Assembly (NCBI GenBank): GCA_016790765.1
Contig: JAEUMZ010000149.1
Coordinates: 39,245-103,244, forward strand
From: Betaproteobacteria bacterium
GTDB lineage: Bacteria > Pseudomonadota > Gammaproteobacteria > Burkholderiales > Usitatibacteraceae
Direction: 5' to 3'
DNA length: 64,000 nt
This document shows, piece after piece, positions 1 through 64,000 of this stretch; position 1 is the stretch's first letter, and each line of letters starts with the position of its first letter. The translations under genes were made by a program, and so were the position numbers. The notes under the pieces were generated by a model. That model did not search any database. It was given only the letters and a program-made list of their open reading frames with translations, and had not been told where the DNA came from.

Positions 1-260
1 ACGCCGAGGAAGGGCTTGCTGCGCGCAGCCTCGCGCACCGCGCCCTCGAGGCCGCTGTCCTTCAGGAAGCGCATGCAGTCGGGCATCGCACCCTGGCCGG
101 GAAACACCACCCGGTCGGCGGTGCGTACGTCTTCAGGGTCGGACGATATCGCCACGCGCACGTCGAGCGATTCTTCGCGCGCAACGAATTCGAACGCCTT
201 GGCCACCGAACGCAGGTTGCCCATGCCGTAGTCGATGACGATCAGGGATTGGGGAGTCAT
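1..260 (-). CDS. hisH: imidazole glycerol phosphate synthase, glutamine amidotransferase subunit HisH (5' part; gene runs off the window)
   Basis: Own translation of the minus strand from the ATG at 258-260 gives [25 protein letters not shown]...[16 protein letters not shown], a typical HisH N-terminus. It lies directly downstream of hisB. It is absent from the ORF track because it is open at the window edge. Confidence 0.85.
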
Positions 261-390
261 TCCACGGGCCACGGTGCTAGCCACAAACGAACGCCGATGC
301 ACGCAGGTTTTGTGAATGGTCCTGGCTGGCGGGCGCTTCGGCGTTGTCCGTGTTCATCTGTGTTCATCTGCGGCCCAGCTTCAGGCAAGA

Positions 391-978
391 CTACAGTGCA
401 CCTTTCGTCGACGGCAGCACCCCCACCGCGCGCGCGTCCTGCTCACACGCCATGCGCAGGGCGCGGCCGAAGGCCTTGAAGACGGTTTCGGCCTGGTGGT
501 GGGAGTTGACCCCGCGCAGGTTGTCGATGTGCAGCGTGGCGGCGGCGTGGTTGACGAATCCCTGGAAGAACTCGATGAACAGGTCGACGTCGAATTCGCC
601 GACGCGCGCGCGCGTGAAGTTGACGTGATAGCTGAGGCCCGGCCGGCCCGACAGGTCGATCACCACGCGCGACAGCGCCTCGTCGAGCGGCACGTAGGCG
701 TGGCCGTAGCGGCGGATGCCGGTCTTGTCGCCCAGCGCCTGCGCTACCGCCTGCCCGAGCGTGATGCCCACGTCCTCCACCGTGTGGTGCGCGTCGATGT
801 GCAGGTCGCCGGTGGCCTTCACGGTCAGGTCGATCAGGCCGTGGCGCGCCACCTGGTCGAGCATGTGGTCGAGGAACGGGATGCCGGTGTCGAGCGCGGC
901 GGCCCCCGTGCCGTCGAGGTTCACGGCGACCTTGATCTGCGTTTCCTTGGTGTTGCGGGTGATGTCGGCGGTTCTCAT
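391..978 (-). CDS. hisB: imidazoleglycerol-phosphate dehydratase
   Basis: 195-aa [28 protein letters not shown]...HHTVEDVGI...HH, the IGPD family pattern, in his operon context. Confidence 0.95.
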
Positions 979-984
979 GGCGTG

Positions 985-2058
985 TCAAACGGCCTGGCGC
1001 AGCGCGGCGAGCAGCGCGTCGTTTTCGTGCGGTGCGCCGATGGTCAGGCGCAGCGTGCCGGCCAGCAGGGGATGGGACTTCGACGTGTTCTTGACGAGGA
1101 TTCTAGCGGCAAGGAGTTTTTCGAACGTGGCCGCGGCATCCGCCACGCGGATCAGCACGAAGTTGGCCTGCGAGGGGTGCACCGTCACGCCGGGCAGGGT
1201 GCAGAGCGCGGCACGCACGCGCGCACGCTCCTCCACCAGGCCGCGCGCCTGCGCGAGGAGGCTCGCGTAGTGCGGAGGCGCGAGGGCAAAGGTGGCGGCC
1301 GCCTGGGTCAGTGCGTTGATGTTGTAGGGCAGCCTGACCTTGTCGAACTGCTCCAGCCATTCACGCCGGCCGACCAAAAGCCCCAGCCGCAGGCCCGCCA
1401 GCCCGAGCTTGGACACCGTGCGCATCAGCACGACGTTGTCGTGCTGCGCGACGTGGCCAAGAAAGTCCGTGTCGGCATACGCGAAGTAGGCCTCGTCGAT
1501 CACCACCAGCGCACCCACCGCGCGCGCCGCCTCGATCGTGGCCTCGATGTCTTCGGGCGGGAAGGCATTGCCTGTGGGATTGTTGGGCGAGGCGAGGAAG
1601 ATGAGCGCCGGCCGGGTGTCGCGAATCGCCGCCCGCCACGCCGAGCGGTCGAGCGTGAAGTCCGGGTTGAGCGGCACGCCCGTGTACCCGAGGCCGGCAT
1701 AGGTGGCGATCATGCGGAACATCACGAACGCCGGCTCCACCGACAGGATCGTGGCCCCCGGTCGCGCCACCGCCAGCGCCAGCAACTGGATGATCTCGTC
1801 CGAGCCGTTGCCGAGCAGGATGTCGAGCGCGTCCGGAATGCGCATCGCGCGGCGCAGCGCGGCCTTCAGTTCGGCGGCGTCCGCACTCGGGTAGCGGTTC
1901 AGCGACGCGCCGGCCAGCGCGTCGGCGAGCCCGGCGCGCAGCGACGCGGGAAACGCGAACGGACTTTCCATGGCATCGAGCTTGATGAATCCGCGCGCGT
2001 CGGCCACCGGGTAGGCGTGGAGTGCGCGGATCTCGTCGCGCACCAGGTCGGCGTTCAT
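985..2058 (-). CDS. hisC: histidinol-phosphate aminotransferase
   Basis: 357 aa with a class-II aminotransferase layout and the PLP-lysine region [19 protein letters not shown] start/stop overlap with hisD at 2055-2058. Confidence 0.93.
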
Positions 2059-3356
2059 GGCGGCGCGTAGCGGATGTCGGCCGAGCGCGCGTGTGCCTCC
2101 AGGCCCTCGGCGCGTGCCAGGGCCGCGGCGGTGGGGCCCAGTGTGCGCGCGCCGGCCGCCGACACCTGGAGGATCGAGGAGCGCTTCTGGAAGTCATGCA
2201 CGCCCAGCGGCGAGGAGAATCGCGCGGTGCGCGCCGTGGGCAGCACGTGGTTCGGGCCGGCGCAGTAGTCGCCCAGCGCCTCGGAAGAGTGTGCGCCGAT
2301 GAAGATCGCGCCGGCGTGGCGGATTCTCGGCACCCACGCGCCGGCCCCGGCGCATTGCAGCTCGAGGTGCTCCGGCGCGATCGTGTTGGCCAGGTCCACC
2401 GCCTCGGCGAGGTCGCGCACCTCGATCAGCGCGCCGCGGTTTTCGATGGATGCGCGCGCGATGGCCGCGCGCGGCAATGTGTCCACCTGCCGCGCCAGCG
2501 ACGCCGCCACGCGGTCGAGCAGGGCGCGGTCGGGCGAGACCAGGATCGCCTGTGCAATCTCGTCGTGCTCGGCCTGCGACAAGAGGTCAATGGCCAGCCA
2601 GTCGGCGTTCGCGGCGCCGTCGGCGATGATGAGGATCTCCGAGGGCCCGGCGACCATGTCGATGCCGACCACGCCGAACACCTGCCGCTTGGCCGCCGCC
2701 ACATAGGCGTTGCCGGGGCCGACGATCTTGTCCACGGCGGGGATGGTCGGCGTGCCCCAGGCCAGCGCGGCGACGGCCTGTGCGCCGCCCACGGCGAACA
2801 CGCGGTCGACGCCCGCCAGGGCCGCGGCGGCCAGCACCGTGTCGTTGCGCGCGCCGTCCGGCGTCGGCGTGACCATCAGGATCTCGCCCACGCCGGCGAC
2901 CTTGGCCGCCACGGCATTCATCAGCACCGACGACGGGTATGCGGCCTTGCCGCCCGGCACGTAGAGGCCGGCGCGGTCCAGCGGCATGACCTGCTGCCCG
3001 AGGACCGTGCCGTCCGGTTCGGTGAATTGCCACGAGGGTTGGCGCTGCCGCTCGTGGAAGGCGCGAATGCGACGGTGCGCGGTGTCGAGCGCCGCGCGCA
3101 GCGCCGGATCCAGCGCATCGAGCGCGCGGTGCAGGTCGGCGCGCGGAATTTCCAACGCCGCGGGCGAAGGTGGCGACCAGCGGTCGAAGCGCTGCGTGAA
3201 TTCGAGCAGGGCCGCATCGCCGTCGCGCCGGACGCGCTCGATCACCTCGCGGGCCACCGCATCGACGCGCGCGTCTAGCGTGTTCTCGAAGGCGAGCAAT
3301 GCGTCGATCGCCTCGCGGAATCCGGCTTCCTGCGAGGACAGGCGGCGAATTTTCAT
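2055..3356 (-). CDS. hisD: histidinol dehydrogenase
   Basis: 433 aa with LLSQAEHDE and [13 protein letters not shown] motifs, in his operon context. Confidence 0.95.
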
Positions 3357-3369
3357 ACCACAGCCCCAT

Positions 3370-3437
3370 CAAACCCAAGCGCGGACGCCGCTTCCCGGGC
3401 GAAAAGGGCCGGAACGCCGCGTCCGCGCTTGGGTTTG
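3370..3437. repeat. REP-like extragenic palindromic element, copy A (hisG-hisD spacer)
   Basis: 19-bp perfect stem (3370-3388 with 3419-3437). The loop carries GAAAAGGGCCGGAACGCCGCG, which is also present in the reverse complement of copy B. Confidence 0.6.
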
Positions 3438-3456
3438 CTGATCAAGAGTGGGAGAT

Positions 3457-4098
3457 TCATGCCACCGCCCGTTCGAACGCAGCGATCACCGGCTGCAGGC
3501 GCGCGCGCTTGACCTTCATCGCCGCGCGATTGGCGATCAGGCGCGAGGAGATCGGCATGATCTCCTCGACGGCAACCAGCTGGTTGGCCTTGAGCGTGCT
3601 GCCGGTGGACACCAGGTCGACGATCGCGTCGGCCAGCCCGGTGAGCGGCGCCAGTTCCATCGAGCCGTAAAGCTTGATGAGGTTCACGTGCAGGCCCTTG
3701 GCGGCGAAGTGCTCGCGCGCGGTGTCCACGTACTTGGTGGCCACGTTGAGCCGCGCCCCGCGGCGCACCGCGCTGGCGTAGTCGAAATCCGCGCGCGTGG
3801 CGACCATCATGCGGCACTTGCCGATCTTGAGGTCCAGCGGTTGGTAGAGCCCGACGCCGGAATGCTCCAGCAGCACGTCCTTGCCCGCCACGCCGAGGTC
3901 GGCCGCGCCGTGGCTCACGTAGGTCGGCGTGTCGGAGGCGCGCACGATCACGATGCGCACGTCGGGCACGTTGGTGGTGAGGATGAGCTTCCGCGAGGTC
4001 TCGGGGTCGTCGGCCGGCACGATGCCCGCCGTGGCCAGCAGCGGCAGCGTTTCCTCGTAGATGCGTCCTTTCGAAAGGGCCAGCGTGATCATGGTCAT
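3457..4098 (-). CDS. hisG: ATP phosphoribosyltransferase, short form (213 aa)
   Basis: The C-terminal 213 aa of track ORF 3457..4764, from the internal ATG at 4096-4098: [21 protein letters not shown]...[12 protein letters not shown]. The upstream extension would overlap murA and was rejected. At this length it lacks the C-terminal regulatory domain, so a HisZ partner is expected elsewhere (established knowledge). Confidence 0.9.
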
Positions 4099-4100
4099 GG

Positions 4101-5613
<1,513 letters not shown>

Positions 5614-5637
5614 GAGATCGGGCTCCCCGGGGAGCCT

Positions 5638-6393
5638 TCAGTGACGTAACTTGTAGCCCGATTTTATCAAGTAAAGCGTGACCGCCGAAAGGCACAGGAA
5701 CGACAGCACGGTGACCGACAGTGACAGCGAAATGGCGACATCGGATTGTCCGAAGAAGCCGTAGCGAAAACCGTCGATGAGGTAGAAGAACGGGTTGCAG
5801 CGCGACACCGCCTGCCAGACCGGCGGCAGCGACTGGATGGAATAGAACACGCCGGCCAGGAACGTGAGCGGCATGACGATGAAGTTCTGGAACGCCGCCA
5901 GCTGGTCGAACTTCTCCGCCCACAGGCCGGCGATGAGGCCCAGCGCGGCCAGCAGGCCGGAGCCGAGCAGCGCGAAGGCCAGGATCGCCCACGGGTGGGC
6001 CACCGGCACGTGCGCCACCAGCACCCCGACCAGGAACACGCCCAGCCCGACGGCCAGCGCACGCGCCGTGGCGGCGATGACATAGGCGAAATAGTAGTCC
6101 CAGTGCGTCAGCGGCGGCAGCAGGATGAAGATGATGTTGCCGGTGATCTTCGACTGGATCAGCGAGGAGGACGTGTTGGCGAAGGCGTTTTGCAGCATCG
6201 ACATCATCGCCAGGCCCGGGATCAGGAACTGGTCGTAGGCCACGCCGCGGAAGGCGGCATTCGATTCCGCCATCACGTGCGCAAAGATCAGCAAGTACAG
6301 GAGCGCGGTCAGCACCGGCGCGGCGATGGTCTGGAAGGCCACCTTCCAGAAACGCAGGATTTCCTTGGTCAGCAGGGTGAGGAAGCCGGTCAT
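5638..6393 (-). CDS. ABC-2 type transporter permease
   Basis: Internal ATG at 6391-6393 gives MTGFLTLLTKEILRFWKVAFQT... with 6 predicted TM segments. ATGA overlap with the upstream ATPase stop. The longer 349-aa track ORF was rejected. Confidence 0.85.
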   Translation of the reverse strand: MTGFLTLLTKEILRFWKVAFQTIAAPVLTALLYLLIFAHVMAESNAAFRGVAYDQFLIPGLAMMSMLQNAFANTSSSLIQSKITGNIIFILLPPLTHWDYYFAYVIAATARALAVGLGVFLVGVLVAHVPVAHPWAILAFALLGSGLLAALGLIAGLWAEKFDQLAAFQNFIVMPLTFLAGVFYSIQSLPPVWQAVSRCNPFFYLIDGFRYGFFGQSDVAISLSLSVTVLSFLCLSAVTLYLIKSGYKLRH

Positions 6394-7292
6394 CGGTGCA
6401 TGAGCTTGACGAACACGTCCTCGAGGTCGGGTTCCGACACCTCGATGGCGGACGGGGTGACACCGGCTTCGCGCAGCCAGCGCAGGCGCGACTCGACTTC
6501 CGTCGTGTCGTGCAGCGCGAAAGTGTGCCAGTGGCCCTCGCTCTTGCGCGCCTCGCGGGCCACCGGCGCCGGCAGGGTGGCCGCGACCTCGACGCGCAGC
6601 ACGCGCTCGGAGAAGGCGGTCAACAGGTGCTGCGTGGTGTCGAGCGCCACCACGCGGCCCTGCTTGAGCATGGCGATGCGCGTGCACAGCTGCTGCGCCT
6701 CTTCAAGGTAGTGCGTGGTGAGCAGGATGGTGCGGCCTTCGGCGTTCAGGCGGCGGACGAACTGCCACAGCGTCTGGCGCAGCTCCACGTCCACGCCTGC
6801 GGTCGGTTCGTCGAGCACGATCACCGGCGGTTTGTGCACCAGGGCCTGGGCGACCAGCACGCGGCGCTTCATGCCACCGGACAGCTGGCGCATGTTGGCA
6901 TCGGCCTTGTCGGTGAGGGCGAGGTTGGCGAGCAGTTCGTCGATCCAGGCGTCAAGCGCGCGGGTGCGGGGCAGGCCGAAATAGCCGGCCTGGAAGCGCA
7001 ACGTCTCGACCACCGAGAAAAACGGGTCGAAGACGATTTCCTGCGGCACGATGCCCAGCGCGCGGCGCGCGGCGCGGTAGTCCGTGACGACGTCGTGCCC
7101 CATCACCTTGAGTGTGCCGTGATCGGCGCGCGTCAAGCCGGCCAGCGCGGAGATCAGCGTGGTTTTGCCCGCGCCGTTGGGGCCGAGCAGGGCGAAGAAC
7201 TCGCCTTCGCGGACTTCCAGCGAGACGCCGTCGAGCGCCGCCAGCGAACCGTAGCGTTTCTCGACGCCCAGCGCCTCGATGGCGGCCGTCAC
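6390..7292 (-). CDS. ABC transporter ATP-binding protein (ABC-2 exporter partner)
   Basis: Walker A GPNGAGKTT, signature LSGGMKRR, Walker B VIVLDEPT. GTG start at 7290-7292 (VTAAIEALGVEKRYG) overlaps the mlaB stop (GTGA). The Arg-rich N-terminal extension of the track ORF was rejected. Confidence 0.88.
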   Translation of the reverse strand: MTAAIEALGVEKRYGSLAALDGVSLEVREGEFFALLGPNGAGKTTLISALAGLTRADHGTLKVMGHDVVTDYRAARRALGIVPQEIVFDPFFSVVETLRFQAGYFGLPRTRALDAWIDELLANLALTDKADANMRQLSGGMKRRVLVAQALVHKPPVIVLDEPTAGVDVELRQTLWQFVRRLNAEGRTILLTTHYLEEAQQLCTRIAMLKQGRVVALDTTQHLLTAFSERVLRVEVAATLPAPVAREARKSEGHWHTFALHDTTEVESRLRWLREAGVTPSAIEVSEPDLEDVFVKLMHR

Positions 7293-7615
7293 GGCCCGGG
7301 GCGGGCGCCGGGGCAATGGATGAGGTGGTCCACCCCGTAGAGCTCGGCCAGCGACTGCAGGTTGGCGGGCAGGTGCACGTAGCGCAATGCCTTGCCGAGG
7401 CGCTCGGCCGCGCGCCGCCAATGCAGCATCAGGGCCACGGCCGAGGAATCGATCTCGGTCACGTGCGCGAAATCGATGGCCAGGCAATCCGGCAGCGCAT
7501 CCTGGCGCGCATAGGCGGTGGTCTCCGCCAGCAGGCGCGGCATGCTCGCCAGGTTGAGCGCCCCCTCCAGCTGCAGGACTTCGCCGACGACAGTGGACGA
7601 CAGCGGGGTGTTCAT
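7289..7615 (-). CDS. mlaB: STAS-domain protein, MlaB-like
   Basis: 108 aa with an anti-sigma-antagonist/STAS-like pattern (IDFAHVTEIDSSAVALML). Last gene of the mla operon. Confidence 0.75.
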   Translation of the reverse strand: MNTPLSSTVVGEVLQLEGALNLASMPRLLAETTAYARQDALPDCLAIDFAHVTEIDSSAVALMLHWRRAAERLGKALRYVHLPANLQSLAELYGVDHLIHCPGARPGP

Positions 7616-7618
7616 CGA

Positions 7619-8239
7619 CTAGGAGCCGGCCTTGGCGGCGTTCCTGGCATTGCGCTCGGACAGCGATTTCACCAGGCCATCGATGCCGGACTTCTGGATT
7701 TCGGTGTTGAACGAGCTCCGGTAGTTGGTCACCAGCGACACGCCGTCGATCAGCACGTCATAGGCTTTCCAGCCGTTGGCGGTCTTCTCCATGGAGTAGT
7801 CGATCGGTACCGGCTGCCCGCCTGGTTGGTTGATCAGGGTCTTGACCACCACCTCGGTGTCGGCGGGTGCCAGCTTGAGCGGCTTGACGTCGATGGTCTG
7901 GTTGCGGAACTGCGTGAGCGATGTCGAGTAGGTGCGCACTAGCAGCGTGCGGAACTCGTCGGTCAGCGCCTTCTTCTGCGCATCGCTGGCATCGCGCCAG
8001 TTGCGTCCGACCGCCAGTTGCGTCATGCGCGGGAAATTGAAGTACGGAAGGATCTTTTCTTCCGCCAGCTTTTCGATCTTCTTCTGGTTGCCGGCGGCGA
8101 GATCTTTGTCGGCCTTGATGGCGGCCAGCACGTCCTGCGTGTTGCGACGCACCAGTTCATCGGGCGCGTCCTGCGCCGCCGCGGCCATCGAAAACGCCAG
8201 CAGGCCGGTGGCCAGGTGCGCGGAAAGTTTCTTGATCAT
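7619..8239 (-). CDS. mlaC: phospholipid-binding periplasmic protein MlaC (Ttg2D family)
   Basis: ATG at 8237-8239 gives MIKKLSAHLATGLLAFSMAAAAQ (signal peptide). SD-like GAGGA lies upstream. Toluene-tolerance Ttg2D-like body. Confidence 0.85.
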   Translation of the reverse strand: MIKKLSAHLATGLLAFSMAAAAQDAPDELVRRNTQDVLAAIKADKDLAAGNQKKIEKLAEEKILPYFNFPRMTQLAVGRNWRDASDAQKKALTDEFRTLLVRTYSTSLTQFRNQTIDVKPLKLAPADTEVVVKTLINQPGGQPVPIDYSMEKTANGWKAYDVLIDGVSLVTNYRSSFNTEIQKSGIDGLVKSLSERNARNAAKAGS

Positions 8240-8306
8240 GAGGTCCTCTGGGAACGATGGGTGGAGTGCCGGCAATCAACGCGTGGGGTCGGGGGCGGTT
8301 TACCGC

Positions 8307-8786
8307 CTACTTCTTGTCCTTGTCGCCCGCGCCTTCGGACGCCTTGCTGAACATCATCTGGCCGATCAGCCGTTCCAGCACCACCGCCGACTGGGTGAGC
8401 GTGATCTTGTCGCCCGCGCCAAGCATCTTGTCGTCGCCGCCGGCATCGAGCCCGACGTACACCTCGCCAAGCAGCCCGGAAGTCAGGATCGACGCACTGG
8501 TGTCCTTCGGGAACTTGTAGCCGGCGTCGAGGGCCAGCGTGGCGACCGCCTGGAATTTCTGGTTGTCGAAGCGGATGTCGGTCACGCGGCCGACCAGCAC
8601 GCCCGCGCTCTTGACCGGCGCCTTGAACTTCAGGCCGCCGATGTTCTCGAAGCGCGCCTCGACGTTATAGGTGGCCCGCGTACGCTCGCTGTTGAGGTCG
8701 CCGACCTGCAGGGCGAGGAATGCCAAGGCGAGGAACCCGCCGATGATGAACAGGCCCACCCAAAAATCGTATTTGCTCTTTTCCAT
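8307..8786 (-). CDS. mlaD: outer-membrane lipid asymmetry protein MlaD (MCE domain)
   Basis: 159 aa with N-terminal TM VGLFIIGGFLALAFLAL followed by an MCE domain (FENIGGLKFKAPVKSAGVLVGRV). Confidence 0.9.
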   Translation of the reverse strand: MEKSKYDFWVGLFIIGGFLALAFLALQVGDLNSERTRATYNVEARFENIGGLKFKAPVKSAGVLVGRVTDIRFDNQKFQAVATLALDAGYKFPKDTSASILTSGLLGEVYVGLDAGGDDKMLGAGDKITLTQSAVVLERLIGQMMFSKASEGAGDKDKK

Positions 8787-8804
8787 GATTGAAGTTTCCT
8801 GTCG

Positions 8805-9590
8805 TCAATGCGGCGTGCGCAGCATGAAACCGGTCAGCACCAAGTCCAGTGCCAGGACCGACAGTGCGGAGGTCACCACGGTGCGCGTGGTGGCCGCCGA
8901 AACGCCCTCCGCGGTCGGGTCGGCGTCAAAACCCTCGAACGTGGCGATCGTGGCAATCGCAACGCCGAACACCACCGACTTGACCACGCCATTGAGGACA
9001 TCGTATCGGACGTCGACCGCCGCCTGCATGTTGCCCCAGAACACGCCGCCGTCGATGCCGATCAGGATCTTGGCCACCACGAACGCCCCGAAGATGCCCG
9101 CGGCCGAAAACAATGCGGCGAGGAGCGGCATGGAGATCACACCGGCCCAGAAGCGCGGTGCCACCACCCGCGCGATGGGATCGATCGCCATCATGTCCAT
9201 CGCCTTGAGCTGCTCGGTGGTCTTCATCAAACCGATTTCCGCGGTGATCGCCGAGCCGGCGCGGCTGGCGAACAACAGGGCAGACACCACCGGCCCGAGT
9301 TCGCGCACCAGCGACAGCGCGGCCAGTACGCCCATCTGCTCCTGGGCACCATACTTCTGCAGGGTCTCGAAGCCCTGCAACCCCAGCACCATGCCGACAA
9401 ACATGCCCGAGACCATGATGATCACCAGCGACATCACGCCGGAAAAGTAAATCTCGCGCAGCGTCAGCCGCGGGCGCTTGAGGCTCGCGCCGGTGTGCAT
9501 CAGCACCTGCGCGAGGAAGCGTGCGCGCCGCCCGGCGCGCACAAACGCCGCGATGGCGCGTCGTCCCAGCAGGGAAACGGCCTCGATCAT
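8805..9590 (-). CDS. mlaE: phospholipid ABC transporter permease MlaE
   Basis: The last 261 aa of track ORF 8805..11327, from the ATG at 9588-9590 (MIEAVSLLGRRAIAAF...). Overlaps the mlaF stop by 4 nt. Polytopic membrane protein. Confidence 0.9.
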   Translation of the reverse strand: MIEAVSLLGRRAIAAFVRAGRRARFLAQVLMHTGASLKRPRLTLREIYFSGVMSLVIIMVSGMFVGMVLGLQGFETLQKYGAQEQMGVLAALSLVRELGPVVSALLFASRAGSAITAEIGLMKTTEQLKAMDMMAIDPIARVVAPRFWAGVISMPLLAALFSAAGIFGAFVVAKILIGIDGGVFWGNMQAAVDVRYDVLNGVVKSVVFGVAIATIATFEGFDADPTAEGVSAATTRTVVTSALSVLALDLVLTGFMLRTPH

Positions 9591-10420
9591 GACGATGCGC
9601 CGCCGTTGAAGCCCAGATCCGCGGCATACGGCCGTGACGGGTAATGGAATGGCACTGGTCCGTCGAGTTCGGCATGCACGAACTGCTTGATGAAGGGCTC
9701 CGACGAGGCGCGGATCTCGACCGGCGTGCCGTGGCCGACGATGCGCCCGTCGGAGATGAAATACATGTAGTCGACGATTTGCATCGACTCCAGTACGTCG
9801 TGCGTGACGACAATGGATGTGATGCCGAGCGCATCGTTGAGCCTGCGGATGGTCTGTCCGACCACCGCGAGCGAGATCGGGTCGAGGCCGGCAAACGGCT
9901 CGTCGTACATCATGAGCATCGGGTCGAGCGCAATGGCGCGCGCCAGCGCAACGCGGCGGCCCATGCCACCGGAGAGTTCCGACGGATACATGCCCGCCGC
10001 GCCGCGCAGGCCCACGGCATTGAGCTTCATCAGCACCAGGTCGCGGATCATGTCCTCGGGCAGGCCGGTGTGTTCGCGCAGCTGGAACGCCACGTTGTCG
10101 AACACCGTCATGTCGGTGAACAGGGCGCCGAACTGGAACAGCATGCCCATCTTGCGACGCAGCGCGTACAGGTCGTCCTTTTCCAACGCGCCGACATCCT
10201 GGCCATCGACGTGAACGCTGCCGCGGCTGGCCTTGAGCTGCCCGCCGATCAGTCGCAGCAGCGTGGTCTTGCCGCAGCCGGAGCCGCCCATGATGGCCAC
10301 CAGCTTGCCGCGCGGCACGGACAAGGAGATGCCCTTGAGGATCGAGCGGGCGCCGTAGGCGAAATCGGCATCGCGAATGTCGACCAGCGGCGGTGGAGGG
10401 GGGGCGTTGGAGTCGGACAC
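9587..10420 (-). CDS. mlaF: phospholipid ABC transporter ATP-binding protein MlaF
   Basis: 277 aa with Walker A GGSGCGKTT, signature LSGGMGRRVALARA and Walker B MMYDEPFAGLDP. Confidence 0.93.
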   Translation of the reverse strand: MSDSNAPPPPPLVDIRDADFAYGARSILKGISLSVPRGKLVAIMGGSGCGKTTLLRLIGGQLKASRGSVHVDGQDVGALEKDDLYALRRKMGMLFQFGALFTDMTVFDNVAFQLREHTGLPEDMIRDLVLMKLNAVGLRGAAGMYPSELSGGMGRRVALARAIALDPMLMMYDEPFAGLDPISLAVVGQTIRRLNDALGITSIVVTHDVLESMQIVDYMYFISDGRIVGHGTPVEIRASSEPFIKQFVHAELDGPVPFHYPSRPYAADLGFNGGASS

Positions 10421-10517
10421 GTGGAACGGTTCGAACGGGGCGTCGGGCCGGCATGCGCGGCAGGTTTCGCGGCGCGCAAGGGGTGCATTCTAACATTCGC
10501 ATGCGGCACGGCCCTGC

Positions 10518-12074
10518 ATGACAGGACCTGCCGGCAGCGTCTTGCGCAGACCGCGTCTGGCGCCGGGAGTTCAATGCGCGAGTGCCAGTCCCTATAATCG
10601 ATGCGGTTTTCCGGCGTTCCCGCCGGCCCCGGACCGCGAGACCTGCTTGGCCACCAAACCCACCCTGTTGATCGTTGACGATGATCCGCTGATCAGCGAG
10701 AGTCTGTCCTTCGCGCTGGGCGACGACTTCGAAGTGGCGCTGCGCGGTTCGCGCATGGAGGCCATGGCGCTGTTGCGGTCGGGCACCTTTGTGCCTTCCT
10801 TGGCCCTGATCGACCTCGGCCTGCCGCCGGTGCCGCACCAGCCCGATGAAGGATTCAAGCTGGTGGGCGACCTTCTGGCATGGTCGCAGGAGCTGAAGAT
10901 CTTCATCCTGAGCGGACAGAACGAGGAATCCAATGCACGGCGCGCGCGCGCGCTGGGCGCCTACGAGTTGGTGCCCAAGCCTTGCGATCCGGTCCATCTG
11001 CGCAGGATGCTGATGGCCGCATTGGCGGGCAAGGCCACCGAGCGCCCCGCACCGGCAACCGAGGCGGTGGGCGAGTTGATTGGCGACACGCCGCCGATGC
11101 GCAAGCTCAAGCGCCAGATCGACCTCTATGCCGCGTCGATGTTCCCCGCGCTCATCGAGGGGGAATCGGGCACCGGCAAGGAGCGCGTGGCGGCGGCCCT
11201 GCACCACTTGAGCCCGCGTGCCCACTTGAAGTTCCTGGCCCTCAATTGCGCGGCGATTTCCGCCAACCTGGTGGAGCCGACGCTGTTCGGCCATGCAAAG
11301 GGGGCCTTCACCGGTGCCGCCACGCATAAATCAGGGTACTTCGAGGATGCCGGCGAGGGGACCCTGTTTCTCGACGAGATCGGCGAGCTGCCGCTCGACC
11401 TGCAGCCGAAGCTGCTGCGGGTGCTGGAAAACGGCGAGTACCAACGGGTCGGCGAGACGCAGACGCGCCAATCGCGGGCCCGCATCGTGGCCGCCACCAA
11501 TCGCGACCTGAAGGCGGAGGTCAAGGCCGGGCGCTTCCGTGCCGACCTGTACCATCGCCTGTCGGTGTTCACGCTGTCATTGCCGCCATTGCGCGACCTG
11601 GCGGACGACAAGCTGCGCCTGCTCGACCACTACCGTGCCGAGTACGCACGGCGCCACGGGACCGGGCCGTTTGAACTGGATGCCGGGGCGCGGGCTGCAT
11701 GGCTCGGATACGGCTTCCCGGGCAATGTGCGCGAATTGAAGAACATCGTGATCCGCCTCTTGGCCAAGTATGCCGGCTACACCGTGACGCGCGAGGAGCT
11801 GGTGGCCGAGTTTGAATCCGAGCCCGGCGCGCGCCACCCTGAATCGACGGACGGCGGCGGGCACGACGGGCAGCGCCCACAGATCGGCAATGGGTTCAAC
11901 CTGGGCCAGGAATTGGCGCGCATCGAGCTCCAGTTCATCGATGCCGCCATCGACGAAGCACGCGGCAACATGTCGCAGGCGGCGCGGCTCCTCGGCGTGT
12001 CGCGCTCAACGCTCTACAGCCGCCTCGACGCGCTGCGCCCCGGCCGCGCGCGCGAGGAGCAAACCGACAATTAG
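10518..12074 (+). CDS. sigma54-dependent (NtrC-family) response regulator, PrsR-like
   Basis: Receiver domain (TLLIVDDDP...LALIDLGLPP). AAA+ domain with Walker A GESGTGKE, an intact GAFTGA sigma54-contact loop and Walker B FLDEIGEL. C-terminal Fis-type HTH (NMSQAARLLGVSRSTLYSRL). The true start is probably the TTG at 10647 (LATKPTLLIVDDD); the first 43 codons look non-coding. Confidence 0.9.
   Translation: MTGPAGSVLRRPRLAPGVQCASASPYNRCGFPAFPPAPDRETCLATKPTLLIVDDDPLISESLSFALGDDFEVALRGSRMEAMALLRSGTFVPSLALIDLGLPPVPHQPDEGFKLVGDLLAWSQELKIFILSGQNEESNARRARALGAYELVPKPCDPVHLRRMLMAALAGKATERPAPATEAVGELIGDTPPMRKLKRQIDLYAASMFPALIEGESGTGKERVAAALHHLSPRAHLKFLALNCAAISANLVEPTLFGHAKGAFTGAATHKSGYFEDAGEGTLFLDEIGELPLDLQPKLLRVLENGEYQRVGETQTRQSRARIVAATNRDLKAEVKAGRFRADLYHRLSVFTLSLPPLRDLADDKLRLLDHYRAEYARRHGTGPFELDAGARAAWLGYGFPGNVRELKNIVIRLLAKYAGYTVTREELVAEFESEPGARHPESTDGGGHDGQRPQIGNGFNLGQELARIELQFIDAAIDEARGNMSQAARLLGVSRSTLYSRLDALRPGRAREEQTDN
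10570..10598 (+). promoter_or_regulatory. candidate sigma70 promoter for the response-regulator/msh operon
   Basis: TTCAAT (10570-10575), a 17-bp spacer, then a perfect TATAAT (10593-10598). It lies inside the track ORF's 5' extension, which argues for a downstream start (TTG 10647). Confidence 0.35.
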
Positions 12075-12125
12075 TCCGTGGGGCGAGTGCTACACTGCAC
12101 CGTTCACGCCAACGTCCGCGCAGCC

Positions 12126-13634
12126 ATGTCGATGTATCTCGCCCACTTCGGACTCACGGAAGCGCCGTTCAAGATCACGCCGCACACGGAGTTCTTCTTC
12201 GATGGCGCCAGCCGCGGGGAAACGCTTGAGGCGCTGATCTATGCCGTGATGACCGGCGAGGGCATGGTCAAGGTGACGGGCGAAGTGGGCGCGGGCAAGA
12301 CGATGCTTTGCCGCGTGCTCATGGAGCGCCTGCCCAGGGAGGTGGAGACGATCTACCTCGCGGTGCCGTCGATCTCGCGCGACGAGATCCTCGCCACCAT
12401 CGCCGGCGACCTCGGCATCGAGACGGTGGGCCTGTCGACCACCAAGATCATCCGTGCGCTTCAGCAACGGCTCATCGACCTGCACGTGGCCAACAAGCAG
12501 GTGGTGGCGTTGATCGACGAGGCGCACGCGATGCCCTTGGCGACGCTGGAGGAGATCCGGCTGCTGTCGAATCTGGAGACCAACCGCGACAAGCTGATGC
12601 AGATCGTGCTGTTCGGGCAACCCGAGCTCGACGCGCACCTCTCCTTGCCGAACATGCGCCAGCTGCGCGAGCGGATCACGCACAGCTTCAATCTCCAGCC
12701 GCTGCCCGCGCGCGACATCGGCGACTACCTCAATTTCCGCCTGCGCCAGGCCGGCTATCGCGGCCCCGACCTGTTTCGCGGCGAGGCCGTGAAAGTGATC
12801 GCCGAGGCCTCGGAGGGATTGACCCGCCGCATCAACATCTTTGCCGACAAGACCTTGCTGGCGGCCTATGCCGACAACACGCACGATGTCACCGCGCGGC
12901 ATGCACGCGCTGCGGTGGCGGATACGCAGATCACCGGGAACACGACTGCCGTGCGCCAGCGGCGCTGGCCGGTTCCGGCGGCTTTGGCGGCCGGCCTTCT
13001 GATTGGCGGCGGTGCGGGATATTGGCTCGGCCATGCACATTCCCGTTCAGGGTCGGCGGGGGCCACCGCGTCTGCGGAGGTCAAACCGCTTTCCGGTGCC
13101 CAGGCAAGCACCCCCGAGCGGACCCTACCTGTCCAGGCAGAGTTCCCGACGGATCCACCTGCCAAGGCGGCCGCATTGCCGATCGTCGCGGAGAAGTCGA
13201 ACGAGAAACGGGCCGCGCCGGCTGCGGGTGCATCGTCGGCGCCGGCGGCAGAAGTGGAGCCGGCTGCCGACCCGGTTCGCGATGCGCGGACGGCCGACAG
13301 CTGGCTGGGCGAGCGCATGCTGGCGGACTTGAACCGGCTGGCATCCGCCAGCAGTAGCGGATTTGCCATCCAACTCATGACGGCCGATGAGCATGAGGGA
13401 CCTGCCATTCGCGAATTCCTGCGCGTCGCCGCAAAGGAACTGGAACCCGACCGCCTCATGGTCTTCCCGTCCGGCTCCGCGTCGAACCGCAAGATCAGTG
13501 TGATCTATGGCCAATACGAGGATCGAGGTGGCGCGCAGGCGGAAATCGTCCGGTTGTCGCCGCGCCTCCGGCAATTCCGCCCTTTCATTCGCAGCGTCAA
13601 CGCCGTGCGCGCGGATGTCCGCGCGACCAGTTGA
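12126..13634 (+). CDS. mshM: ExeA/GspA-type AAA ATPase with C-terminal SPOR-like domain (MshM-like)
   Basis: MSMYLAHFGLTEAPF N-terminus, P-loop GEVGAGKT, DEAH box (ALIDEAHAM), one TM, an Ala/Pro-rich linker, then a SPOR-like tail (GFAIQLMTA...VIYGQYEDRGGAQAEI). Confidence 0.85.
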   Translation: MSMYLAHFGLTEAPFKITPHTEFFFDGASRGETLEALIYAVMTGEGMVKVTGEVGAGKTMLCRVLMERLPREVETIYLAVPSISRDEILATIAGDLGIETVGLSTTKIIRALQQRLIDLHVANKQVVALIDEAHAMPLATLEEIRLLSNLETNRDKLMQIVLFGQPELDAHLSLPNMRQLRERITHSFNLQPLPARDIGDYLNFRLRQAGYRGPDLFRGEAVKVIAEASEGLTRRINIFADKTLLAAYADNTHDVTARHARAAVADTQITGNTTAVRQRRWPVPAALAAGLLIGGGAGYWLGHAHSRSGSAGATASAEVKPLSGAQASTPERTLPVQAEFPTDPPAKAAALPIVAEKSNEKRAAPAAGASSAPAAEVEPAADPVRDARTADSWLGERMLADLNRLASASSSGFAIQLMTADEHEGPAIREFLRVAAKELEPDRLMVFPSGSASNRKISVIYGQYEDRGGAQAEIVRLSPRLRQFRPFIRSVNAVRADVRATS

Positions 13635-13664
13635 TTGAAATCTAAAGTGATTTTTCTGGAATCG

Positions 13665-13693
13665 CTGACAACCCATTGCTTTTATTGGATAAT
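13665..13693 (+). promoter_or_regulatory. candidate sigma70 promoter in the AT-rich spacer upstream of the secretin gene
   Basis: CTGACA (13665-13670), a 17-bp spacer, then GATAAT (13688-13693). It sits in the locally most AT-rich stretch (about 13632-13740). Confidence 0.4.
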
Positions 13694-13827
13694 CGCTTTA
13701 TAAAGCAGACTGAAACCAGATTGTCGTCCGGCACAGGGTTCCGCAGTCCATCGTGTGCACGGACCCAACCGCCGCAGGGACCTCGCTTTCTATGACCGTT
13801 GAGCGCGCGCACCGTCGCAGGAGCGTC

Positions 13828-15717
13828 ATGGGACGTACACAGTTGCCGCTGACCTTGGCGTGCATCGCCTTGTTGTCCGCGTGCGGCACCGCGCCCGTGG
13901 CGCGCGATGCCGGCCACCTCGGAGCGAGTCCCGAGGCCACGCGGCCTGCGGTCGTGGGCACCGGTGTCGTACCGACACCGATTCGCGATGTTCCCTTGCC
14001 GCCGCCGCCAAAGCCGCGGGTGGAGGAATTGAAGTACTCGGTGACGGTCAAGGATGTTCCGGTGCAGGAACTGATGTTCGCCATCAGCCGCGACACCAAG
14101 GTCAACATCGACATCCATCCCGGCATCGAAGGCCGCGTCACGCTCAATGCGATCGACCAGACCCTCAAGCAGATCCTCACGCGCGTGTCCAAGCAGGTCG
14201 ACATGCGCTGGGAAGTCGATGGGCCCAACATCGTGGTCCGGCCCGACCAGCCCTATCTGAAGCTGTACCGGATCGACTACGTCAACATGCAGCGCGACTC
14301 CACCAGTTCGATTGGTGTGCAGACGCAAGTTGTCGGCCCGAGCGATAGCGGACTCGCAGGCGGAAACACTTCTTCCACCGGCAGCGGCGAGAATAGTTCC
14401 AGGATCAAGTTGGAAAACGTCAGCAAGAATCGCTTCTGGGAAAACCTCGAAAAGAATGTCAAGGACCTGTTGCGCGAGACCGACAAGTTGCTGCCCGAAG
14501 GAAGCAAGGAAACCATTACGCAAAGCCGCTCACAGGGCAGCAGCGCATCAACAAGGCCTCAGCAAACTTCTGGATCCGGCAGAAGCAACGCTACGTCGCG
14601 CGTTGCAACTACGACCGGTGCAGGTGCCGCCGAAAACGCGGAAGAGAGCCAGTCTGTATCGCAGGTGCTGAATTTCCGCGAAGCGGCCTCGGTCATCGTC
14701 AATCCGGAAACTGGAACGGTGGCTGTGCGCGCCACATCGCGCCAGCACGAGAAAGTCGGCGAGTTCATCGAGCAGATCGGCGGTGCCGCGCGGCGCCAGG
14801 TCCTGATCGAGGCGACCGTGGTGGAAGTCCTGCTCAACGACAAATACCAGGCGGGCGTCGATTGGTCGGCTCTCGGCCTGCAGAACCTCGGCTATTCGTT
14901 TCGGCAGAGCTTCACCGGGGCCAACCTCCAGGAAGCCCCTTTCTTTTCCCTGCAGTACCGCAACCCGAATGCCGCAGCGGGCGGCGACATCAGCAGCACG
15001 GTCAAGATGCTGAACTCCTTCGGCACCTCCAAGGTCTTGTCGAGCCCGAAAATCATGACGCTCAACAACCAGACGGCCGTTATGCGTGTGGTCGAAAACC
15101 GAGTGTATTTCACTATCAAAGCTGAGCCCATCACCACGGTGAATCCAACCACGGGCGTGACCACGCAGTTGTTCCGATTTACCTCGACGCCAAACGTTGT
15201 TCCCGAAGGATTCGTGATGAATGTCACGCCGCAGATTGGCGAGAATGACATCATCAATCTCAACATGCGGCCCAGTGTCACGCGCATCACCAGCTTCGTC
15301 AACGATCCCAATCCTGACCTCAACCGGACAGGCGCCATACCAAACCAAATTCCGCAAATCCAGACGCGAGAATTCGAGACCATGTTGCGCGTGGCAAGCG
15401 GCCAGACCGCCGTGCTGGGCGGACTGATGCAGGACAGCTTTGCGGCCAATCGCGATGGCCTGCCCATCCTTGCACGCATTCCCATCCTCGGCGATGCGGT
15501 GAGCTATCGCAACGACACCGGCCGCAAGTCCGAGCTGGTGGTGTTCCTGCGTGCGACGGTGATCCGCGACGCGAACGTGGACACTGAACTGTCGAGTTTC
15601 AGGCGCTACCTGCCGGATGGACAGTTCTTCCGGGATCCGTCGCCCTCGCTCGATCCGGTGCGGGGCCTGCAGTCCCCTGAGCGTCCGCCCAGCCCCGAGG
15701 GCAAGCCCGCACCATGA
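13828..15717 (+). CDS. mshL: pilus secretin, lipoprotein type (MshL-like)
   Basis: ATG at 13828 preceded by AGGAG. Lipobox signal peptide MGRTQLPLTLACIALLSAC|G. Secretin C-domain (VLSSPKIMTLNNQTAVMRV...IPILGDAVSYRND...ELVVFLRATVI). Confidence 0.9.
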   Translation: MGRTQLPLTLACIALLSACGTAPVARDAGHLGASPEATRPAVVGTGVVPTPIRDVPLPPPPKPRVEELKYSVTVKDVPVQELMFAISRDTKVNIDIHPGIEGRVTLNAIDQTLKQILTRVSKQVDMRWEVDGPNIVVRPDQPYLKLYRIDYVNMQRDSTSSIGVQTQVVGPSDSGLAGGNTSSTGSGENSSRIKLENVSKNRFWENLEKNVKDLLRETDKLLPEGSKETITQSRSQGSSASTRPQQTSGSGRSNATSRVATTTGAGAAENAEESQSVSQVLNFREAASVIVNPETGTVAVRATSRQHEKVGEFIEQIGGAARRQVLIEATVVEVLLNDKYQAGVDWSALGLQNLGYSFRQSFTGANLQEAPFFSLQYRNPNAAAGGDISSTVKMLNSFGTSKVLSSPKIMTLNNQTAVMRVVENRVYFTIKAEPITTVNPTTGVTTQLFRFTSTPNVVPEGFVMNVTPQIGENDIINLNMRPSVTRITSFVNDPNPDLNRTGAIPNQIPQIQTREFETMLRVASGQTAVLGGLMQDSFAANRDGLPILARIPILGDAVSYRNDTGRKSELVVFLRATVIRDANVDTELSSFRRYLPDGQFFRDPSPSLDPVRGLQSPERPPSPEGKPAP

Positions 15718-17141
15718 GCCTGCTCCTCGATGCGCTCAGACGCGCCGAGGAAGCGAAGCGCGCCAAGCAGGGATCGGGTGACGAGGCCGCCGCGGGTGCG
15801 CCCCTCCCGCCCGAATCCGTCCCGTCGCCCGTGCGTCGGGCGGAACCGCCGCAGGGCGGGCTCTCCCTGGCCTTGGAGCCTGCCTCCGCACCTTCGTCCG
15901 TCCAGCCTCCCGCACGCACGATAGCGGCGCCGGCATTGGCCGATCGCGCGCCGGCCAACGCCCCGGCGACGGAATTTGCACTCGCCGACCTCGACAGCGC
16001 GGCCCCATTGCCGTCCGCGAGTGCGCCGCCGCCCTCTGCATTGCAGATCGCACCTGCGGCGAGCAGGACGGGGCCCGTTCCGGGTGACGATCATGCCCAG
16101 CGCGAACAGGTGCGCAATGCCTTTGCCGCCAAGGCATCGCCGTCGGCGGGCCGTCCACGCAAGTGGCTGGCGCCCGTCTTGGCGGTCGGCCTCGTTGCCG
16201 TCGGCGGTGGCGGATGGTATGTCTGGACCGAGATTCAACGCCTGTCCAAGCCGATGGTCGCGCAGGCACCAAGGCCAGCGCCGGCCCCACCCCCGGCAGC
16301 GGTCGTCACGCCTCCGGCCACTGCCGGCGCCGAACCCGCTTCCGCACCGACCGCAAGCCCGACCGGAGAGGTCAAGGCAGAGCCCGGCTTGCCACCCCTG
16401 CTGCCGCCGCCACCCCCCGAGGCCCCCAAGGCAGCGGCCGTACAGGCGGCGGCCGCGGCGAGCCGGCATTTGTCGGAGGCCGAAAAGGTGGCCAAGGCAA
16501 TTCTCGGCGCGGCACCCAAGGCGGAACCTCCGCTGGCCCTGAAGCCCTCGACCGTTGCCGAAGTACGCGTCAACCCGCACGTCGCGGCGGCGTACGCCGC
16601 GCTGCAATCGGGCGACTTGCGCCGCGCGGCATCCGAGTACGACCGCGCCGTGGCCGAGGCGCCATTGAACGTGGACGCCCATCTCGGGCGTGCCACCGTT
16701 GCCGCCCGATCGGGCGATCGATCCACGGCGGTTCGGCACTATCAGGAAGTACTGACCATTGACCCGCGCAACACGTATGCATTGAGCGGCTTGCTCGCCC
16801 TGCGCCCGGACCGCGGCGCGGACCGGCAAGAGGAGGAACTGCGCAGCCTGCTGGCCCAGAATCCCGAGGCGTCCGCATTGCATTTCGCGCTCGGCAACCT
16901 GCTCGCCGGACAACGCCGCTGGCAGGAGGCGCAACAGGCGTTCTTTGATGCATGGCGGGCAGAGCCGGAGCGCGCCGACTACGCCTACAACCTTGCCATC
17001 AGCCTCGATCAATTGAAGCAACCGTCGTTGGCCCGCGACTACTACGCGAAAGCCTTGTCGCTGGCCCGGACCGGCGGCGCACAATTCGACCCTGCGCCCG
17101 TGATCCGGCGCCTGGCGGAATTGGGCGGGTCCGCGCCGTAG
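15714..17141 (+). CDS. mshN: TPR-repeat pilus biogenesis protein (MshN-like)
   Basis: ATGA overlap with the secretin stop. N-terminus MSLLLDALRRAEEAK, a TM (WLAPVLAVGLVAVGGGGWYVW), a long Pro/Ala linker and C-terminal TPR repeats. The name is assigned from architecture and position only. Confidence 0.65.
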   Translation: MSLLLDALRRAEEAKRAKQGSGDEAAAGAPLPPESVPSPVRRAEPPQGGLSLALEPASAPSSVQPPARTIAAPALADRAPANAPATEFALADLDSAAPLPSASAPPPSALQIAPAASRTGPVPGDDHAQREQVRNAFAAKASPSAGRPRKWLAPVLAVGLVAVGGGGWYVWTEIQRLSKPMVAQAPRPAPAPPPAAVVTPPATAGAEPASAPTASPTGEVKAEPGLPPLLPPPPPEAPKAAAVQAAAAASRHLSEAEKVAKAILGAAPKAEPPLALKPSTVAEVRVNPHVAAAYAALQSGDLRRAASEYDRAVAEAPLNVDAHLGRATVAARSGDRSTAVRHYQEVLTIDPRNTYALSGLLALRPDRGADRQEEELRSLLAQNPEASALHFALGNLLAGQRRWQEAQQAFFDAWRAEPERADYAYNLAISLDQLKQPSLARDYYAKALSLARTGGAQFDPAPVIRRLAELGGSAP

Positions 17142-17234
17142 GGCCTTGCGGCGAGGGCGTCGTTTGCGCGCTTGCTACAATCCAATCCCGTACGCGCGTT
17201 CCGACTGGCAAGTTCGACTGTCCCGTCCCTACCC

Positions 17235-18950
17235 ATGAACCAAATGAACTCACCCGTCGCGCAGTTGCCCCTGGGGCAGACGCTGCTCACCCGCGGAGTG
17301 ATTTCCCAGGACCAGCTCAACATCGCGCTGACCGAGCAGCGCAAGCTGAAGACCCCGCTCGGAAAGATCCTGGTCCATCTGGGCTTCGTGACCGAGGCCA
17401 CGATCCGCGACACGCTGTCCGAAAGCCTCGGCCAGGTCGCCATCGACCTGTCCAACACGATCATCGACCACAACGCGCTGGCGATGGTGCCCAAGGAGAT
17501 TGCGCGCCGCTACCAGGTGTTGCCGGTCGACTATGACCGCCAGTCGAGGAAGCTGCTGCTGGCGGTGGCCGACCCGGCCAACGTCGTGGCGCTGGACCAG
17601 ATTCGCGCGCTCATCAAGGACGATGTGCGCATCGAGCAGGTGCTGGCGCGCGAATCCGACATCTCGATCGGCATCGAGCAGCACTACGGCTTCGAGCTGT
17701 CGATCGACGGCATCCTCAACGAAATCGAAACCGGCGAAATCGACTACCAGTCGCTGGCGGTCGATTCCGACGAATACAGCCAGCCGGTGGTGCGGCTGGT
17801 CGATGCCCTGCTCAACGATGCGGTGAAGCGCGGCGCCTCGGACATCCACTTCGAGCCGGAGCAGGGCTTCCTGCGTATCCGCTACCGCATCGACGGCGTG
17901 CTGCGCCAGATCCGCTCGCTGCACAAGAACTACTGGTCGGCCATGGTGGTGCGCCTGAAGGTGATCAGCGGCATGAACATCGCCGAGACGCGCGCGCCGC
18001 AGGACGGCCGCATCTCGCTGAGCCTGTCCGGCCGCTCGATCGATTTTCGCGTCTCCGCGCAACCGACCACGCATGGCGAGAACCTGGTGCTGCGCATCCT
18101 GGATCGCCAGAAGGGCATCGTGGCCCTGGATGACCTCGGGCTGCAGGACGACGAACTGAAGACCCTGCGGCTGATGATGGCGCGGCCCGAGGGCATCATC
18201 CTGGTGACCGGGCCGACCGGCTCCGGCAAGACCACCACGCTGTACTCGATCCTCAATCACGTCAACACCGAGGGCGTCAACATCATGACGCTTGAGGACC
18301 CGGTCGAGTACCCGATGGCGATGATCCGGCAGACCTCGGTCAACGAAGTCGCCAAGCTCGATTTCGCCAGCGGTATCCGCTCGATGATGCGCCAGGACCC
18401 GGACGTGATCCTGGTGGGCGAAATCCGCGACCAGGAAACCGCCGAAATGGCGTTTCGTGCCGCGATGACCGGCCACCAGGTGTATTCGACGCTGCACACC
18501 AATTCCGCCATCGGGGCGATTCCGCGCCTGCAGGACCTCGGCGTGCTGCCGGACATCATGGCAGGCAACATCATCGGCGTGGTGGCGCAGCGCCTGATCC
18601 GGCGCCTGTGCAGCCATTGCCGCCAGCCGTACCGCCCGGAAGACGACCTCACGCGCCGCGTGCTCGGCGTCACCGCGGACTGGACGGGCGAAGTGCATCG
18701 CGCGGCCGGCTGCGAACATTGCGACGGGACCGGCTACAAGGGGCGCGTCGCCATCATGGAGCTGTTCAAGATGGACGGCGAGATCGACGAGCTGATCGCG
18801 CGCCGCGCCACCGGGCGCGAGATCCGCGAAGCCGCGCGACGCACGGGGTTCCGCACGCTGGCGGAGGACGCCGTGGCGCGGGTGCTGGCCGGCCAGACCA
18901 GCCTCGACGAGATTTCGCGCGTCGTGGACCTCACCGACCGGGTGACCTGA
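17235..18950 (+). CDS. mshE: GspE/PilB-family secretion ATPase with N-terminal MshEN domain (MshE-like)
   Basis: ATG at 17235. Tandem LGxxLLxxGxIxxxxLxxxLxxQ-type motifs at aa 13-35 and 42-64. Walker A GPTGSGKTT, Asp box, Walker B ILVGEIRD, and a tetracysteine CSHC...CEHC. Confidence 0.92.
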   Translation: MNQMNSPVAQLPLGQTLLTRGVISQDQLNIALTEQRKLKTPLGKILVHLGFVTEATIRDTLSESLGQVAIDLSNTIIDHNALAMVPKEIARRYQVLPVDYDRQSRKLLLAVADPANVVALDQIRALIKDDVRIEQVLARESDISIGIEQHYGFELSIDGILNEIETGEIDYQSLAVDSDEYSQPVVRLVDALLNDAVKRGASDIHFEPEQGFLRIRYRIDGVLRQIRSLHKNYWSAMVVRLKVISGMNIAETRAPQDGRISLSLSGRSIDFRVSAQPTTHGENLVLRILDRQKGIVALDDLGLQDDELKTLRLMMARPEGIILVTGPTGSGKTTTLYSILNHVNTEGVNIMTLEDPVEYPMAMIRQTSVNEVAKLDFASGIRSMMRQDPDVILVGEIRDQETAEMAFRAAMTGHQVYSTLHTNSAIGAIPRLQDLGVLPDIMAGNIIGVVAQRLIRRLCSHCRQPYRPEDDLTRRVLGVTADWTGEVHRAAGCEHCDGTGYKGRVAIMELFKMDGEIDELIARRATGREIREAARRTGFRTLAEDAVARVLAGQTSLDEISRVVDLTDRVT

Positions 18951-18952
18951 GC

Positions 18953-20155
18953 ATGGCGTCCTTTTCATATCGCGCCATCGACGCCACCGGCCGCATGCTG
19001 AACGGCAGCACGGACGCGGCCAATCCGACCGACCTCGAGATGCGCCTGAAGCGCCTCGGGCTCGACCTCATCACGTTTGAATCGATCAAGAAATCCACCC
19101 TGATGCGCGGCCGCAAGGTGACGCGCAAGGAATTGATCACTTTCTGCTTCCACCTCGACCAGCTGATGCGCGCCGGCGTGCCGATCATCGACGCGCTCAC
19201 CGACCTGCGCGACACGGTGGAGAACGACGGCTTCAAGGCCATTGTGGCCAGCGTGCTCGAGGATGTGGAGGGGGGCATGAAGCTCTCCGACGCCATGGCC
19301 GAGCATCCGCAGGCGTTCGACGATGTCTTCGTGGCGCTGATCCGCACCGGCGAGCAATCCGGCCAGTTGCCGGAAGTCCTGACCAAGCTGACCGAGAACC
19401 TCAAGTGGCAGGACGAACTCTCCGCGCAGGTCAAGAAGGCGATGATGTACCCGCTGGTGGCCGGAACCATCATCATGGCGGCCCTGTTCATGCTGATGAT
19501 CTTCCTGGTGCCGCAACTGGGCGAGACGATGAAGCAGCTCACGCCCAACCCGCCGCCGGCGACGCTGGCGCTGGTCGCGGCGGGCAAGGCAATGCGCGCC
19601 TACTGGTACCTGTTCGTCGGCGTGCCAGTTGCCACGATCATCACGCTGTTGATTGTCGCGCGCACCAACGACGGCGTGAAGTACTGGCTCGACGGCGCCA
19701 TGCTGCGCATGCCCATCATCGGCCCGCTCAACACCAAGATCGTGCTGGCGCGCTTCTCGACCTACTTTGCGCTGATGTACCAGTCCGGGCTCGGCGTGCT
19801 CGACTGCATCCGCATCTCGGAAAAGATCGTCGGCAACCGCCTCATCGAGGAGGGGCTGCAGCGCGTCGGCCGCGAGATCAACGACGGCACCGGCATTTCG
19901 CAGGCCTTCATGAACGTCCGGCTGTTTCCGCCGCTGGTGCTGCGCATGCTCAAGGTCGGCGAGTCGACCGGCGGCCTCGACAACGCACTGCTCAACGTGA
20001 GCTATTTTTACAATCGCGACGTGCGCGAGCAGATGGGCCGCATGCAGGAGATGATCCAGCCGCTGCTGACCCTCGTGCTCGGCGGCATCCTGATCGGCAT
20101 CCTGGTCACGATCTTCAGCCCGATCTACGACGTGATCAGCAAGATCAAATACTGA
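18953..20155 (+). CDS. mshG: GspF/PilC-family inner-membrane platform protein (MshG-like)
   Basis: ATG 2 nt after the mshE stop, MASFSYRAIDATGRMLNGS.... Two GspF repeats and three TM regions. Confidence 0.9.
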   Translation: MASFSYRAIDATGRMLNGSTDAANPTDLEMRLKRLGLDLITFESIKKSTLMRGRKVTRKELITFCFHLDQLMRAGVPIIDALTDLRDTVENDGFKAIVASVLEDVEGGMKLSDAMAEHPQAFDDVFVALIRTGEQSGQLPEVLTKLTENLKWQDELSAQVKKAMMYPLVAGTIIMAALFMLMIFLVPQLGETMKQLTPNPPPATLALVAAGKAMRAYWYLFVGVPVATIITLLIVARTNDGVKYWLDGAMLRMPIIGPLNTKIVLARFSTYFALMYQSGLGVLDCIRISEKIVGNRLIEEGLQRVGREINDGTGISQAFMNVRLFPPLVLRMLKVGESTGGLDNALLNVSYFYNRDVREQMGRMQEMIQPLLTLVLGGILIGILVTIFSPIYDVISKIKY

Positions 20156-20162
20156 GCGCAGC

Positions 20163-21803
20163 GTGTCCAAGCACTTTCTCTACCTCACCAACGACAAGAT
20201 CATCGCCCTGGTCTGGAAGGGCGGTGCCATCGTCGAGCGCGAGGTGTTCACGAGCCTGGATGCGGAGTCGCCCGAGTTCGACCACTGGCTGCGGCGGCAC
20301 CAGCAGACGCCGGCCTGGCTGATCACCGACCTGATCGAAGAGGACTTCCGCGTCGATACGCTGCCGCACGTGCGCGGCGGCGACCGCGCGGCGGTGATCG
20401 AGCGCAAGCTTCAGCAGCTGTACCGTGCCAGCCCCTATCGTCACGCGATCGTGCAGGGGCGTGAGGAAGAGGGCCGGCGCGACGACCGCGTGCTGTTCCA
20501 TGCGGTGACCAACCCGGAACTGATCCATCCGATCGTCAACGCGCTGGCGCGCGCCGAGATTCCGCTGCAGGGCATCTCCTCGTCCGCGGTCTTGTCGGCC
20601 GGGCTGCCGGACGCGATGGACGTGTTCTTCACCCATACGCTGCTGGTCACCATCGTTCCGGAATTTGGCCTGCGCCAGACCTATTTTCGCGACAAGCAGA
20701 TCAAGTTCAGCCGCCTGACGCCGATCACCTATGACGAGGGGCAGTCGGTGGGCGACCTGATCGCCGCAGAAGCCAGCCGCACCTGGCAGTACCTGGACAG
20801 CCTGCGGTACTTCGCCGGCCGCGAGGAATCGCTGGAAGTCTGCATCGTGGTGCACGAAAGGGATCGCGACACGATTGCCGCCGCGATCCGCGCCTATCCC
20901 CTGTTCAAGTACCGGTTCCTCGACATCGGGGACGTCGCCACGCGCATCAAGCTCAAGCCGGCGCCGGTGTCGTCGCATGCCGAGGAAGTGCTCGTGCACC
21001 TGTACGCACAGCGCGGCGTGGAGAACCACTTTGCCGCCGCGGACCTGCTGCAGTTCGCCAAGTTCCGCCGCCAACGATTCGTGCTGCACGGCGCGACGGC
21101 GGTCATCCTCGCGGCGGGGCTGGGGGTCACGGCCTACAACCTGCAGCAGGCGGCGCGCATCTCGGTCGAAACGGACCGCTTCGACGTCCAGGCGCGCGGT
21201 GCACAGTCGGAGTACCAGAACATCTCGAACCTGATCCGCGGGCAGATTTCGGCCACCGCCGCCATGCGCGACACCAGCCTGTTCTTCCGCGCCAACGCCT
21301 TGCCGTCCACCGTGGCGCCGGGGGACTTCATGCGCCGGATCGCCCGCGCCTGGACGGACTTCCCGCGCCTCCGGATCAATCAAATCGTGTGGGCGCCAAA
21401 CCAGGACGCCGCGGTCAGCCCGCGCCTGCAGGCCAACGCGCTGCCGCGCCCGCTCAATGTGCGAGGTGAACTCAAGGATGCGGCAAAGCCCGCGGCCGTC
21501 GCACCGCCACCGCCCGGCGCGCCGGCGGCCTCGGATGCCGACCCGCTGTTGCCGGGCAACCAGTTCGAGATTGCGCTTATCGAGGGCAACATCACCGGAT
21601 TCCGCGGCGATTACCGGGAGGCCAACCGCCTCATGGAACAATGGCTGGCCCGCATGAATGCCGAGCCGGGCCTGAAGGCGGAAGTGCTCGACTGGCCGGT
21701 AGAAGTGCGCTCCGGTGCCGTGCTGCGCGGCCGCGTCGAGGATGTGGACGGCAGCGAGGCGCGCTTTGCCGTGCGCCTGGTCCGCGATCGGAGCGCCAAG
21801 TGA
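20163..21803 (+). CDS. PilM-PilN fusion-like pilus assembly protein (MshI-like)
   Basis: 546 aa. A cytoplasmic ~330-aa PilM-like region, a single TM (VLHGATAVILAAGLGVTAY) and a periplasmic PilN-like part. Assigned from architecture and gene order only. Confidence 0.6.
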   Translation: MSKHFLYLTNDKIIALVWKGGAIVEREVFTSLDAESPEFDHWLRRHQQTPAWLITDLIEEDFRVDTLPHVRGGDRAAVIERKLQQLYRASPYRHAIVQGREEEGRRDDRVLFHAVTNPELIHPIVNALARAEIPLQGISSSAVLSAGLPDAMDVFFTHTLLVTIVPEFGLRQTYFRDKQIKFSRLTPITYDEGQSVGDLIAAEASRTWQYLDSLRYFAGREESLEVCIVVHERDRDTIAAAIRAYPLFKYRFLDIGDVATRIKLKPAPVSSHAEEVLVHLYAQRGVENHFAAADLLQFAKFRRQRFVLHGATAVILAAGLGVTAYNLQQAARISVETDRFDVQARGAQSEYQNISNLIRGQISATAAMRDTSLFFRANALPSTVAPGDFMRRIARAWTDFPRLRINQIVWAPNQDAAVSPRLQANALPRPLNVRGELKDAAKPAAVAPPPPGAPAASDADPLLPGNQFEIALIEGNITGFRGDYREANRLMEQWLARMNAEPGLKAEVLDWPVEVRSGAVLRGRVEDVDGSEARFAVRLVRDRSAK

Positions 21804-22528
21804 CCGACCTGCGGGAATCGGCCTCCTTTCGCGCGCGGCGCTTTGCCGGCATCATCGCGCTGGTCGCGTTGCTGGTTGCGGGCGCAATCGGTGGCGGCAG
21901 CTGGTGGCTGTGGGAACGCGAGAAGAAACTGGCTGCCTTGTCCAAGCGCGATTTCTCGAATGCGGCGGCGCGGCTCGAGACCATCAAGCGCGAACGCGAC
22001 GACCTGCTCGGGTCCGAGGATACCTACCGCATGCTGGTCGCGCGCGGCGTATTCGCGCCCGAACAACGCCTCGACCTCATCGAGAGCCTGAAGGAACTGC
22101 GCGCGCGATACCGGTTGCAGGCCCTTGAGTACGAGGTGGCCCCGCAGCGCGCGCTCCGGTTCGCGACCGGGGTGAGTTATGGCGCAGCGGACATCCGCGC
22201 CAGCCGGTTGACCCTGAAGGTCCGCGCGGCCAGCGATGCGGACCTGATCGGGTTCCTCGACGAGTTCCCGCGCATCCGCCGCGGCTTTTTTCCGCTCGAC
22301 CAGTGTGCCTTCAAGCGCGAGAACCTGCGCGCCGGAGCGACCGCCGCGCCCGGCAATCCGCCTCCTGCAGGCGCAGCACCCGCGCCGGCCCCGGGTTCCC
22401 GGCAGCCTGTGCCTGCGGAAGCCGACGGCGGCGCCATCGAGGCTGAGTGCTCCGGAGAGTGGATCACCCTGGTCGAGAAGAACCCGGCCGGCGTGCCCGC
22501 GGCGCCGACAGGGCAGGCTGCGCGATGA
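21800..22528 (+). CDS. PilO/MshJ-like bitopic assembly protein
   Basis: GTG at 21800 overlaps the upstream stop (GTGA). TM FAGIIALVALLVAGAIGGGSWWLW, then a coiled-coil and a small periplasmic domain. The longer track start at 21641 would overlap the previous gene by 160 nt. Confidence 0.55.
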   Translation: MTDLRESASFRARRFAGIIALVALLVAGAIGGGSWWLWEREKKLAALSKRDFSNAAARLETIKRERDDLLGSEDTYRMLVARGVFAPEQRLDLIESLKELRARYRLQALEYEVAPQRALRFATGVSYGAADIRASRLTLKVRAASDADLIGFLDEFPRIRRGFFPLDQCAFKRENLRAGATAAPGNPPPAGAAPAPAPGSRQPVPAEADGGAIEAECSGEWITLVEKNPAGVPAAPTGQAAR

Positions 22529-22995
22529 TGCGCCCGGCCATGTTCCGGCGCCTGGTGCTTTGCATCGGCCTTCTGCCGGGCGCCATCGCGATGGCGGCCG
22601 AACCAGCCAAAGCAGCCGCCGCGCGACCGGCGGAGCCGGTCGCGACGAGTGGATTGACGGGCACGTTGTTCCTGTCCGAGGCCGAACGGGTGCGACTGGT
22701 GCGCCAGCGCCAGACCGGGTCCAGCGACCCGGATGCGCCGGCTGCGGACAGCGCCAGTGTGATCACCGGGTTCGTCCGGCGCGAGGGCGCCGGTACCACG
22801 GTCTGGGTGGACGGCCGCTTGGTCGGGGACGTCGACGCCGTGCTCGCCCAACGGATCGATGGATCGATGGTCGGCAATCCAAGCGGCACGCGCTTGTTGT
22901 CGAGCGGGACCGTGGCGGTGCGCGAAAAGGCTGGCAGCAAGGCGGCCGAGAAGGCGCCCCCCAGGAAGCCGGCGCGCAAAAAGCGGGGTTCGTAG
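22525..22995 (+). CDS. secreted small pilus-associated protein (MshK-like position), Lys-rich C-terminus
   Basis: ATGA overlap. Signal peptide MMRPAMFRRLVLCIGLLPGAIAMAAE. No recognisable domain. C-terminus KAAEKAPPRKPARKKRGS. Confidence 0.5.
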   Translation: MMRPAMFRRLVLCIGLLPGAIAMAAEPAKAAAARPAEPVATSGLTGTLFLSEAERVRLVRQRQTGSSDPDAPAADSASVITGFVRREGAGTTVWVDGRLVGDVDAVLAQRIDGSMVGNPSGTRLLSSGTVAVREKAGSKAAEKAPPRKPARKKRGS

Positions 22996-22996
22996 C

Positions 22997-24526
22997 ATGC
23001 GGCGCGGACCCGGTCCCGCGCGCGCAAGGCAGGCGGGCGTCATTCTGCTGATCATGGCGCTGGCGATCCTGATCGGCGGCGCGCTGGTCGTGATCAACGG
23101 CATCGACGGCAATGCCTCCCGCGTCGCACGCGACGCGCGCACCGAAAACGTGCTCAACCAGGCCAAGCAGGCCTTGATTGCGTACGCCTCGGGGCGCGAT
23201 ATTTCACCAACCCAGACGGCGGTGGGAACATTGCCCTGCCCTGACCTCGACGACGATGGGGCAGCCGAGACCAGCTGCGGCAATGCCTCAGGCAGTACGT
23301 CGCAGTCGAATCGCCTCGGCCGCCTGCCCTGGCGCACGTTGGGCATCGCGGACTTGCGCGATGCCTCCGGCGAGCGGCTGTGGTATGCGGTGTCGAGCAT
23401 GTACAAGACCAGTACCGTCAACGGGTTCAATCCCACCACGGGGCTGGGGACCATCACCGTGCGCGATGCTGCCGGAACGGTGTTCCAGGACGGCACCTTG
23501 TCCAATCCGTACACGGCGGGTACCGGCGGTGCCGTCGCCGTGATTTTCGCGCCTGGCGATGCGCTGGTACGTCAAGGGGGCAGCACGCTTCAGGACCGTT
23601 CGTGCAGCGGCGGCAGCTGCGGCAGCCAGGGAGAATGCACCTCGTCTCCGGCGTCGCTGACCGCCAAGTGCAATCCGGTGAACTACCTCGACGTGGCGAT
23701 GGGCGAGGACAATTCGAACTTTGTCGACAATAACGTCACGCGCACGGCGAATGGCAACGGCTTCATCAGCGGACCCGTCTTCAGCGGCAATTCCGTCATC
23801 CTTAATGATCGTATCGCGGTGGTTGGCTACGAGGACATCATGCCCGCCCTCCAACGGCGCGTGGCGCGCGAAGTCCTGAAGTGCCTGACGAGCTACGCGG
23901 CGACCTATCGCAATCGCTACCCGTGGCCCGCGCCGACTTGCCGGCAGGCTTCATCGATCAACAGTTGGTCGGATCACGATTCGGTCCTGTTCGGGCGCGT
24001 CCCGGACACTGGGTCCGGCACATTCGACACCACGGTCTCGACCAGCGGCTCCACCATGGGGGACACGTTCACCGGCGACTGCATGTTTGAGTCGCTGACC
24101 GGTTGGTGGCCCAACTGGAAGCGCCACGTGTTCTACGCCGTGGCGGATGCGCACAAGCCGGCCGCGTCGGCCGCCGGCAACGGCGGGCCGTGCAGCGGCG
24201 ACTCGAATTGCCTGCGCATCGCGGATTCCTCCGGCAACATCCTCGCCAGCAACAAGCAGGTGGCCGTCATCGTGACGGGCCGCGCGCTGAATGGCGTGAG
24301 CCCAGCCCAGGTGCGCAGCGGCAACAACGACGGATATGCGTCAAACTACATCGAAGGCAACAACGTGACGCTGGAGCAAATGATTGTGGGCACGATCCCG
24401 GCCGCCTGCAACGCGCTGTCGCCGGCGGTGGTCACCACCGGCTGTTCCCCGTTGTCCAACTGCAACCGCGTGACCACCGGCAACCGCTCGCCCTCATTCA
24501 ACGACGTCGTGGTCTATTCACCCTGA
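22997..24526 (+). CDS. large Cys-rich minor pseudopilin-like protein (GspK-type N-terminus without Glu+5)
   Basis: ATG 1 nt after the previous stop. MRRGPGPARARQAG|VILLIMALAILIGGALVV resembles GspK/XcpX-type leaders. 14 Cys by my count. Shares a G(T/R)LPCP motif with the next gene. Confidence 0.55.
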   Translation: MRRGPGPARARQAGVILLIMALAILIGGALVVINGIDGNASRVARDARTENVLNQAKQALIAYASGRDISPTQTAVGTLPCPDLDDDGAAETSCGNASGSTSQSNRLGRLPWRTLGIADLRDASGERLWYAVSSMYKTSTVNGFNPTTGLGTITVRDAAGTVFQDGTLSNPYTAGTGGAVAVIFAPGDALVRQGGSTLQDRSCSGGSCGSQGECTSSPASLTAKCNPVNYLDVAMGEDNSNFVDNNVTRTANGNGFISGPVFSGNSVILNDRIAVVGYEDIMPALQRRVAREVLKCLTSYAATYRNRYPWPAPTCRQASSINSWSDHDSVLFGRVPDTGSGTFDTTVSTSGSTMGDTFTGDCMFESLTGWWPNWKRHVFYAVADAHKPAASAAGNGGPCSGDSNCLRIADSSGNILASNKQVAVIVTGRALNGVSPAQVRSGNNDGYASNYIEGNNVTLEQMIVGTIPAACNALSPAVVTTGCSPLSNCNRVTTGNRSPSFNDVVVYSP

Positions 24527-24533
24527 GCCCCTG

Positions 24534-25355
24534 ATGCCCCGCCGCCCCCCCAACCGCCGCGAACCATCGAGCACCGGCTTCACCATCCTCGAGATTGCCG
24601 TGGTGCTGGTCATCATCACGGTGATGTTCACGTTGGTGAGCGTGCCGCTGTCGACCCAGGTGCAGTTGCGGCGCATCGAGGACAGCCGCCGCCAGCTTGA
24701 AACGGCCAAGGCCGCAATCCTTGGTTTCGCCGTCGCCAACGGCAGGTTGCCGTGCCCGGCACAGATCAACTCCGGGGGCCAGGAGAGTTTTTGCGCCGCC
24801 GCCACCGGCACCTGCAGCGGCAGCGAAACCACCACCGTGCAAGCCCATGGCAACTGCTCCAATTTTTACGATGGGTTGCTGCCGGCCGTGACCCTGGGCC
24901 TGTCGCCGATCGATTCGGCGGGTTTTTCGCGCGACGCCTGGGACACGATGTCCAATCGTATCCGCTATGCGGTGTACGACGGAACGGTGGGTACCGCGAC
25001 GAAGGCGCTCACCGCGCAGAACGGCATGCAGACGGCCACCATTCCGAGCCTTGGCACGGCCAACTACATCTACGTGTGCAAGAGCGGCACCGGCGTCACG
25101 GCGACCCAGTGCGCCGCCGCCGGCACGGCCAACGACCTCTCGACCCGGGTGGCTTTCCTGCTGTTCTCGCTGGGCCAGAATGCGTCGAGCGCCACCAGCG
25201 GCACCGGAACGGACGAGGCGGAAAACCTCGATGGCGACCGGGTGTTCGTGTCCCACGACCCGACCGTGGGCACCAATGAATTCGACGACCAGTTGAGCTG
25301 GGTGCCGATCACGATCCTGATCAACCGCATGGTGGATGCCCAGCGCTTGCCGTAA
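24534..25355 (+). CDS. prepilin-type N-terminal cleavage/methylation domain protein (minor pilin)
   Basis: Class-III signal ...EPSSTG|FTILEIAVVLVIITVMFTLV with Glu+5. 273 aa. GRLPCPA motif and several Cys pairs. Confidence 0.8.
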   Translation: MPRRPPNRREPSSTGFTILEIAVVLVIITVMFTLVSVPLSTQVQLRRIEDSRRQLETAKAAILGFAVANGRLPCPAQINSGGQESFCAAATGTCSGSETTTVQAHGNCSNFYDGLLPAVTLGLSPIDSAGFSRDAWDTMSNRIRYAVYDGTVGTATKALTAQNGMQTATIPSLGTANYIYVCKSGTGVTATQCAAAGTANDLSTRVAFLLFSLGQNASSATSGTGTDEAENLDGDRVFVSHDPTVGTNEFDDQLSWVPITILINRMVDAQRLP

Positions 25356-25363
25356 GCGTACCG

Positions 25364-27094
25364 TCAGTCCGGCTGCCGGGCGGACAGCACGAAGCACACC
25401 GCCCCCGAGCGGTTTTCGCGCAGCCGCAACTCGAACCCGGCGCGTTCCGCCTGGCGCGCCACCTGGTACAGGCCGATGCCCAGCCCGCCGCGCCGCGAAC
25501 TGGCGATCGGTGCGCTGAACAGACTGTCCAGTGCACCGGACGGAATCGCGCTGCCGGTGTCGCGCACCGTCAAGGGCACGCTGCCCCCGGCGTCGAGCAC
25601 CACCTCGATCGCGATGTCCGGCTCGGTGGCGCGCTTTTTCTTCGCGTTCTCGACGCAGTTCTCCACCATGGCGTCGAACAGGTTGGCGGGCACCGCGACC
25701 GAGAGATCACCGCCGGCAAACAGCGTGATGCCGTCCGCCTGGTGCCGTTGCACCACTTCCTGCCACCAATCCCCGGCCGGCAGCATGGCGGTGGCGATGC
25801 CGACCTCCGGGTTCTGCAGCTTGTCCAGCGTCGTCTCCAGGCGCTTGGCCAGCGTTGGCAATTGGCGCTCGAGCAGCTGTTGGTAGGCGGATTTCTCGCG
25901 CCGCTCGTGTTCGACCCGCGCCATGCCCGCGGAGGTCAATGCGTACAGCGATTGCAGCAGGTTCTTCACGTCGTGGGTAAGGCGCGCGCCGGTCTCGTGC
26001 ACCGCCTGCATGTAGGCGTTCTCCTTCAGTGCCTGCTCGCGGCGCTTGCCCTCATAGAATTCCCCGATCACCTGGGCCAGCAGGCGCAAGTGCAGGAACA
26101 TCGCCGGTGACAGGTGGATCTGCGTATAGAACGTGATCTCGAGCTGGTGGTACTTGAACGCCGTGACGTGGTCGCTGGACTTGCCGAAGCGGCCGGTACC
26201 GTCGGGCGTCTTCCATTCGCCGCCGGTAATCCATGGGAACTTGGCGACTTCTTCGATGGTGCTTTCCAGGAAACGCGCCGAGCTGATTTCCGTTTCCGAC
26301 AACTCCGCCACGCGGCGCATCCAGAGTTCGAACGGCATGCCGACGCTGAGCAGGTAGCGCGAAAGATAGGTGCGCAGGCCGCCATACCCGGTGCGCGGCG
26401 CCCACAACACCGCCAGCACGAACAGCGCCACGGCGAAGGACAGCACGGTCAGCAGCACCGCCTGGAAGTACTGGTTGCCGGTGACGCGCATGGCCGCGAT
26501 GCTGCCCAGCACCATCACGATGACCAGCTGGAACACGATCAGGCTGTAGACGAAATCGAACACCTGGGTGGTCGATTCGTCCTCGGCGCGAAACGGCAGG
26601 AACACCAGTGTCAGCAAGGTCAGCGGCAGGAACAGTTCGGCCAGCACCGTGAGCCCCGGCGGCAGGATCTCGATGTCCAGCAATGAGCGCGGCACCGTCC
26701 ACACCAGCAGGATCGTGAACAGGTAGAACACCGCCACCAGGTAGAAGCGCGTGCGCCGCGCGGCCTGCGCCGTGAACACCTTGCCGCCCATGATGCCGAT
26801 CAGGATCGCCAGCCACATCGCGAGCATCCAGCCCGCGAGCGAGAACATCACCACCGCCGTGATGCCCACCAGCAACAGCATCGCCGCCACCTTGACCTCG
26901 CGCTCGGTGCTGTAGATCGGCTGCCAGATGAGAAACAGGCCGAAATGCACCAGCAGCCAGACGCGCTGGAAATCGGCCGATTGGCTCACCAGCGCGGCGT
27001 GCAAGGACAACAGCATGGCCAGGATCACCCACCGGCGGGCACGCACCAGCAGGGCGGGCTGGGAGCCCAAGGCGGAGGGCGAGCTCGACGTCAT
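25364..27094 (-). CDS. multi-TM sensor histidine kinase (PrsK-like)
   Basis: About 8 N-terminal TM helices with no obvious periplasmic domain. H-box RLTHDVKNLLQSL, N-box ENCVENAKKK, G1 DTGSAIP, G2 GGLGIGLY. The ATG at 27092-27094 is preferred; the track's TTG at 27181 is possible. Confidence 0.88.
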   Translation of the reverse strand: MTSSSPSALGSQPALLVRARRWVILAMLLSLHAALVSQSADFQRVWLLVHFGLFLIWQPIYSTEREVKVAAMLLLVGITAVVMFSLAGWMLAMWLAILIGIMGGKVFTAQAARRTRFYLVAVFYLFTILLVWTVPRSLLDIEILPPGLTVLAELFLPLTLLTLVFLPFRAEDESTTQVFDFVYSLIVFQLVIVMVLGSIAAMRVTGNQYFQAVLLTVLSFAVALFVLAVLWAPRTGYGGLRTYLSRYLLSVGMPFELWMRRVAELSETEISSARFLESTIEEVAKFPWITGGEWKTPDGTGRFGKSSDHVTAFKYHQLEITFYTQIHLSPAMFLHLRLLAQVIGEFYEGKRREQALKENAYMQAVHETGARLTHDVKNLLQSLYALTSAGMARVEHERREKSAYQQLLERQLPTLAKRLETTLDKLQNPEVGIATAMLPAGDWWQEVVQRHQADGITLFAGGDLSVAVPANLFDAMVENCVENAKKKRATEPDIAIEVVLDAGGSVPLTVRDTGSAIPSGALDSLFSAPIASSRRGGLGIGLYQVARQAERAGFELRLRENRSGAVCFVLSARQPD

Positions 27095-27109
27095 GCGCCT
27101 GTCGAGTAT

Positions 27110-27125
27110 CCGGACAACTGTCCGG
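27110..27125. promoter_or_regulatory. 7-2-7 palindrome CCGGACA-AC-TGTCCGG (candidate enhancer/UAS or kinase operator)
   Basis: Perfect 7-bp inverted arms read directly. About 100 bp upstream of the sigma54 -24 element and 16 bp upstream of the preferred kinase start. Confidence 0.35.
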
Positions 27126-27201
27126 CGATCCCACAATCCGGGTGTGCCCAAACTGAAGAAAATCGGGCGCAAAACATCCAATTAACCATTTTTGTGAATG
27201 A

Positions 27202-27214
27202 AATCAATAAATTG
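27202..27214 (+). promoter_or_regulatory. IHF-consensus site
   Basis: AATCAATAAATTG matches WATCAANNNNTTR at every specified position. It sits in an AT-rich tract just upstream of the sigma54 promoter. Confidence 0.4.
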
Positions 27215-27220
27215 AAAATC

Positions 27221-27236
27221 TGGCACATGGATTGCA
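27221..27236 (+). promoter_or_regulatory. sigma54 (RpoN) -24/-12 promoter
   Basis: TGGCACatggaTTGCA is an exact match to TGGCAC-N5-TTGCA. It lies 184 nt upstream of the major pilin ATG, and a sigma54 activator is encoded in the same locus. Confidence 0.75.
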
Positions 27237-27278
27237 GTGTCTGTACCAGCAGCACACGAATTGCCACAGGAGCCCACC

Positions 27279-27368
27279 ATGAAAGCCACCGCCGTTCGCA
27301 CCACCCTCAATGAGTTGGCCATCGCCTTCATTGTAGTCGGCATGGCCTTCGGAACCTACGTCAAATAA
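27279..27368 (+). CDS. unannotated 29-codon sORF (hydrophobic peptide) in the pilin leader
   Basis: AGGAG at 27268-27272, a 6-nt spacer, then the ATG at 27279. Translation MKATAVRTTLNELAIAFIVVGMAFGTYVK*, with one predicted TM helix. Below the ORF-track size cutoff. Confidence 0.35.
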   Translation: MKATAVRTTLNELAIAFIVVGMAFGTYVK

Positions 27369-27419
27369 TCGGCAAGCCAGTTTTCGCACTCTATCAATCG
27401 TCAAAACGGGGACATCATC

Positions 27420-28079
27420 ATGAAAAGCATGAAATCGCAGCAATCGGGCTTCACGCTCGTTGAAATCGCCATCGTCCTGGTCATCATCGGTCTGCTGCTC
27501 GGCGGCATCCTGAAGGGCCAGGAGCTCATCAACAGCGCCAAGGTCAAGGGCCTGGCCCAGGACTTCCGCAATATCCAGACCGCCCTTTACGGCTACCAGG
27601 ACCGTTACAAGGCCATCCCGGGCGACCACGCCACCGCGGCCACCGCAGTCAACGGAGCCACCACGGCGACCACGCCGGCCGGCACCATCGGCAATGGCCA
27701 GATCAACGGCACGTGGGACACGGCGACCAACACCGATGAATCGCGCCTGTTCTGGCAGCACATTCGCCTCGCCGGTTTCATGGCCGGCCCGACGGCCGTG
27801 ACCGACCCAGAGTACACGCCGAAGAACGCGGTGGGCCTCAACATGGGCATCAGCAGCACCATGCAGATGACCCTGCCAGCCCCGGGCATGACCGGCACCT
27901 ACAACATCTGCTCGACCGGCATCCTCGGCAAGTTCGCCAAGCAGCTCGACACCCAACTCGATGACGGCAATACGCTGACCGGTTCGTTCCGCGTCGCCGC
28001 GCTCGCCACGCCGACCACGGCGATCGCCACCAACACCGTGGACGATGCCACCTCGTACCTGGTGTGCATGTCGTTCTGA
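27420..28079 (+). CDS. major type IV pilin / pseudopilin (GspG/MshA-like)
   Basis: MKSMKSQQSG|FTLVEIAIVLVIIGLLLGGIL: short leader, Phe+1, Glu+5. 219 aa. Followed by a strong intrinsic terminator. Confidence 0.9.
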   Translation: MKSMKSQQSGFTLVEIAIVLVIIGLLLGGILKGQELINSAKVKGLAQDFRNIQTALYGYQDRYKAIPGDHATAATAVNGATTATTPAGTIGNGQINGTWDTATNTDESRLFWQHIRLAGFMAGPTAVTDPEYTPKNAVGLNMGISSTMQMTLPAPGMTGTYNICSTGILGKFAKQLDTQLDDGNTLTGSFRVAALATPTTAIATNTVDDATSYLVCMSF

Positions 28080-28102
28080 TCGAACGCCGCGTCCCCGGAA
28101 AT

Positions 28103-28129
28103 GGCCCGCCCGTGCGGGCTATTTTTTTT
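28103..28129 (+). terminator. rho-independent terminator of the pilin gene
   Basis: GCCCGC-ccgt-GCGGGC stem-loop (28104-28119) followed by T-A-T8. Confidence 0.75.
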
Positions 28130-28153
28130 GCCCGGCACCGGGGGTCGCGCATC

Positions 28154-28219
28154 AAAGTCAAGGCGGGACGCGGCGTTCCAGCCCTTTTTGCCCTGCCTGC
28201 CGCGTCCCGCCTGGACTTT
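28154..28219. repeat. REP-like extragenic palindromic element, copy B
   Basis: 21-nt arms AAAGTCAAGGCGGGACGCGGC / GCCGCGTCCCGCCTGGACTTT (1 mismatch) around a 24-nt loop. Homologous to the element at 3370-3437. A partial third motif GAACGCCGCGTCCC lies at 28082-28095. Confidence 0.6.
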
Positions 28220-28225
28220 GCCTGC

Positions 28226-30196
28226 TCAACCCTGTAGCAAACGCATTTCCGCCGTGCCCAGGGCCTCGGGCGTGCCGGCCAACACCAGTACGTCGCCCGC
28301 TTCAAGGCGCAGGCTGTCCGGGGTCTCGGTGTGGCGCCGTCCCTGGCGCCGCAGGGCCGTGAGCCGCACGCCGAGGTCTTCCAGGCCGAGGGCGCCCAGG
28401 GTCTTGCCGATCGAGGCCGCGCTGTCCTCCAGCGCGATCGACATCAGGCGCGGCATGTTCACGTCCGCTTCATCCAGGTCGGTGGCCCCGGAAAAATACG
28501 CCGGCATGAAGGTGTACTGCTCGCTGCGCACTTGGCGCAGGCGAATGAGCGCCTGCTTCAACGGCACGCCGATCCTCAGCATCGTTTGCGTTCCCAGCAT
28601 CAGCGATCCTTCGACCACCTCGGCAACGATTTCCGCCGCGCCCGCCGACTTGAGTTTTTCGACGTCCGAATCGTCGAACGTGCGCACGATCACCGGAACC
28701 TCCGGATTGACCGCCTTCACGTGCGCGAGGATCGCCAGCGCGGCGCGCGTGTCGGCAAAGCTCACCACCACGGCCGAGGCGCGCGGCAACCCTGCGGCGA
28801 TCAGCACCTCGCGCTTGGCGGCGTCGCCGTAAAGCACCGAATCGCCCGCTGCGGCTGCCTGCTTGACGCGCATCGGGTCGCCGTCGAGCGCGATGAGCGA
28901 GATCTTTTCCTTCTCCAGGAAGCGCGCCAGGCTCTGGCCGGAACGGCCATAACCGCAGATGATGACGTGGCGGCGCTTGGTCATGGCGTTGATGGACAGT
29001 TGCTGCAACTGCACCGCGCGCGATTCCCACTCGGTCGCGATCAGGCGCAGCACGATCCTCTCGCTGTGCATCAAGATCAGCGGCGCCACCAGCATGGACA
29101 GCAGCATGGCGGCCAGCACCGCCTGGATCGCCGGCGCCGGGGCCGCGCCGTGTACGCCGGCCAGCGACAGCAGCACGAACCCGAACTCGCCGGCTGGCGC
29201 CAGCGCCAGCGCACAGCGCAGTGCCACCGCGCGCTCGTTTTTCAGGGCCAGGCCGATGAGCAAGATCAACAGGAACTTCAGCGCGATCAGTGCAAAGAAC
29301 ACCAGCAGCACGATGGGCCAGCGCTCGGCCAGCGTGCGCCAGTCGAGCAGCATGCCGATGGTGACGAAGAACAGACCGAGCAGCACGTCGCGAAATGGCT
29401 TGATGTCGTCCTCGACCTGGTAGCGGTACTCGGTCTCGGAGATCAACAGGCCGGCCAGGAACGCGCCGAGGGCGAGCGACAGGCCCGCCGCCTCGGTGGC
29501 CCACGCGAGGCCCAGCGTCACCAACAGCACGGTGAGCACGAACAATTCCGAAGACTTCTGCGCCGCGACCAGGTGAAACAGCGGGCGCATGATGCGCTGG
29601 CCCAGCATCAGGATCACCACCAATGCCGCTGTGGCCTTGATGAGCGCTGCGCCGATGGCCCCGGCGATGGCGTCCGCCGGCAGGGCCAGCGCCGGCACCA
29701 GCACCAGCAGCGGAATCACCGCCATGTCCTGGAACAGCAACACGCCCATGATCTGCTTGCCATGTGGGGAATGCAGCTGCGTCTGCTCGGCAAGGAACTT
29801 CGACACGATGGCCGTGGAGGACATCGCCAGCACGCCGCCCAGGACCAAGCCGGTCTGCCAGGTCAGCCCCGCGGACCAGGCCACCAGCATCACCGCCGCG
29901 ATCGCGGTCAACACCTGCAGGCCGCCGAAGCCGATCACGATGCGGCGCATCGCCACCAGCTGCGGCAGCGAGAACTCGAGGCCGATGGAAAACATCAGGA
30001 ACACCACGCCGAATTCGGCCAGGTAACGCGTGCCAGGCGTGTCGGGCACGAAGCCGAGCGCATGCGGACCGATGAGCACGCCGACGATGAGGTAGCCCAG
30101 GATCGGCGGCAGTTTGAGGCGGCGGAACAGCACCACCGTAACCACCGCCGTGGCCAGCAGGATGACGACGAGCTTGAGGGTGGCGTGTTCGGTCAA
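28226..30196 (-). CDS. CPA2-family monovalent cation:proton antiporter with C-terminal RCK/TrkA domains (YbaL/KefB-like)
   Basis: About 12 TM helices, then the Rossmann motif IICGYGRSGQSLARFL and a TrkA-C-like tail. The track start at 30286 would overlap the divergent kdsD, so the TTG at 30196 is chosen. The start is uncertain. Confidence 0.85.
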   Translation of the reverse strand: MTEHATLKLVVILLATAVVTVVLFRRLKLPPILGYLIVGVLIGPHALGFVPDTPGTRYLAEFGVVFLMFSIGLEFSLPQLVAMRRIVIGFGGLQVLTAIAAVMLVAWSAGLTWQTGLVLGGVLAMSSTAIVSKFLAEQTQLHSPHGKQIMGVLLFQDMAVIPLLVLVPALALPADAIAGAIGAALIKATAALVVILMLGQRIMRPLFHLVAAQKSSELFVLTVLLVTLGLAWATEAAGLSLALGAFLAGLLISETEYRYQVEDDIKPFRDVLLGLFFVTIGMLLDWRTLAERWPIVLLVFFALIALKFLLILLIGLALKNERAVALRCALALAPAGEFGFVLLSLAGVHGAAPAPAIQAVLAAMLLSMLVAPLILMHSERIVLRLIATEWESRAVQLQQLSINAMTKRRHVIICGYGRSGQSLARFLEKEKISLIALDGDPMRVKQAAAAGDSVLYGDAAKREVLIAAGLPRASAVVVSFADTRAALAILAHVKAVNPEVPVIVRTFDDSDVEKLKSAGAAEIVAEVVEGSLMLGTQTMLRIGVPLKQALIRLRQVRSEQYTFMPAYFSGATDLDEADVNMPRLMSIALEDSAASIGKTLGALGLEDLGVRLTALRRQGRRHTETPDSLRLEAGDVLVLAGTPEALGTAEMRLLQG

Positions 30197-30279
30197 TTCA
30201 GGGGCTCGGGACGGGAATGGGGGCTCGGGACAACCTGAATGCAGCGACTTTGCATGCCCTGCAAGGCTAGAATGCCGCC

Positions 30280-31296
30280 ATGCCAAGTGTATTACAGCCG
30301 CGCGCCCTCACCGATACCGTTCGCACGCTCGATCTGGCGCGCGAGACGCTGGCCATCGAAGCCGACGCCGTGCGCGCGCTGATGGACAAGCTCGGCGATG
30401 CGTTCCTTGCGGCGCACCGCCTGATGTTCGAAGTGACCGAAAAGAAGGGCCGCGTGGTGGTGACGGGCATGGGCAAGAGCGGCCACATCGGCGGCAAGAT
30501 TGCCTCGACCCTCGCTTCGACCGGCACGCCGGCGTTCTTCATGCACCCGGGCGAAGCCAGCCACGGCGACCTGGGCATGATCACCGCGGACGACGTGGTG
30601 ATCGCGATCTCCAACTCCGGCGAATCCGACGAGATCGTCAAGATCCTGCCGCAGCTGAAACGGCGCGGCACACCCATCATCGCCATGACCGGGCGCGCCG
30701 AATCTACGCTCGCGAAGGCGGCCACGGTGTTCCTCGACGTGGCGGTGGAAAAAGAGGCCTGCCCGCTGAATCTCGCACCGACCGCCAGCACCACGGCCAC
30801 GCTGGCGCTGGGCGACGCGCTGGCGGTGGCGCTGCTCGACGCGCGCGGCTTCGGCGAGGAAGACTACGCGATGCACCACCCGGGCGGGTCGTTGGGCCGG
30901 CGCCTGCTCATGCACGTGTCCGATGTGATGGTGTCGGGAGACCGCCTGCCGCGCGTGACCGACGACGCGCCGCTCGCGGCGGCGATCATGGAAATGTCGA
31001 AAAAGGGCCTGGGCATGACGGCGGTGGTGGACGCCCGCGGAAAGCTGGCCGGCGTGTTCACCGACGGGGATTTGCGCCGCACCCTCGAAACCCACGACAA
31101 CCTGCGCGATGTGCGCGTGGCCGACGTCATGAACCGCACGCCCAAGTCCATCGCGCCCGGCAAGCTCGCCGTGGAGGCCGCCGAAATGATCGAGCGTCAC
31201 AAGATCGGCGGCAGCGGACTCCTGGTGGTCGACGCGCAGGGTGAGCTGGTCGGCGCCGTGCACGTGCTCGAGCTGATGCGCGCGGGGGTCCTTTGA
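30280..31296 (+). CDS. kdsD: arabinose-5-phosphate isomerase (SIS + tandem CBS)
   Basis: GRVVVTGMGKSGHIGGKIASTLASTGTPAFFMHPGEASHGDLGM plus C-terminal CBS pairs. Confidence 0.93.
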   Translation: MPSVLQPRALTDTVRTLDLARETLAIEADAVRALMDKLGDAFLAAHRLMFEVTEKKGRVVVTGMGKSGHIGGKIASTLASTGTPAFFMHPGEASHGDLGMITADDVVIAISNSGESDEIVKILPQLKRRGTPIIAMTGRAESTLAKAATVFLDVAVEKEACPLNLAPTASTTATLALGDALAVALLDARGFGEEDYAMHHPGGSLGRRLLMHVSDVMVSGDRLPRVTDDAPLAAAIMEMSKKGLGMTAVVDARGKLAGVFTDGDLRRTLETHDNLRDVRVADVMNRTPKSIAPGKLAVEAAEMIERHKIGGSGLLVVDAQGELVGAVHVLELMRAGVL

Positions 31297-31871
31297 CCAT
31301 CGACCCACCCACGCTGGACCCGGCCACCCTGCTGCCCGCCGGCGTGACCGGCAACATCCTTGCGCGCGCGGCGGACACCGAGCTCGCGGTGTTCGATGTC
31401 GATGGCGTGCTGACCGACGGATCGCTGCACTATGGACCGGGCGGCGAGGAGACCAAGGTGTTCAACACGCTCGACGGCCACGGCATCAAGATGCTGCAGG
31501 CCGCGGGTGTCATCGTGGCGATCATTTCCGGGCGTGAATCGAAGGCGCTGGGCAAGCGCGCCGGCGACCTGGGCATCCACCACGTGTTCATGGGCGTGGC
31601 GGACAAGGGGGTGAAGTTCCAGACCCTGCTCGACGACGTCGGCCTTGCGGCGGAGCGTTGCGCCGGTATCGGCGACGACGTGGTGGATCTGCCGTTCCTG
31701 TCGCGCTGCGGATTCGCGGTGGCGGTGCCGGAGGCGCCGGCCTACCTCAAGGCACAGGTGCATTACGTGACGCAGGCGCGCGCCGGGCGCGGCGCCGCGC
31801 GCGAGTTCTGCGACATCCTCCTGCACGCCAAGGGCAAGCTCGCGCAGTTGGTGGCAGGCTATTCGGCGTGA
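31293..31871 (+). CDS. kdsC: 3-deoxy-D-manno-octulosonate 8-phosphate phosphatase
   Basis: HAD motif VFDVDGVLTDG...GDDVVDLP. Follows kdsD with a 4-nt overlap. TTG start. Confidence 0.88.
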   Translation: MTIDPPTLDPATLLPAGVTGNILARAADTELAVFDVDGVLTDGSLHYGPGGEETKVFNTLDGHGIKMLQAAGVIVAIISGRESKALGKRAGDLGIHHVFMGVADKGVKFQTLLDDVGLAAERCAGIGDDVVDLPFLSRCGFAVAVPEAPAYLKAQVHYVTQARAGRGAAREFCDILLHAKGKLAQLVAGYSA

Positions 31872-32299
31872 CCTACCTCGTCCTCAAGTCGCTGCACATC
31901 GTGTTCATGGTGGCCTGGTACGCGGGACTGTTTTACTTGCCGCGCCTGTTCGTGTACCACGCGATGGAAACCAACGCCGACACCATCGCGCGTTTCAAGA
32001 CCATGGAGCGAAAGCTCTACTTCGGCATCATGATGCCGTCCATGGTGTTGACCGTGGTGCTGGGAAGCATCCTGTGGCTGGGTTATGGCGTGGGCCGCGG
32101 GCAAGCCTGGATGGGAGCCAAGCTCGCCTTGGTGGCCGTGCTGATCGGCCTGCATTTCTACCTGGGAAAGCTTCTCAAGGATTTCGCCGCCGACCGCAAC
32201 ACGCACGGGCACGTCTTTTATCGCTGGCTGAACGAAATCCCGGCCTTGCCCGTCTTGATCGGCGTGGTGCTGCTGGTGGTCATCAAGCCGTGGGGTTGA
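31868..32299 (+). CDS. hemJ: protoporphyrinogen IX oxidase HemJ (UPF0093/CopD-like)
   Basis: GTG at 31868 overlaps the kdsC stop. LKSLHIVFMVAWYAGLFYLPRLFVYH... is the typical HemJ N-terminus. 4 TM helices, 143 aa. Confidence 0.8.
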   Translation: MTYLVLKSLHIVFMVAWYAGLFYLPRLFVYHAMETNADTIARFKTMERKLYFGIMMPSMVLTVVLGSILWLGYGVGRGQAWMGAKLALVAVLIGLHFYLGKLLKDFAADRNTHGHVFYRWLNEIPALPVLIGVVLLVVIKPWG

Positions 32300-32306
32300 A
32301 GGGGCG

Positions 32307-33470
32307 ATGAGCGAATCGTTCTTCGCCATGTGCCCGCTGGGCCTGTCGGAAGTGCTGGCCACCGAACTGGGCGCGCCCGCGATCGGCGCGACCGTCACCG
32401 CGAAAAGCCCGACCGGCGTGGCGTTCACCGGCTCGATGGAAACCGCGCTGCGCGCCAACCTGCATTCGCGCGTCGCCTCGCGCATCCTGTGGCGGGTTGC
32501 CGCGTTTCCCTACGCCAGCGAACACGACGTGTATGACGCCGCGCGCCTGCTTGCCTGGACGTCGTGGTTCGCGGTGTCGCGCACCATCAAGGTGGAGGTG
32601 AGCGCGAATCGCTCGCCGGTGAAGAGCCTCGATTTCACGGCGCTGAAGGTCAAGGATGCGGTGTGCGACACGTTCCGGGAGATCGTCGGCAGCCGTCCCA
32701 ACGTGGCGCGCCAGGAACCGGACGTGCGCATCCACCTGCACCTGGAGCCGAAGGAGGCCGCGCTCTACATCGACCTCACCGGCGAGCCGCTGTTCAAGCG
32801 CGGCCGGCGCGACCACACCGGTGCGGCCCCCTTGAAGAAGAATCTCGCGGCCGGCATCCTGATGCTCACCGGCTGGGACAAACAGGAGGCACTGCTGGAC
32901 CCGATGTGCGGCAGCGGCACCTTCCTGGTCGAGGCGGCGGAATTGGCGCTCGGCATCGCGCCGGGGCTGTCCGGGGGCAAGCCGCGATCCTTCAATGCCG
33001 AGAAGCTCGGCACCTTTGATGCCGCGCTGTGGAACCGGCTGCTCGACGAGGCGCGCGCCGCTGCGTCGCCTGCGCGCAATTTGCCGATCTACGGCTCGGA
33101 CCTGTTCGGCGATGCGTTGAAGAATGCGCGCGACAACCTCGCTGCCAACGGCCTGGCCGATTGCGTGTTCCTGAAGCAGGCCAACGTCCTCGAGATTTCC
33201 GCGCCGGCGCCGTCCGGCGTGTGGGTCACCAATCCGCCGTACGGCGACCGGCTGGGCGACGCCGAGGCGCTCAAGGCGCTGTACCCGAAGCTGGGCGACG
33301 TGCTGAAGCAGAAGTTCGCCGGCTGGCGCGCCTACTTCTTCACCGGCGACCTGGCGCTGGCCAAGACCATGCGCCTGGCGCCGAGCCGGAAGACGCCGCT
33401 GTTCAACGGCAAGATCGAGTGCCGGCTGCTCGAATACAAGATGGTGGCGGGGAGCAACCGCAAGGATTGA
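32307..33470 (+). CDS. THUMP-domain class I SAM-dependent RNA methyltransferase (COG0116, RlmL-N-like)
   Basis: 387 aa with a THUMP region, SAM motif DPMCGSGTFLVEAA and catalytic NPPYG. Confidence 0.85.
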   Translation: MSESFFAMCPLGLSEVLATELGAPAIGATVTAKSPTGVAFTGSMETALRANLHSRVASRILWRVAAFPYASEHDVYDAARLLAWTSWFAVSRTIKVEVSANRSPVKSLDFTALKVKDAVCDTFREIVGSRPNVARQEPDVRIHLHLEPKEAALYIDLTGEPLFKRGRRDHTGAAPLKKNLAAGILMLTGWDKQEALLDPMCGSGTFLVEAAELALGIAPGLSGGKPRSFNAEKLGTFDAALWNRLLDEARAAASPARNLPIYGSDLFGDALKNARDNLAANGLADCVFLKQANVLEISAPAPSGVWVTNPPYGDRLGDAEALKALYPKLGDVLKQKFAGWRAYFFTGDLALAKTMRLAPSRKTPLFNGKIECRLLEYKMVAGSNRKD

Positions 33471-33487
33471 CGCGCCGGCAGTGAGCG

Positions 33488-34258
33488 CTATTGGTGGATC
33501 ACCAACCGCCCACGGTTCTTGAACAGGAACTCCGGCGCGATGCCCATCATCGAGCGCACCGTGCGCGACAGGTGCGCGGAATCGGCGAACCCGGCGGACA
33601 GGGCCGCCGTGGTCAGCGAATGGCCCGCGATCGCCTCGTCGAGCGCTTTGCGCATCTTCCGCCACAACAGGTATCGCCGCACCGGCACGCCGATGGCGTC
33701 CTTGAACACGTGGGCGAAGCGCGAGGGCGAGAGGTGGACCGATTCAGCCAGGGCGTCGAGGCTGTCGTACTTCTCCGGCGCTTCACGCAGCTGGTGCACG
33801 GCTTGTGCGATGCGTGCATCGATCGCCGGAAGGGCCAGCCGTGCGCGAATGCTCACGCCGAACATCTCGGCCAGCAGGCGGTCGGCCTCGTCGAGCGTGG
33901 TGGCCGGGTCGCGCAGGCGGCCCGCAATCTCGACCTTCGACAGCGGACAGGCGAAGGTGCGCGGCGTGGCATCGAGCCGCGCCATCGCCGCCTGGTAGCT
34001 CGCGCTTTCGGGTTCCCAGAACAGCGCCGCAATGGCGTGGGCGGCAACCGCGGTGGCGTATTCGGTGCCGGAGGGAATGAACACGCCCGGCCCCTGCAGT
34101 CGCGTGCCGTCGCCCAGCGAGACTTGCATCTCGCCCTCGCAGGTGGACAGCCACACCGCGGCATGGTTGCGATGGAAGGTGGTGTCGATGCCCGGCCCGG
34201 CGTATAGGAACCGCTCGTCCCAGACGTACAAATGCAGGCTTTCGCCGTTGGAATTCAT
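33488..34258 (-). CDS. AraC-family transcriptional regulator
   Basis: 256 aa with an N-terminal cupin-like sensor and a C-terminal double HTH (SLDALAESVHLSPSRFAHVFK...AGFADSAHLSRTVRSMMGIAP). Confidence 0.9.
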   Translation of the reverse strand: MNSNGESLHLYVWDERFLYAGPGIDTTFHRNHAAVWLSTCEGEMQVSLGDGTRLQGPGVFIPSGTEYATAVAAHAIAALFWEPESASYQAAMARLDATPRTFACPLSKVEIAGRLRDPATTLDEADRLLAEMFGVSIRARLALPAIDARIAQAVHQLREAPEKYDSLDALAESVHLSPSRFAHVFKDAIGVPVRRYLLWRKMRKALDEAIAGHSLTTAALSAGFADSAHLSRTVRSMMGIAPEFLFKNRGRLVIHQ

Positions 34259-34267
34259 CGCGCAGCC

Positions 34268-34319
34268 GGTTTGTTCAACAGGTCAGCCAGTTTATTCAAG
34301 AACTCGGCAGGTTTCTTCA
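34268..34319 (+). promoter_or_regulatory. three direct repeats GTTTnTTCAA phased at exactly 21 bp (candidate AraC-family binding sites)
   Basis: GTTTGTTCAA at 34268, GTTTATTCAA at 34289 and GTTTCTTCAA at 34310. The last abuts TTGAAC, a -35-like hexamer. Confidence 0.45.
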
Positions 34320-34388
34320 ATTGAACCCGCGGCGGCGCGCCAATACTGGAGCCGTGCCCCTCCTCAATCGGCACCGAAAGGAAACACC

Positions 34389-34547
34389 ATGAACAAGATC
34401 ACCGAAACCCTCCGCAACGCCCTGACGTTCGAGCGCGCGCTTGGCATGGCCGCCGCGTTTGTGGTCACCGCCAGCGCTTTGGCCCTGGTCCACGCCTTCG
34501 TCGGCGCGGAATTCGCCGGGCAAGTCACCGTGCTGGTCGGGGCCTGA
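34389..34547 (+). CDS. 52-aa hypothetical small membrane protein
   Basis: AAAGGAAA SD-like sequence 4-5 nt before the ATG at 34389. MNKITETLRNALTFERALGMAAAFVVTASALALVHAFVGAEFAGQVTVLVGA, with one TM. Divergent from the AraC gene. Confidence 0.35.
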   Translation: MNKITETLRNALTFERALGMAAAFVVTASALALVHAFVGAEFAGQVTVLVGA

Positions 34548-34677
34548 GCCGGCCGAAGATCAGGCCATCCATGGCCAAAGTCCAGCAGCGGTGCGGCGAT
34601 TGGGCCTGAATTGGCCTGAACGCCGCGCCAGGCAATGACTTTGGTTTGCGCCGCCCGGGCGCGGAAGGGCGCGGGCC

Positions 34678-35817
34678 CTACTTGACGATTTCGAGGTGGT
34701 CCAGCCCGGCCGCGAGGTCCTTCTCTTTCGCGCCACGCCCTTCGAGCTTGATCTTGAGCCGCAGGTCGTTGAGCGAATCGGCGTTGCGCAACGCATCCTC
34801 GTAGGAGATGTGGTCGTTTTCGAACAGGTCGAACAGCGCCATGTCGAAGGTCTGCATGCCCAGTTCCTTGGAGCGCTTCATCACTTCCTTGATCTCGTGC
34901 ACCTCGCCCTTGAAGATCAGGTCCTGGATCAGCGGCGTGTTGAGCAGGATCTCGATGGCCGCCACGCGCCCCTTGCCCTCCTTCTTCGGGATCAGCCGCT
35001 GCGAGACGAACGCCTTCAGGTTGAGCGACAGGTCCATCAGCAGCTGCTGGCGCCGCTCCTCGGGGAAGAAGTTGATGATGCGGTCCAGCGCCTGGTTGGT
35101 GGAGTTGGCGTGCAGCGTGGACATGCACAGGTGGCCGGTTTCGGCGAAGGCGATGGCGAAGTCCATGGTCTCGCGGTCGCGGATTTCGCCGATCAGGATC
35201 ACGTCCGGCGCCTGGCGCAGCGTGTTCTTCAGTGCGGCGAACCAGTTGTCGGTGTCGACCCCCACCTCGCGCTGCGTGATCACGCAGTTCTTGTGGTCGT
35301 GCACGTACTCGACCGGGTCCTCGATGGTGATGATGTGGCCGTAGCTGTTCTCGTTGCGGTAACCGATCATCGCCGCCAGCGTGGTCGACTTGCCGGAACC
35401 GGTGCCGCCGACCAGGATCACCAGCCCGCGCTTGGTCATCGCCACGTCCTTCAACACCTCGGGCAGGTTCAGGTCCTCCATGCGCGGGATCTGCGTGGTG
35501 ATGGTGCGCAGCACCAGGCCGATGCGGCCCTGCTGCACGAACGCATTGACGCGAAAGCGGCCGATGCCCGAGGGCGCGATGGCGAAGTTGCATTCCTTGG
35601 TCGCCTCGAACTCGGCGGCCTGCTTGTCGGTCATGATCGAGCGGGCGATTTCACCGGTGTGGATCGGCGAGAGGCTGGTCTGCGACACCGGCGTCATCTT
35701 GCCGTCGACCTTCATGGCCGGCGGGAAGCCCGCGGTCAGGAACAGGTCCGAGGCCCGCTTGGCGAGCATCGCGCGCAGTAATTCGTGGACAAACTTGAGT
35801 GCCTGTTCGCGTTCCAT
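34678..35817 (-). CDS. pilU: type IV pilus retraction ATPase PilU
   Basis: The last 379 aa of track ORF 34678..36699, from the ATG at 35815-35817. Walker A GGTGSGKST, ILIGEIRD, and a PilU-type C-terminal extension. Directly downstream of pilT. Confidence 0.9.
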   Translation of the reverse strand: MEREQALKFVHELLRAMLAKRASDLFLTAGFPPAMKVDGKMTPVSQTSLSPIHTGEIARSIMTDKQAAEFEATKECNFAIAPSGIGRFRVNAFVQQGRIGLVLRTITTQIPRMEDLNLPEVLKDVAMTKRGLVILVGGTGSGKSTTLAAMIGYRNENSYGHIITIEDPVEYVHDHKNCVITQREVGVDTDNWFAALKNTLRQAPDVILIGEIRDRETMDFAIAFAETGHLCMSTLHANSTNQALDRIINFFPEERRQQLLMDLSLNLKAFVSQRLIPKKEGKGRVAAIEILLNTPLIQDLIFKGEVHEIKEVMKRSKELGMQTFDMALFDLFENDHISYEDALRNADSLNDLRLKIKLEGRGAKEKDLAAGLDHLEIVK

Positions 35818-35861
35818 GAGGGACTTTCCTGCGCGCCGACCGAACGGCGCGCAATGTGCAA

Positions 35862-36902
35862 TTAGTTGAACGAATCCTTGTTGGCCGCCTTGCCGCGCGC
35901 CTCGGCCACGGTGATCACGCTCCTGCGCACCAGGTCGGCCAGGTTCTGGTCGAGCGTCTGCATGCCGATCGCCTGCCCGGTCTGGATCGCCGAGTACATC
36001 TGCGCGATCTTGGCTTCGCGGATCAGGTTGCGGATCGCCGGCGTGCCGATCATGATTTCGTGCGCCGCCACGCGCCCGCTGCCGTCCTTGGTCTTGCACA
36101 AGGTCTGCGAGATCACCGCGCGCAGCGATTCGGACAGCATCGCGCGGATCATCTCCTTTTCCGCCGCCGGGAACACGTCGATGATGCGGTCCACGGTTTT
36201 CGCCGCCGACGAGGTGTGCAGGGTGCCGAATACCAGGTGCCCGGTTTCGGCGGCGGTCATCGCCAGGCGGATCGTCTCCAGGTCGCGCATTTCGCCCACC
36301 AGGATGATGTCCGGGTCCTCGCGCAGCGCGGACTTCAGGGCGTTGGCGAACGACAGCGTGTGCGGCCCCACCTCGCGCTGGTTGATCAGGCACTTCTTCG
36401 ACTCGTGCACGAATTCGATCGGGTCTTCCACCGTGAGGATGTGGCCGTACTCGTTCTCGTTGACGTGGTTGATCATCCCCGCCAGCGTGGTGGACTTGCC
36501 CGAGCCGGTCGGGCCCGTCACCAGCACCAGGCCGCGCGGCTGGTTGGAGATTTCGGCGAAGATCTTCGGCGCATTCAGGTCTTCGAGCGAGAGGATCTTC
36601 GACGGGATGGTGCGCATCACCGCGCCGGCGCCGCGCTGGTGGTTGAACGCATTGACGCGGAAGCGCGCCAGGTTGGGAATCTCGAACGAGAAGTCGCATT
36701 CGAGGTTTTCCTCGTAATGCTTGCGCTGCCCGTCGTTCATGATGTCGTACACCATGCCGTGCACGTCGTCGTGGGACAGCGAGGGCACGTTGATGCGGCG
36801 CACGTCGCCGTGCACGCGGATCATCGGGGGCAGGCCGGCGGAGAGGTGCAGGTCGGAGGCCTTGTTCTTGACACCAAAGGCCAGGAGTTCGGCGATTTCC
36901 AT
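35862..36902 (-). CDS. pilT: type IV pilus twitching motility ATPase PilT
   Basis: 346 aa MEIAELLAFGVKNKASDLHLSAGLPPMIRVHGD...GPTGSGKSTT...AIRNLIREAK (AIRNLIRE motif). Confidence 0.95.
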   Translation of the reverse strand: MEIAELLAFGVKNKASDLHLSAGLPPMIRVHGDVRRINVPSLSHDDVHGMVYDIMNDGQRKHYEENLECDFSFEIPNLARFRVNAFNHQRGAGAVMRTIPSKILSLEDLNAPKIFAEISNQPRGLVLVTGPTGSGKSTTLAGMINHVNENEYGHILTVEDPIEFVHESKKCLINQREVGPHTLSFANALKSALREDPDIILVGEMRDLETIRLAMTAAETGHLVFGTLHTSSAAKTVDRIIDVFPAAEKEMIRAMLSESLRAVISQTLCKTKDGSGRVAAHEIMIGTPAIRNLIREAKIAQMYSAIQTGQAIGMQTLDQNLADLVRRSVITVAEARGKAANKDSFN

Positions 36903-37028
36903 TTATACTTTTCCTCGCGGTTTGGGGCTCGGGTCTGAGGCCAGATTGCGGCGGGCGAATCTGGCAGATTCCCCTCTGAAAACCTGCGTTCCCGACCAGG
37001 GGCTGCGCCCATGACAGGCCGATCGATT

Positions 37029-37748
37029 ATGTCCCCAATCAGAGCGAACTTGCAACAAGCGCGCCATGCCATCGATGCCGCCATTGCGGGATGCGCAGCG
37101 CCGCACCGGCACGGCGTGACGCTGGTCGCGGTGTCGAAGTCGCAGCCGCCCGCCGCGGTGCGCGCCGCGTTCGACGCCGGGCAGCGGCGCTTCGCGGAGA
37201 ACTATGCGCAGGAAGGCGTGGCCAAGATCGCAGCGCTGGCGGACCTCGCGCAACAGGGCCTCGAATGGCACTTCATCGGTCCCCTGCAGAGCAACAAGGC
37301 CGGGCTGGTGGCAACCCATTTCGATTGGGTGCAAAGCGTGGACCGGCTGAAGATCGCGCAAGCACTGTCGGCGCGGCGCCGCGGCGCGCCGCTCAACGTG
37401 CTTATCGAAGTGAACATCAGCGGCGAGGCGTCCAAGGCCGGCGTGGCGCCCGGCGAGGCGCTGGCGCTCGCCGCGCAGGTCGCGCGGCTGCCCCAGCTGC
37501 GGGTGCGGGGGCTGATGGCGATCATCGAGAACGTGGCCGATGAGGCCGGGCAACGCCGGCAGTTCGCCGCCCTGCGCCAATTGTACGAACAAGGATGCGC
37601 ACAGGGGATGGCCTTCGATACCCTGTCGATGGGCATGTCCGGCGATTTTCGCGTCGCCATTGAGGAAGGGGCGACCCTGGTGCGCCTGGGCACCGCGATC
37701 TTCGGTGCGCGCGCGCCCAAACCAACGCGCACCGCGGAGGCGGCATGA
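37029..37748 (+). CDS. yggS: PLP-binding protein YggS (COG0325)
   Basis: VTLVAVSKSQP (PLP-Lys), WHFIGPLQSNK, and SMGMSGDF near the C-terminus. Conserved pilT-yggS-proC-yggT neighbourhood. Confidence 0.9.
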   Translation: MSPIRANLQQARHAIDAAIAGCAAPHRHGVTLVAVSKSQPPAAVRAAFDAGQRRFAENYAQEGVAKIAALADLAQQGLEWHFIGPLQSNKAGLVATHFDWVQSVDRLKIAQALSARRRGAPLNVLIEVNISGEASKAGVAPGEALALAAQVARLPQLRVRGLMAIIENVADEAGQRRQFAALRQLYEQGCAQGMAFDTLSMGMSGDFRVAIEEGATLVRLGTAIFGARAPKPTRTAEAA

Positions 37749-38587
37749 GAACCGGTTTCGTCGGCGGCGGCAACATGGCGCAGGCCATCGCCGGCGGCCT
37801 GCTGGCGCAAGGCGCACAGCCGCAGGGCCTCATGGCCATCGAACCCGCCGACGCCGCGCAGGCCTTTTGGCGGCGGCGCGGCCTGCAGGTGTTTGCGTCC
37901 TTCGATGCGGCGATGCTGGACGTCGATGTCCTGGTGTTGGCCGTGAAGCCGCAGGTCATGGCCGGTGCACTGGCGCCCTTCCGCGGCCGCCTGCGCGGCC
38001 AGCTGGTGCTGAGCATCGCGGCCGGCGTGCGCGTGGCGGACCTGGCGCGCTGGCTGGGTGCGCCCGGCCAGCCGTATCCGCACGTCGTGCGCAGCATGCC
38101 CAACACGCCGGCCCTGGCCGGTGCCGGCATGACCGGCCTGCACGCGCCCGCCGCGCTCGGCGCGGATCATCGCACGATGGCTGCGTCCCTGCTGCAGTCG
38201 GTGGGCCAGGTGGCGTGGTTTGACGACGAGGCGATGCTCGACGCCGTGACCGCGGTGTCCGGCAGCGGCCCGGCCTACGTGTTCTATTTCATCGAGGCCC
38301 TGGAACAGGCCGCCCTGGAGATGGGCATGGCCGAAGACACCGCGCGCTTGTTGGCCCGGCAGACGTTCCTCGGCGGCGCCCGCCTGGCCGCCGAAAGCGC
38401 CGAGTCCGCGGCGGCCCTGCGCGCCAAGGTCACCTCCCCGCGTGGGACCACCGAGCGCGCGATCGCATCGTTCGAATCCGCCGGCCTGAAGGCGCGCTTC
38501 ATCGAGGGCGTGCTGGCCGCGCGCACGCGTGCCACCGAACTCGGGAACGAGATGTCCGCCGTGCAGGAGGATCCGCCGCCATGCTGA
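37745..38587 (+). CDS. proC: pyrroline-5-carboxylate reductase
   Basis: 280 aa with GFVGGGNMAQAI (Rossmann) and VTSPRGTTERAI. ATGA overlap with yggS. Confidence 0.93.
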   Translation: MRTGFVGGGNMAQAIAGGLLAQGAQPQGLMAIEPADAAQAFWRRRGLQVFASFDAAMLDVDVLVLAVKPQVMAGALAPFRGRLRGQLVLSIAAGVRVADLARWLGAPGQPYPHVVRSMPNTPALAGAGMTGLHAPAALGADHRTMAASLLQSVGQVAWFDDEAMLDAVTAVSGSGPAYVFYFIEALEQAALEMGMAEDTARLLARQTFLGGARLAAESAESAAALRAKVTSPRGTTERAIASFESAGLKARFIEGVLAARTRATELGNEMSAVQEDPPPC

Positions 38588-39168
38588 CGCAGACCCTGGT
38601 GTTCGTGCTGGAAACGGTGTTCGGCCTGTTCACGCTGGCCGCACTCGCGCGGTTTTATGCGCAGGCGTTCCGCGCGCCGTTCCGCAATCCACTCACCGAT
38701 TTCGTGGTGGCCTTGACCGATTTCATGGTCAAACCCCTGCGCAAGCTGATCCCGGGCGCGTTCGGGCTCGATTTGGCGTCCCTGGTCACCGCCGGCCTGT
38801 CGCAGATGGTGCTGCTCATCCTCAAGGTGGCCTTGCTTTGGCCGGATGCCTTCCTGATGCCGACCTTCTGGCCCGGGCTGATCCTGTGGACGCTGGTGTG
38901 CCTGTTCCGCCTGTCGCTGTACCTGCTGATCGGCGTGGTCCTGATCCAGGCCCTGCTGTCGTGGGTCTCCCCCTACCATCCGATCGCGCCGTTCTTCGCC
39001 GCCTTGACCCGGCCGTTCCTGCGTCCGTTGCAGCGCATCATCCCGCTGGTGGGCGGCGTGGACCTGTCGCCCCTGGTGCTGCTGATCCTGGTGCAGGTCA
39101 CGCTCATGCTGCCGGTGGCCTGGCTGGAAGCCGCCGTCAGCCGCCTGCCGCGGCTGGTGGCCGGCTGA
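38581..39168 (+). CDS. yggT: YggT-family membrane protein
   Basis: 195 aa with two YGGT repeats (...LLSWVSPY...DLSPLVLLI...). Confidence 0.85.
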   Translation: MLTQTLVFVLETVFGLFTLAALARFYAQAFRAPFRNPLTDFVVALTDFMVKPLRKLIPGAFGLDLASLVTAGLSQMVLLILKVALLWPDAFLMPTFWPGLILWTLVCLFRLSLYLLIGVVLIQALLSWVSPYHPIAPFFAALTRPFLRPLQRIIPLVGGVDLSPLVLLILVQVTLMLPVAWLEAAVSRLPRLVAG

Positions 39169-39368
39169 GCGCGGTTTCGCGTCTTTTTTGCCGTTGCGCT
39201 ACACTCTCATCCGTCAAGCGGCGCAAGACCGCGTTCAGGCCTGCCGGCCCAGCCGCCGGCCACAACCGGGGGGATTGCCGCGATGGACGTGACCACGAAC
39301 TGCCGGAAGTCGCCGCGGCGACACCGCTAGCGCGCGGCCCGTTGCCAGCCAGCAAGGAAGGTATTTCC

Positions 39369-41477
39369 GTGGATTTCGACCCGGCCATCAATTCCCGCTT
39401 CGAAAGCGAAATCGCCCGCTACAACGAGTGGCGCGAAGGCCTGACCCGTGCGGTGCACGATTACCACGACTGGCTGGAGCGCACCAACCAGCTCGATGTC
39501 CAGCAGTCGATCCGCTTTTACGACCTGCTGGAGACGCTCAATCGCGGACGCCTGCAACTGGCGTTCCTGGCCGAGTTCTCGCGCGGCAAGTCGGAACTGA
39601 TCAACGCGCTGTTCTTTTCCTCGTTCAAGGAGCGGCTGCTGCCCTCCGACGTCGGCCGCACCACGATGTGCCCGACCGAGCTGTTCCACGACCCCAACGA
39701 GGAGCCCTACCTGAAGCTCCTCTCGGTGGAAACGCGCTACCGCGACGAGTCGATCTCGCAGTTGAAGAACATGCCGGTCGAGTGGTCGAAGATCCGCCTC
39801 AATGTCGACAGCGTGAAGGAAATGAAACAGGCGCTCTCGGCGCTCGCCGACACCAAGCGCGTGTATGCGCTCGACGCCCGCATGATGGGCCTGTTGCCGA
39901 TGTTCGACGAATCCGGCGAGGGGCCCAAGGAGGACGACATCGTCGAGGTGCCGGCGTGGCGCTACGCGATGATCAACTACCCCCACCCGCTGCTGTCCAA
40001 CGGCCTGTCGGTGCTCGACACCCCGGGCCTCAACGCGCTCGGCCTGGAACCCGAGCTCACGCTGTCCACGGTGCCCAACGCGCACGCGGTGCTGTTCCTG
40101 CTGTCCATCGACACCGGCGTGACCAAGTCCGACCTCGAGATCTGGGAGCGCTACGTGAAGTCCGGCCTGCCCGCCAAGATGGCGGTGTTGAACAAGGTCG
40201 ACCTCATGTGGGACGAGCTGAAAACCCAGGACGAGATCAATGCCGGCATCAAGCGCATGGTCGAGACCACCGCCGGCCAGCTCGGCCTGCCGGTCGAGAA
40301 GGTATTCCCGATTTCGGCGCAAAAGGCGCTGCTGGGCCGCATCAAGGGAGACAGCGCGCTGGTGGTGAAATCGGGCATCGAGCCGCTCGAGACCTTCCTG
40401 GCCAACGAGATCGTGCCGATCAAGCGCCAATTGCTGGCCAAGGCGGTGACCAACGAAATCGGCGCGATGATGGTGTCCTCGCACAGGAGTTGCGCGCAGA
40501 AGCTGGAGGCCAACCAGGCGCAGTTGAACGAACTGGCGGAACTGGCGGGCAAGAGCCGCGAGATCACCCTCAAGCTGTGGCAGAAGGTGAGCGAGGAAAA
40601 GGAGGCGTACAACAACGCGCTTTCCGAGTACAAGGTCATCCGCACCACGTTCAACCAGAAGCGCAATGCGCTCATGGACGTGTTCAATCCCACGCGCCTC
40701 GACGTGCTGTGCTCGAAGAGCCTGCAGGCGATCAACGATTCCTGGACCACCCCGGGGCTCACGCGCGGCATGCGCGAGCTCATCAAGCTGGTCAGCGCGG
40801 AGTTCCAGGCCGTGTCATTGGCCGGCGGCGACATCCTGCGCCTGATGGAGGGCGCCTACAACACCTTCCACGAGCGCTTCAAGTTCGCCAAGATGGATTT
40901 CCCGCCGCTCGACTTCGCCGAGCCGCAGCGCCGCCTGGGACTGCTGGTCACCAAGACCGAGAACTTCTGCAAGGACCCGGTCAACATCATGATGACCGAG
41001 AAGCGCTTCATGGTGCGCAAGTTCTGGCGCATGCTGATCGACGAGGCGCGCAAGATCTTCAACGACGCGCGCAGCGAGACCGAACGCTGGATCGCGGCCG
41101 TGCCGCTGCCGCTGGAGACGCAGATCAAGGATCACAAGGCGCAGTTGCAGCAGCGCCTGGACGCGCTGGCCAAGGTCAATGAACGCGGCGGCGCGATCAA
41201 GGAAGAGGTCGGCAAGCTGCAGGCGCAGCGCGCCGAGATCCAGAGCCGGGTGGCGATGATCACGTCGCTGATCCTCAAGGTGCGCGAAGCCGGGCCCTCG
41301 TCCGGCACCGCGCCGCAGGCGCCGCGCCCGGCCGCGCCGGCCGCACCCGCGCCCGCGCCCGTGGCGGACACCGCGCCGGAGTTTCTCAAGACCACGCGCA
41401 CCGTCGCCACCGCGGCGCCGGCCAAGGAATTCACCACCACGCAAAAGCTCGACCTCAACACCGTGCGCGGCAGTTGA
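39369..41477 (+). CDS. bacterial dynamin-like GTPase
   Basis: GTG at 39369, 8 nt after AAGGAAGG. G1 AEFSRGKSELINAL, G2 GRTTMCPTE, G3 VLDTPGLNA, G4 VLNKVDL. A long helical stalk and a Pro/Ala-rich C-terminus. The 982-aa track ORF is an in-frame read-through from proC/yggT. Confidence 0.8.
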   Translation: MDFDPAINSRFESEIARYNEWREGLTRAVHDYHDWLERTNQLDVQQSIRFYDLLETLNRGRLQLAFLAEFSRGKSELINALFFSSFKERLLPSDVGRTTMCPTELFHDPNEEPYLKLLSVETRYRDESISQLKNMPVEWSKIRLNVDSVKEMKQALSALADTKRVYALDARMMGLLPMFDESGEGPKEDDIVEVPAWRYAMINYPHPLLSNGLSVLDTPGLNALGLEPELTLSTVPNAHAVLFLLSIDTGVTKSDLEIWERYVKSGLPAKMAVLNKVDLMWDELKTQDEINAGIKRMVETTAGQLGLPVEKVFPISAQKALLGRIKGDSALVVKSGIEPLETFLANEIVPIKRQLLAKAVTNEIGAMMVSSHRSCAQKLEANQAQLNELAELAGKSREITLKLWQKVSEEKEAYNNALSEYKVIRTTFNQKRNALMDVFNPTRLDVLCSKSLQAINDSWTTPGLTRGMRELIKLVSAEFQAVSLAGGDILRLMEGAYNTFHERFKFAKMDFPPLDFAEPQRRLGLLVTKTENFCKDPVNIMMTEKRFMVRKFWRMLIDEARKIFNDARSETERWIAAVPLPLETQIKDHKAQLQQRLDALAKVNERGGAIKEEVGKLQAQRAEIQSRVAMITSLILKVREAGPSSGTAPQAPRPAAPAAPAPAPVADTAPEFLKTTRTVATAAPAKEFTTTQKLDLNTVRGS

Positions 41478-41510
41478 CGGCGGGGCCCGGTCGTCGACCG
41501 GTGGCCCGCC

Positions 41511-42968
41511 TCACACCAGGATCACGTCGAACTGCTCCTGCGTGTAGGACGACTCCACGGACAGCGAGATCGGCTTGGCGATGAAGTCCTCCAGCATGGT
41601 CATGCTGGAAGACTCCTCGTCGAGGAAGCGGTCGATCACCGATTGCGAGGCCAGGATGCGGAACTCCTTGGCGTCGAACTGGCGCGCCGAGCGCAGCACC
41701 TCGCGCAGCACCTCGTAGCACACCGTCTGGGCCGAGCGGATCTCGCCGCGGCCGTTGCACGTCGGGCAGGGCTCGCACAGCACGTGCGCCAGCGACTCGC
41801 GGGTGCGCTTCCGCGTCATCTCGACCAGGCCGAGCTGCGAAAACCCGTTGACCGACACGCGCGTGCGGTCGCGCGCCAGCGCCTTGTTGAACTCCGCCAG
41901 CACGGCATTGCGGTGCTCGGCCGAGTCCATGTCGATGAAGTCGACGATGATGATGCCGCCGAGGTTTCGCAGGCGCAGCTGCCGCGCGATGGCCAGCGTG
42001 GCCTCGAGGTTGGTCTTGAAGATGGTGTCGTCGAAGCTCCGGCCGGAGACGAACGCGCCGGTGTTGACGTCCACCGTGGTCAGCGCCTCGGTCTGGTCGA
42101 AGATCACGTAGCCGCCGGATTTCAGGTCGACGCGGCGCTCCAGCGCGCGGCCGACCTCGTCTTCCACGGCAAACAGGTCGAACAGCGGGCGCTCGCCATG
42201 GTAGTGCTCGAGCACGCCGGCGCTGGCCTTCATGTAGCGGCCGGCGAAGGCCTCCATGCGCTGGTGGGTCTCGCGCGAATCGACGATCAGGCGCTCGGTG
42301 TCGCGCGTGGCGAGGTCGCGCAGCACGCGCAGCGCCAGGTCGAGGTCCTGGTAGAGCAGCGACTGCGGCGCCGCCGTGCGCGAGGCCTCGACGATGCTCT
42401 TCCACAGCGCGACCAGGTAGGCGATGTCGGCGGTGAGTTCCTCGTCGGTGGCCGACTCGGCGACGGTGCGCACGATGAAGCCGCCCGTCTCGCCCTCCGG
42501 CATCAGCTGGTGGACCTTCTCGCGCAGGTGTTCGCGCTCCGCCTCGTCCTCGATGCGCTGCGAGATGCCGATGTGCTGCTCGCCCGGCAGGTACACCAGC
42601 AGGCGGCCGGCGATGGAGATCTGCGTCGACAGGCGCGCCCCCTTGCTGCCGATCGGGTCCTTGATCACCTGCACCACCAGGGTCTGTCCCTCGTGGAGGA
42701 TGCGCTCGATCGGTTTTTGCTCGCCGTTCTTGTTGGCGGCCCAGATGTCGGCCACGTGCAGGAACGCGGCGCGCGCCAGGCCGATTTCGATGAAGGCCGA
42801 CTGCATGCCGGGCAGCACGCGCCCGACGCGGCCCAGGTAGATGTTGCCGACCAGGCCGCGGTTCGAGGAGCGTTCGACGTGCAGCTCCTGCACCGCGCCC
42901 TGCTCCAATACCGCCACGCGTGTCTCCTGCGGAGTCACGTTGATGAGAATCTGCTCGTTCACGGCCAC
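41511..42968 (-). CDS. rng: ribonuclease G
   Basis: 485 aa with an S1 domain (GNIYLGRVGRVLPGMQSAFIEIG) and an RNase E/G catalytic core. Conserved maf-rng pairing. Confidence 0.93.
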   Translation of the reverse strand: MAVNEQILINVTPQETRVAVLEQGAVQELHVERSSNRGLVGNIYLGRVGRVLPGMQSAFIEIGLARAAFLHVADIWAANKNGEQKPIERILHEGQTLVVQVIKDPIGSKGARLSTQISIAGRLLVYLPGEQHIGISQRIEDEAEREHLREKVHQLMPEGETGGFIVRTVAESATDEELTADIAYLVALWKSIVEASRTAAPQSLLYQDLDLALRVLRDLATRDTERLIVDSRETHQRMEAFAGRYMKASAGVLEHYHGERPLFDLFAVEDEVGRALERRVDLKSGGYVIFDQTEALTTVDVNTGAFVSGRSFDDTIFKTNLEATLAIARQLRLRNLGGIIIVDFIDMDSAEHRNAVLAEFNKALARDRTRVSVNGFSQLGLVEMTRKRTRESLAHVLCEPCPTCNGRGEIRSAQTVCYEVLREVLRSARQFDAKEFRILASQSVIDRFLDEESSSMTMLEDFIAKPISLSVESSYTQEQFDVILV

Positions 42969-43019
42969 ACCCCGAAGTTTGGTTGGAGAGCACCGCGCGC
43001 GGCACTCTCCAACTCCGCC

Positions 43020-43634
43020 TCAGAGGGGGAACCCGGATTGTCGCAAGAGCTTGGCGGTTTCGCAAAGTGGCAGGCCCATGACGCCCGAGTAACTGCCGGA
43101 GAGCTTGCTGATGAACTTGGCGGCCAGGCCCTGCACCGCGTAGCCTCCGGCCTTGTCCATCGGTTCGCCGGTGTCCACGTAGCGCTTGATGTCGTCCGCA
43201 CCGAGCTTGTCGAAGGTGACGAAGCTGGTGGACAACACCTCGCGCACGCCCTGGGCGTCGGCCACCGCGACGGCGGTGAGCACCTGGTGGGTGTGGCCGG
43301 ACAAGCGTTCGAGCATGCGCGCGGCCTCGGCGGCATCGGCGGGCTTGCCGAGGATGGCCGCATCCAGCGTGACGGTGGTGTCGGCGGTGAGCACCAGGCG
43401 CTCGGGGAGCTTCCTGTCCAGCATCGCGCTGCGCGCGGCCTCGGCCTTCAGGCGCACCACGCGCATCACATAGTCGCGCGGCAGCTCATCCGGCAGGGGC
43501 GACTCGTCGACGTCGAGGCGCTCGTTCTTTTCCCGCAGCAGCAGCAACTCGAAATGCACGCCGATCTGCCGCAGCAGCTCGCGGCGGCGCGGACTTTTCG
43601 AGGCCAGGTAAATGACCTTGGAGGGGGCGATCAT
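43020..43634 (-). CDS. maf: Maf-family nucleoside triphosphate pyrophosphatase
   Basis: ATG at 43632-43634. IYLASKSPRRRELL...TADTTV...DKAGGYAVQG. Confidence 0.9.
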   Translation of the reverse strand: MIAPSKVIYLASKSPRRRELLRQIGVHFELLLLREKNERLDVDESPLPDELPRDYVMRVVRLKAEAARSAMLDRKLPERLVLTADTTVTLDAAILGKPADAAEAARMLERLSGHTHQVLTAVAVADAQGVREVLSTSFVTFDKLGADDIKRYVDTGEPMDKAGGYAVQGLAAKFISKLSGSYSGVMGLPLCETAKLLRQSGFPL

Positions 43635-43675
43635 GCGGGCATTGTACTGGGCGGTCCCGCGCGGCAACCGCGAGG

Positions 43676-44143
43676 TTATTCGCGGTGATACGGATGCCCC
43701 GCGTTCACCGACCACGCGCGGTACAGCTGCTCGGCCAGCAGCACGCGCACCAGTGCGTGCGGCAGCGTCGCGCCGGAGAGCGCCACGGTGTGATGCGCGC
43801 CGGCCTTGATCGACGCGGCCAGGCCGTCCGCGCTGCCGATGATGAACGCCGGCGCGGCGCCCGCCTGCATCCAGTCGCGCAGCAGTCCGGCCAACTGCCG
43901 GGTGCTGATCATCGTGCCGCGCTCATCGAGGACGATGCGCAGCGCGCCCTTGGGCAACGCGGCCTCGATGCGCTCGGCTTCCTTGGCCAGCACCTGCTCG
44001 ACGGTGCGCGCGGCACGGTCCTCGGGCTTGAGTTCGACGAGCGCGATGCGCGCTTCCGGCGGCATGCGTTTGGCGTACGCCTGGAAACCGGTCTCGGCCC
44101 ACGCCGGCATCTTGTGGCCGAGGGCGATCAGCGTGAGCTTCAT
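43676..44143 (-). CDS. rlmH: 23S rRNA (pseudouridine1915-N3)-methyltransferase
   Basis: 155 aa with SPOUT C-terminus (HALVRVLLAEQLYRAWSVNAGHPYHRE). Confidence 0.93.
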   Translation of the reverse strand: MKLTLIALGHKMPAWAETGFQAYAKRMPPEARIALVELKPEDRAARTVEQVLAKEAERIEAALPKGALRIVLDERGTMISTRQLAGLLRDWMQAGAAPAFIIGSADGLAASIKAGAHHTVALSGATLPHALVRVLLAEQLYRAWSVNAGHPYHRE

Positions 44144-44250
44144 GGGGCGAGGGTCAGGCTTCGCAGGAAAAACTCAAGCACTGGCGCGGCCGCCAGGCCA
44201 TTTCCGCCCTGAACACGCCGCCCGTGCTGGGGTTTGGTGCCAGGGCGCCA

Positions 44251-44781
44251 TCAGCGCGCAGTCTTGCGCGCGGCGGGCTTCTTTTTCGCAGCCGGTTTCT
44301 TCCTGGCCGTGGCCGGCTTGGCTTTCGCGGTCGCTGGCTTCTTCTTCGCGACCGGTTTCTTCGCGGCGGGCTTCTTGGCCGCCGGCTTTTTCGCTGCCGG
44401 CGTCTTGCCGGTTGCAGCCTTCTTCAGCGGGGCCTTGGCCGGCGGCGGATGCACGCGCTTGCCTTCGGCCCACAGTTGTTCGAGTTGGTAGTGCATGCGC
44501 ACCGCCGGTTGCATGACGTGCACCACCACGTCGCCGCAATCGACCAGCACCCATTCGCCGGAATCCTCGCCTTCACTGCCGAAAATCTGGCCGCCGTGTT
44601 CCTTGACCTTGTCCACCACGTGGCGCGCCAGCGCCCGGGTCTGGCGCGTGGAATCGGCCGAGGCGATGGCGATGTAGTCGAACACCGAGGTCAGCTTGCG
44701 CACGTCGAGCACGACGATGTCTTTTGCCTTGATGTCCTCGAGCGCGTCAACGACGAGGGCGGTCAGTTTGGTCTTGGCCAA
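44251..44781 (-). CDS. rsfS: ribosome silencing factor RsfS with Lys/Ala/Pro-rich C-terminal extension
   Basis: RsfS core (DIKAKDIVVLDVRKLTSVFDYIAIASADSTRQ...WVLVDCGDVVVHVM) followed by about 65 aa of KKPAAKKPAAKKPVAKKK-type repeats. The TTG at 44781, with GGAGA upstream, is preferred over the track ATG at 44817. Confidence 0.85.
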   Translation of the reverse strand: MAKTKLTALVVDALEDIKAKDIVVLDVRKLTSVFDYIAIASADSTRQTRALARHVVDKVKEHGGQIFGSEGEDSGEWVLVDCGDVVVHVMQPAVRMHYQLEQLWAEGKRVHPPPAKAPLKKAATGKTPAAKKPAAKKPAAKKPVAKKKPATAKAKPATARKKPAAKKKPAARKTAR

Positions 44782-45400
44782 GTGAGGGGTTCTCCTGGTA
44801 GAGGCGATGGGTTTCAATATAGTCGCAAACCGGTTCGGGGGTCAGGCCGCGAATCGGCTCGCCGCGGGCGATTCGCGCGCGAATCTGCGTCGAGGAGACG
44901 TCCGGCGCGTCGATCGGCACGGCGACCGTCATGCCATGCGCGGTCTGCCGCGCGCGACGGATTTCGGCGAAGCCGGCGAATGGCCCGGGCGAATCCTTGC
45001 GCGCCACCACGGCGAAATGCGCGAGCCCCGGCAACTCGGCCGCGCGATGCCACGTGGACAAGCGCGCAAACGCATCGCTGCCAATGAGCCAGAACAGCGC
45101 GCAGTCCGCGCCGCGCTCGGCGCGCACTTCGGCCAAGGTGTCGAACGTGTAGGTCGGACCGTGCCGGTCGAGTTCGCGGCGGTCGATGTGCACCTGGTCG
45201 AGGTGCGCCACCGCCCGCTCGAGCATCGCCACGCGATGTGCGGCCGGCGCCAGCACGCGCTGCGATTTCTGCCACGGATCCGACGCCGGCAGGACGTGGA
45301 ATTCGTCGAGGCCAAGCACCTGGCGCGCCTCGCGCATCACCGCCAGGTGGCCGTTGTGGACCGGGTCGAAGGTCCCGCCGAAGAGTCCGATGGTCTTCAA
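44747..45400 (-). CDS. nadD: nicotinate-nucleotide adenylyltransferase
   Basis: GLFGGTFDPVHNGH and ISST.IR-type (VSSTQIR) motifs. 217 aa. Confidence 0.92.
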   Translation of the reverse strand: MKTIGLFGGTFDPVHNGHLAVMREARQVLGLDEFHVLPASDPWQKSQRVLAPAAHRVAMLERAVAHLDQVHIDRRELDRHGPTYTFDTLAEVRAERGADCALFWLIGSDAFARLSTWHRAAELPGLAHFAVVARKDSPGPFAGFAEIRRARQTAHGMTVAVPIDAPDVSSTQIRARIARGEPIRGLTPEPVCDYIETHRLYQENPSLGQDQTDRPRR

Positions 45401-45409
45401 CGCGACCGG

Positions 45410-46720
45410 TCAGCCACGCACTTCGCCATGTCCGCGCACGATCCACTTTTCCGACGTGAGGCCCATGAGGCCCACCGGGCCGCGCGCGTGCAGCTTGTCG
45501 GTGGAAATGCCGATCTCCGCGCCCAAGCCAAATTCGAAACCATCCGCGAAGCGCGTCGACGCGTTGACCATCACCGACGCCGAATCGACCTCGCGCAGGA
45601 AACGCTCGGCGTGCGCGTCGTCGCGCGTCACGATCGCGTCGGTGTGCCGGGATCCATACCGGTCGATGTGCGCCAGCGCGGCATCGAGCCCGTCGACCAC
45701 GCGGATCGAGACGATCGGCGCCAGGTATTCAGTGTGGAAATCGGCGTCGGTCGCCGCCACCACGCCGGGCAACGCCGCGCGATCCAGCACCGCCTTCGAT
45801 TCGGCACAGGCGCGCATTTCCACGCCCTTGGCGGCGTAGATCGCGCCGATGCGCGGCAGGAACGCCGCGGCCTCCGCGCGCGCCACCAGCAGCGTCTCCA
45901 TCGTGTTGCACGTGGAATAGCGCTGCGTCTTCGCGTTGTCGGCGATGCGCACCGCCATGTCCAGGTCGGCGCCGCTGTCCACGTACACATGGCAGATGCC
46001 GTCCAGGTGCTTGAGCACCGGAATGCGCGACGCTTCCGCCACGCGTGCGATCAGCTGCTTGCCGCCGCGCGGGATCAGGATGTCGATGAATTCGGTCATC
46101 GCCAGCATCGCGCCGACCGCCGCGCGATCCGCGGTCGGCACCAGTTGCACGGTGCGCTCGGGCAGCCCCGCGCCGGTCAGGCCCGCCACCATCGCCGCGT
46201 GGATGGCGCGGTTGCTGTCCAGCGCCTCGGACCCCCCGCGCAGGATGCAGGCGTTGCCGGACATGGTGCACAGCGCCGCGGCATCGGCCGTCACGTTGGG
46301 GCGCGACTCGTAGATCATGCCGATCACGCCCAGCGGCACGCGCATGCGCGCGAGCTCGATGCCCGAGGGCCGCACCTGGCAGTCCGCGAGCATGCCCACC
46401 GGGTCGGGCAGGTCCGCCACTTGCGCCACGCCATCGGCCATGCCGGCCACCGATTGTTCCGTGAGCCGCAGGCGGTCGATGAACGCCTCGTCGTTGCCCG
46501 CCGCACGCGCGCGCGCCACGTCGACCGCATTGGCCTCGAGGATGGAAGCGGCTGCCGCGCGCAAGGCCCCGGCCGCCGCGTGCAGCGCGCGGCGCTTTTC
46601 GGCCGCTGTTGCCGCCGCCAGCCGTCGCGCCGCCGCGCGCGCCGCCACCCCCATTTCGCGCATGGCGTCGACCGGCGCCATTCCCGGCGCCAGGGGCAAC
46701 AGGTCGTTCATGCGATTCAT
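45410..46720 (-). CDS. proA: glutamate-5-semialdehyde dehydrogenase
   Basis: 436 aa with [13 protein letters not shown] and catalytic-Cys region [12 protein letters not shown]. Confidence 0.93.
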
Positions 46721-46729
46721 GCGCCGAGA

Positions 46730-47737
46730 TTACCGCAATTCCGGCGCGGCCGGCATCAGCGGCGTTCCCGCCATGGCGCCCCCCAGGTCGGCCAGCGCTT
46801 CCCACGGGTCGCGCAGGCCGATGCCCTTGACCAGGCGATCCACGGCCGCGGCTTGGGCCAACAAGCCCAATACGGCGCGCGGCGAATGGCGCCTGGCCAG
46901 GCGCTCCAGCGCGCGTGCCTTTTGCGGATGCGGGAAACGGCCCACGCTGGTGGCGTTCACCATGCGCGCCAGCAACCGCAGCTCGTTGGCCACCAGCCAT
47001 AGCAGGAAGGGCAAGGCTTCGCCCTCGGCCTTCAGACCGGCAAGCACGCGTTGCACGCGACTGGCATCCGCGGCATGGATCGCGTCGAGCACGTCCTGCG
47101 CATCGAATCGCGCCACGTCGGCCACGCCATGCTCGATGGCCTCGAGGGATAGTTCACCCGGCGGACACAGCAGGCCGAGCTTGTCGATTTCCTGCTTGGC
47201 CGCCAGCAGGTTGCCTTCCACGCGATCGGCCAGCGCCTCGAGCGCTTCCGGCGTGGCGGATTGCCCCTGGCGGGCCAGGCGCGCGGCCAGCCATGCCGGC
47301 AGGCGCGCTCGCTCGATGGGCCGCGCCTCGATCAGGGTGCCGGCCGCCCCGAGTGCTGCGAACCACTTCGACTTCTGGCCCTGCCAGTCGATCTCGGGCA
47401 GGGTCACCAGGGTCACCGTGTCTGCGGGCGGGTGGGTGCAAAACGCTTCCAGCACGGCGCTGCCTTCGCGGCCGGGCTTGCCGCTGGGGATGCGGATTTC
47501 CAGCAGGCGTTGCGTGGCGAACAGCGACAGCGCGCTGGAAGCCGCGGTGAGATCGCCCCAGTCGCACCCGGGCTCGGCGGTGAAGACCTCGCGCTCCGCG
47601 AAACCGGCTGCGCGTGCCGCCGCGCGGATGGCGTCCGCCACTTCCAGTGCGCCAAGCGATTCCGCGCCGTGCACGCCGTATAAGGGCGCCAACCGGTCGG
47701 GCGGCTTGGCAAGGAACTGTTCGGCGGTGAGGGCCAT
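46730..47737 (-). CDS. holA: DNA polymerase III delta subunit
   Basis: 335 aa with N-terminus ...LAPLYGVHGAESLGALE..., SLFATQRLLEIR and the delta fold. Normally follows lptE. Confidence 0.88.
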   Translation of the reverse strand: MALTAEQFLAKPPDRLAPLYGVHGAESLGALEVADAIRAAARAAGFAEREVFTAEPGCDWGDLTAASSALSLFATQRLLEIRIPSGKPGREGSAVLEAFCTHPPADTVTLVTLPEIDWQGQKSKWFAALGAAGTLIEARPIERARLPAWLAARLARQGQSATPEALEALADRVEGNLLAAKQEIDKLGLLCPPGELSLEAIEHGVADVARFDAQDVLDAIHAADASRVQRVLAGLKAEGEALPFLLWLVANELRLLARMVNATSVGRFPHPQKARALERLARRHSPRAVLGLLAQAAAVDRLVKGIGLRDPWEALADLGGAMAGTPLMPAAPELR

Positions 47738-47740
47738 GGA

Positions 47741-48613
47741 TCAATACGTGATGGTCAGCGTGCGGGTCTGGCTGCCGCTGCAGGAACCCAGGCTGCCGCA
47801 GGTGCCGGCCTGGCTGGCGGCGATGGTGCCGCTGATCGAGTAATTCTGCACCACGCCGGTGCCGGTGGCGCTGGCGGCGGAGAGCGCCAGCGAGTAGTTC
47901 AGTCCCAGCAGCGTGCCGGAAGTCGCATCGAGCGCCAGCGTGTAGGGCAGGCCGGTGGTGCAGCGCACGCTGAAATTGGTGGAGGCCGCGGCGGCTGCCG
48001 CTTGGAACGAGGTGTACGCGAAACTCATCGCCCCCGGCGAGGTTTCGATTTCGCAACTGTTGGTGGTGATCACCGACACCGACAACGTGGTGGTGGCCAG
48101 GATGGTCCCGGTTCCGGTATCGCGCAGGGTGGCCGTCACGGTGTCGGTATAGGTGCCGGCCGGCCGCACCGCCTGGCTGCCGGCGAGCCGCAGGTCAAAC
48201 GTGCGCGTGTCGGTGGCCGACAATGCGGCGCCGAAATTGAGCGTGCCGGCGATCTGCGTGGCGGCATTGTTCTGCCAGCGGTTGGGATTGGTATACGGCG
48301 TCTGGCGATACAACTCGTACTGGTAGCGGTCCGTGGAAGCGCCCAATTGCACGCGGTTGATGGCCCCGGTCGGCTGCAGGCCGTTGTTGGCGCGCACGCT
48401 GTAATTCAGCGTGGCCGGATCGCCCATCAAGCGGGTGCAGGACACGGTGACGGTACCGGTGGAAATGTTCTCGGTCGCCACGGTCGGTGAATACACCACC
48501 GAGATCGACGACACCGTGACCGAGCAGGTGTATGCCGCCCACGCGGAACTGCCTGCCAAGAGCAGGGCCGCCAGGAAGGCGATGCGCATCGACTTGTGGA
48601 TCCAGTGAATCAT
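47741..48613 (-). CDS. two-domain spore-coat-U (SCPU) fimbrial protein, CsuE-like tip subunit
   Basis: Signal peptide MRIAFLAALLLAGSSAWA. Two tandem SCPU-like halves, each with a C...C pattern. C-terminus QTRTLTITY. Last gene of the chaperone-usher operon. Confidence 0.8.
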   Translation of the reverse strand: MIHWIHKSMRIAFLAALLLAGSSAWAAYTCSVTVSSISVVYSPTVATENISTGTVTVSCTRLMGDPATLNYSVRANNGLQPTGAINRVQLGASTDRYQYELYRQTPYTNPNRWQNNAATQIAGTLNFGAALSATDTRTFDLRLAGSQAVRPAGTYTDTVTATLRDTGTGTILATTTLSVSVITTNSCEIETSPGAMSFAYTSFQAAAAAASTNFSVRCTTGLPYTLALDATSGTLLGLNYSLALSAASATGTGVVQNYSISGTIAASQAGTCGSLGSCSGSQTRTLTITY

Positions 48614-48614
48614 G

Positions 48615-51395
48615 TCACTCCCTCGGCACGCCGCGACAGGTGACCGGCCCGATGCGGGCAATCTCGTCGGTCTTGCCGGGCGGCAGGTTGATGGTCATCT
48701 CGCAGCTCTTGCCGTTCCAGTTCAGGGTCAGGCGATTGCGGTCCTTCAATCCGGTGACGAACGCCTCGCCGCGCCGGGCGACGAAGAAATCCTGTTTGTC
48801 GCCCTGCAGCCTCAGCTCCGCCCCGGCCGGCGCCACGTCGCCGTCGTCGAACAGGATGCGGATCAGCGCGCCGCGGCCATCGCGCACCGGGAACGAGACC
48901 TTGACGGCGGTGCGGAAGCCGGGCACGGCAATCTGCTCGATGGTATCGAGTTCTGCATTGATGGGGAGTTCCGACGGGTCGAGCCGGATCGCGTTGCGGC
49001 GATACGGCAGCAGCCGCGTGATCAGGGCACTGCCGTCGGCGCCGGTGCGCGCAAACGTGCTGCTCTGGAATCCGACGCCGACATCGGCGTAGCCGGGCAC
49101 CTCGACCAGCGCGAAACTCTCCTGCACGCGACGCGAGGCAAACACGCGCTTGTCGATCAGCACCAATCCGCCCTGCACGCCGAGCCGCACGGCCTTCTGC
49201 GGGCGCGACGCGGAGGCATCGACCGTGGCCTGCCCGTAGCTGCCTTGCACATAGGCGCCCCCCTCGACCAGTGCACTGCCGGCACGGCTGCCTGCCAGTG
49301 CGCGCCAGCCGGTGCCGCTTTCGCTGCCCAGCGGCTGGCTGGCCGACACATAGGCGTCGGTCTGCCCGGCGCGCGAGGTCATGTTGCCGGTCAGCGCGCG
49401 CGTGTTCTCCAGCGGCACGGTGACGCTGACGCCGACCGATTCCGAGCGGCTGTTGCCGGACACCTTGGTGGCCGATACCGACACGGAGGCACCCCGGGCA
49501 AACTGCACCGAATAGTTGGCCGAGTACGTGGTCAGGATGCCCTGGTCGAAACTGTCGATGCGCGCGTATCCAACCCCCAAGTAGCCGAGGCCGGCGGCGG
49601 TGTACGTATAGCTCGCGGCGAGTTGCTTGCTGTAGCCCAGCGTATTGCTGGATTGGCCAAGCAGCCGGTATCCGCGGGTGCTGCCCTCGGCGCGCAACGT
49701 GAAGCCGTGGCGCAGGCTCGAATGCTCGACGCCCAGCGTCCACTGGTGGCCGCGGCCGGCCACGCGGTCATCGCTGACCGCGATCCCGGCCTGGCCGAGC
49801 AACTGGCCGGGCAGCGCGAGATTGGCCAGAGCGCCGGCCCCCCGGTTCTCGCGCCCGCCTTCGAGGTGGGCATCGAAAGTGAAATCGTCGGTGACGCCAT
49901 GGCGCACCACCATCGACCCGAAGCGTTGGCCGTAAGCCGCGTTGTCGGTGCCCAGATTCCTGCGCACCGCGCCGGCATCCAGACTCCAGTCGGTGAGCCC
50001 CTTGGCCAGCAGGTCCCCATGGCTGAAAAAACTCTGCACCAGCACGGTTTCGCGGCCGAGCACGTCACGCACCACCACCCGCGCCTGGCCGCTGCCGGTG
50101 AGCAATGGGAAGTTGTCGAGCACGAACGGCCCGGTGGGCACGCGCGAGGTCTGCCGCAGGGCATCGTTGACGTAGAGCTCCACCGTCGAGGGCGCGCTGG
50201 CCTGGCCGGCGATGGTGGGAATCGGCTGGGCGATGAAGCCGGGTGCGAATCCGAAGTTGCGCGCCAACTGAATGCCGCCGAAATACGTCGCGCGGCCGAG
50301 CGCGCCGGCGCGTGTGGTGGTGTCGCCCAGCTTGAAGGTCATGTCGCGCGAGGGAAAGTCGCGCACGAACGTCGTCTCCAGCCGCCGCCAGCTTGCGCTC
50401 GACGCATTGCTGAACAGGCCGCGCCCGGTATGCGCGCTGGTCAGCACGCCCCATTCGCTGCTGATCCCGAGTTCGACCAATGCGCCGAGGTCGCGCGTCG
50501 TCGCAAGGCCCTGCGGGCGGTTGAAATTCTGCGACAGGTCGTAATTGAGCCATGCCGCGGTGACCGCAGGCGTGAGCTCCGGCCGCTGCTCGCGCTCAGT
50601 CTGCAGGCGCGTGGCAGCGAAGGCCGCGGCCTGGAACTTGAGGTCGAGTGCCTGGTTGGCCACGTCCAGTTGCGACTGGAAGCCGGGCACCGCGGACAGC
50701 GGAAACCAGGTTTGCCCACGCTCCTGCAACGGCACGCTGTCCGGCCGGCGGTTCAGGCGCCATTCCTCGAAGGCCTCTGCCGGGGCGTAGAGGATGCCCG
50801 CGCGTTCCATCAACAGCCAGTTGCCGGTCTTTGCGCCATTGATGGTCACATCGAGCGGCAGGAAACGCGGCCTGGCGTCCCCAGGGGGGGCCGCCGGGCG
50901 GGGCACTGCGCTGGATGTGGCAACCAGCGGCACCACCGTTTGCGCGATCGGCGCCGGTGCGACCGGCGTGCGTGCGGCAGCTGCAGTCGAGGGCGGCCCG
51001 GAGGGCGGGACCGCCAAGGCACCAGACCGCCGCAGGTCGAGTACCTGCTCGCGGAAATAGTGCACGGCCTCAAGCCCCGGCACGGCCACCACCGAGTACC
51101 AGGTGGTCCCCGATGCGCTGACCGGCCTGGCATCGCTGCGGCGGGCGAGCTTCAGTTCGGAGAACAGACGATCCGGCGCGAACAGGACGCCATTGCGTTC
51201 GAGCAGTGTCCACGCACCGGCAGGGCGGCCATCCAGGCGCACCTCGACGTTCACCGATTTCAACGGCGCGGAATCGCCGTTGCGCTTCGCCGCCTGCGCG
51301 GCGGCGTCAGGAACCAGGCAGACCCAACCCCCGACCACCAGCGCGGCGGCGAATTGGCGTGCCGGGAACGGCACTGGGAGCCTTGAAAATCGCAT
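48615..51395 (-). CDS. fimbrial outer-membrane usher (CsuD-like) with duplicated N-terminal module
   Basis: 926 aa with a signal peptide, two homologous ~75-aa N-terminal modules separated by a Pro/Ala linker, and a large beta-barrel body (YFGGIQLARNFGF...). Confidence 0.88.
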   Translation of the reverse strand: MRFSRLPVPFPARQFAAALVVGGWVCLVPDAAAQAAKRNGDSAPLKSVNVEVRLDGRPAGAWTLLERNGVLFAPDRLFSELKLARRSDARPVSASGTTWYSVVAVPGLEAVHYFREQVLDLRRSGALAVPPSGPPSTAAAARTPVAPAPIAQTVVPLVATSSAVPRPAAPPGDARPRFLPLDVTINGAKTGNWLLMERAGILYAPAEAFEEWRLNRRPDSVPLQERGQTWFPLSAVPGFQSQLDVANQALDLKFQAAAFAATRLQTEREQRPELTPAVTAAWLNYDLSQNFNRPQGLATTRDLGALVELGISSEWGVLTSAHTGRGLFSNASSASWRRLETTFVRDFPSRDMTFKLGDTTTRAGALGRATYFGGIQLARNFGFAPGFIAQPIPTIAGQASAPSTVELYVNDALRQTSRVPTGPFVLDNFPLLTGSGQARVVVRDVLGRETVLVQSFFSHGDLLAKGLTDWSLDAGAVRRNLGTDNAAYGQRFGSMVVRHGVTDDFTFDAHLEGGRENRGAGALANLALPGQLLGQAGIAVSDDRVAGRGHQWTLGVEHSSLRHGFTLRAEGSTRGYRLLGQSSNTLGYSKQLAASYTYTAAGLGYLGVGYARIDSFDQGILTTYSANYSVQFARGASVSVSATKVSGNSRSESVGVSVTVPLENTRALTGNMTSRAGQTDAYVSASQPLGSESGTGWRALAGSRAGSALVEGGAYVQGSYGQATVDASASRPQKAVRLGVQGGLVLIDKRVFASRRVQESFALVEVPGYADVGVGFQSSTFARTGADGSALITRLLPYRRNAIRLDPSELPINAELDTIEQIAVPGFRTAVKVSFPVRDGRGALIRILFDDGDVAPAGAELRLQGDKQDFFVARRGEAFVTGLKDRNRLTLNWNGKSCEMTINLPPGKTDEIARIGPVTCRGVPRE

Positions 51396-51413
51396 GGCGC
51401 ATGGAAGCGGCCG

Positions 51414-52154
51414 TCAGGGCAGCATCACGTCGAAGGACTGCGACTTGCCGTCGTCGAAGGTCACCGCCAGTTGGGCGGCACCCTTTGCAAACGGCTTGTC
51501 GGACTTCAATGCCAGCGTCCTTGCGGCACCGGGCAGGATGTACGCGCCGCCTTCGAAGCGCGCTTCCGCGCCGTCGCGTTTGAGGACCGCTTCGCGCACT
51601 TGTGCGTAGGCGGTGCCGTCGTTCTTGCACACGGCGAGTACCTCACTCCCCTTCGCGGTGGCCGTGCAACCGACTTTGCGCGCGGCGGGCGGCGGGGTGA
51701 TGAAAACCGGCATCGACAGCGCCAGCGCCACGGGTACTTGGATGCTTTTTCCCGGTGTCGCGGCTTCGGGAATCTCGCGCACGATCAACCGGTAGGTCAG
51801 CTGCCGGGAGGCGTCTGCGGGCTTGAGCGACGCCAGCCGGACCACCTGCCGCGCCTTCGGGGCGAGCTTGATGATGGGGGGCGACAGCACCAGGTCGTCG
51901 GTGGGGGTCAACACGTCTGCGCCATCGGCGCCTTGCGACCACACGTTGAGTTCGGCCTGCAGGGCTACCGGCTGGTCGCCTTCGTTGCTCAGGGTCACCG
52001 CGATCGCGCGGTCCTTGGGGGTCATGAAGATTCGCACCGGCGTGACCGAAAACACGCCCGCCACCGCGGGCACGGCGATCGAGCCGGCCAGCGCGCCAAG
52101 CAGCGCGAGGGCGGACGGGCGAAACCTCGAATGGCGGGGGGCGTAGGTATTCAT
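51414..52154 (-). CDS. periplasmic fimbrial chaperone (PapD fold, CsuC-like)
   Basis: 246 aa with a signal peptide, then VTPVRIFM...AIAVTLSNEGDQPVALQA...LIVREIP, the typical chaperone pattern. Confidence 0.88.
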   Translation of the reverse strand: MNTYAPRHSRFRPSALALLGALAGSIAVPAVAGVFSVTPVRIFMTPKDRAIAVTLSNEGDQPVALQAELNVWSQGADGADVLTPTDDLVLSPPIIKLAPKARQVVRLASLKPADASRQLTYRLIVREIPEAATPGKSIQVPVALALSMPVFITPPPAARKVGCTATAKGSEVLAVCKNDGTAYAQVREAVLKRDGAEARFEGGAYILPGAARTLALKSDKPFAKGAAQLAVTFDDGKSQSFDVMLP

Positions 52155-52201
52155 CCTGCAAGAATACCAGCAAGGCTTCGCCGGGTCACGGTGGGGCGCG
52201 G

Positions 52202-52582
52202 TCAGAAACTGACCAGCATCTCCAGCGGGCCGTCATCATCGTCGAGGCGATAGATGCGCAGGGCCGTGATGGTGCCCAGGCCGGCCAGCTCGCCGCTGCC
52301 GGTGAGCCCGGTCAGGCCATCGATGCCGGAAAAGAAAAAACGAAACGCGCCGCCGTGCACACCCGCAAACGGCCGGCCGGGCTGCGGGGCGATATCGACG
52401 AACTGGCCGTTCTGGCACACCACGCGCACCAGCGCATTGGTGCTCGCCGACAAGGCCTGGCTCACGCAGATCCCGCCGGAGCGCTTCAAGTCGATGTTGA
52501 CCTTGAACGTCCCGCTGGTGGACCCGGCAAGACAAACGCCGCTGGTCAGTGCGAATGCGAGGGCACTGATCCAGCGGCGCAT
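52202..52582 (-). CDS. small secreted fimbrial-subunit-like protein (divergent minor subunit)
   Basis: 126 aa with a signal peptide. TSGTFKVNIDL parallels TTGTFNVNITL of the major subunit. The C-terminus EMLVSF parallels LTVTF and LTITY of the other subunits. No confident family assignment. Confidence 0.55.
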   Translation of the reverse strand: MRRWISALAFALTSGVCLAGSTSGTFKVNIDLKRSGGICVSQALSASTNALVRVVCQNGQFVDIAPQPGRPFAGVHGGAFRFFFSGIDGLTGLTGSGELAGLGTITALRIYRLDDDDGPLEMLVSF

Positions 52583-52616
52583 GATGTGAGTTCCGGTCTC
52601 GTCGCGCGGCGTCAGA

Positions 52617-53063
52617 TCAGAACGTGACGGTCAGCGTGCGCTGGCGGTTGGTCGCCGCCGCGTTGGTACAGGAACCGAGCGAAGCGCAGGTGCCACCTTG
52701 GCTGGCCGCAATCGAACCGCCGATGGTGTAGGCCTGGGCGGCGCCGGTGCCCGCGGCCGGGGTCGGCAGGCTGAGTGTGTAGGTCAGGTTGACCGCATCG
52801 TCGGTGGTCGTCAGGGCGTCAAGACCGAAGGTGTAGGGAACGCCATTGGTACAGGTCACGGAAAATCCGCCGCCGGAGGTCGGTGTGGCGGCAGCAGCCT
52901 GGAACGAGGTGTAGGCGAAATTGAGGTCGTTGATGGTGGTCAGCGTGCACGCAGTGGTCAGCGTGATGTTGACGTTGAACGTGCCAGTCGTGGTGCCGGC
53001 GTGGGCCACACCGCCGATCAACGAGGAAAAACCAAGGGCGGCCACGAGAAGAAGTTTTTTCAT
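52617..53063 (-). CDS. spore-coat-U domain major fimbrial subunit (CsuA/B-like)
   Basis: ATG at 53061-53063. MKKLLLVAALGFSSLIGGVAHA signal peptide, then TTGTFNVNITLTTAC...FSVTCTNGVPYTFGL...RTLTVTF. Confidence 0.85.
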   Translation of the reverse strand: MKKLLLVAALGFSSLIGGVAHAGTTTGTFNVNITLTTACTLTTINDLNFAYTSFQAAAATPTSGGGFSVTCTNGVPYTFGLDALTTTDDAVNLTYTLSLPTPAAGTGAAQAYTIGGSIAASQGGTCASLGSCTNAAATNRQRTLTVTF

Positions 53064-53216
53064 GTCAATCTCCGAAGGAAAGGAAACCCGCAAGTCCGGC
53101 ACTCGAACGGCGGGTGGCTTGCTTGAGACGAATGCTAGGGGGTGGTCCGGGACCGGTCAATGCCGTTCGTCGGTCGTTTGCCCACATTTAGCAATGTTTT
53201 ACGATAGGCGCGCGCT

Positions 53217-53238
53217 CAGTGTGCGGAAACGCACACTG
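53217..53238. promoter_or_regulatory. perfect 9-bp stem / GAAA-loop palindrome in the csu upstream region
   Basis: CAGTGTGCG-GAAA-CGCACACTG read directly. About 155 bp upstream of the major subunit start and about 180 bp downstream of the esterase stop. No U-tract on either strand. Confidence 0.3.
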
Positions 53239-53414
53239 CGAACCCGAACCAGCTGCTGCGTGTGTTGTGCGCTTGACCGCCATGGCCAAGGACTGCCGTC
53301 CCGCCGCGCGCAGCCCACGCGACCCACGGGGACGATTGAACGACCCGGCTTTTCGGCGCGCGGATGGCCAGGCGAAGTGGGGCCATTGGTGCGTCATGCC
53401 CGGCAGCCGCATGC

Positions 53415-54524
53415 CTAGTCGCCGCGTTGGGCCGGTGCTGCAGCGGTGTGGTCATTCAACTGGCTGCTGAAGAAATCCAGGATCGGCCGGTTGTAGGCGT
53501 CCAGCCAGAGATGGTTCGCCAGGCTGCGGCGGCCCCCCTGCAGTTCGAAATCCGGGGCGCCACGGTAGCCTTGTTCGCGAAGCCGCTGGCTGACCTTGCG
53601 GTTGCAGGACGCGTCGTTGATCCCGTCCTCGGCATGCCGAAAGACCCTGAACGCCGGTTTGATCGCGGGTTTTGCGCTGTCCCAAGGTTTTTCGTTCGGG
53701 TACGCCGCCGCGACGCAGGCGTCGCGTTCGGTGATCTGCTTCATCGTTTCGTTGTCGAATCCGGCACCGTGCACGGCTTTGCGCGCGGTCGTGCCGGCCT
53801 CGCAGCGGCGGTGCCAACCATATGGGTCGCCGCTCGACACCGGCGCGAACGCCGTGACCAGGTGGTCGAAGTGGGTGGCGGCGCGCACGGTCATGTAGCC
53901 GCCCGAGGACAGGCCGGTCATGAACATCTCGCGCCGGCTGTTGGCCGGCCGAACCATGGGAACGAACTCGCGCAGGACGGTCCCGATGAACGGCAGGTCG
54001 AGATTTGGACGGCGGCGCACTTCGTCATCCCAGACCTTTCCGCAGCGTCGATCCGCGTTGTCGGTGATCAAGTCGGATGAATTGAGCAGGAACACCGCGA
54101 AGCCCTCGGCCACCGCACCCTCGCTGAACGAAACCTGGGGCTCAAGGATGGGTGCATTGGCCACGCACCATTGAAAATGTTCTCCGCCGCCGCCGTGCAG
54201 GACGATCAGCGCCCCTTTGGGCCAGGCGCCTCCACCGGCCTTCCACAACAGCTTGCGCGGCACGCCCTCGACGGTGATCGCGACGCGTTTCCAGCCGCGC
54301 GCCATGCATTGCCGCTCCTGGGGCGTCACCTCATCGGCGCCGCTCCCAGGTTTCGCACCGGCGAGTTCACCGCTGATTCCCAGGACCACGCCGGACAATA
54401 GCGGCGCAAGCATCGTCATCCACGCACTTTCCTGCCGGATGACGGCCTGGGTCTCGGAACTTGCCGATTGCCGGGGATTGCTACGCCAAGGGGTTGCCAA
54501 GCCGGGTTCAGTGTCTTCGTTCAT
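53415..54524 (-). CDS. alpha/beta-hydrolase esterase (PHB-depolymerase/LpqC-like family)
   Basis: 369 aa with HGGGG oxyanion-like motif (LIVLHGGGGEH) and nucleophile elbow GLSSGGYM. The start is uncertain (54524, or the internal MTMLAPLL). Confidence 0.7.
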   Translation of the reverse strand: MNEDTEPGLATPWRSNPRQSASSETQAVIRQESAWMTMLAPLLSGVVLGISGELAGAKPGSGADEVTPQERQCMARGWKRVAITVEGVPRKLLWKAGGGAWPKGALIVLHGGGGEHFQWCVANAPILEPQVSFSEGAVAEGFAVFLLNSSDLITDNADRRCGKVWDDEVRRRPNLDLPFIGTVLREFVPMVRPANSRREMFMTGLSSGGYMTVRAATHFDHLVTAFAPVSSGDPYGWHRRCEAGTTARKAVHGAGFDNETMKQITERDACVAAAYPNEKPWDSAKPAIKPAFRVFRHAEDGINDASCNRKVSQRLREQGYRGAPDFELQGGRRSLANHLWLDAYNRPILDFFSSQLNDHTAAAPAQRGD

Positions 54525-54676
54525 GGGCGATCAAACGTGAATGTCCAACGTGACCCCATTCCAACGGGCCGGGCGAGCAGGTCTTGCAATCGCCTGCAGG
54601 ACGAAACCCGAGCGCTGGCGCGGTGTTCCAGCTATTTTCAGCCCAGCAGGCGCGCCAGCTCTGGGGTTGGATGTGC

Positions 54677-55225
54677 CTATCGCTTGATCGCGGTCATCCG
54701 CCGCAGGATTTGCGAGGCAGCGTCGCGTTCCATGTCCTGGTAGAGCTGCGCCTCTTCGAGTTGCTTGGCGATGATTTGCGAATCGTCGTAGGTGAGGATG
54801 CGCTGGAGCTGGATTTCGCTGGTCGGGATGTTGACCTTGCCCTTGCTGTCGCTCACCTGGTATTGCACCGTGAGCTTGAGTTGATACTCGCGCACCTTGC
54901 CCGCGCCGGACAGCGACAGGATCAGGCGCTCGCGGCGTTCCTGCGCGATGTTCAACTGCGCGTCCGCGTCCTTCGGCTGATCCGAGAGCCGGGTGGCGCT
55001 GTTGGTGATGTCGCGCTTCAGGCGTGTGGCCACTTGCGACGCCCCGGCCGACGACACGCTCACGCTGGCGAACGGCAGTGGGACGTCGCCCTTCAACTGG
55101 AAGCCGCAGGCGACCAGCATGCCCGATGCCGCAAGTGCTGCAAGCGCGCCGCGGAATCGGAAAGCAGGCCGGTCGTCCCCGCGAAGGCGGGGACCCAATT
55201 TGACTTTGCTGTTACACCACCACAT
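54677..55225 (-). CDS. lptE: LPS-assembly lipoprotein LptE
   Basis: Lipobox MLVAC|GFQLKG and an LptE/RlpB-like body. Immediately downstream of leuS (14-nt overlap if the ATG at 55225 is used). The start is uncertain. Confidence 0.8.
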
Positions 55226-57839
55226 TGATCAGTTTCCCCGGCACGACGATCACCTTCTTGACCGGCTTGCCCTCGGTGAAGCGCGCGACGTTGGGGTCGG
55301 CCAGCGCGAGGGCCTCGATGGCCGCCTTGTCCGCCGCCTTCGGCACGGTGATGTGGCCGCGCAGCTTGCCGTTGACCTGCACCACCATGTCGATTTCGTC
55401 CTGTTCGAGCGCGGCCGGGTCGGGTTCGGGCCAGGGGGCGTCGATGATCGGCCCGTGAATGGCCGCGAAGCCCAGGTCTTCCCACAGCGCGTGGGCGAGG
55501 TGCGGGCAGGCGGGATAGAGCACGCGCAGCAGGATCGACACGCCTTCGCGCAGCACCGCGGCATTTGCGTGGCGCTGGTCCTCCAGCGTGTTGAGCAACT
55601 TCATGCACGCCGAGACCACAGTGTTGTACTGCAGGCGCCCATAATCGTAACTGGCCTGTTTCAAGGTGGCGTGCACCTCGTGGCGCAGTTTCTTGGCCGC
55701 AGCATCCAGCGCGGCGTGCTGCACCGCCCCGGCCGCCGCAATCGTCTCCTGCGCTCCGTTGGAAAAACTCCACACCCGGCGCAAGAAGCGCTGCGCCCCT
55801 TCCACGCCGGCGCTGGACCACTCGATGGTTTGTTCCGGCGGTGAAGCAAACATGACAAACAAGCGCGCCGCATCCGCGCCGTAAGTGTCGATCATGTCCT
55901 GCGGATCGACGCCGTTGAGCTTGGACTTGGACATCGTGCCCACGCCGCCGTACTCGACCGCGCTGCCGTCCGACTTCAACCGGTAGCCTTGTTCCGTGTG
56001 CTGCACGTCATCCGGCGGAAAGTACTCGATGCCGCCCTTGTCGGTGCGCCGCGAGTAGATGTGGTTCAACACCATGCCCTGGCACAACAGGTTGGTGAAC
56101 GGCTCGTCGACCTTCACCATGCCCAGGTCGCGCATCACCTTGGTCCAGAAGCGCGCGTACAACAGGTGCAACACTGCATGCGTGATGCCGCCAATGTACT
56201 GGTCCATCGGCATCCAGTAGTCGTTGCACGCTGCCACCATCTTGTCGTGGTAGTCCGGCGCAGTGTTCGGCGAGGTATAGCGCATGTAGTACCAGGACGA
56301 ATCGACGAACGTGTCCATGGTGTCGGTCTCGCGCGTCGCCGGCTTGCCGCACTTCGGGCACTGGCATCTCAGAAAACGCTCGTCGGTCTTGAGCGGACTG
56401 CCGGAGCCATCCGGCACCAGGTCCGTTGGCAGCCTGACCGGCAAGTCCGCATCCGGCACCGGCACGTCACCGCAATCCGTGCAGTGGATGATCGGGATCG
56501 GGGTGCCCCAGTAGCGCTGGCGGGAGATGCCCCAGTCGCGCAGGCGGTACTGGGTTTTCTTTTCGCCGCCCTGCGCCCTCGTTTGGGCCGCGACATGGTC
56601 GATGGCCTGATCGTAGGTCAGGCCATCCATCGCGCCGGAATCGATGCACCTGCCGTAGTCGGCATAGTGCGCTTGCCAGGCGTTGGTCGAATACGGCTTG
56701 CCGGTGTCGATCACCTGCTTGATCGGAATCGAGTACTTCTTTGCGAACGCAAAGTCGCGCTCATCGTGCCCCGGCACGCCCATCACGGCGCCGTCCCCGT
56801 AGCTCATCAACACGTAATTGCCGACCCAGACTTCCACTTTGTCGCCGGTGAGCGGATGCGTGACGAACAAGCCGGTCGCCACGCCTTTCTTTTCCATCGT
56901 CGCCAAGTCGGCTTCCATCACGGTGCCGCGCTTGGTGTCCTCGATGAAGGCCGCGACTTTCGCGTCGCGTGCCGCCGCCACCGTCGCCAGCGGATGTTCG
57001 GCCGCGACGGCGCAGAACGTCACACCCATGATGGTGTCGGCGCGGGTGGTGAAGACAAACAGCTTGCCGCCCTGCACCAATGCTCCCGCCGCGTCCCGGA
57101 TGTCGTGCGGGAACGCGAAACGCACGCCGACCGACTTGCCGATCCAGTTTTCCTGCATGGCGCGCACACTGGCCGGCCAGCCGGTCAATTTGTGGGCCAC
57201 GCAATCGAGCAACTCCTCGGCGTACTTCGTGATCGCCATGTAGTAGCCGGGGATTTCGCGCTTTTCGACCGGCGCGCCGGAGCGCCAGCCGCGGCCGTCG
57301 ATGACCTGCTCGTTGGCCAGCACGGTCTGGTCCACCGGGTCCCAGTTCACCACCTGGGTCTTCTTGTAAACGATGCCCTTTTCCAACATGCGCAGGAAGA
57401 ACCACTGGTTCCACTTGTAGTACTCGGGGTCGCAGGTGGCGAATTCGCGCGACCAGTCGATCGCCCAGCCCATCGCCTGGCACTGCTGCTTCATGTAGGC
57501 GATGTTCTCGTAGGTCCATTTGGCTGGCGCCACGCCGTTCTTCATGGCGGCGTTCTCGGCCGGCAGGCCGAAGGCGTCCCAGCCCATCGGCTGCAGCACG
57601 TTGTAGCCCTTCATCCGGAGCTGGCGCGCCATCATGTCGTTGATCGTGTAGTTGCGCACGTGCCCCATGTGCAGCTTGCCGGACGGGTACGGCAGCATGG
57701 AGCAGGCATAGAACTTCGGTTTCGGCTGGCCGTGTTTGTCGGTGGCGTGTTCGCTGACGCGGAAGGCATCGGCGGCATTCCACGCGGCTTGCGCGCGCGC
57801 TTCGATTTCTTTGGGCTGGTAGGAGGCGGTCGGCGGCAT
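55212..57839 (-). CDS. leuS: leucine--tRNA ligase
   Basis: ATG at 57837-57839. HMGHVRNY (HIGH motif) and GTMSKSKLN (KMSKS motif). 875 aa. Confidence 0.96.
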
Positions 57840-57902
57840 GGAGAAACGCAAACGCCCCGCGGGAATGCCCGCGAGGCGTTGGGGTGACACGGGATGCGCG
57901 GA

Positions 57903-58802
57903 TTATACCGGGCGCGGTTTTGCCTCGGTGCGGCCCGGCGGATTCCAGGGCAGGTGCGCGGCCAGGAACCCGCTCACTGGCGTCGGGTCGCGCCGCATCC
58001 AGCGCAGGAAGTGTTGCGGGTGGCCGGTGTGCCGGTGCTCCAGGAGGTCAAGCAACGCCGGATGGAGGTGCGGGATGCGCAGCGCACCGGTGAGCGCAAG
58101 CCCGGCGCGCAACCAGGGATTGGGAACCTGCACCACGCGCGCCGGCGCGCGGCCAAGGCCGCGGCGCAAGGCTTGCAGGTATTCCTCCAGCGTCATCGCG
58201 GCCGAGCCCACGGCATCGACATCGACCCCTTGCGCGCGCACCGTGCCGATGAGGGTGGCGCACAGCGCGGCCAGGTCGTCGACGTGGATCGGCACGATAA
58301 GCCCGGTGCGCACCGGCAAGACGAGGACCGGCATGCGGGCCTGCCACAGCGCCATGCGCGCAGCGGGGCCGTCCGCCCCGAATACCACCGACGGCCGCAC
58401 GATGATGGTGCCCGGGTGCGCGTGGCGGATCTCGTCTTCCCCGGCGCGCTTGGTGGAAAAGTACGGCGTGTCGGGGGCCAGATCGAGGTTCAACGCGGAC
58501 AGGTGGAGCAGCGGCTTGTGCGCCTGCGCGCAGACGGCGGCGATGGCGGCCGGCGCGGCCCGGTGGACGGCGTCCAGTTCATCGCGCGGCCCGCTGAGCA
58601 CGCCGGCACAGTGGATGACCGCGTCGAAGGGCGCGATGCGTGCGCGCCACGCGTCCGGCGTGGTGTCGCGGCGCAGGTCGCAGGCGATGTCCCCATCGTG
58701 CGGCCGGCGCGCCGCGCCGCGGACGGCATGGCCTTCCGCGACGAGGGCCGCGCGGACGTGCCGCGCGATGAAACCGTTGGAACCGATGATCAGGATGCGC
58801 AC
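57903..58802 (-). CDS. NAD(P)-binding SDR/epimerase-family protein
   Basis: GTG at 58800-58802, preceded by AAGGAGG. VRILIIGSNGFIARHV Rossmann motif and YFSTK (YxxxK). The 413-aa track ORF extension was rejected. Confidence 0.8.
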   Translation of the reverse strand: MRILIIGSNGFIARHVRAALVAEGHAVRGAARRPHDGDIACDLRRDTTPDAWRARIAPFDAVIHCAGVLSGPRDELDAVHRAAPAAIAAVCAQAHKPLLHLSALNLDLAPDTPYFSTKRAGEDEIRHAHPGTIIVRPSVVFGADGPAARMALWQARMPVLVLPVRTGLIVPIHVDDLAALCATLIGTVRAQGVDVDAVGSAAMTLEEYLQALRRGLGRAPARVVQVPNPWLRAGLALTGALRIPHLHPALLDLLEHRHTGHPQHFLRWMRRDPTPVSGFLAAHLPWNPPGRTEAKPRPV

Positions 58803-58881
58803 GGGGCCTCCTTGTGGATCGCTGGCAGTGTGGTGGCTGAAAGTGGCGAAATGGTGGATGTCCGGATTGGCGCAACCGCGG

Positions 58882-59346
58882 CTATGCCCCGCAGCGGCCG
58901 GACGCGCAGGTGCGCGCCGCAGGTGCGCGCGCGGCACGATGCGCCAGGAATCGCAGGACGCGGTGTGCGCCGAGCATGGACAGGTGCTGCCGGTGACGCA
59001 CGACCCAGGGGTAGCAGCGGTCCCAGAGCGGCTTGAGCCGTGGGTGCGCGAGGATGCGCGCGACCCACGCCATGCCGGCTGCGCGGTACGCGGCGACGAA
59101 CACATCGACCCCGGAGAGCCAGCGACCGTGCGTGTCGCGCGCATGGATGAAGCCCATCAACTGCCTGCGCGACAGCGGAAGCGCCTCGTCGTCGAAATCC
59201 GCCGCGCTGCAATCGACGAGCAAGATCTGGCCCTTGGGCGCGCGTGCGGCCAGGTTGGCCACTTCCGAGGCGCACAACCGGCATGAGCCGTCGTAGAAGA
59301 TCGTCAGCGGCAAGCCGACGGATGACGCCGAGATGTTTGGGCTCAT
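58882..59346 (-). CDS. thiol-disulfide oxidoreductase DCC-family protein (DUF393)
   Basis: 154 aa with the characteristic FYDGSCRLCASEV motif. Confidence 0.8.
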   Translation of the reverse strand: MSPNISASSVGLPLTIFYDGSCRLCASEVANLAARAPKGQILLVDCSAADFDDEALPLSRRQLMGFIHARDTHGRWLSGVDVFVAAYRAAGMAWVARILAHPRLKPLWDRCYPWVVRHRQHLSMLGAHRVLRFLAHRAARAPAARTCASGRCGA

Positions 59347-59366
59347 TTGGTCCTCGCGTTTTTAAT

Positions 59367-59384
59367 TTTCAGAAAATTCTGAAA
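59367..59384. promoter_or_regulatory. 8-2-8 palindrome TTTCAGAA-AA-TTCTGAAA (candidate operator)
   Basis: Perfect inverted arms, 21-38 nt upstream of the DCC gene ATG. A related box lies at 59964-59981. Confidence 0.4.
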
Positions 59385-59407
59385 TGTTGAGGCAAAAAAA
59401 ATCCCGT

Positions 59408-59938
59408 TCAACTTTCGCCCTTGCGCACGAATTGCTGCACCTTGGCGCCCATCTTGATCAACTTCATGAGCGTGGGGGCGTCAAGACGGATCATTTCCCC
59501 GGCCCAGGTGGACAACGACTCCATCAGGGCCAGCGTCTCCTTGATGCGCACCTGCGAAACGCCGTCCTCGGCGGCGAACTCCGGGCTGGCAAGGCATTCG
59601 CGCAGCACTGCGATGGTGGGGTCGAACTCGCGCGCCTTGCGTTCGCGCACGATGGTGCGGAACAACTCCCACACGTCGGCGATGGTTTCGAAATGCTCGC
59701 GCCGGTCGCCCAGCAGGTGCACCGTCTTCACCAGATTCCAATTGGCCAACTCGCGCAGGCTCATGCTCACGTTCGAGCGCGCCACGCCGAGGGTTTCAGT
59801 GATGTCGTCGGCGTTGAGCGGCCGCCCGGCGATGAACAGCAGCGCGTGAATCTGGGCCACGGTGCGATTGACGCCCCAGGTCGAGCCCATTTCCCCCCAG
59901 TGCAGCACGAAGCGTTTGGCAACCGGTTTCAATTCCAT
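59408..59938 (-). CDS. GbsR/MarR-family transcriptional regulator
   Basis: 176 aa with a winged-helix region (VAQIHALLFIAGRPLNADDITETLGVARSNVSMSLRELANWNLV). Confidence 0.8.
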   Translation of the reverse strand: MELKPVAKRFVLHWGEMGSTWGVNRTVAQIHALLFIAGRPLNADDITETLGVARSNVSMSLRELANWNLVKTVHLLGDRREHFETIADVWELFRTIVRERKAREFDPTIAVLRECLASPEFAAEDGVSQVRIKETLALMESLSTWAGEMIRLDAPTLMKLIKMGAKVQQFVRKGES

Positions 59939-59963
59939 GGGTTCAATCTATGCTTTCCATAAA

Positions 59964-59981
59964 TTTCTGTCAAGACTGAAA
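59964..59981. promoter_or_regulatory. imperfect palindrome TTTCTGTC-AA-GACTGAAA (candidate autoregulatory operator)
   Basis: 7 of 8 arm positions pair. Located 26-43 nt upstream of the gbsR-like start. Same TTTC-N10-GAAA frame as 59367-59384. Confidence 0.35.
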
Positions 59982-60054
59982 CAAATCTCTTTGCGCGGGA
60001 AGGAGAAAGGAGGCGGCTCCCGATAAAATGCGCGCTCCCCCACCGGCCGACACC

Positions 60055-62382
60055 ATGCTGTTCCACGCCCCGCACCTGCTCGATTCCCTCAACGAAGCAC
60101 AAAAGGCCGCCGTCACCCTGGGCCATGAGAATGCGCTGATCCTGGCCGGCGCCGGCTCCGGCAAGACGCGCGTGCTGACCACCCGCATCGCCTTCCTCAT
60201 CCAGACCGGGCAGGTGAGCCCGGGTGGCGTGCTGGCGGTGACCTTCACCAACAAGGCGGCCAAGGAAATGCTGGCGCGCCTGTCGGCGATGCTGCCGATC
60301 AACACGCGCGGCATGTGGATCGGCACCTTTCACGGCCTGTGCAACCGGCTGTTGCGCACGCACTACCGCGAGGCGCACCTGCCGCAGTCGTTCCAGATCC
60401 TCGACTCGGCCGACCAGCAGTCGGCGATCAAGCGCCTGCTGAAGTCGCTCAATGTCGACGAGGAAAAATTCAAGCCGCGCGAGCTGGCCTGGTTCATCAA
60501 CAGCGCCAAGGAACAGGGCCTGCGGGCCAACCAGGTCGAGGCCAACGACGAGTTCAGCATCCGCCAGGTGGAGCTCTACCGCGCCTACGATGAGCAATGC
60601 CAGAAGGAAGGCGTGGTCGACTTCGCCGAGCTGCTGCTGCGCTGCTACGAACTGCTGGGCCGCGAAGAAATGTTGCGGCAGCATTACGGTGAGCGGTTCC
60701 GCCACATCCTGGTCGACGAGATGCAGGACACCAACCGCCTGCAGTTCCAGTGGATCCGCCTGCTGGCGCAAGGGGGCGCTGCGGTGTTTGGCGTGGGCGA
60801 CGACGACCAGAGCATCTACGCGTTCCGCGGGGCCGAGGCCGCCAACATGCGCGACTTCCAGCGCGACTTCGCCGGGCAGAACGTCATCAAGCTGGAACAG
60901 AACTACCGCTCGCACGGCGCCATCCTCGATGCGGCCAACGCGGTGATCCAGCACAACAAGAACCGCCTGGGCAAGAACCTGTGGACCGACGCGGGCAAGG
61001 GCGAGCCGATCCGCGTCTATGCAGCCAGCTCGGACAACGACGAGGCCGACTTCGTGCTCGACGAGGTGAAGGCGCTGAATCGTGCCGGTACGGCGCTGAC
61101 CGACATGGCCTTGCTCTATCGCTCTAACGCGCAGTCGCGCGTGCTGGAACACGCCCTGTTCCGCGCCGGGATTTCGTACCGCGTGTATGGCGGTTTGCGG
61201 TTCTTCGAACGCCAGGAGATCAAGCACGCATTGGCCTACCTGCGGCTGGCCTCCAATCCGGATGACGATGGCGCGTTCTCGCGCGTGGTGAATTTCCCGC
61301 CGCGCGGCATCGGCGCGCGATCGATCGAGCAGGTGCAGGAGCTTGCCCAGCGCTACAACTTCTCGCTCTACGCCGCCGCCGCGGCCGGCATCGCCAAGGG
61401 CGACCTCACCGGCCGTGCAGCGGCCTCGATCGGGGCGTTCCTCCGGATCGTCGAGGGGCTGAAGGCCTCGAGCAGCCACATCACGCTGCACGAACTGACC
61501 GAGGAGTGCCTGGACAAGAGCGGCCTCAAGGCGCACTACGCGACCGAACGCGAAGGCGCGGACCGGCTGGAGAACCTGGCCGAACTGGTCACCGCCACGC
61601 AGCAGTTCGAGGACGAGTACGAGGCTGACAAGCCGCCGGTGGATGAAACCAACCCGGTCGAGCCGATGGACCCGCTCACCGCGTTCTTGACCCACGCGAG
61701 CCTGGAGTCGGGAGAGCACGAGGCCGGCGCCAGCGACGATGCGTTGCAATTGATGACGGTGCACGCCGCCAAGGGCCTGGAATTTCGCGCCGTGTTTCTG
61801 AGCGGCCTCGAGGAAGGCCTGTTTCCGCACGACAACTCGCTCAACGACCTCGACGGCATCGAGGAGGAACGCCGCCTCATGTACGTGGCCATCACGCGCG
61901 CCCGCGAGCGGCTGTACCTGTCGTATGCCGGCCAGCGCATGCTGCACGGGCAGATCCGCTACGGCATCGTTTCACGCTTTGTCGACGAGATCCCGGCGGC
62001 GTTGTGCAAGTGGATCGTGGTGCCGGAAAAACAGGCCGCGTACCTCGCCGGCCAGACGTTCCGTTCCGCGCGGCCCGGCTACGGCCCTTCGCGCGGCGAC
62101 GCCTGGGGCGATGGGCGGCGCGCCAAGGGCCAGGGCGCCGAAGACGCCGGCCCCGCCTATGGCAGGGAAGGCAAGCCCGACTACACGCCGGCGAACTTCG
62201 AGACCCAGAAGCCGAAGGAGTTTCCCTTCGGCATCGGGCAAACCGTCCTGCACGCCAAGTTCGGCGAGGGCGTGGTGCTGCGCTTCGAGGGCCGCGGGCT
62301 GGATGCGCGCATCGAGGTCAAGTTCCGCAACGAGGGGACCAAGCTGCTGGCGCTGCAATACGCAAAGCTGACAACTGCGTAG
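60055..62382 (+). CDS. uvrD: DNA helicase II (UvrD)
   Basis: LLDSLNEAQKAAV...LAGAGSGKTRVLT (motif I), VDEMQDTN (motif II) and a C-terminal FGEGVVL-type tail. The ATG at 60055 aligns with the E. coli UvrD N-terminus; the ATG at 60028 is an alternative. Confidence 0.93.
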   Translation: MLFHAPHLLDSLNEAQKAAVTLGHENALILAGAGSGKTRVLTTRIAFLIQTGQVSPGGVLAVTFTNKAAKEMLARLSAMLPINTRGMWIGTFHGLCNRLLRTHYREAHLPQSFQILDSADQQSAIKRLLKSLNVDEEKFKPRELAWFINSAKEQGLRANQVEANDEFSIRQVELYRAYDEQCQKEGVVDFAELLLRCYELLGREEMLRQHYGERFRHILVDEMQDTNRLQFQWIRLLAQGGAAVFGVGDDDQSIYAFRGAEAANMRDFQRDFAGQNVIKLEQNYRSHGAILDAANAVIQHNKNRLGKNLWTDAGKGEPIRVYAASSDNDEADFVLDEVKALNRAGTALTDMALLYRSNAQSRVLEHALFRAGISYRVYGGLRFFERQEIKHALAYLRLASNPDDDGAFSRVVNFPPRGIGARSIEQVQELAQRYNFSLYAAAAAGIAKGDLTGRAAASIGAFLRIVEGLKASSSHITLHELTEECLDKSGLKAHYATEREGADRLENLAELVTATQQFEDEYEADKPPVDETNPVEPMDPLTAFLTHASLESGEHEAGASDDALQLMTVHAAKGLEFRAVFLSGLEEGLFPHDNSLNDLDGIEEERRLMYVAITRARERLYLSYAGQRMLHGQIRYGIVSRFVDEIPAALCKWIVVPEKQAAYLAGQTFRSARPGYGPSRGDAWGDGRRAKGQGAEDAGPAYGREGKPDYTPANFETQKPKEFPFGIGQTVLHAKFGEGVVLRFEGRGLDARIEVKFRNEGTKLLALQYAKLTTA

Positions 62383-62425
62383 ACACCCAACCCGCCAAAC
62401 CCGCCAACGACAAACTCATTGACTG

Positions 62426-62453
62426 GGGCGGCGTTCGAGGCAAAACCGCCCCG
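62426..62453. terminator. candidate bidirectional hairpin between convergent uvrD and the SnoaL-like gene
   Basis: GGGGCGG-N14-CCGCCCC. No clear U-tract. Confidence 0.3.
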
Positions 62454-62495
62454 GACACCGCACCAGAGATTGACGATGGGATTGGGTTCGGGGCT

Positions 62496-62969
62496 TCAGT
62501 CCTTTGAGGTGCGCCCGCCCTGGTCGCCGATCAACACCCACCGGTCGCCCTGCCTCTTGAGGATGTCGGTCCAGCGGCCGGAAGTTTCCTTTTCCTTGCC
62601 GGTGGAATCCTTGGCGATCTGCGTCCAGTGGTAGTGCACGAACGCCACCTCCCCATGAATCTTGATGGCGGCCGGCGTGATGTCATAGACGAGCGTCTTG
62701 CTCGACTTGTGCTGGTGCGCAATGAACTTGCCGGCTGAGGCCTTGTTGCCCGGCACGTTGTTGTTCAAGGCCCAGCCCATGTAATCGGCGTGGAAATACG
62801 CCATGAATGCCTCGGTGCTGCCGGCTGCGTCGAGCGCCCAATAGGCTTCGACGTTTTTCCATACGTCCTTCTGCGCGGCAGACCACTCCTGCGCAACCGC
62901 GTGGACCGAACCGAACATGCAGACGATGGCGGCGAATGCCGCAATGATGCCCTTTGAAATGTGTTTCAT
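62496..62969 (-). CDS. secreted SnoaL-like/NTF2-fold (DUF4440-like) protein
   Basis: The last 157 aa of track ORF 62496..63986, from the ATG at 62967-62969 (GGGAGG upstream). Signal peptide MKHISKGIIAAFAAIVCMFGSVHA. Confidence 0.7.
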   Translation of the reverse strand: MKHISKGIIAAFAAIVCMFGSVHAVAQEWSAAQKDVWKNVEAYWALDAAGSTEAFMAYFHADYMGWALNNNVPGNKASAGKFIAHQHKSSKTLVYDITPAAIKIHGEVAFVHYHWTQIAKDSTGKEKETSGRWTDILKRQGDRWVLIGDQGGRTSKD

Positions 62970-63212
62970 GGATCCTCCCGGGTGATTCGTTTGGTTGCCA
63001 CGCCGAACCGGCGCGGGCCCCACCATACACCCGGCGCAGGAAGTCCGCTGCCGGTCGTCTCGCAGGGTGGCGGGGGCTCCGGCCGAGTGTGCGATGGTCG
63101 ATGCGAAAGGAATCGCGCGTGCACGCGACCCATGTACCGTCATCCGAATGCGCCGCCTCGACGTATTTGCACGTGACCGGCTATCATCGGCCCACCGCAT
63201 TGGAAAGCCCTC

Positions 63213-64000
63213 ATGCACCAAACCCTCCATCTCATGCGCTCGCGCGGCTTTCCGCATTTGCGCCGCAAGGCCCTCGACACCCTGCAGGTGAACCTGGGCT
63301 ACAAGTGCAACCAGGCGTGCTTCCACTGCCACGTCAACGCCAGCCCGGACCGCAAGGAAATGATGGCTGGCGAGACGATCGACCAGGTGATCGCGTTCCT
63401 CGATGCGGCGCGCATTACGACCCTGGACCTCACGGGCGGGGCACCGGAGTTGAATGCGCATTTCCGCCGCCTGGTCGTTGCGGCGCGCAAACGCGGCGTG
63501 CGCGTCATCGACCGTTGCAACCTGACCATCCTGTCCGAGCCGGGGCAGGAAACGCTGGCCGGATTCCTCGCGCAACAGGGCGTGGAGATCACCGCCTCGC
63601 TGCCGTGTTACTCCCAGGACAATGTCGACAAGCAGCGCGGCGAAGGCGTGTTCGAAAAGTCCATCGCCGGCTTGAAACAGCTCAATGCGCAGGGGTACGG
63701 ACAAGCGGGTAGCGGCCTCACGCTGAACCTCGTGTTCAATCCGCAAGGTGCGAAGCTGCCGCCGCCGCAGGAGGCGTTGGAGGCCGATTACCACCGCCTG
63801 CTCGAGGCGAACTTCGGCATCGTGTTCAACCACCTGTACACGATCACCAACATGCCGATCCAGCGCTTCGGCTCGACATTGGTATCCAAGGGCGAGTTCG
63901 AGGGCTACATGGATTTGCTGGTGTCCAGCTTCCAGGCCGCAAATCTGGAATCGGTCATGTGCCGCACGCTGCTGTCGGTCGATCACCTGGGCTTCGTGTA
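63213..64000 (+). CDS. radical SAM/Cys-rich protein, ArsS-like (3' end outside window)
   Basis: Own translation from the ATG at 63213: MHQTLHLMRSRGFPHLRRKALDTLQVNLGYKCNQACFHCHVNASP... (CX3CX2C cluster) ...DLTGGAPELN...ASLPCY.... The frame is open to the window end, and it is not in the ORF track. Confidence 0.8.
   Translation, partial: MHQTLHLMRSRGFPHLRRKALDTLQVNLGYKCNQACFHCHVNASPDRKEMMAGETIDQVIAFLDAARITTLDLTGGAPELNAHFRRLVVAARKRGVRVIDRCNLTILSEPGQETLAGFLAQQGVEITASLPCYSQDNVDKQRGEGVFEKSIAGLKQLNAQGYGQAGSGLTLNLVFNPQGAKLPPPQEALEADYHRLLEANFGIVFNHLYTITNMPIQRFGSTLVSKGEFEGYMDLLVSSFQAANLESVMCRTLLSVDHLGFV

Follow-up and report, generated by a model that had tools for sequence, protein, structure and literature searches.

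We analysed a 64-kb stretch of DNA (the window) in which thirteen genes form one block (Table 1). All thirteen were verified at the positions and in the order given by the first-pass annotation, whose gene list was largely borne out by ORFs and domain matches. A regulator gene is followed by genes for an ExeA/MshM-like ATPase, a lipoprotein secretin, a TPR protein, an MshE-type ATPase, and a GspF platform; five family-specific proteins (p7 to p11), a convergent histidine kinase with 7 to 8 transmembrane (TM) helices, and the major pilin come after the platform gene. The earlier description was supported in that the locus encodes an MSHA-like type IV pilus machine, its gene order is rearranged, and it lacks a prepilin peptidase. 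The window also carries pilT (35862-36902), and rpoN is absent from its 64 kb.

Table 1. Coordinates of genes and sequence elements in the window (strand: +, -, or. for none).
Feature	Position	Strand	Evidence
(C)TATAAT, sigma-70 -10-like box	10593..10598	+	Read from sequence; 5' of regulator and assembly operon
NtrC-type sigma-54 activator	10647..12074	+	PF00072, PF00158, PF02954 (Pfam)
ExeA/GspA/MshM-like AAA ATPase	12126..13634 (ORF from 12078)	+	PF13401 AAA_22; TIGR03015
Lipoprotein secretin, MshL type	13753..15717	+	PF00263; TIGR02519; lipobox LLSAC in translation
TPR protein, MshN/TadD-like position	15714..17141	+	Several TPR Pfam families; one TM helix
Extension ATPase, PilB/MshE type	17235..18950	+	PF00437 T2SSE, PF05157 MshEN
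GspF/PilC/MshG-type inner-membrane platform	18953..20155	+	PF00482 x2
p7, MshI/GspL-like architecture	20163..21803	+	Cytoplasmic PilM-like actin-fold domain, one TM helix, periplasmic alpha/beta domain
p8, PilO/GspM-like position	21800..22528	+	Bitopic: N-terminal TM helix, coiled coil, periplasmic domain
p9, small secreted protein, MshK/PilP position	22525..22995	+	Signal-peptide-like N-terminus predicted; synteny conserved
p10, large Cys-rich protein	22994..24526	+	14 Cys; TM helix residues 16-34
p11, minor prepilin TG/FTILE...	24534..25355	+	6 Cys; N-terminal GspH, GspG, PF07963 matches
Sensor histidine kinase	25364..27094	-	PF02518 HATPase_c; PrsK TIGR02916 51 bits
Tandem palindromes TGTCGAGTATCCGGACA and TGTCCGGCGATCCCACA	27100..27135	.	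Candidate upstream activator sequence
Sigma-54 promoter -24/-12 element TGGCACATGGATTGCA	27221..27236	+	Zero-mismatch match
Micro-ORF, 29 codons, MKATAVRTTLNELAIAFIVVGMAFGTYVK	27279..27368	+	AGGAG ribosome-binding site
Major pilin	27420..28079	+	PF07963, TIGR02532 above cut-off; N_methyl motif

Among the machine components, the secretin scored higher against the MshL model TIGR02519 (236.3 bits; cut-off, 250.2) than against GspD (140.8 bits) and also matched secretins in the PDB; its start likely lies at 13828 (MGRTQLP...). The extension ATPase matched PilF (451 bits), PilB (412 bits), GspE (381 bits), and the N-domain of MshE (5HTL; E, 8e-14) in the PDB, and it passed the cut-off of the MshE-related c-di-GMP motif model NF053729 (62.7 bits; cut-off, 38). 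The platform gave 277.8 bits with the GspF model TIGR02120, below the 424-bit cut-off, and the best NCBIfam match of the ExeA-like ATPase was TIGR03015 (214.7 bits; cut-off, 324.5). Every score obtained with the MshL, GspE/PilB, GspF, and ExeA-like models was under its curated cut-off, and the MSH assignment is therefore based on gene content and top-scoring models rather than on phylogeny. The Pfam TPR matches of the TPR protein fall in its C-terminal 190 residues, and its TM helix is predicted at residues 152 to 170. The ExeA-like ATPase has an uncharacterized C-terminal domain after a low-complexity linker; neither a SPOR nor a peptidoglycan-binding domain was detected in this protein by Pfam (E ≤ 10) or PDB sequence search, and the SPOR tail that had been assigned to it was not recovered.

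The five proteins encoded downstream of the platform gene were less readily assigned to families. p7 matched no Pfam or NCBIfam family, and every one of its more than 829 homologues is annotated as hypothetical. Its AlphaFold model, of moderate confidence (pLDDT 60), had P. aeruginosa PilM (5EOX/5EOU; E, 8e-8) as its best PDB matches, which speaks for the PilM part of the PilM-N fusion proposed earlier; residues 306 to 324 are predicted to form the TM helix. For p8, p9, and p10 no family was detectable in Pfam or NCBIfam, apart from faint matches to PF04612 (T2SSM) in 2 of 10 p8 orthologues, the sole HMM signal for this protein. The "PilO-like" label of p8 draws on these matches and on membrane topology (TM helix predicted at residues 15 to 33), and its synteny is conserved; p9 has the conserved motif GTLFFS..ER.R.D. 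The block had been credited with two Cys-rich minor pilins, of which only p11 is a canonical prepilin. The N-terminus of p10 is hydrophobic and pilin-like but lacks the G-F-x-x-x-E motif (Glu5 is absent). Orthologues of p10 are fast-evolving (425 to 689 aa; 21 to 80% identity), and we treat the protein as a candidate tip or minor-pilin-like adhesin.

The same components could be read as a T2SS-like exporter, in which a short periplasmic pseudopilus drives substrates through the secretin and no surface pilus is made. GspG and GspH are indeed the best-matching models for the pilin and p11 N-termini, the GspD, GspE, and GspF models score strongly though below threshold, and the operon has no retraction ATPase; ExeA/GspA-type ATPases, moreover, are T2SS secretin-assembly factors. 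We nevertheless consider an exporter unlikely. HMM search of the locus products turned up nothing equivalent to GspC, L, M, I, J, or K, the secretin prefers the MshL model to GspD, and the extension ATPase, which bears MshEN, resembles PilF and PilB more than it does GspE. Further, a mature length of 204 to 224 residues and a C-terminal disulfide pair, both found among the pilin orthologues, are traits of type IV pilins, unlike major pseudopilins, and rapid evolution, as in surface-exposed proteins, is seen in p10, p11, and the pilin.

The regulator has a REC domain, a Sigma54_activat/AAA+ domain, and an HTH_8 Fis-type HTH, with the motifs DLGLPP and GAFTGA in its translation; among solved structures, Aquifex NtrC1 and NtrC4 are nearest to it. 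The longest ORF spans 10518-12074. We place the start probably at TTG 10647 rather than at 10518 because the CTATAAT box lies inside the long ORF and orthologues begin just before the receiver domain; the earlier NtrC-type assignment stands at its coordinates with this change of start. At least 13 of 23 related loci have the CTATAAT box 5' of their regulator gene, and it may act as the promoter of the assembly operon.

The opposite-strand kinase was confirmed as a multi-TM histidine kinase. Its ORF reaches 27181, and the NCBI call and homologues begin at ATG 27094. The predicted TM helices, with no large periplasmic loop, are followed by a small alpha/beta module, a DHp domain with the H-box THDVKNLL, and a CA domain; an AlphaFold model of moderate confidence (pLDDT 63) and its Foldseek matches likewise indicate a canonical DHp-CA kinase. 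The sensor-domain family comprises 439 clusters of uniform architecture (∼570 aa).

Between the kinase and pilin genes lies a compact set of elements. TGGCACATGGATTGCA is the only perfect sigma-54 site in the window and lies 184 nt before the pilin ATG. Each of the 16 related kinase-pilin loci has exactly one perfect site before the pilin, and so does L083, a locus where the module is detached from the operon; no sigma-54 site with ≤2 mismatches recurs elsewhere in the locus across related loci. The palindromes TGTCGAGTATCCGGACA and TGTCCGGCGATCCCACA lie 6 nt from the kinase start codon and ∼90 to 120 nt upstream of the promoter. Exact TGTC-N9-GACA is confined to this region within the window. 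In 14 loci two palindromes recur at constant distances (-111 to -123 and -90 to -103; random expectation, 0.11 sites per 260 nt), and they are a putative binding site of the regulator. The micro-ORF, situated between the sigma-54 promoter and the pilin, encodes a hydrophobic product and is kept at 28 to 32 codons in about 12 loci, including L083. Pairwise differences among ten copies (0.39/0.22/0.51 by codon position) form a coding signature; the ORF would be translated, from the transcript that also carries the pilin, into a functional mini-protein predicted to span the membrane once. The pilin itself has a 10-residue leader, a G/FTLVE motif, a 209-residue mature protein, and a C-terminal Cys pair; orthologues keep both this Cys pair and the short leader. 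As read from sequence, the conserved sigma-54 site, the tandem palindromes, and the micro-ORF before the pilin are new observations here.

Counting loci by an encoded p7 relative, we found the homologous operon in at least 195 species genomes. We compared gene order in 80 fetched loci of these 195, and it was unvarying. This pilus family is widespread in uncultured Beta- and Gammaproteobacteria. In 22 of 24 evaluable loci the operon opens with the regulator gene, immediately 5' of the ExeA-like ATPase gene. Of 33 loci evaluable for the kinase, 16 have it convergent with the operon end, and in the other 17 it does not adjoin the operon; the pilin adjoins the convergent kinase in 14 of the 16. 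Among the 17, a detached module was traced in only one genome (L083), with kinase, palindromes, sigma-54 site, micro-ORF, and pilin intact. At locus L081, the kinase has no neighbouring pilin. In a distant gammaproteobacterial branch the operon recurs together with a convergent kinase (sensor domain 28% identical), and a GG-N10-GC site and a related palindrome stand before the pilin. The two-component pair belongs to the locus, as had been claimed, its synteny being kept across both classes. The arrangement is standard for a large pilus family, which does not agree with its earlier description as an unusual combination; the joining of regulator, kinase, and pilus is uncharacterized, yet not rare for its family.

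The first-pass annotation likened the pair to PrsR/PrsK, a likeness that holds for the top NCBIfam matches (TIGR02915 and TIGR02916) and not for membership in that family. On such a reading, a PrsK/PrsR pair would have been rewired to a reduced MSHA machine, and the pilus would be tied to an exopolysaccharide/PEP-CTERM regulon. Of nine distant kinase-family members, eight do share the PrsK transmitter match, and the best model of the ExeA-like ATPase, TIGR03015, is PEP-CTERM-associated. The known pair likewise acts via sigma-54 promoters, with a 17-nt motif upstream of them (PMC1569441). All three scores, however, are far under their cut-offs (regulator, 335 versus 503 bits; kinase, 51 versus 300; ATPase, 215 versus 325). 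The PrsR model beats the NtrC model by just 10 bits (325 bits, also below cut-off), and tblastn against plasmid and chromid regulators returned generic NtrC, ZraR, and FleR types as best matches (36 to 40% identity). In the kinase only the transmitter aligned to PrsK; the membrane sensor gave no alignment to the NCBIfam profile and has its own uniform architecture. PrsK and PrsR are tandem in 12 of 13 genomes (PMC1569441), whereas here regulator and kinase stand at opposite ends of the locus. The PEP-CTERM box of Haft et al. ends in TTTACA ∼63 nt from the promoter (PMC1569441) and thus differs in sequence and distance from the TGTC-N9-GACA element, and the target pilin has no PEP-CTERM tail. 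The search of the window found no exosortase, as had been stated before. We therefore regard a rewired PrsK/PrsR pair as very unlikely.

A closer parallel is the PilS/PilR-RpoN-pilA switch of Pseudomonas, with its membrane kinase, sigma-54 activator, and pilin promoter. In that system PilA is a direct interaction partner of PilS, an atypical six-TM kinase, and PilR works with sigma-54 at the pilA promoter (PMC6058289). Sequence comparison establishes which genes are present, that their synteny, the promoter, and the palindromes are conserved, and that the micro-ORF has a coding signature; in our judgement, the locus probably encodes an MSH-like type IV pilus machine with its own PilS/PilR-like sigma-54 pilin switch. 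An ordinary PilS/PilR clade had been named as the outcome that would count against the first-pass reading, and by function the pair does resemble a PilS/PilR-type pilin switch. There is little probability, in our view, that the two-component system is a mere conserved neighbour with other targets and that another bEBP of the genome serves the pilin promoter: the kinase is missing from the operon end in 17 of 33 loci and stands without a pilin in L081, but the regulator comes first in the operon, a detached kinase still accompanies pilin and promoter, the association spans Beta- and Gammaproteobacteria, the palindromes abut the kinase start codon, and the pilin has the sole conserved sigma-54 site in the locus.

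In the proposed PilS/PilR-like switch, the assembly operon, activator gene included, would be transcribed from a sigma-70-type promoter. The ExeA/MshM-like ATPase and the TPR protein would probably aid assembly of the MshL-type secretin, and the MshEN domain of the PilB/MshE-type ATPase would make pilus assembly c-di-GMP-responsive. p7 (as a PilM-like/TM/periplasmic fusion), p8, and p9 would make up the alignment complex, and p10 and p11 would probably prime or tip the fibre. The major pilin would be set apart from the operon under the sigma-54 promoter. There the NtrC-type regulator, its phosphorylation controlled by the polytopic kinase, is expected to act: bound at the palindromes and together with RpoN, it would open the promoter for the 29-codon micro-protein and the pilin. 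The signal to the kinase would most likely be the pilin or the micro-protein within the membrane. Prepilin processing, plus any retraction, would be borrowed from housekeeping genes, and the product would be an adhesive pilus.

The stop codons of p11 (25353-25355) and the kinase (25364-25366) are exactly 8 nt apart, as described before. The further claim that the two transcripts must overlap or collide is plausible in this genome and does not extend to a conserved design feature: relatives have gaps of -21 to 97 nt, the 8-nt spacing is particular to this lineage, and a GC hairpin is often present where the gap is longer.

Listing of the ORFs with a GC3 filter recovered all thirteen genes of the locus in the order and on the strands that the first-pass annotation had given them, in a window with a GC content of ∼66%. 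The best model for the secretin was MshL (TIGR02519), at 236.3 bits against a cut-off of 250.2 (GspD, 140.8), and a lipobox was seen in its translation. The ExeA-like ATPase contained AAA_22 and scored 214.7 bits with the ExeA-like model TIGR03015 (cut-off, 324.5). No MshM-specific model was among the matches to this protein from the libraries searched, and no SPOR or peptidoglycan-binding domain was found in its C terminus by Pfam (E ≤ 10) or by phmmer against the PDB. The TPR protein was confirmed by curated HMMs. The extension ATPase combined PF05157 (MshEN) with PF00437 (T2SSE), passed the cut-off of the MshE-related c-di-GMP motif model NF053729 (62.7 bits; cut-off, 38), and aligned over residues 12 to 151 with the N-domain of Vibrio cholerae MshE (5HTL; E, 8e-14); it was closer to PilF/PilB than to GspE. 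The GspF-type platform (two PF00482 matches) and the pilin (PF07963 and TIGR02532, above cut-off) were matched by models that are generic to type IV filaments and not specific to MSH. The pilins had short leaders and mature lengths of ∼210 residues, with a Cys pair conserved at the C terminus.

Judged by this gene content, the locus is predicted to encode an MSH-like type IV pilus, with MshL-, MshM-, and MshN-like parts, an MshE-type ATPase, an MshG-type platform, and an MshI-like fusion. A type II secretion system was judged unlikely because no product reached a Gsp equivalog cut-off, and HMM searches returned no matches to GspC, L, M, I, J, or K among the locus products. We likewise found no prepilin peptidase among the ORFs in 10518-28129 or among the flanking products scanned, as the first-pass annotation had stated for the locus. 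MSH loci are described as single-locus systems without a prepilin peptidase (PMC6668835), and the MSH model of Denise et al. (2019) holds mshA, E, G, L, and M to be mandatory.

Compared with the V. cholerae MSHA locus (mshHIJKLMNEGF-BACDOPQ), the window system is alike in being a single locus with neither a prepilin peptidase nor a dedicated retraction ATPase. By best match, the two also appear to share an MshL-type lipoprotein secretin and an ExeA-like MshM ATPase, and they have in common a TPR MshN-like protein, an MshE-type ATPase with a c-di-GMP-binding MshEN domain, a GspF-type platform, and a PilM-TM-periplasmic fusion at the MshI position. However, the gene order in the window is regulator-M-L-N-E-G-I-like, followed by family-specific genes, and equivalents of MshJ, K, F, B, C, D, O, P, and Q are undetectable or replaced by p8 to p11. 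Further, the window pilin is larger, at ∼210 mature residues, and its gene is a separate unit preceded by a sigma-54 promoter and provided with a kinase and regulator, an arrangement absent from the Vibrio locus. The curated MshL, GspE/PilB, GspF, and ExeA-like models all scored below cut-off for the window proteins.

No Pfam or NCBIfam family matched p7 to p10. The reading of p7 as a PilM-N fusion gained support from its AlphaFold model (pLDDT 60), for which the five best PDB matches were all Pseudomonas aeruginosa PilM; the PilM-like part is followed by a TM helix and then a periplasmic alpha/beta domain. This fold search was the only informative structural search for p7 and p8, as sequence-profile searches of the two proteins against the PDB gave nothing meaningful. 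A hypothetical protein of a Betaproteobacteria MAG matched p7 at 100% identity, and the homologues of p7 numbered more than 829, none of them named and none with a domain. p8 has a PilO/GspM topology, with faint Pfam T2SSM matches in 2 of 10 orthologues, and p9 is a putative MshK-like protein. Of the two Cys-rich minor pilins proposed earlier, p11 is a canonical minor prepilin, whereas p10, which is Cys-rich and has a pilin-like N terminus, lacks the Glu5 motif. The motor proteins are far better conserved than p10, p11, and the pilin, whose rapid divergence would be expected of surface-exposed parts.

A scan of one genome per species identified at least 195 loci with a p7 relative, hosted by Usitatibacteraceae, other Burkholderiales, Rhodocyclaceae, Nitrosomonadaceae, Sulfuricellaceae, and Gallionellaceae; the complete genomes UKL13-2 and GR16-43 carry the locus. 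The order regulator-MshM-secretin-TPR-MshE-GspF-p7-p8-p9-p10-p11 was invariant in the 80 loci that we fetched. In 22 of 24 evaluable loci, the ExeA-like gene directly followed the regulator gene, and the kinase gene was convergent to p11 in 16 of 33, with the pilin gene after the kinase in 14 of these 16. In L083, the one genome checked in which the kinase was missing from the operon end, kinase and pilin formed an intact module elsewhere, adjoining kefB/kdsD/kdsC/rlmL/pilT. A distant gammaproteobacterial kinase branch, with a sensor only 28% identical, was convergent to the same operon (the stretch fetched ran from the TPR gene to p11). Because synteny extends to this branch, the two-component pair is a constant companion of the pilus family and not an oddity of one genome. 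The family has hosts that are largely uncultured soil, freshwater, and wastewater Betaproteobacteria, plus a gammaproteobacterial branch, and five of the locus proteins, together with the kinase sensor domain, fall outside any Pfam or NCBIfam family.

Two variations in gene content were seen around the kinase. In the gammaproteobacterial loci L085 to L087, three genes separate the kinase from the pilin. One encodes a class III nucleotidyl cyclase (Guanylate_cyc); the other two (ABC-2-like in L085) code for membrane proteins or for products without assignment. In L085 and L087, the pilin is followed by an ABC ATPase. The cyclase may add a cyclic-nucleotide input to the pilin circuit. In the related locus L081, the neighbors of the kinase are a LytTR-type two-component pair and do not include a pilin.

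The sigma-54 consensus TGGCAC-N5-TTGCW had a single perfect match in the 64-kb window, between kinase and pilin and 184 nt 5′ of the pilin ATG. Exactly one perfect match was found at the same place in 16 of 16 related kinase-pilin loci and in the detached L083 module. Elsewhere in the locus, no sigma-54 site (≤2 mismatches) recurred across loci. The idea that the whole operon depends on sigma-54 was therefore dropped, as no such site before the assembly genes was a recurring one. Instead, the assembly operon appears to use a sigma-70-type promoter: a CTATAAT box inside the long ORF of the regulator was shared by 13 or more of the 23 related loci.

Upstream of the sigma-54 site are two tandem palindromes, the first of which is the only exact TGTC-N9-GACA in the window. 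The upstream element has the form TGTCGA-N5-CGGACA, and both palindromes were found at fixed positions in 14 loci, against a random expectation of 0.11 sites per 260 nt. The spacing variant TGTCG-N7-CGGACA gave noise only. In the gammaproteobacterial branch, a GG-N10-GC site and a related TGTTGAAATCTCGACA palindrome precede the pilin. By sequence, palindromes and sigma-54 site have the layout of a classic enhancer-dependent promoter, and the obvious candidate to bind the palindromes is the NtrC-type regulator at the head of the operon, with its Fis-type HTH. Since the first palindrome is 6 nt from the kinase start codon, the regulator might also affect kinase expression, although this is speculative. 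Scans for Rfam families and tRNAs over all 64 kb returned nothing, and so no known RNA family was detected in the pilin leader.

Positions of features in the window and in related loci (L-numbers) fetched from other genomes
Feature	Sequence	Position	Strand	Remark
mlaFEDCB operon	window	7289-10420	−	lipid asymmetry
CTATAAT box	window	10593-10598		
Regulator start codon	window	10647		TTG, most likely start
p7	window	20163-21803	+	
p8	window	21800-22528	+	
p9	window	22525-22995	+	
p10	window	22994-24526	+	
p11	window	24534-25355	+	
Kinase	window	25364-27094	−	
Palindromes TGTC-N9-GACA, tandem	window	27100-27116, 27119-27135		∼90-123 nt upstream of −24 element
Sigma-54 site	window	27221-27236	+	
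Micro-ORF	window	27279-27368	+	29 codons; AGGAG ribosome-binding site; between sigma-54 promoter and pilin
Pilin	window	27420-28079	+	
kefB/C-kdsD-kdsC	window	28226-31871		
pilT	window	35862-36902	−	TIGR01420, 508 bits
yggS-, proC-like genes	window	37011-37748, 37745-38587	+	by N-terminal sequence
982-aa ORF	window	38529-41477	+	
Fimbrial cluster	window	48615-52582	−	likely chaperone-usher type
p11-kinase gap with repeat	L003	15492-15569		
p11-kinase gap with repeat	L004	15584-15663		
p11-kinase gap with repeat	L005, L007, L015, L053			
Kinase-pilin insertion	L085	7105-9875		
Kinase-pilin insertion	L086	1228-4016		
Kinase-pilin insertion	L087	7165-9921		
Kinase with LytTR-type pair	L081	7555-9447		

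The regulator has REC, Sigma54_activat, and HTH_8 domains and is similar to Aquifex NtrC1 and NtrC4, whose structures are solved. The kinase has 7 to 8 predicted TM helices with short loops, followed by a DHp-CA core; its polytopic sensor is highly conserved, lacks a periplasmic domain, and had no Pfam or NCBIfam match. The membrane sensor family comprises 439 clusters at 50% identity, nearly all of 550 to 620 aa and of one layout. The first-pass annotation had likened the two proteins to PrsR and PrsK, which together with PrsT regulate PEP-CTERM/exosortase systems (Haft et al. 2006, PMC1569441), and had proposed an unusual coupling of that pair to a pilus. The resemblance itself is real in that these were the top NCBIfam matches, but both fell short of their equivalog cut-offs: the regulator scored 335.1 bits with TIGR02915 (PrsR; cut-off, 502.6), only 10 bits ahead of the NtrC model (325.2), and the kinase scored 51.2 bits with TIGR02916 (PrsK; cut-off, 300) over model positions 460 to 676 only, leaving the sensor region unaligned to PrsK. 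When plasmids were searched by tblastn with the regulator for neighbors annotated as PrsR, only generic NtrC, ZraR, and FleR types were recovered (36 to 40% identity).

Like PrsK/PrsR, the window pair joins a multi-TM kinase to a Fis/NtrC-type sigma-54 activator, with a 17-nt upstream motif, a −24/−12 promoter, and then a single structural gene, and the two curated models were the best-scoring ones. On every point of membership that could be tested, however (scores, sensor, tandem order, cis-element, and target), the window pair differs: its sensor domain is unrelated, its two genes do not form a tandem, its upstream motif differs in sequence and in spacing, and the target is a type IV pilin and not a PEP-CTERM gene. 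The PEP-CTERM box is a 17-nt motif ending in TTTACA, with a ∼63-nt spacer before the sigma-54 site (Haft et al., PMC1569441). The 64-kb window has no exosortase gene, as had been noted before, and no PEP-CTERM gene. On these points, we conclude that this is not a PrsK/PrsR pair, and the proposed coupling gives way to a two-component pair that regularly accompanies the pilus family; the names PrsK and PrsR are unsuitable in annotation of its kinases and regulators. Of 9 distant relatives within the kinase family, 8 gave the same transmitter-only PrsK match (30 to 63 bits), and the DHp-CA module is therefore probably of PrsK lineage. A PrsK-like transmitter lineage would thus be paired with a different membrane sensor.

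A closer parallel in logic is PilS/PilR-RpoN control of pilA, known in P. aeruginosa, Myxococcus, Geobacter, Xanthomonas, and Lysobacter. PilS is a six-TM kinase that interacts directly with PilA, and PilR works with sigma-54 at the pilA promoter (PMC6058289). Both systems have a polytopic kinase without a periplasmic sensing domain, a REC-AAA+-Fis NtrC-type regulator, and a sigma-54 promoter with upstream activator sites directly 5′ of the major pilin gene, and in the window system, too, the kinase gene adjoins the pilin gene. In contrast to PilS, the window kinase has 7 to 8 TM helices and not six, its transmitter is nearest that of PrsK, and its sensor domain has no detectable relation to any curated family. 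Moreover, the kinase and regulator genes stand at opposite ends of a 15-kb operon, the machine served is MSH-like and not T4aP, and an extra micro-ORF stands between promoter and pilin. No PilS or PilR model was among the NCBIfam matches of regulator and kinase.

As read from its genes and promoter, the system joins two known kinds, an MSH-type pilus and PilS/PilR-type sigma-54 control of the pilin. Under the mechanism that we propose, the machine would be made constitutively or semi-constitutively, c-di-GMP would gate the extension ATPase, and pilin supply would limit fiber production. Following the logic of PilS/PilR, kinase, regulator, and RpoN would together set that supply at the promoter of the stand-alone pilin gene. 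The kinase, whose sensor has no periplasmic domain and whose gene adjoins that of the pilin, would perhaps read unassembled pilin and/or the micro-ORF product in the membrane. The locus would then hold a complete predicted regulatory circuit legible from sequence, comprising promoter, activator sites, kinase, regulator, and a candidate micro-protein modulator, and PilS/PilR-style sigma-54 control of pilin supply would not be confined to T4aP systems. Literature searches (MshE/MshL with sigma-54, Usitatibacter, and MSHA with Betaproteobacteria) found no description of the system beyond a remark on Sideroxydans and Gallionella, in which rearranged MSH clusters of unknown function were noted in passing without analysis (PMC3770913). 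What is new here is the anatomy of sigma-54 promoter, palindromes, and micro-ORF, the kinase sensor domain, the unannotated protein families, and the candidate regulatory micro-protein.

The micro-ORF product is predicted to be a hydrophobic single-pass peptide. About a dozen loci, among them the detached L083 module, had an ORF of 28 to 32 codons at the equivalent place; it was absent in L014, L020, L029, and more distant clades. Pairwise differences among ten copies were 0.39, 0.22, and 0.51 at the first, second, and third codon positions, a pattern that would be expected of a translated gene. Gene finders missed the micro-ORF in the related records, and L083 instead carries a spurious 94-aa call on the opposite strand. 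Since it would be carried on the sigma-54 transcript of the pilin, the micro-protein could serve as a dedicated membrane feedback signal for the 7- to 8-TM kinase, alone or with unassembled pilin, by analogy with the MgrB/PhoQ pair; we regard this role as unlikely. If true, a new three-part membrane-inventory sensor of kinase, micro-protein, and pilin would govern an unrecognized pilus family that is widespread among Beta- and Gammaproteobacteria of soil and freshwater.

Exactly 8 nt separate the stop codon of p11 from that of the convergent kinase gene, as first reported. It had been argued from this spacing that the two transcripts must overlap or collide; interference is possible in the window genome but is no property of the family, in which the junction ranged from a 21-nt overlap to a 97-nt gap (1,334 nt in L023). 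The longer gaps often contained a GC-rich hairpin resembling a bidirectional terminator. For instance, the 76- to 97-nt gaps of relatives carry a GC-rich inverted repeat such as TTGGCGCG...CGCGCCAA, which is probably such a terminator; it is missing from the 8-nt gap of the window. A generic promoter and terminator scan gave counts no higher than shuffles and thus no ground for placing a terminator in the 8-nt gap. From this comparison of sequences, the tight junction is best read as a local loss and not as a designed feature.

The pilus locus lies between the mla lipid-asymmetry operon and the kef-kds genes. In many relatives, too, the locus sits between mlaF and kefB/kdsD, and so widely shared a position points to an ancient, stably kept insertion and not to a mobile island; locus and flanks did not differ in GC content. 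Farther along the window are a 982-aa ORF, coding-like in its GC3 and unmatched in NCBIfam at E ≤ 1e-5, and a likely chaperone-usher-type fimbrial cluster. The cluster includes a 926-aa protein with weak usher matches (116 bits, far below cut-off), as well as a 246-aa protein and a 126-aa secreted protein, neither with an NCBIfam family. A housekeeping PilT retraction ATPase is encoded ∼8 kb from the pilus locus, adjoining the yggS- and proC-like genes. The same neighborhood of kef, kdsD, kdsC, rlmL, and pilT also flanks the detached kinase-pilin module of L083.
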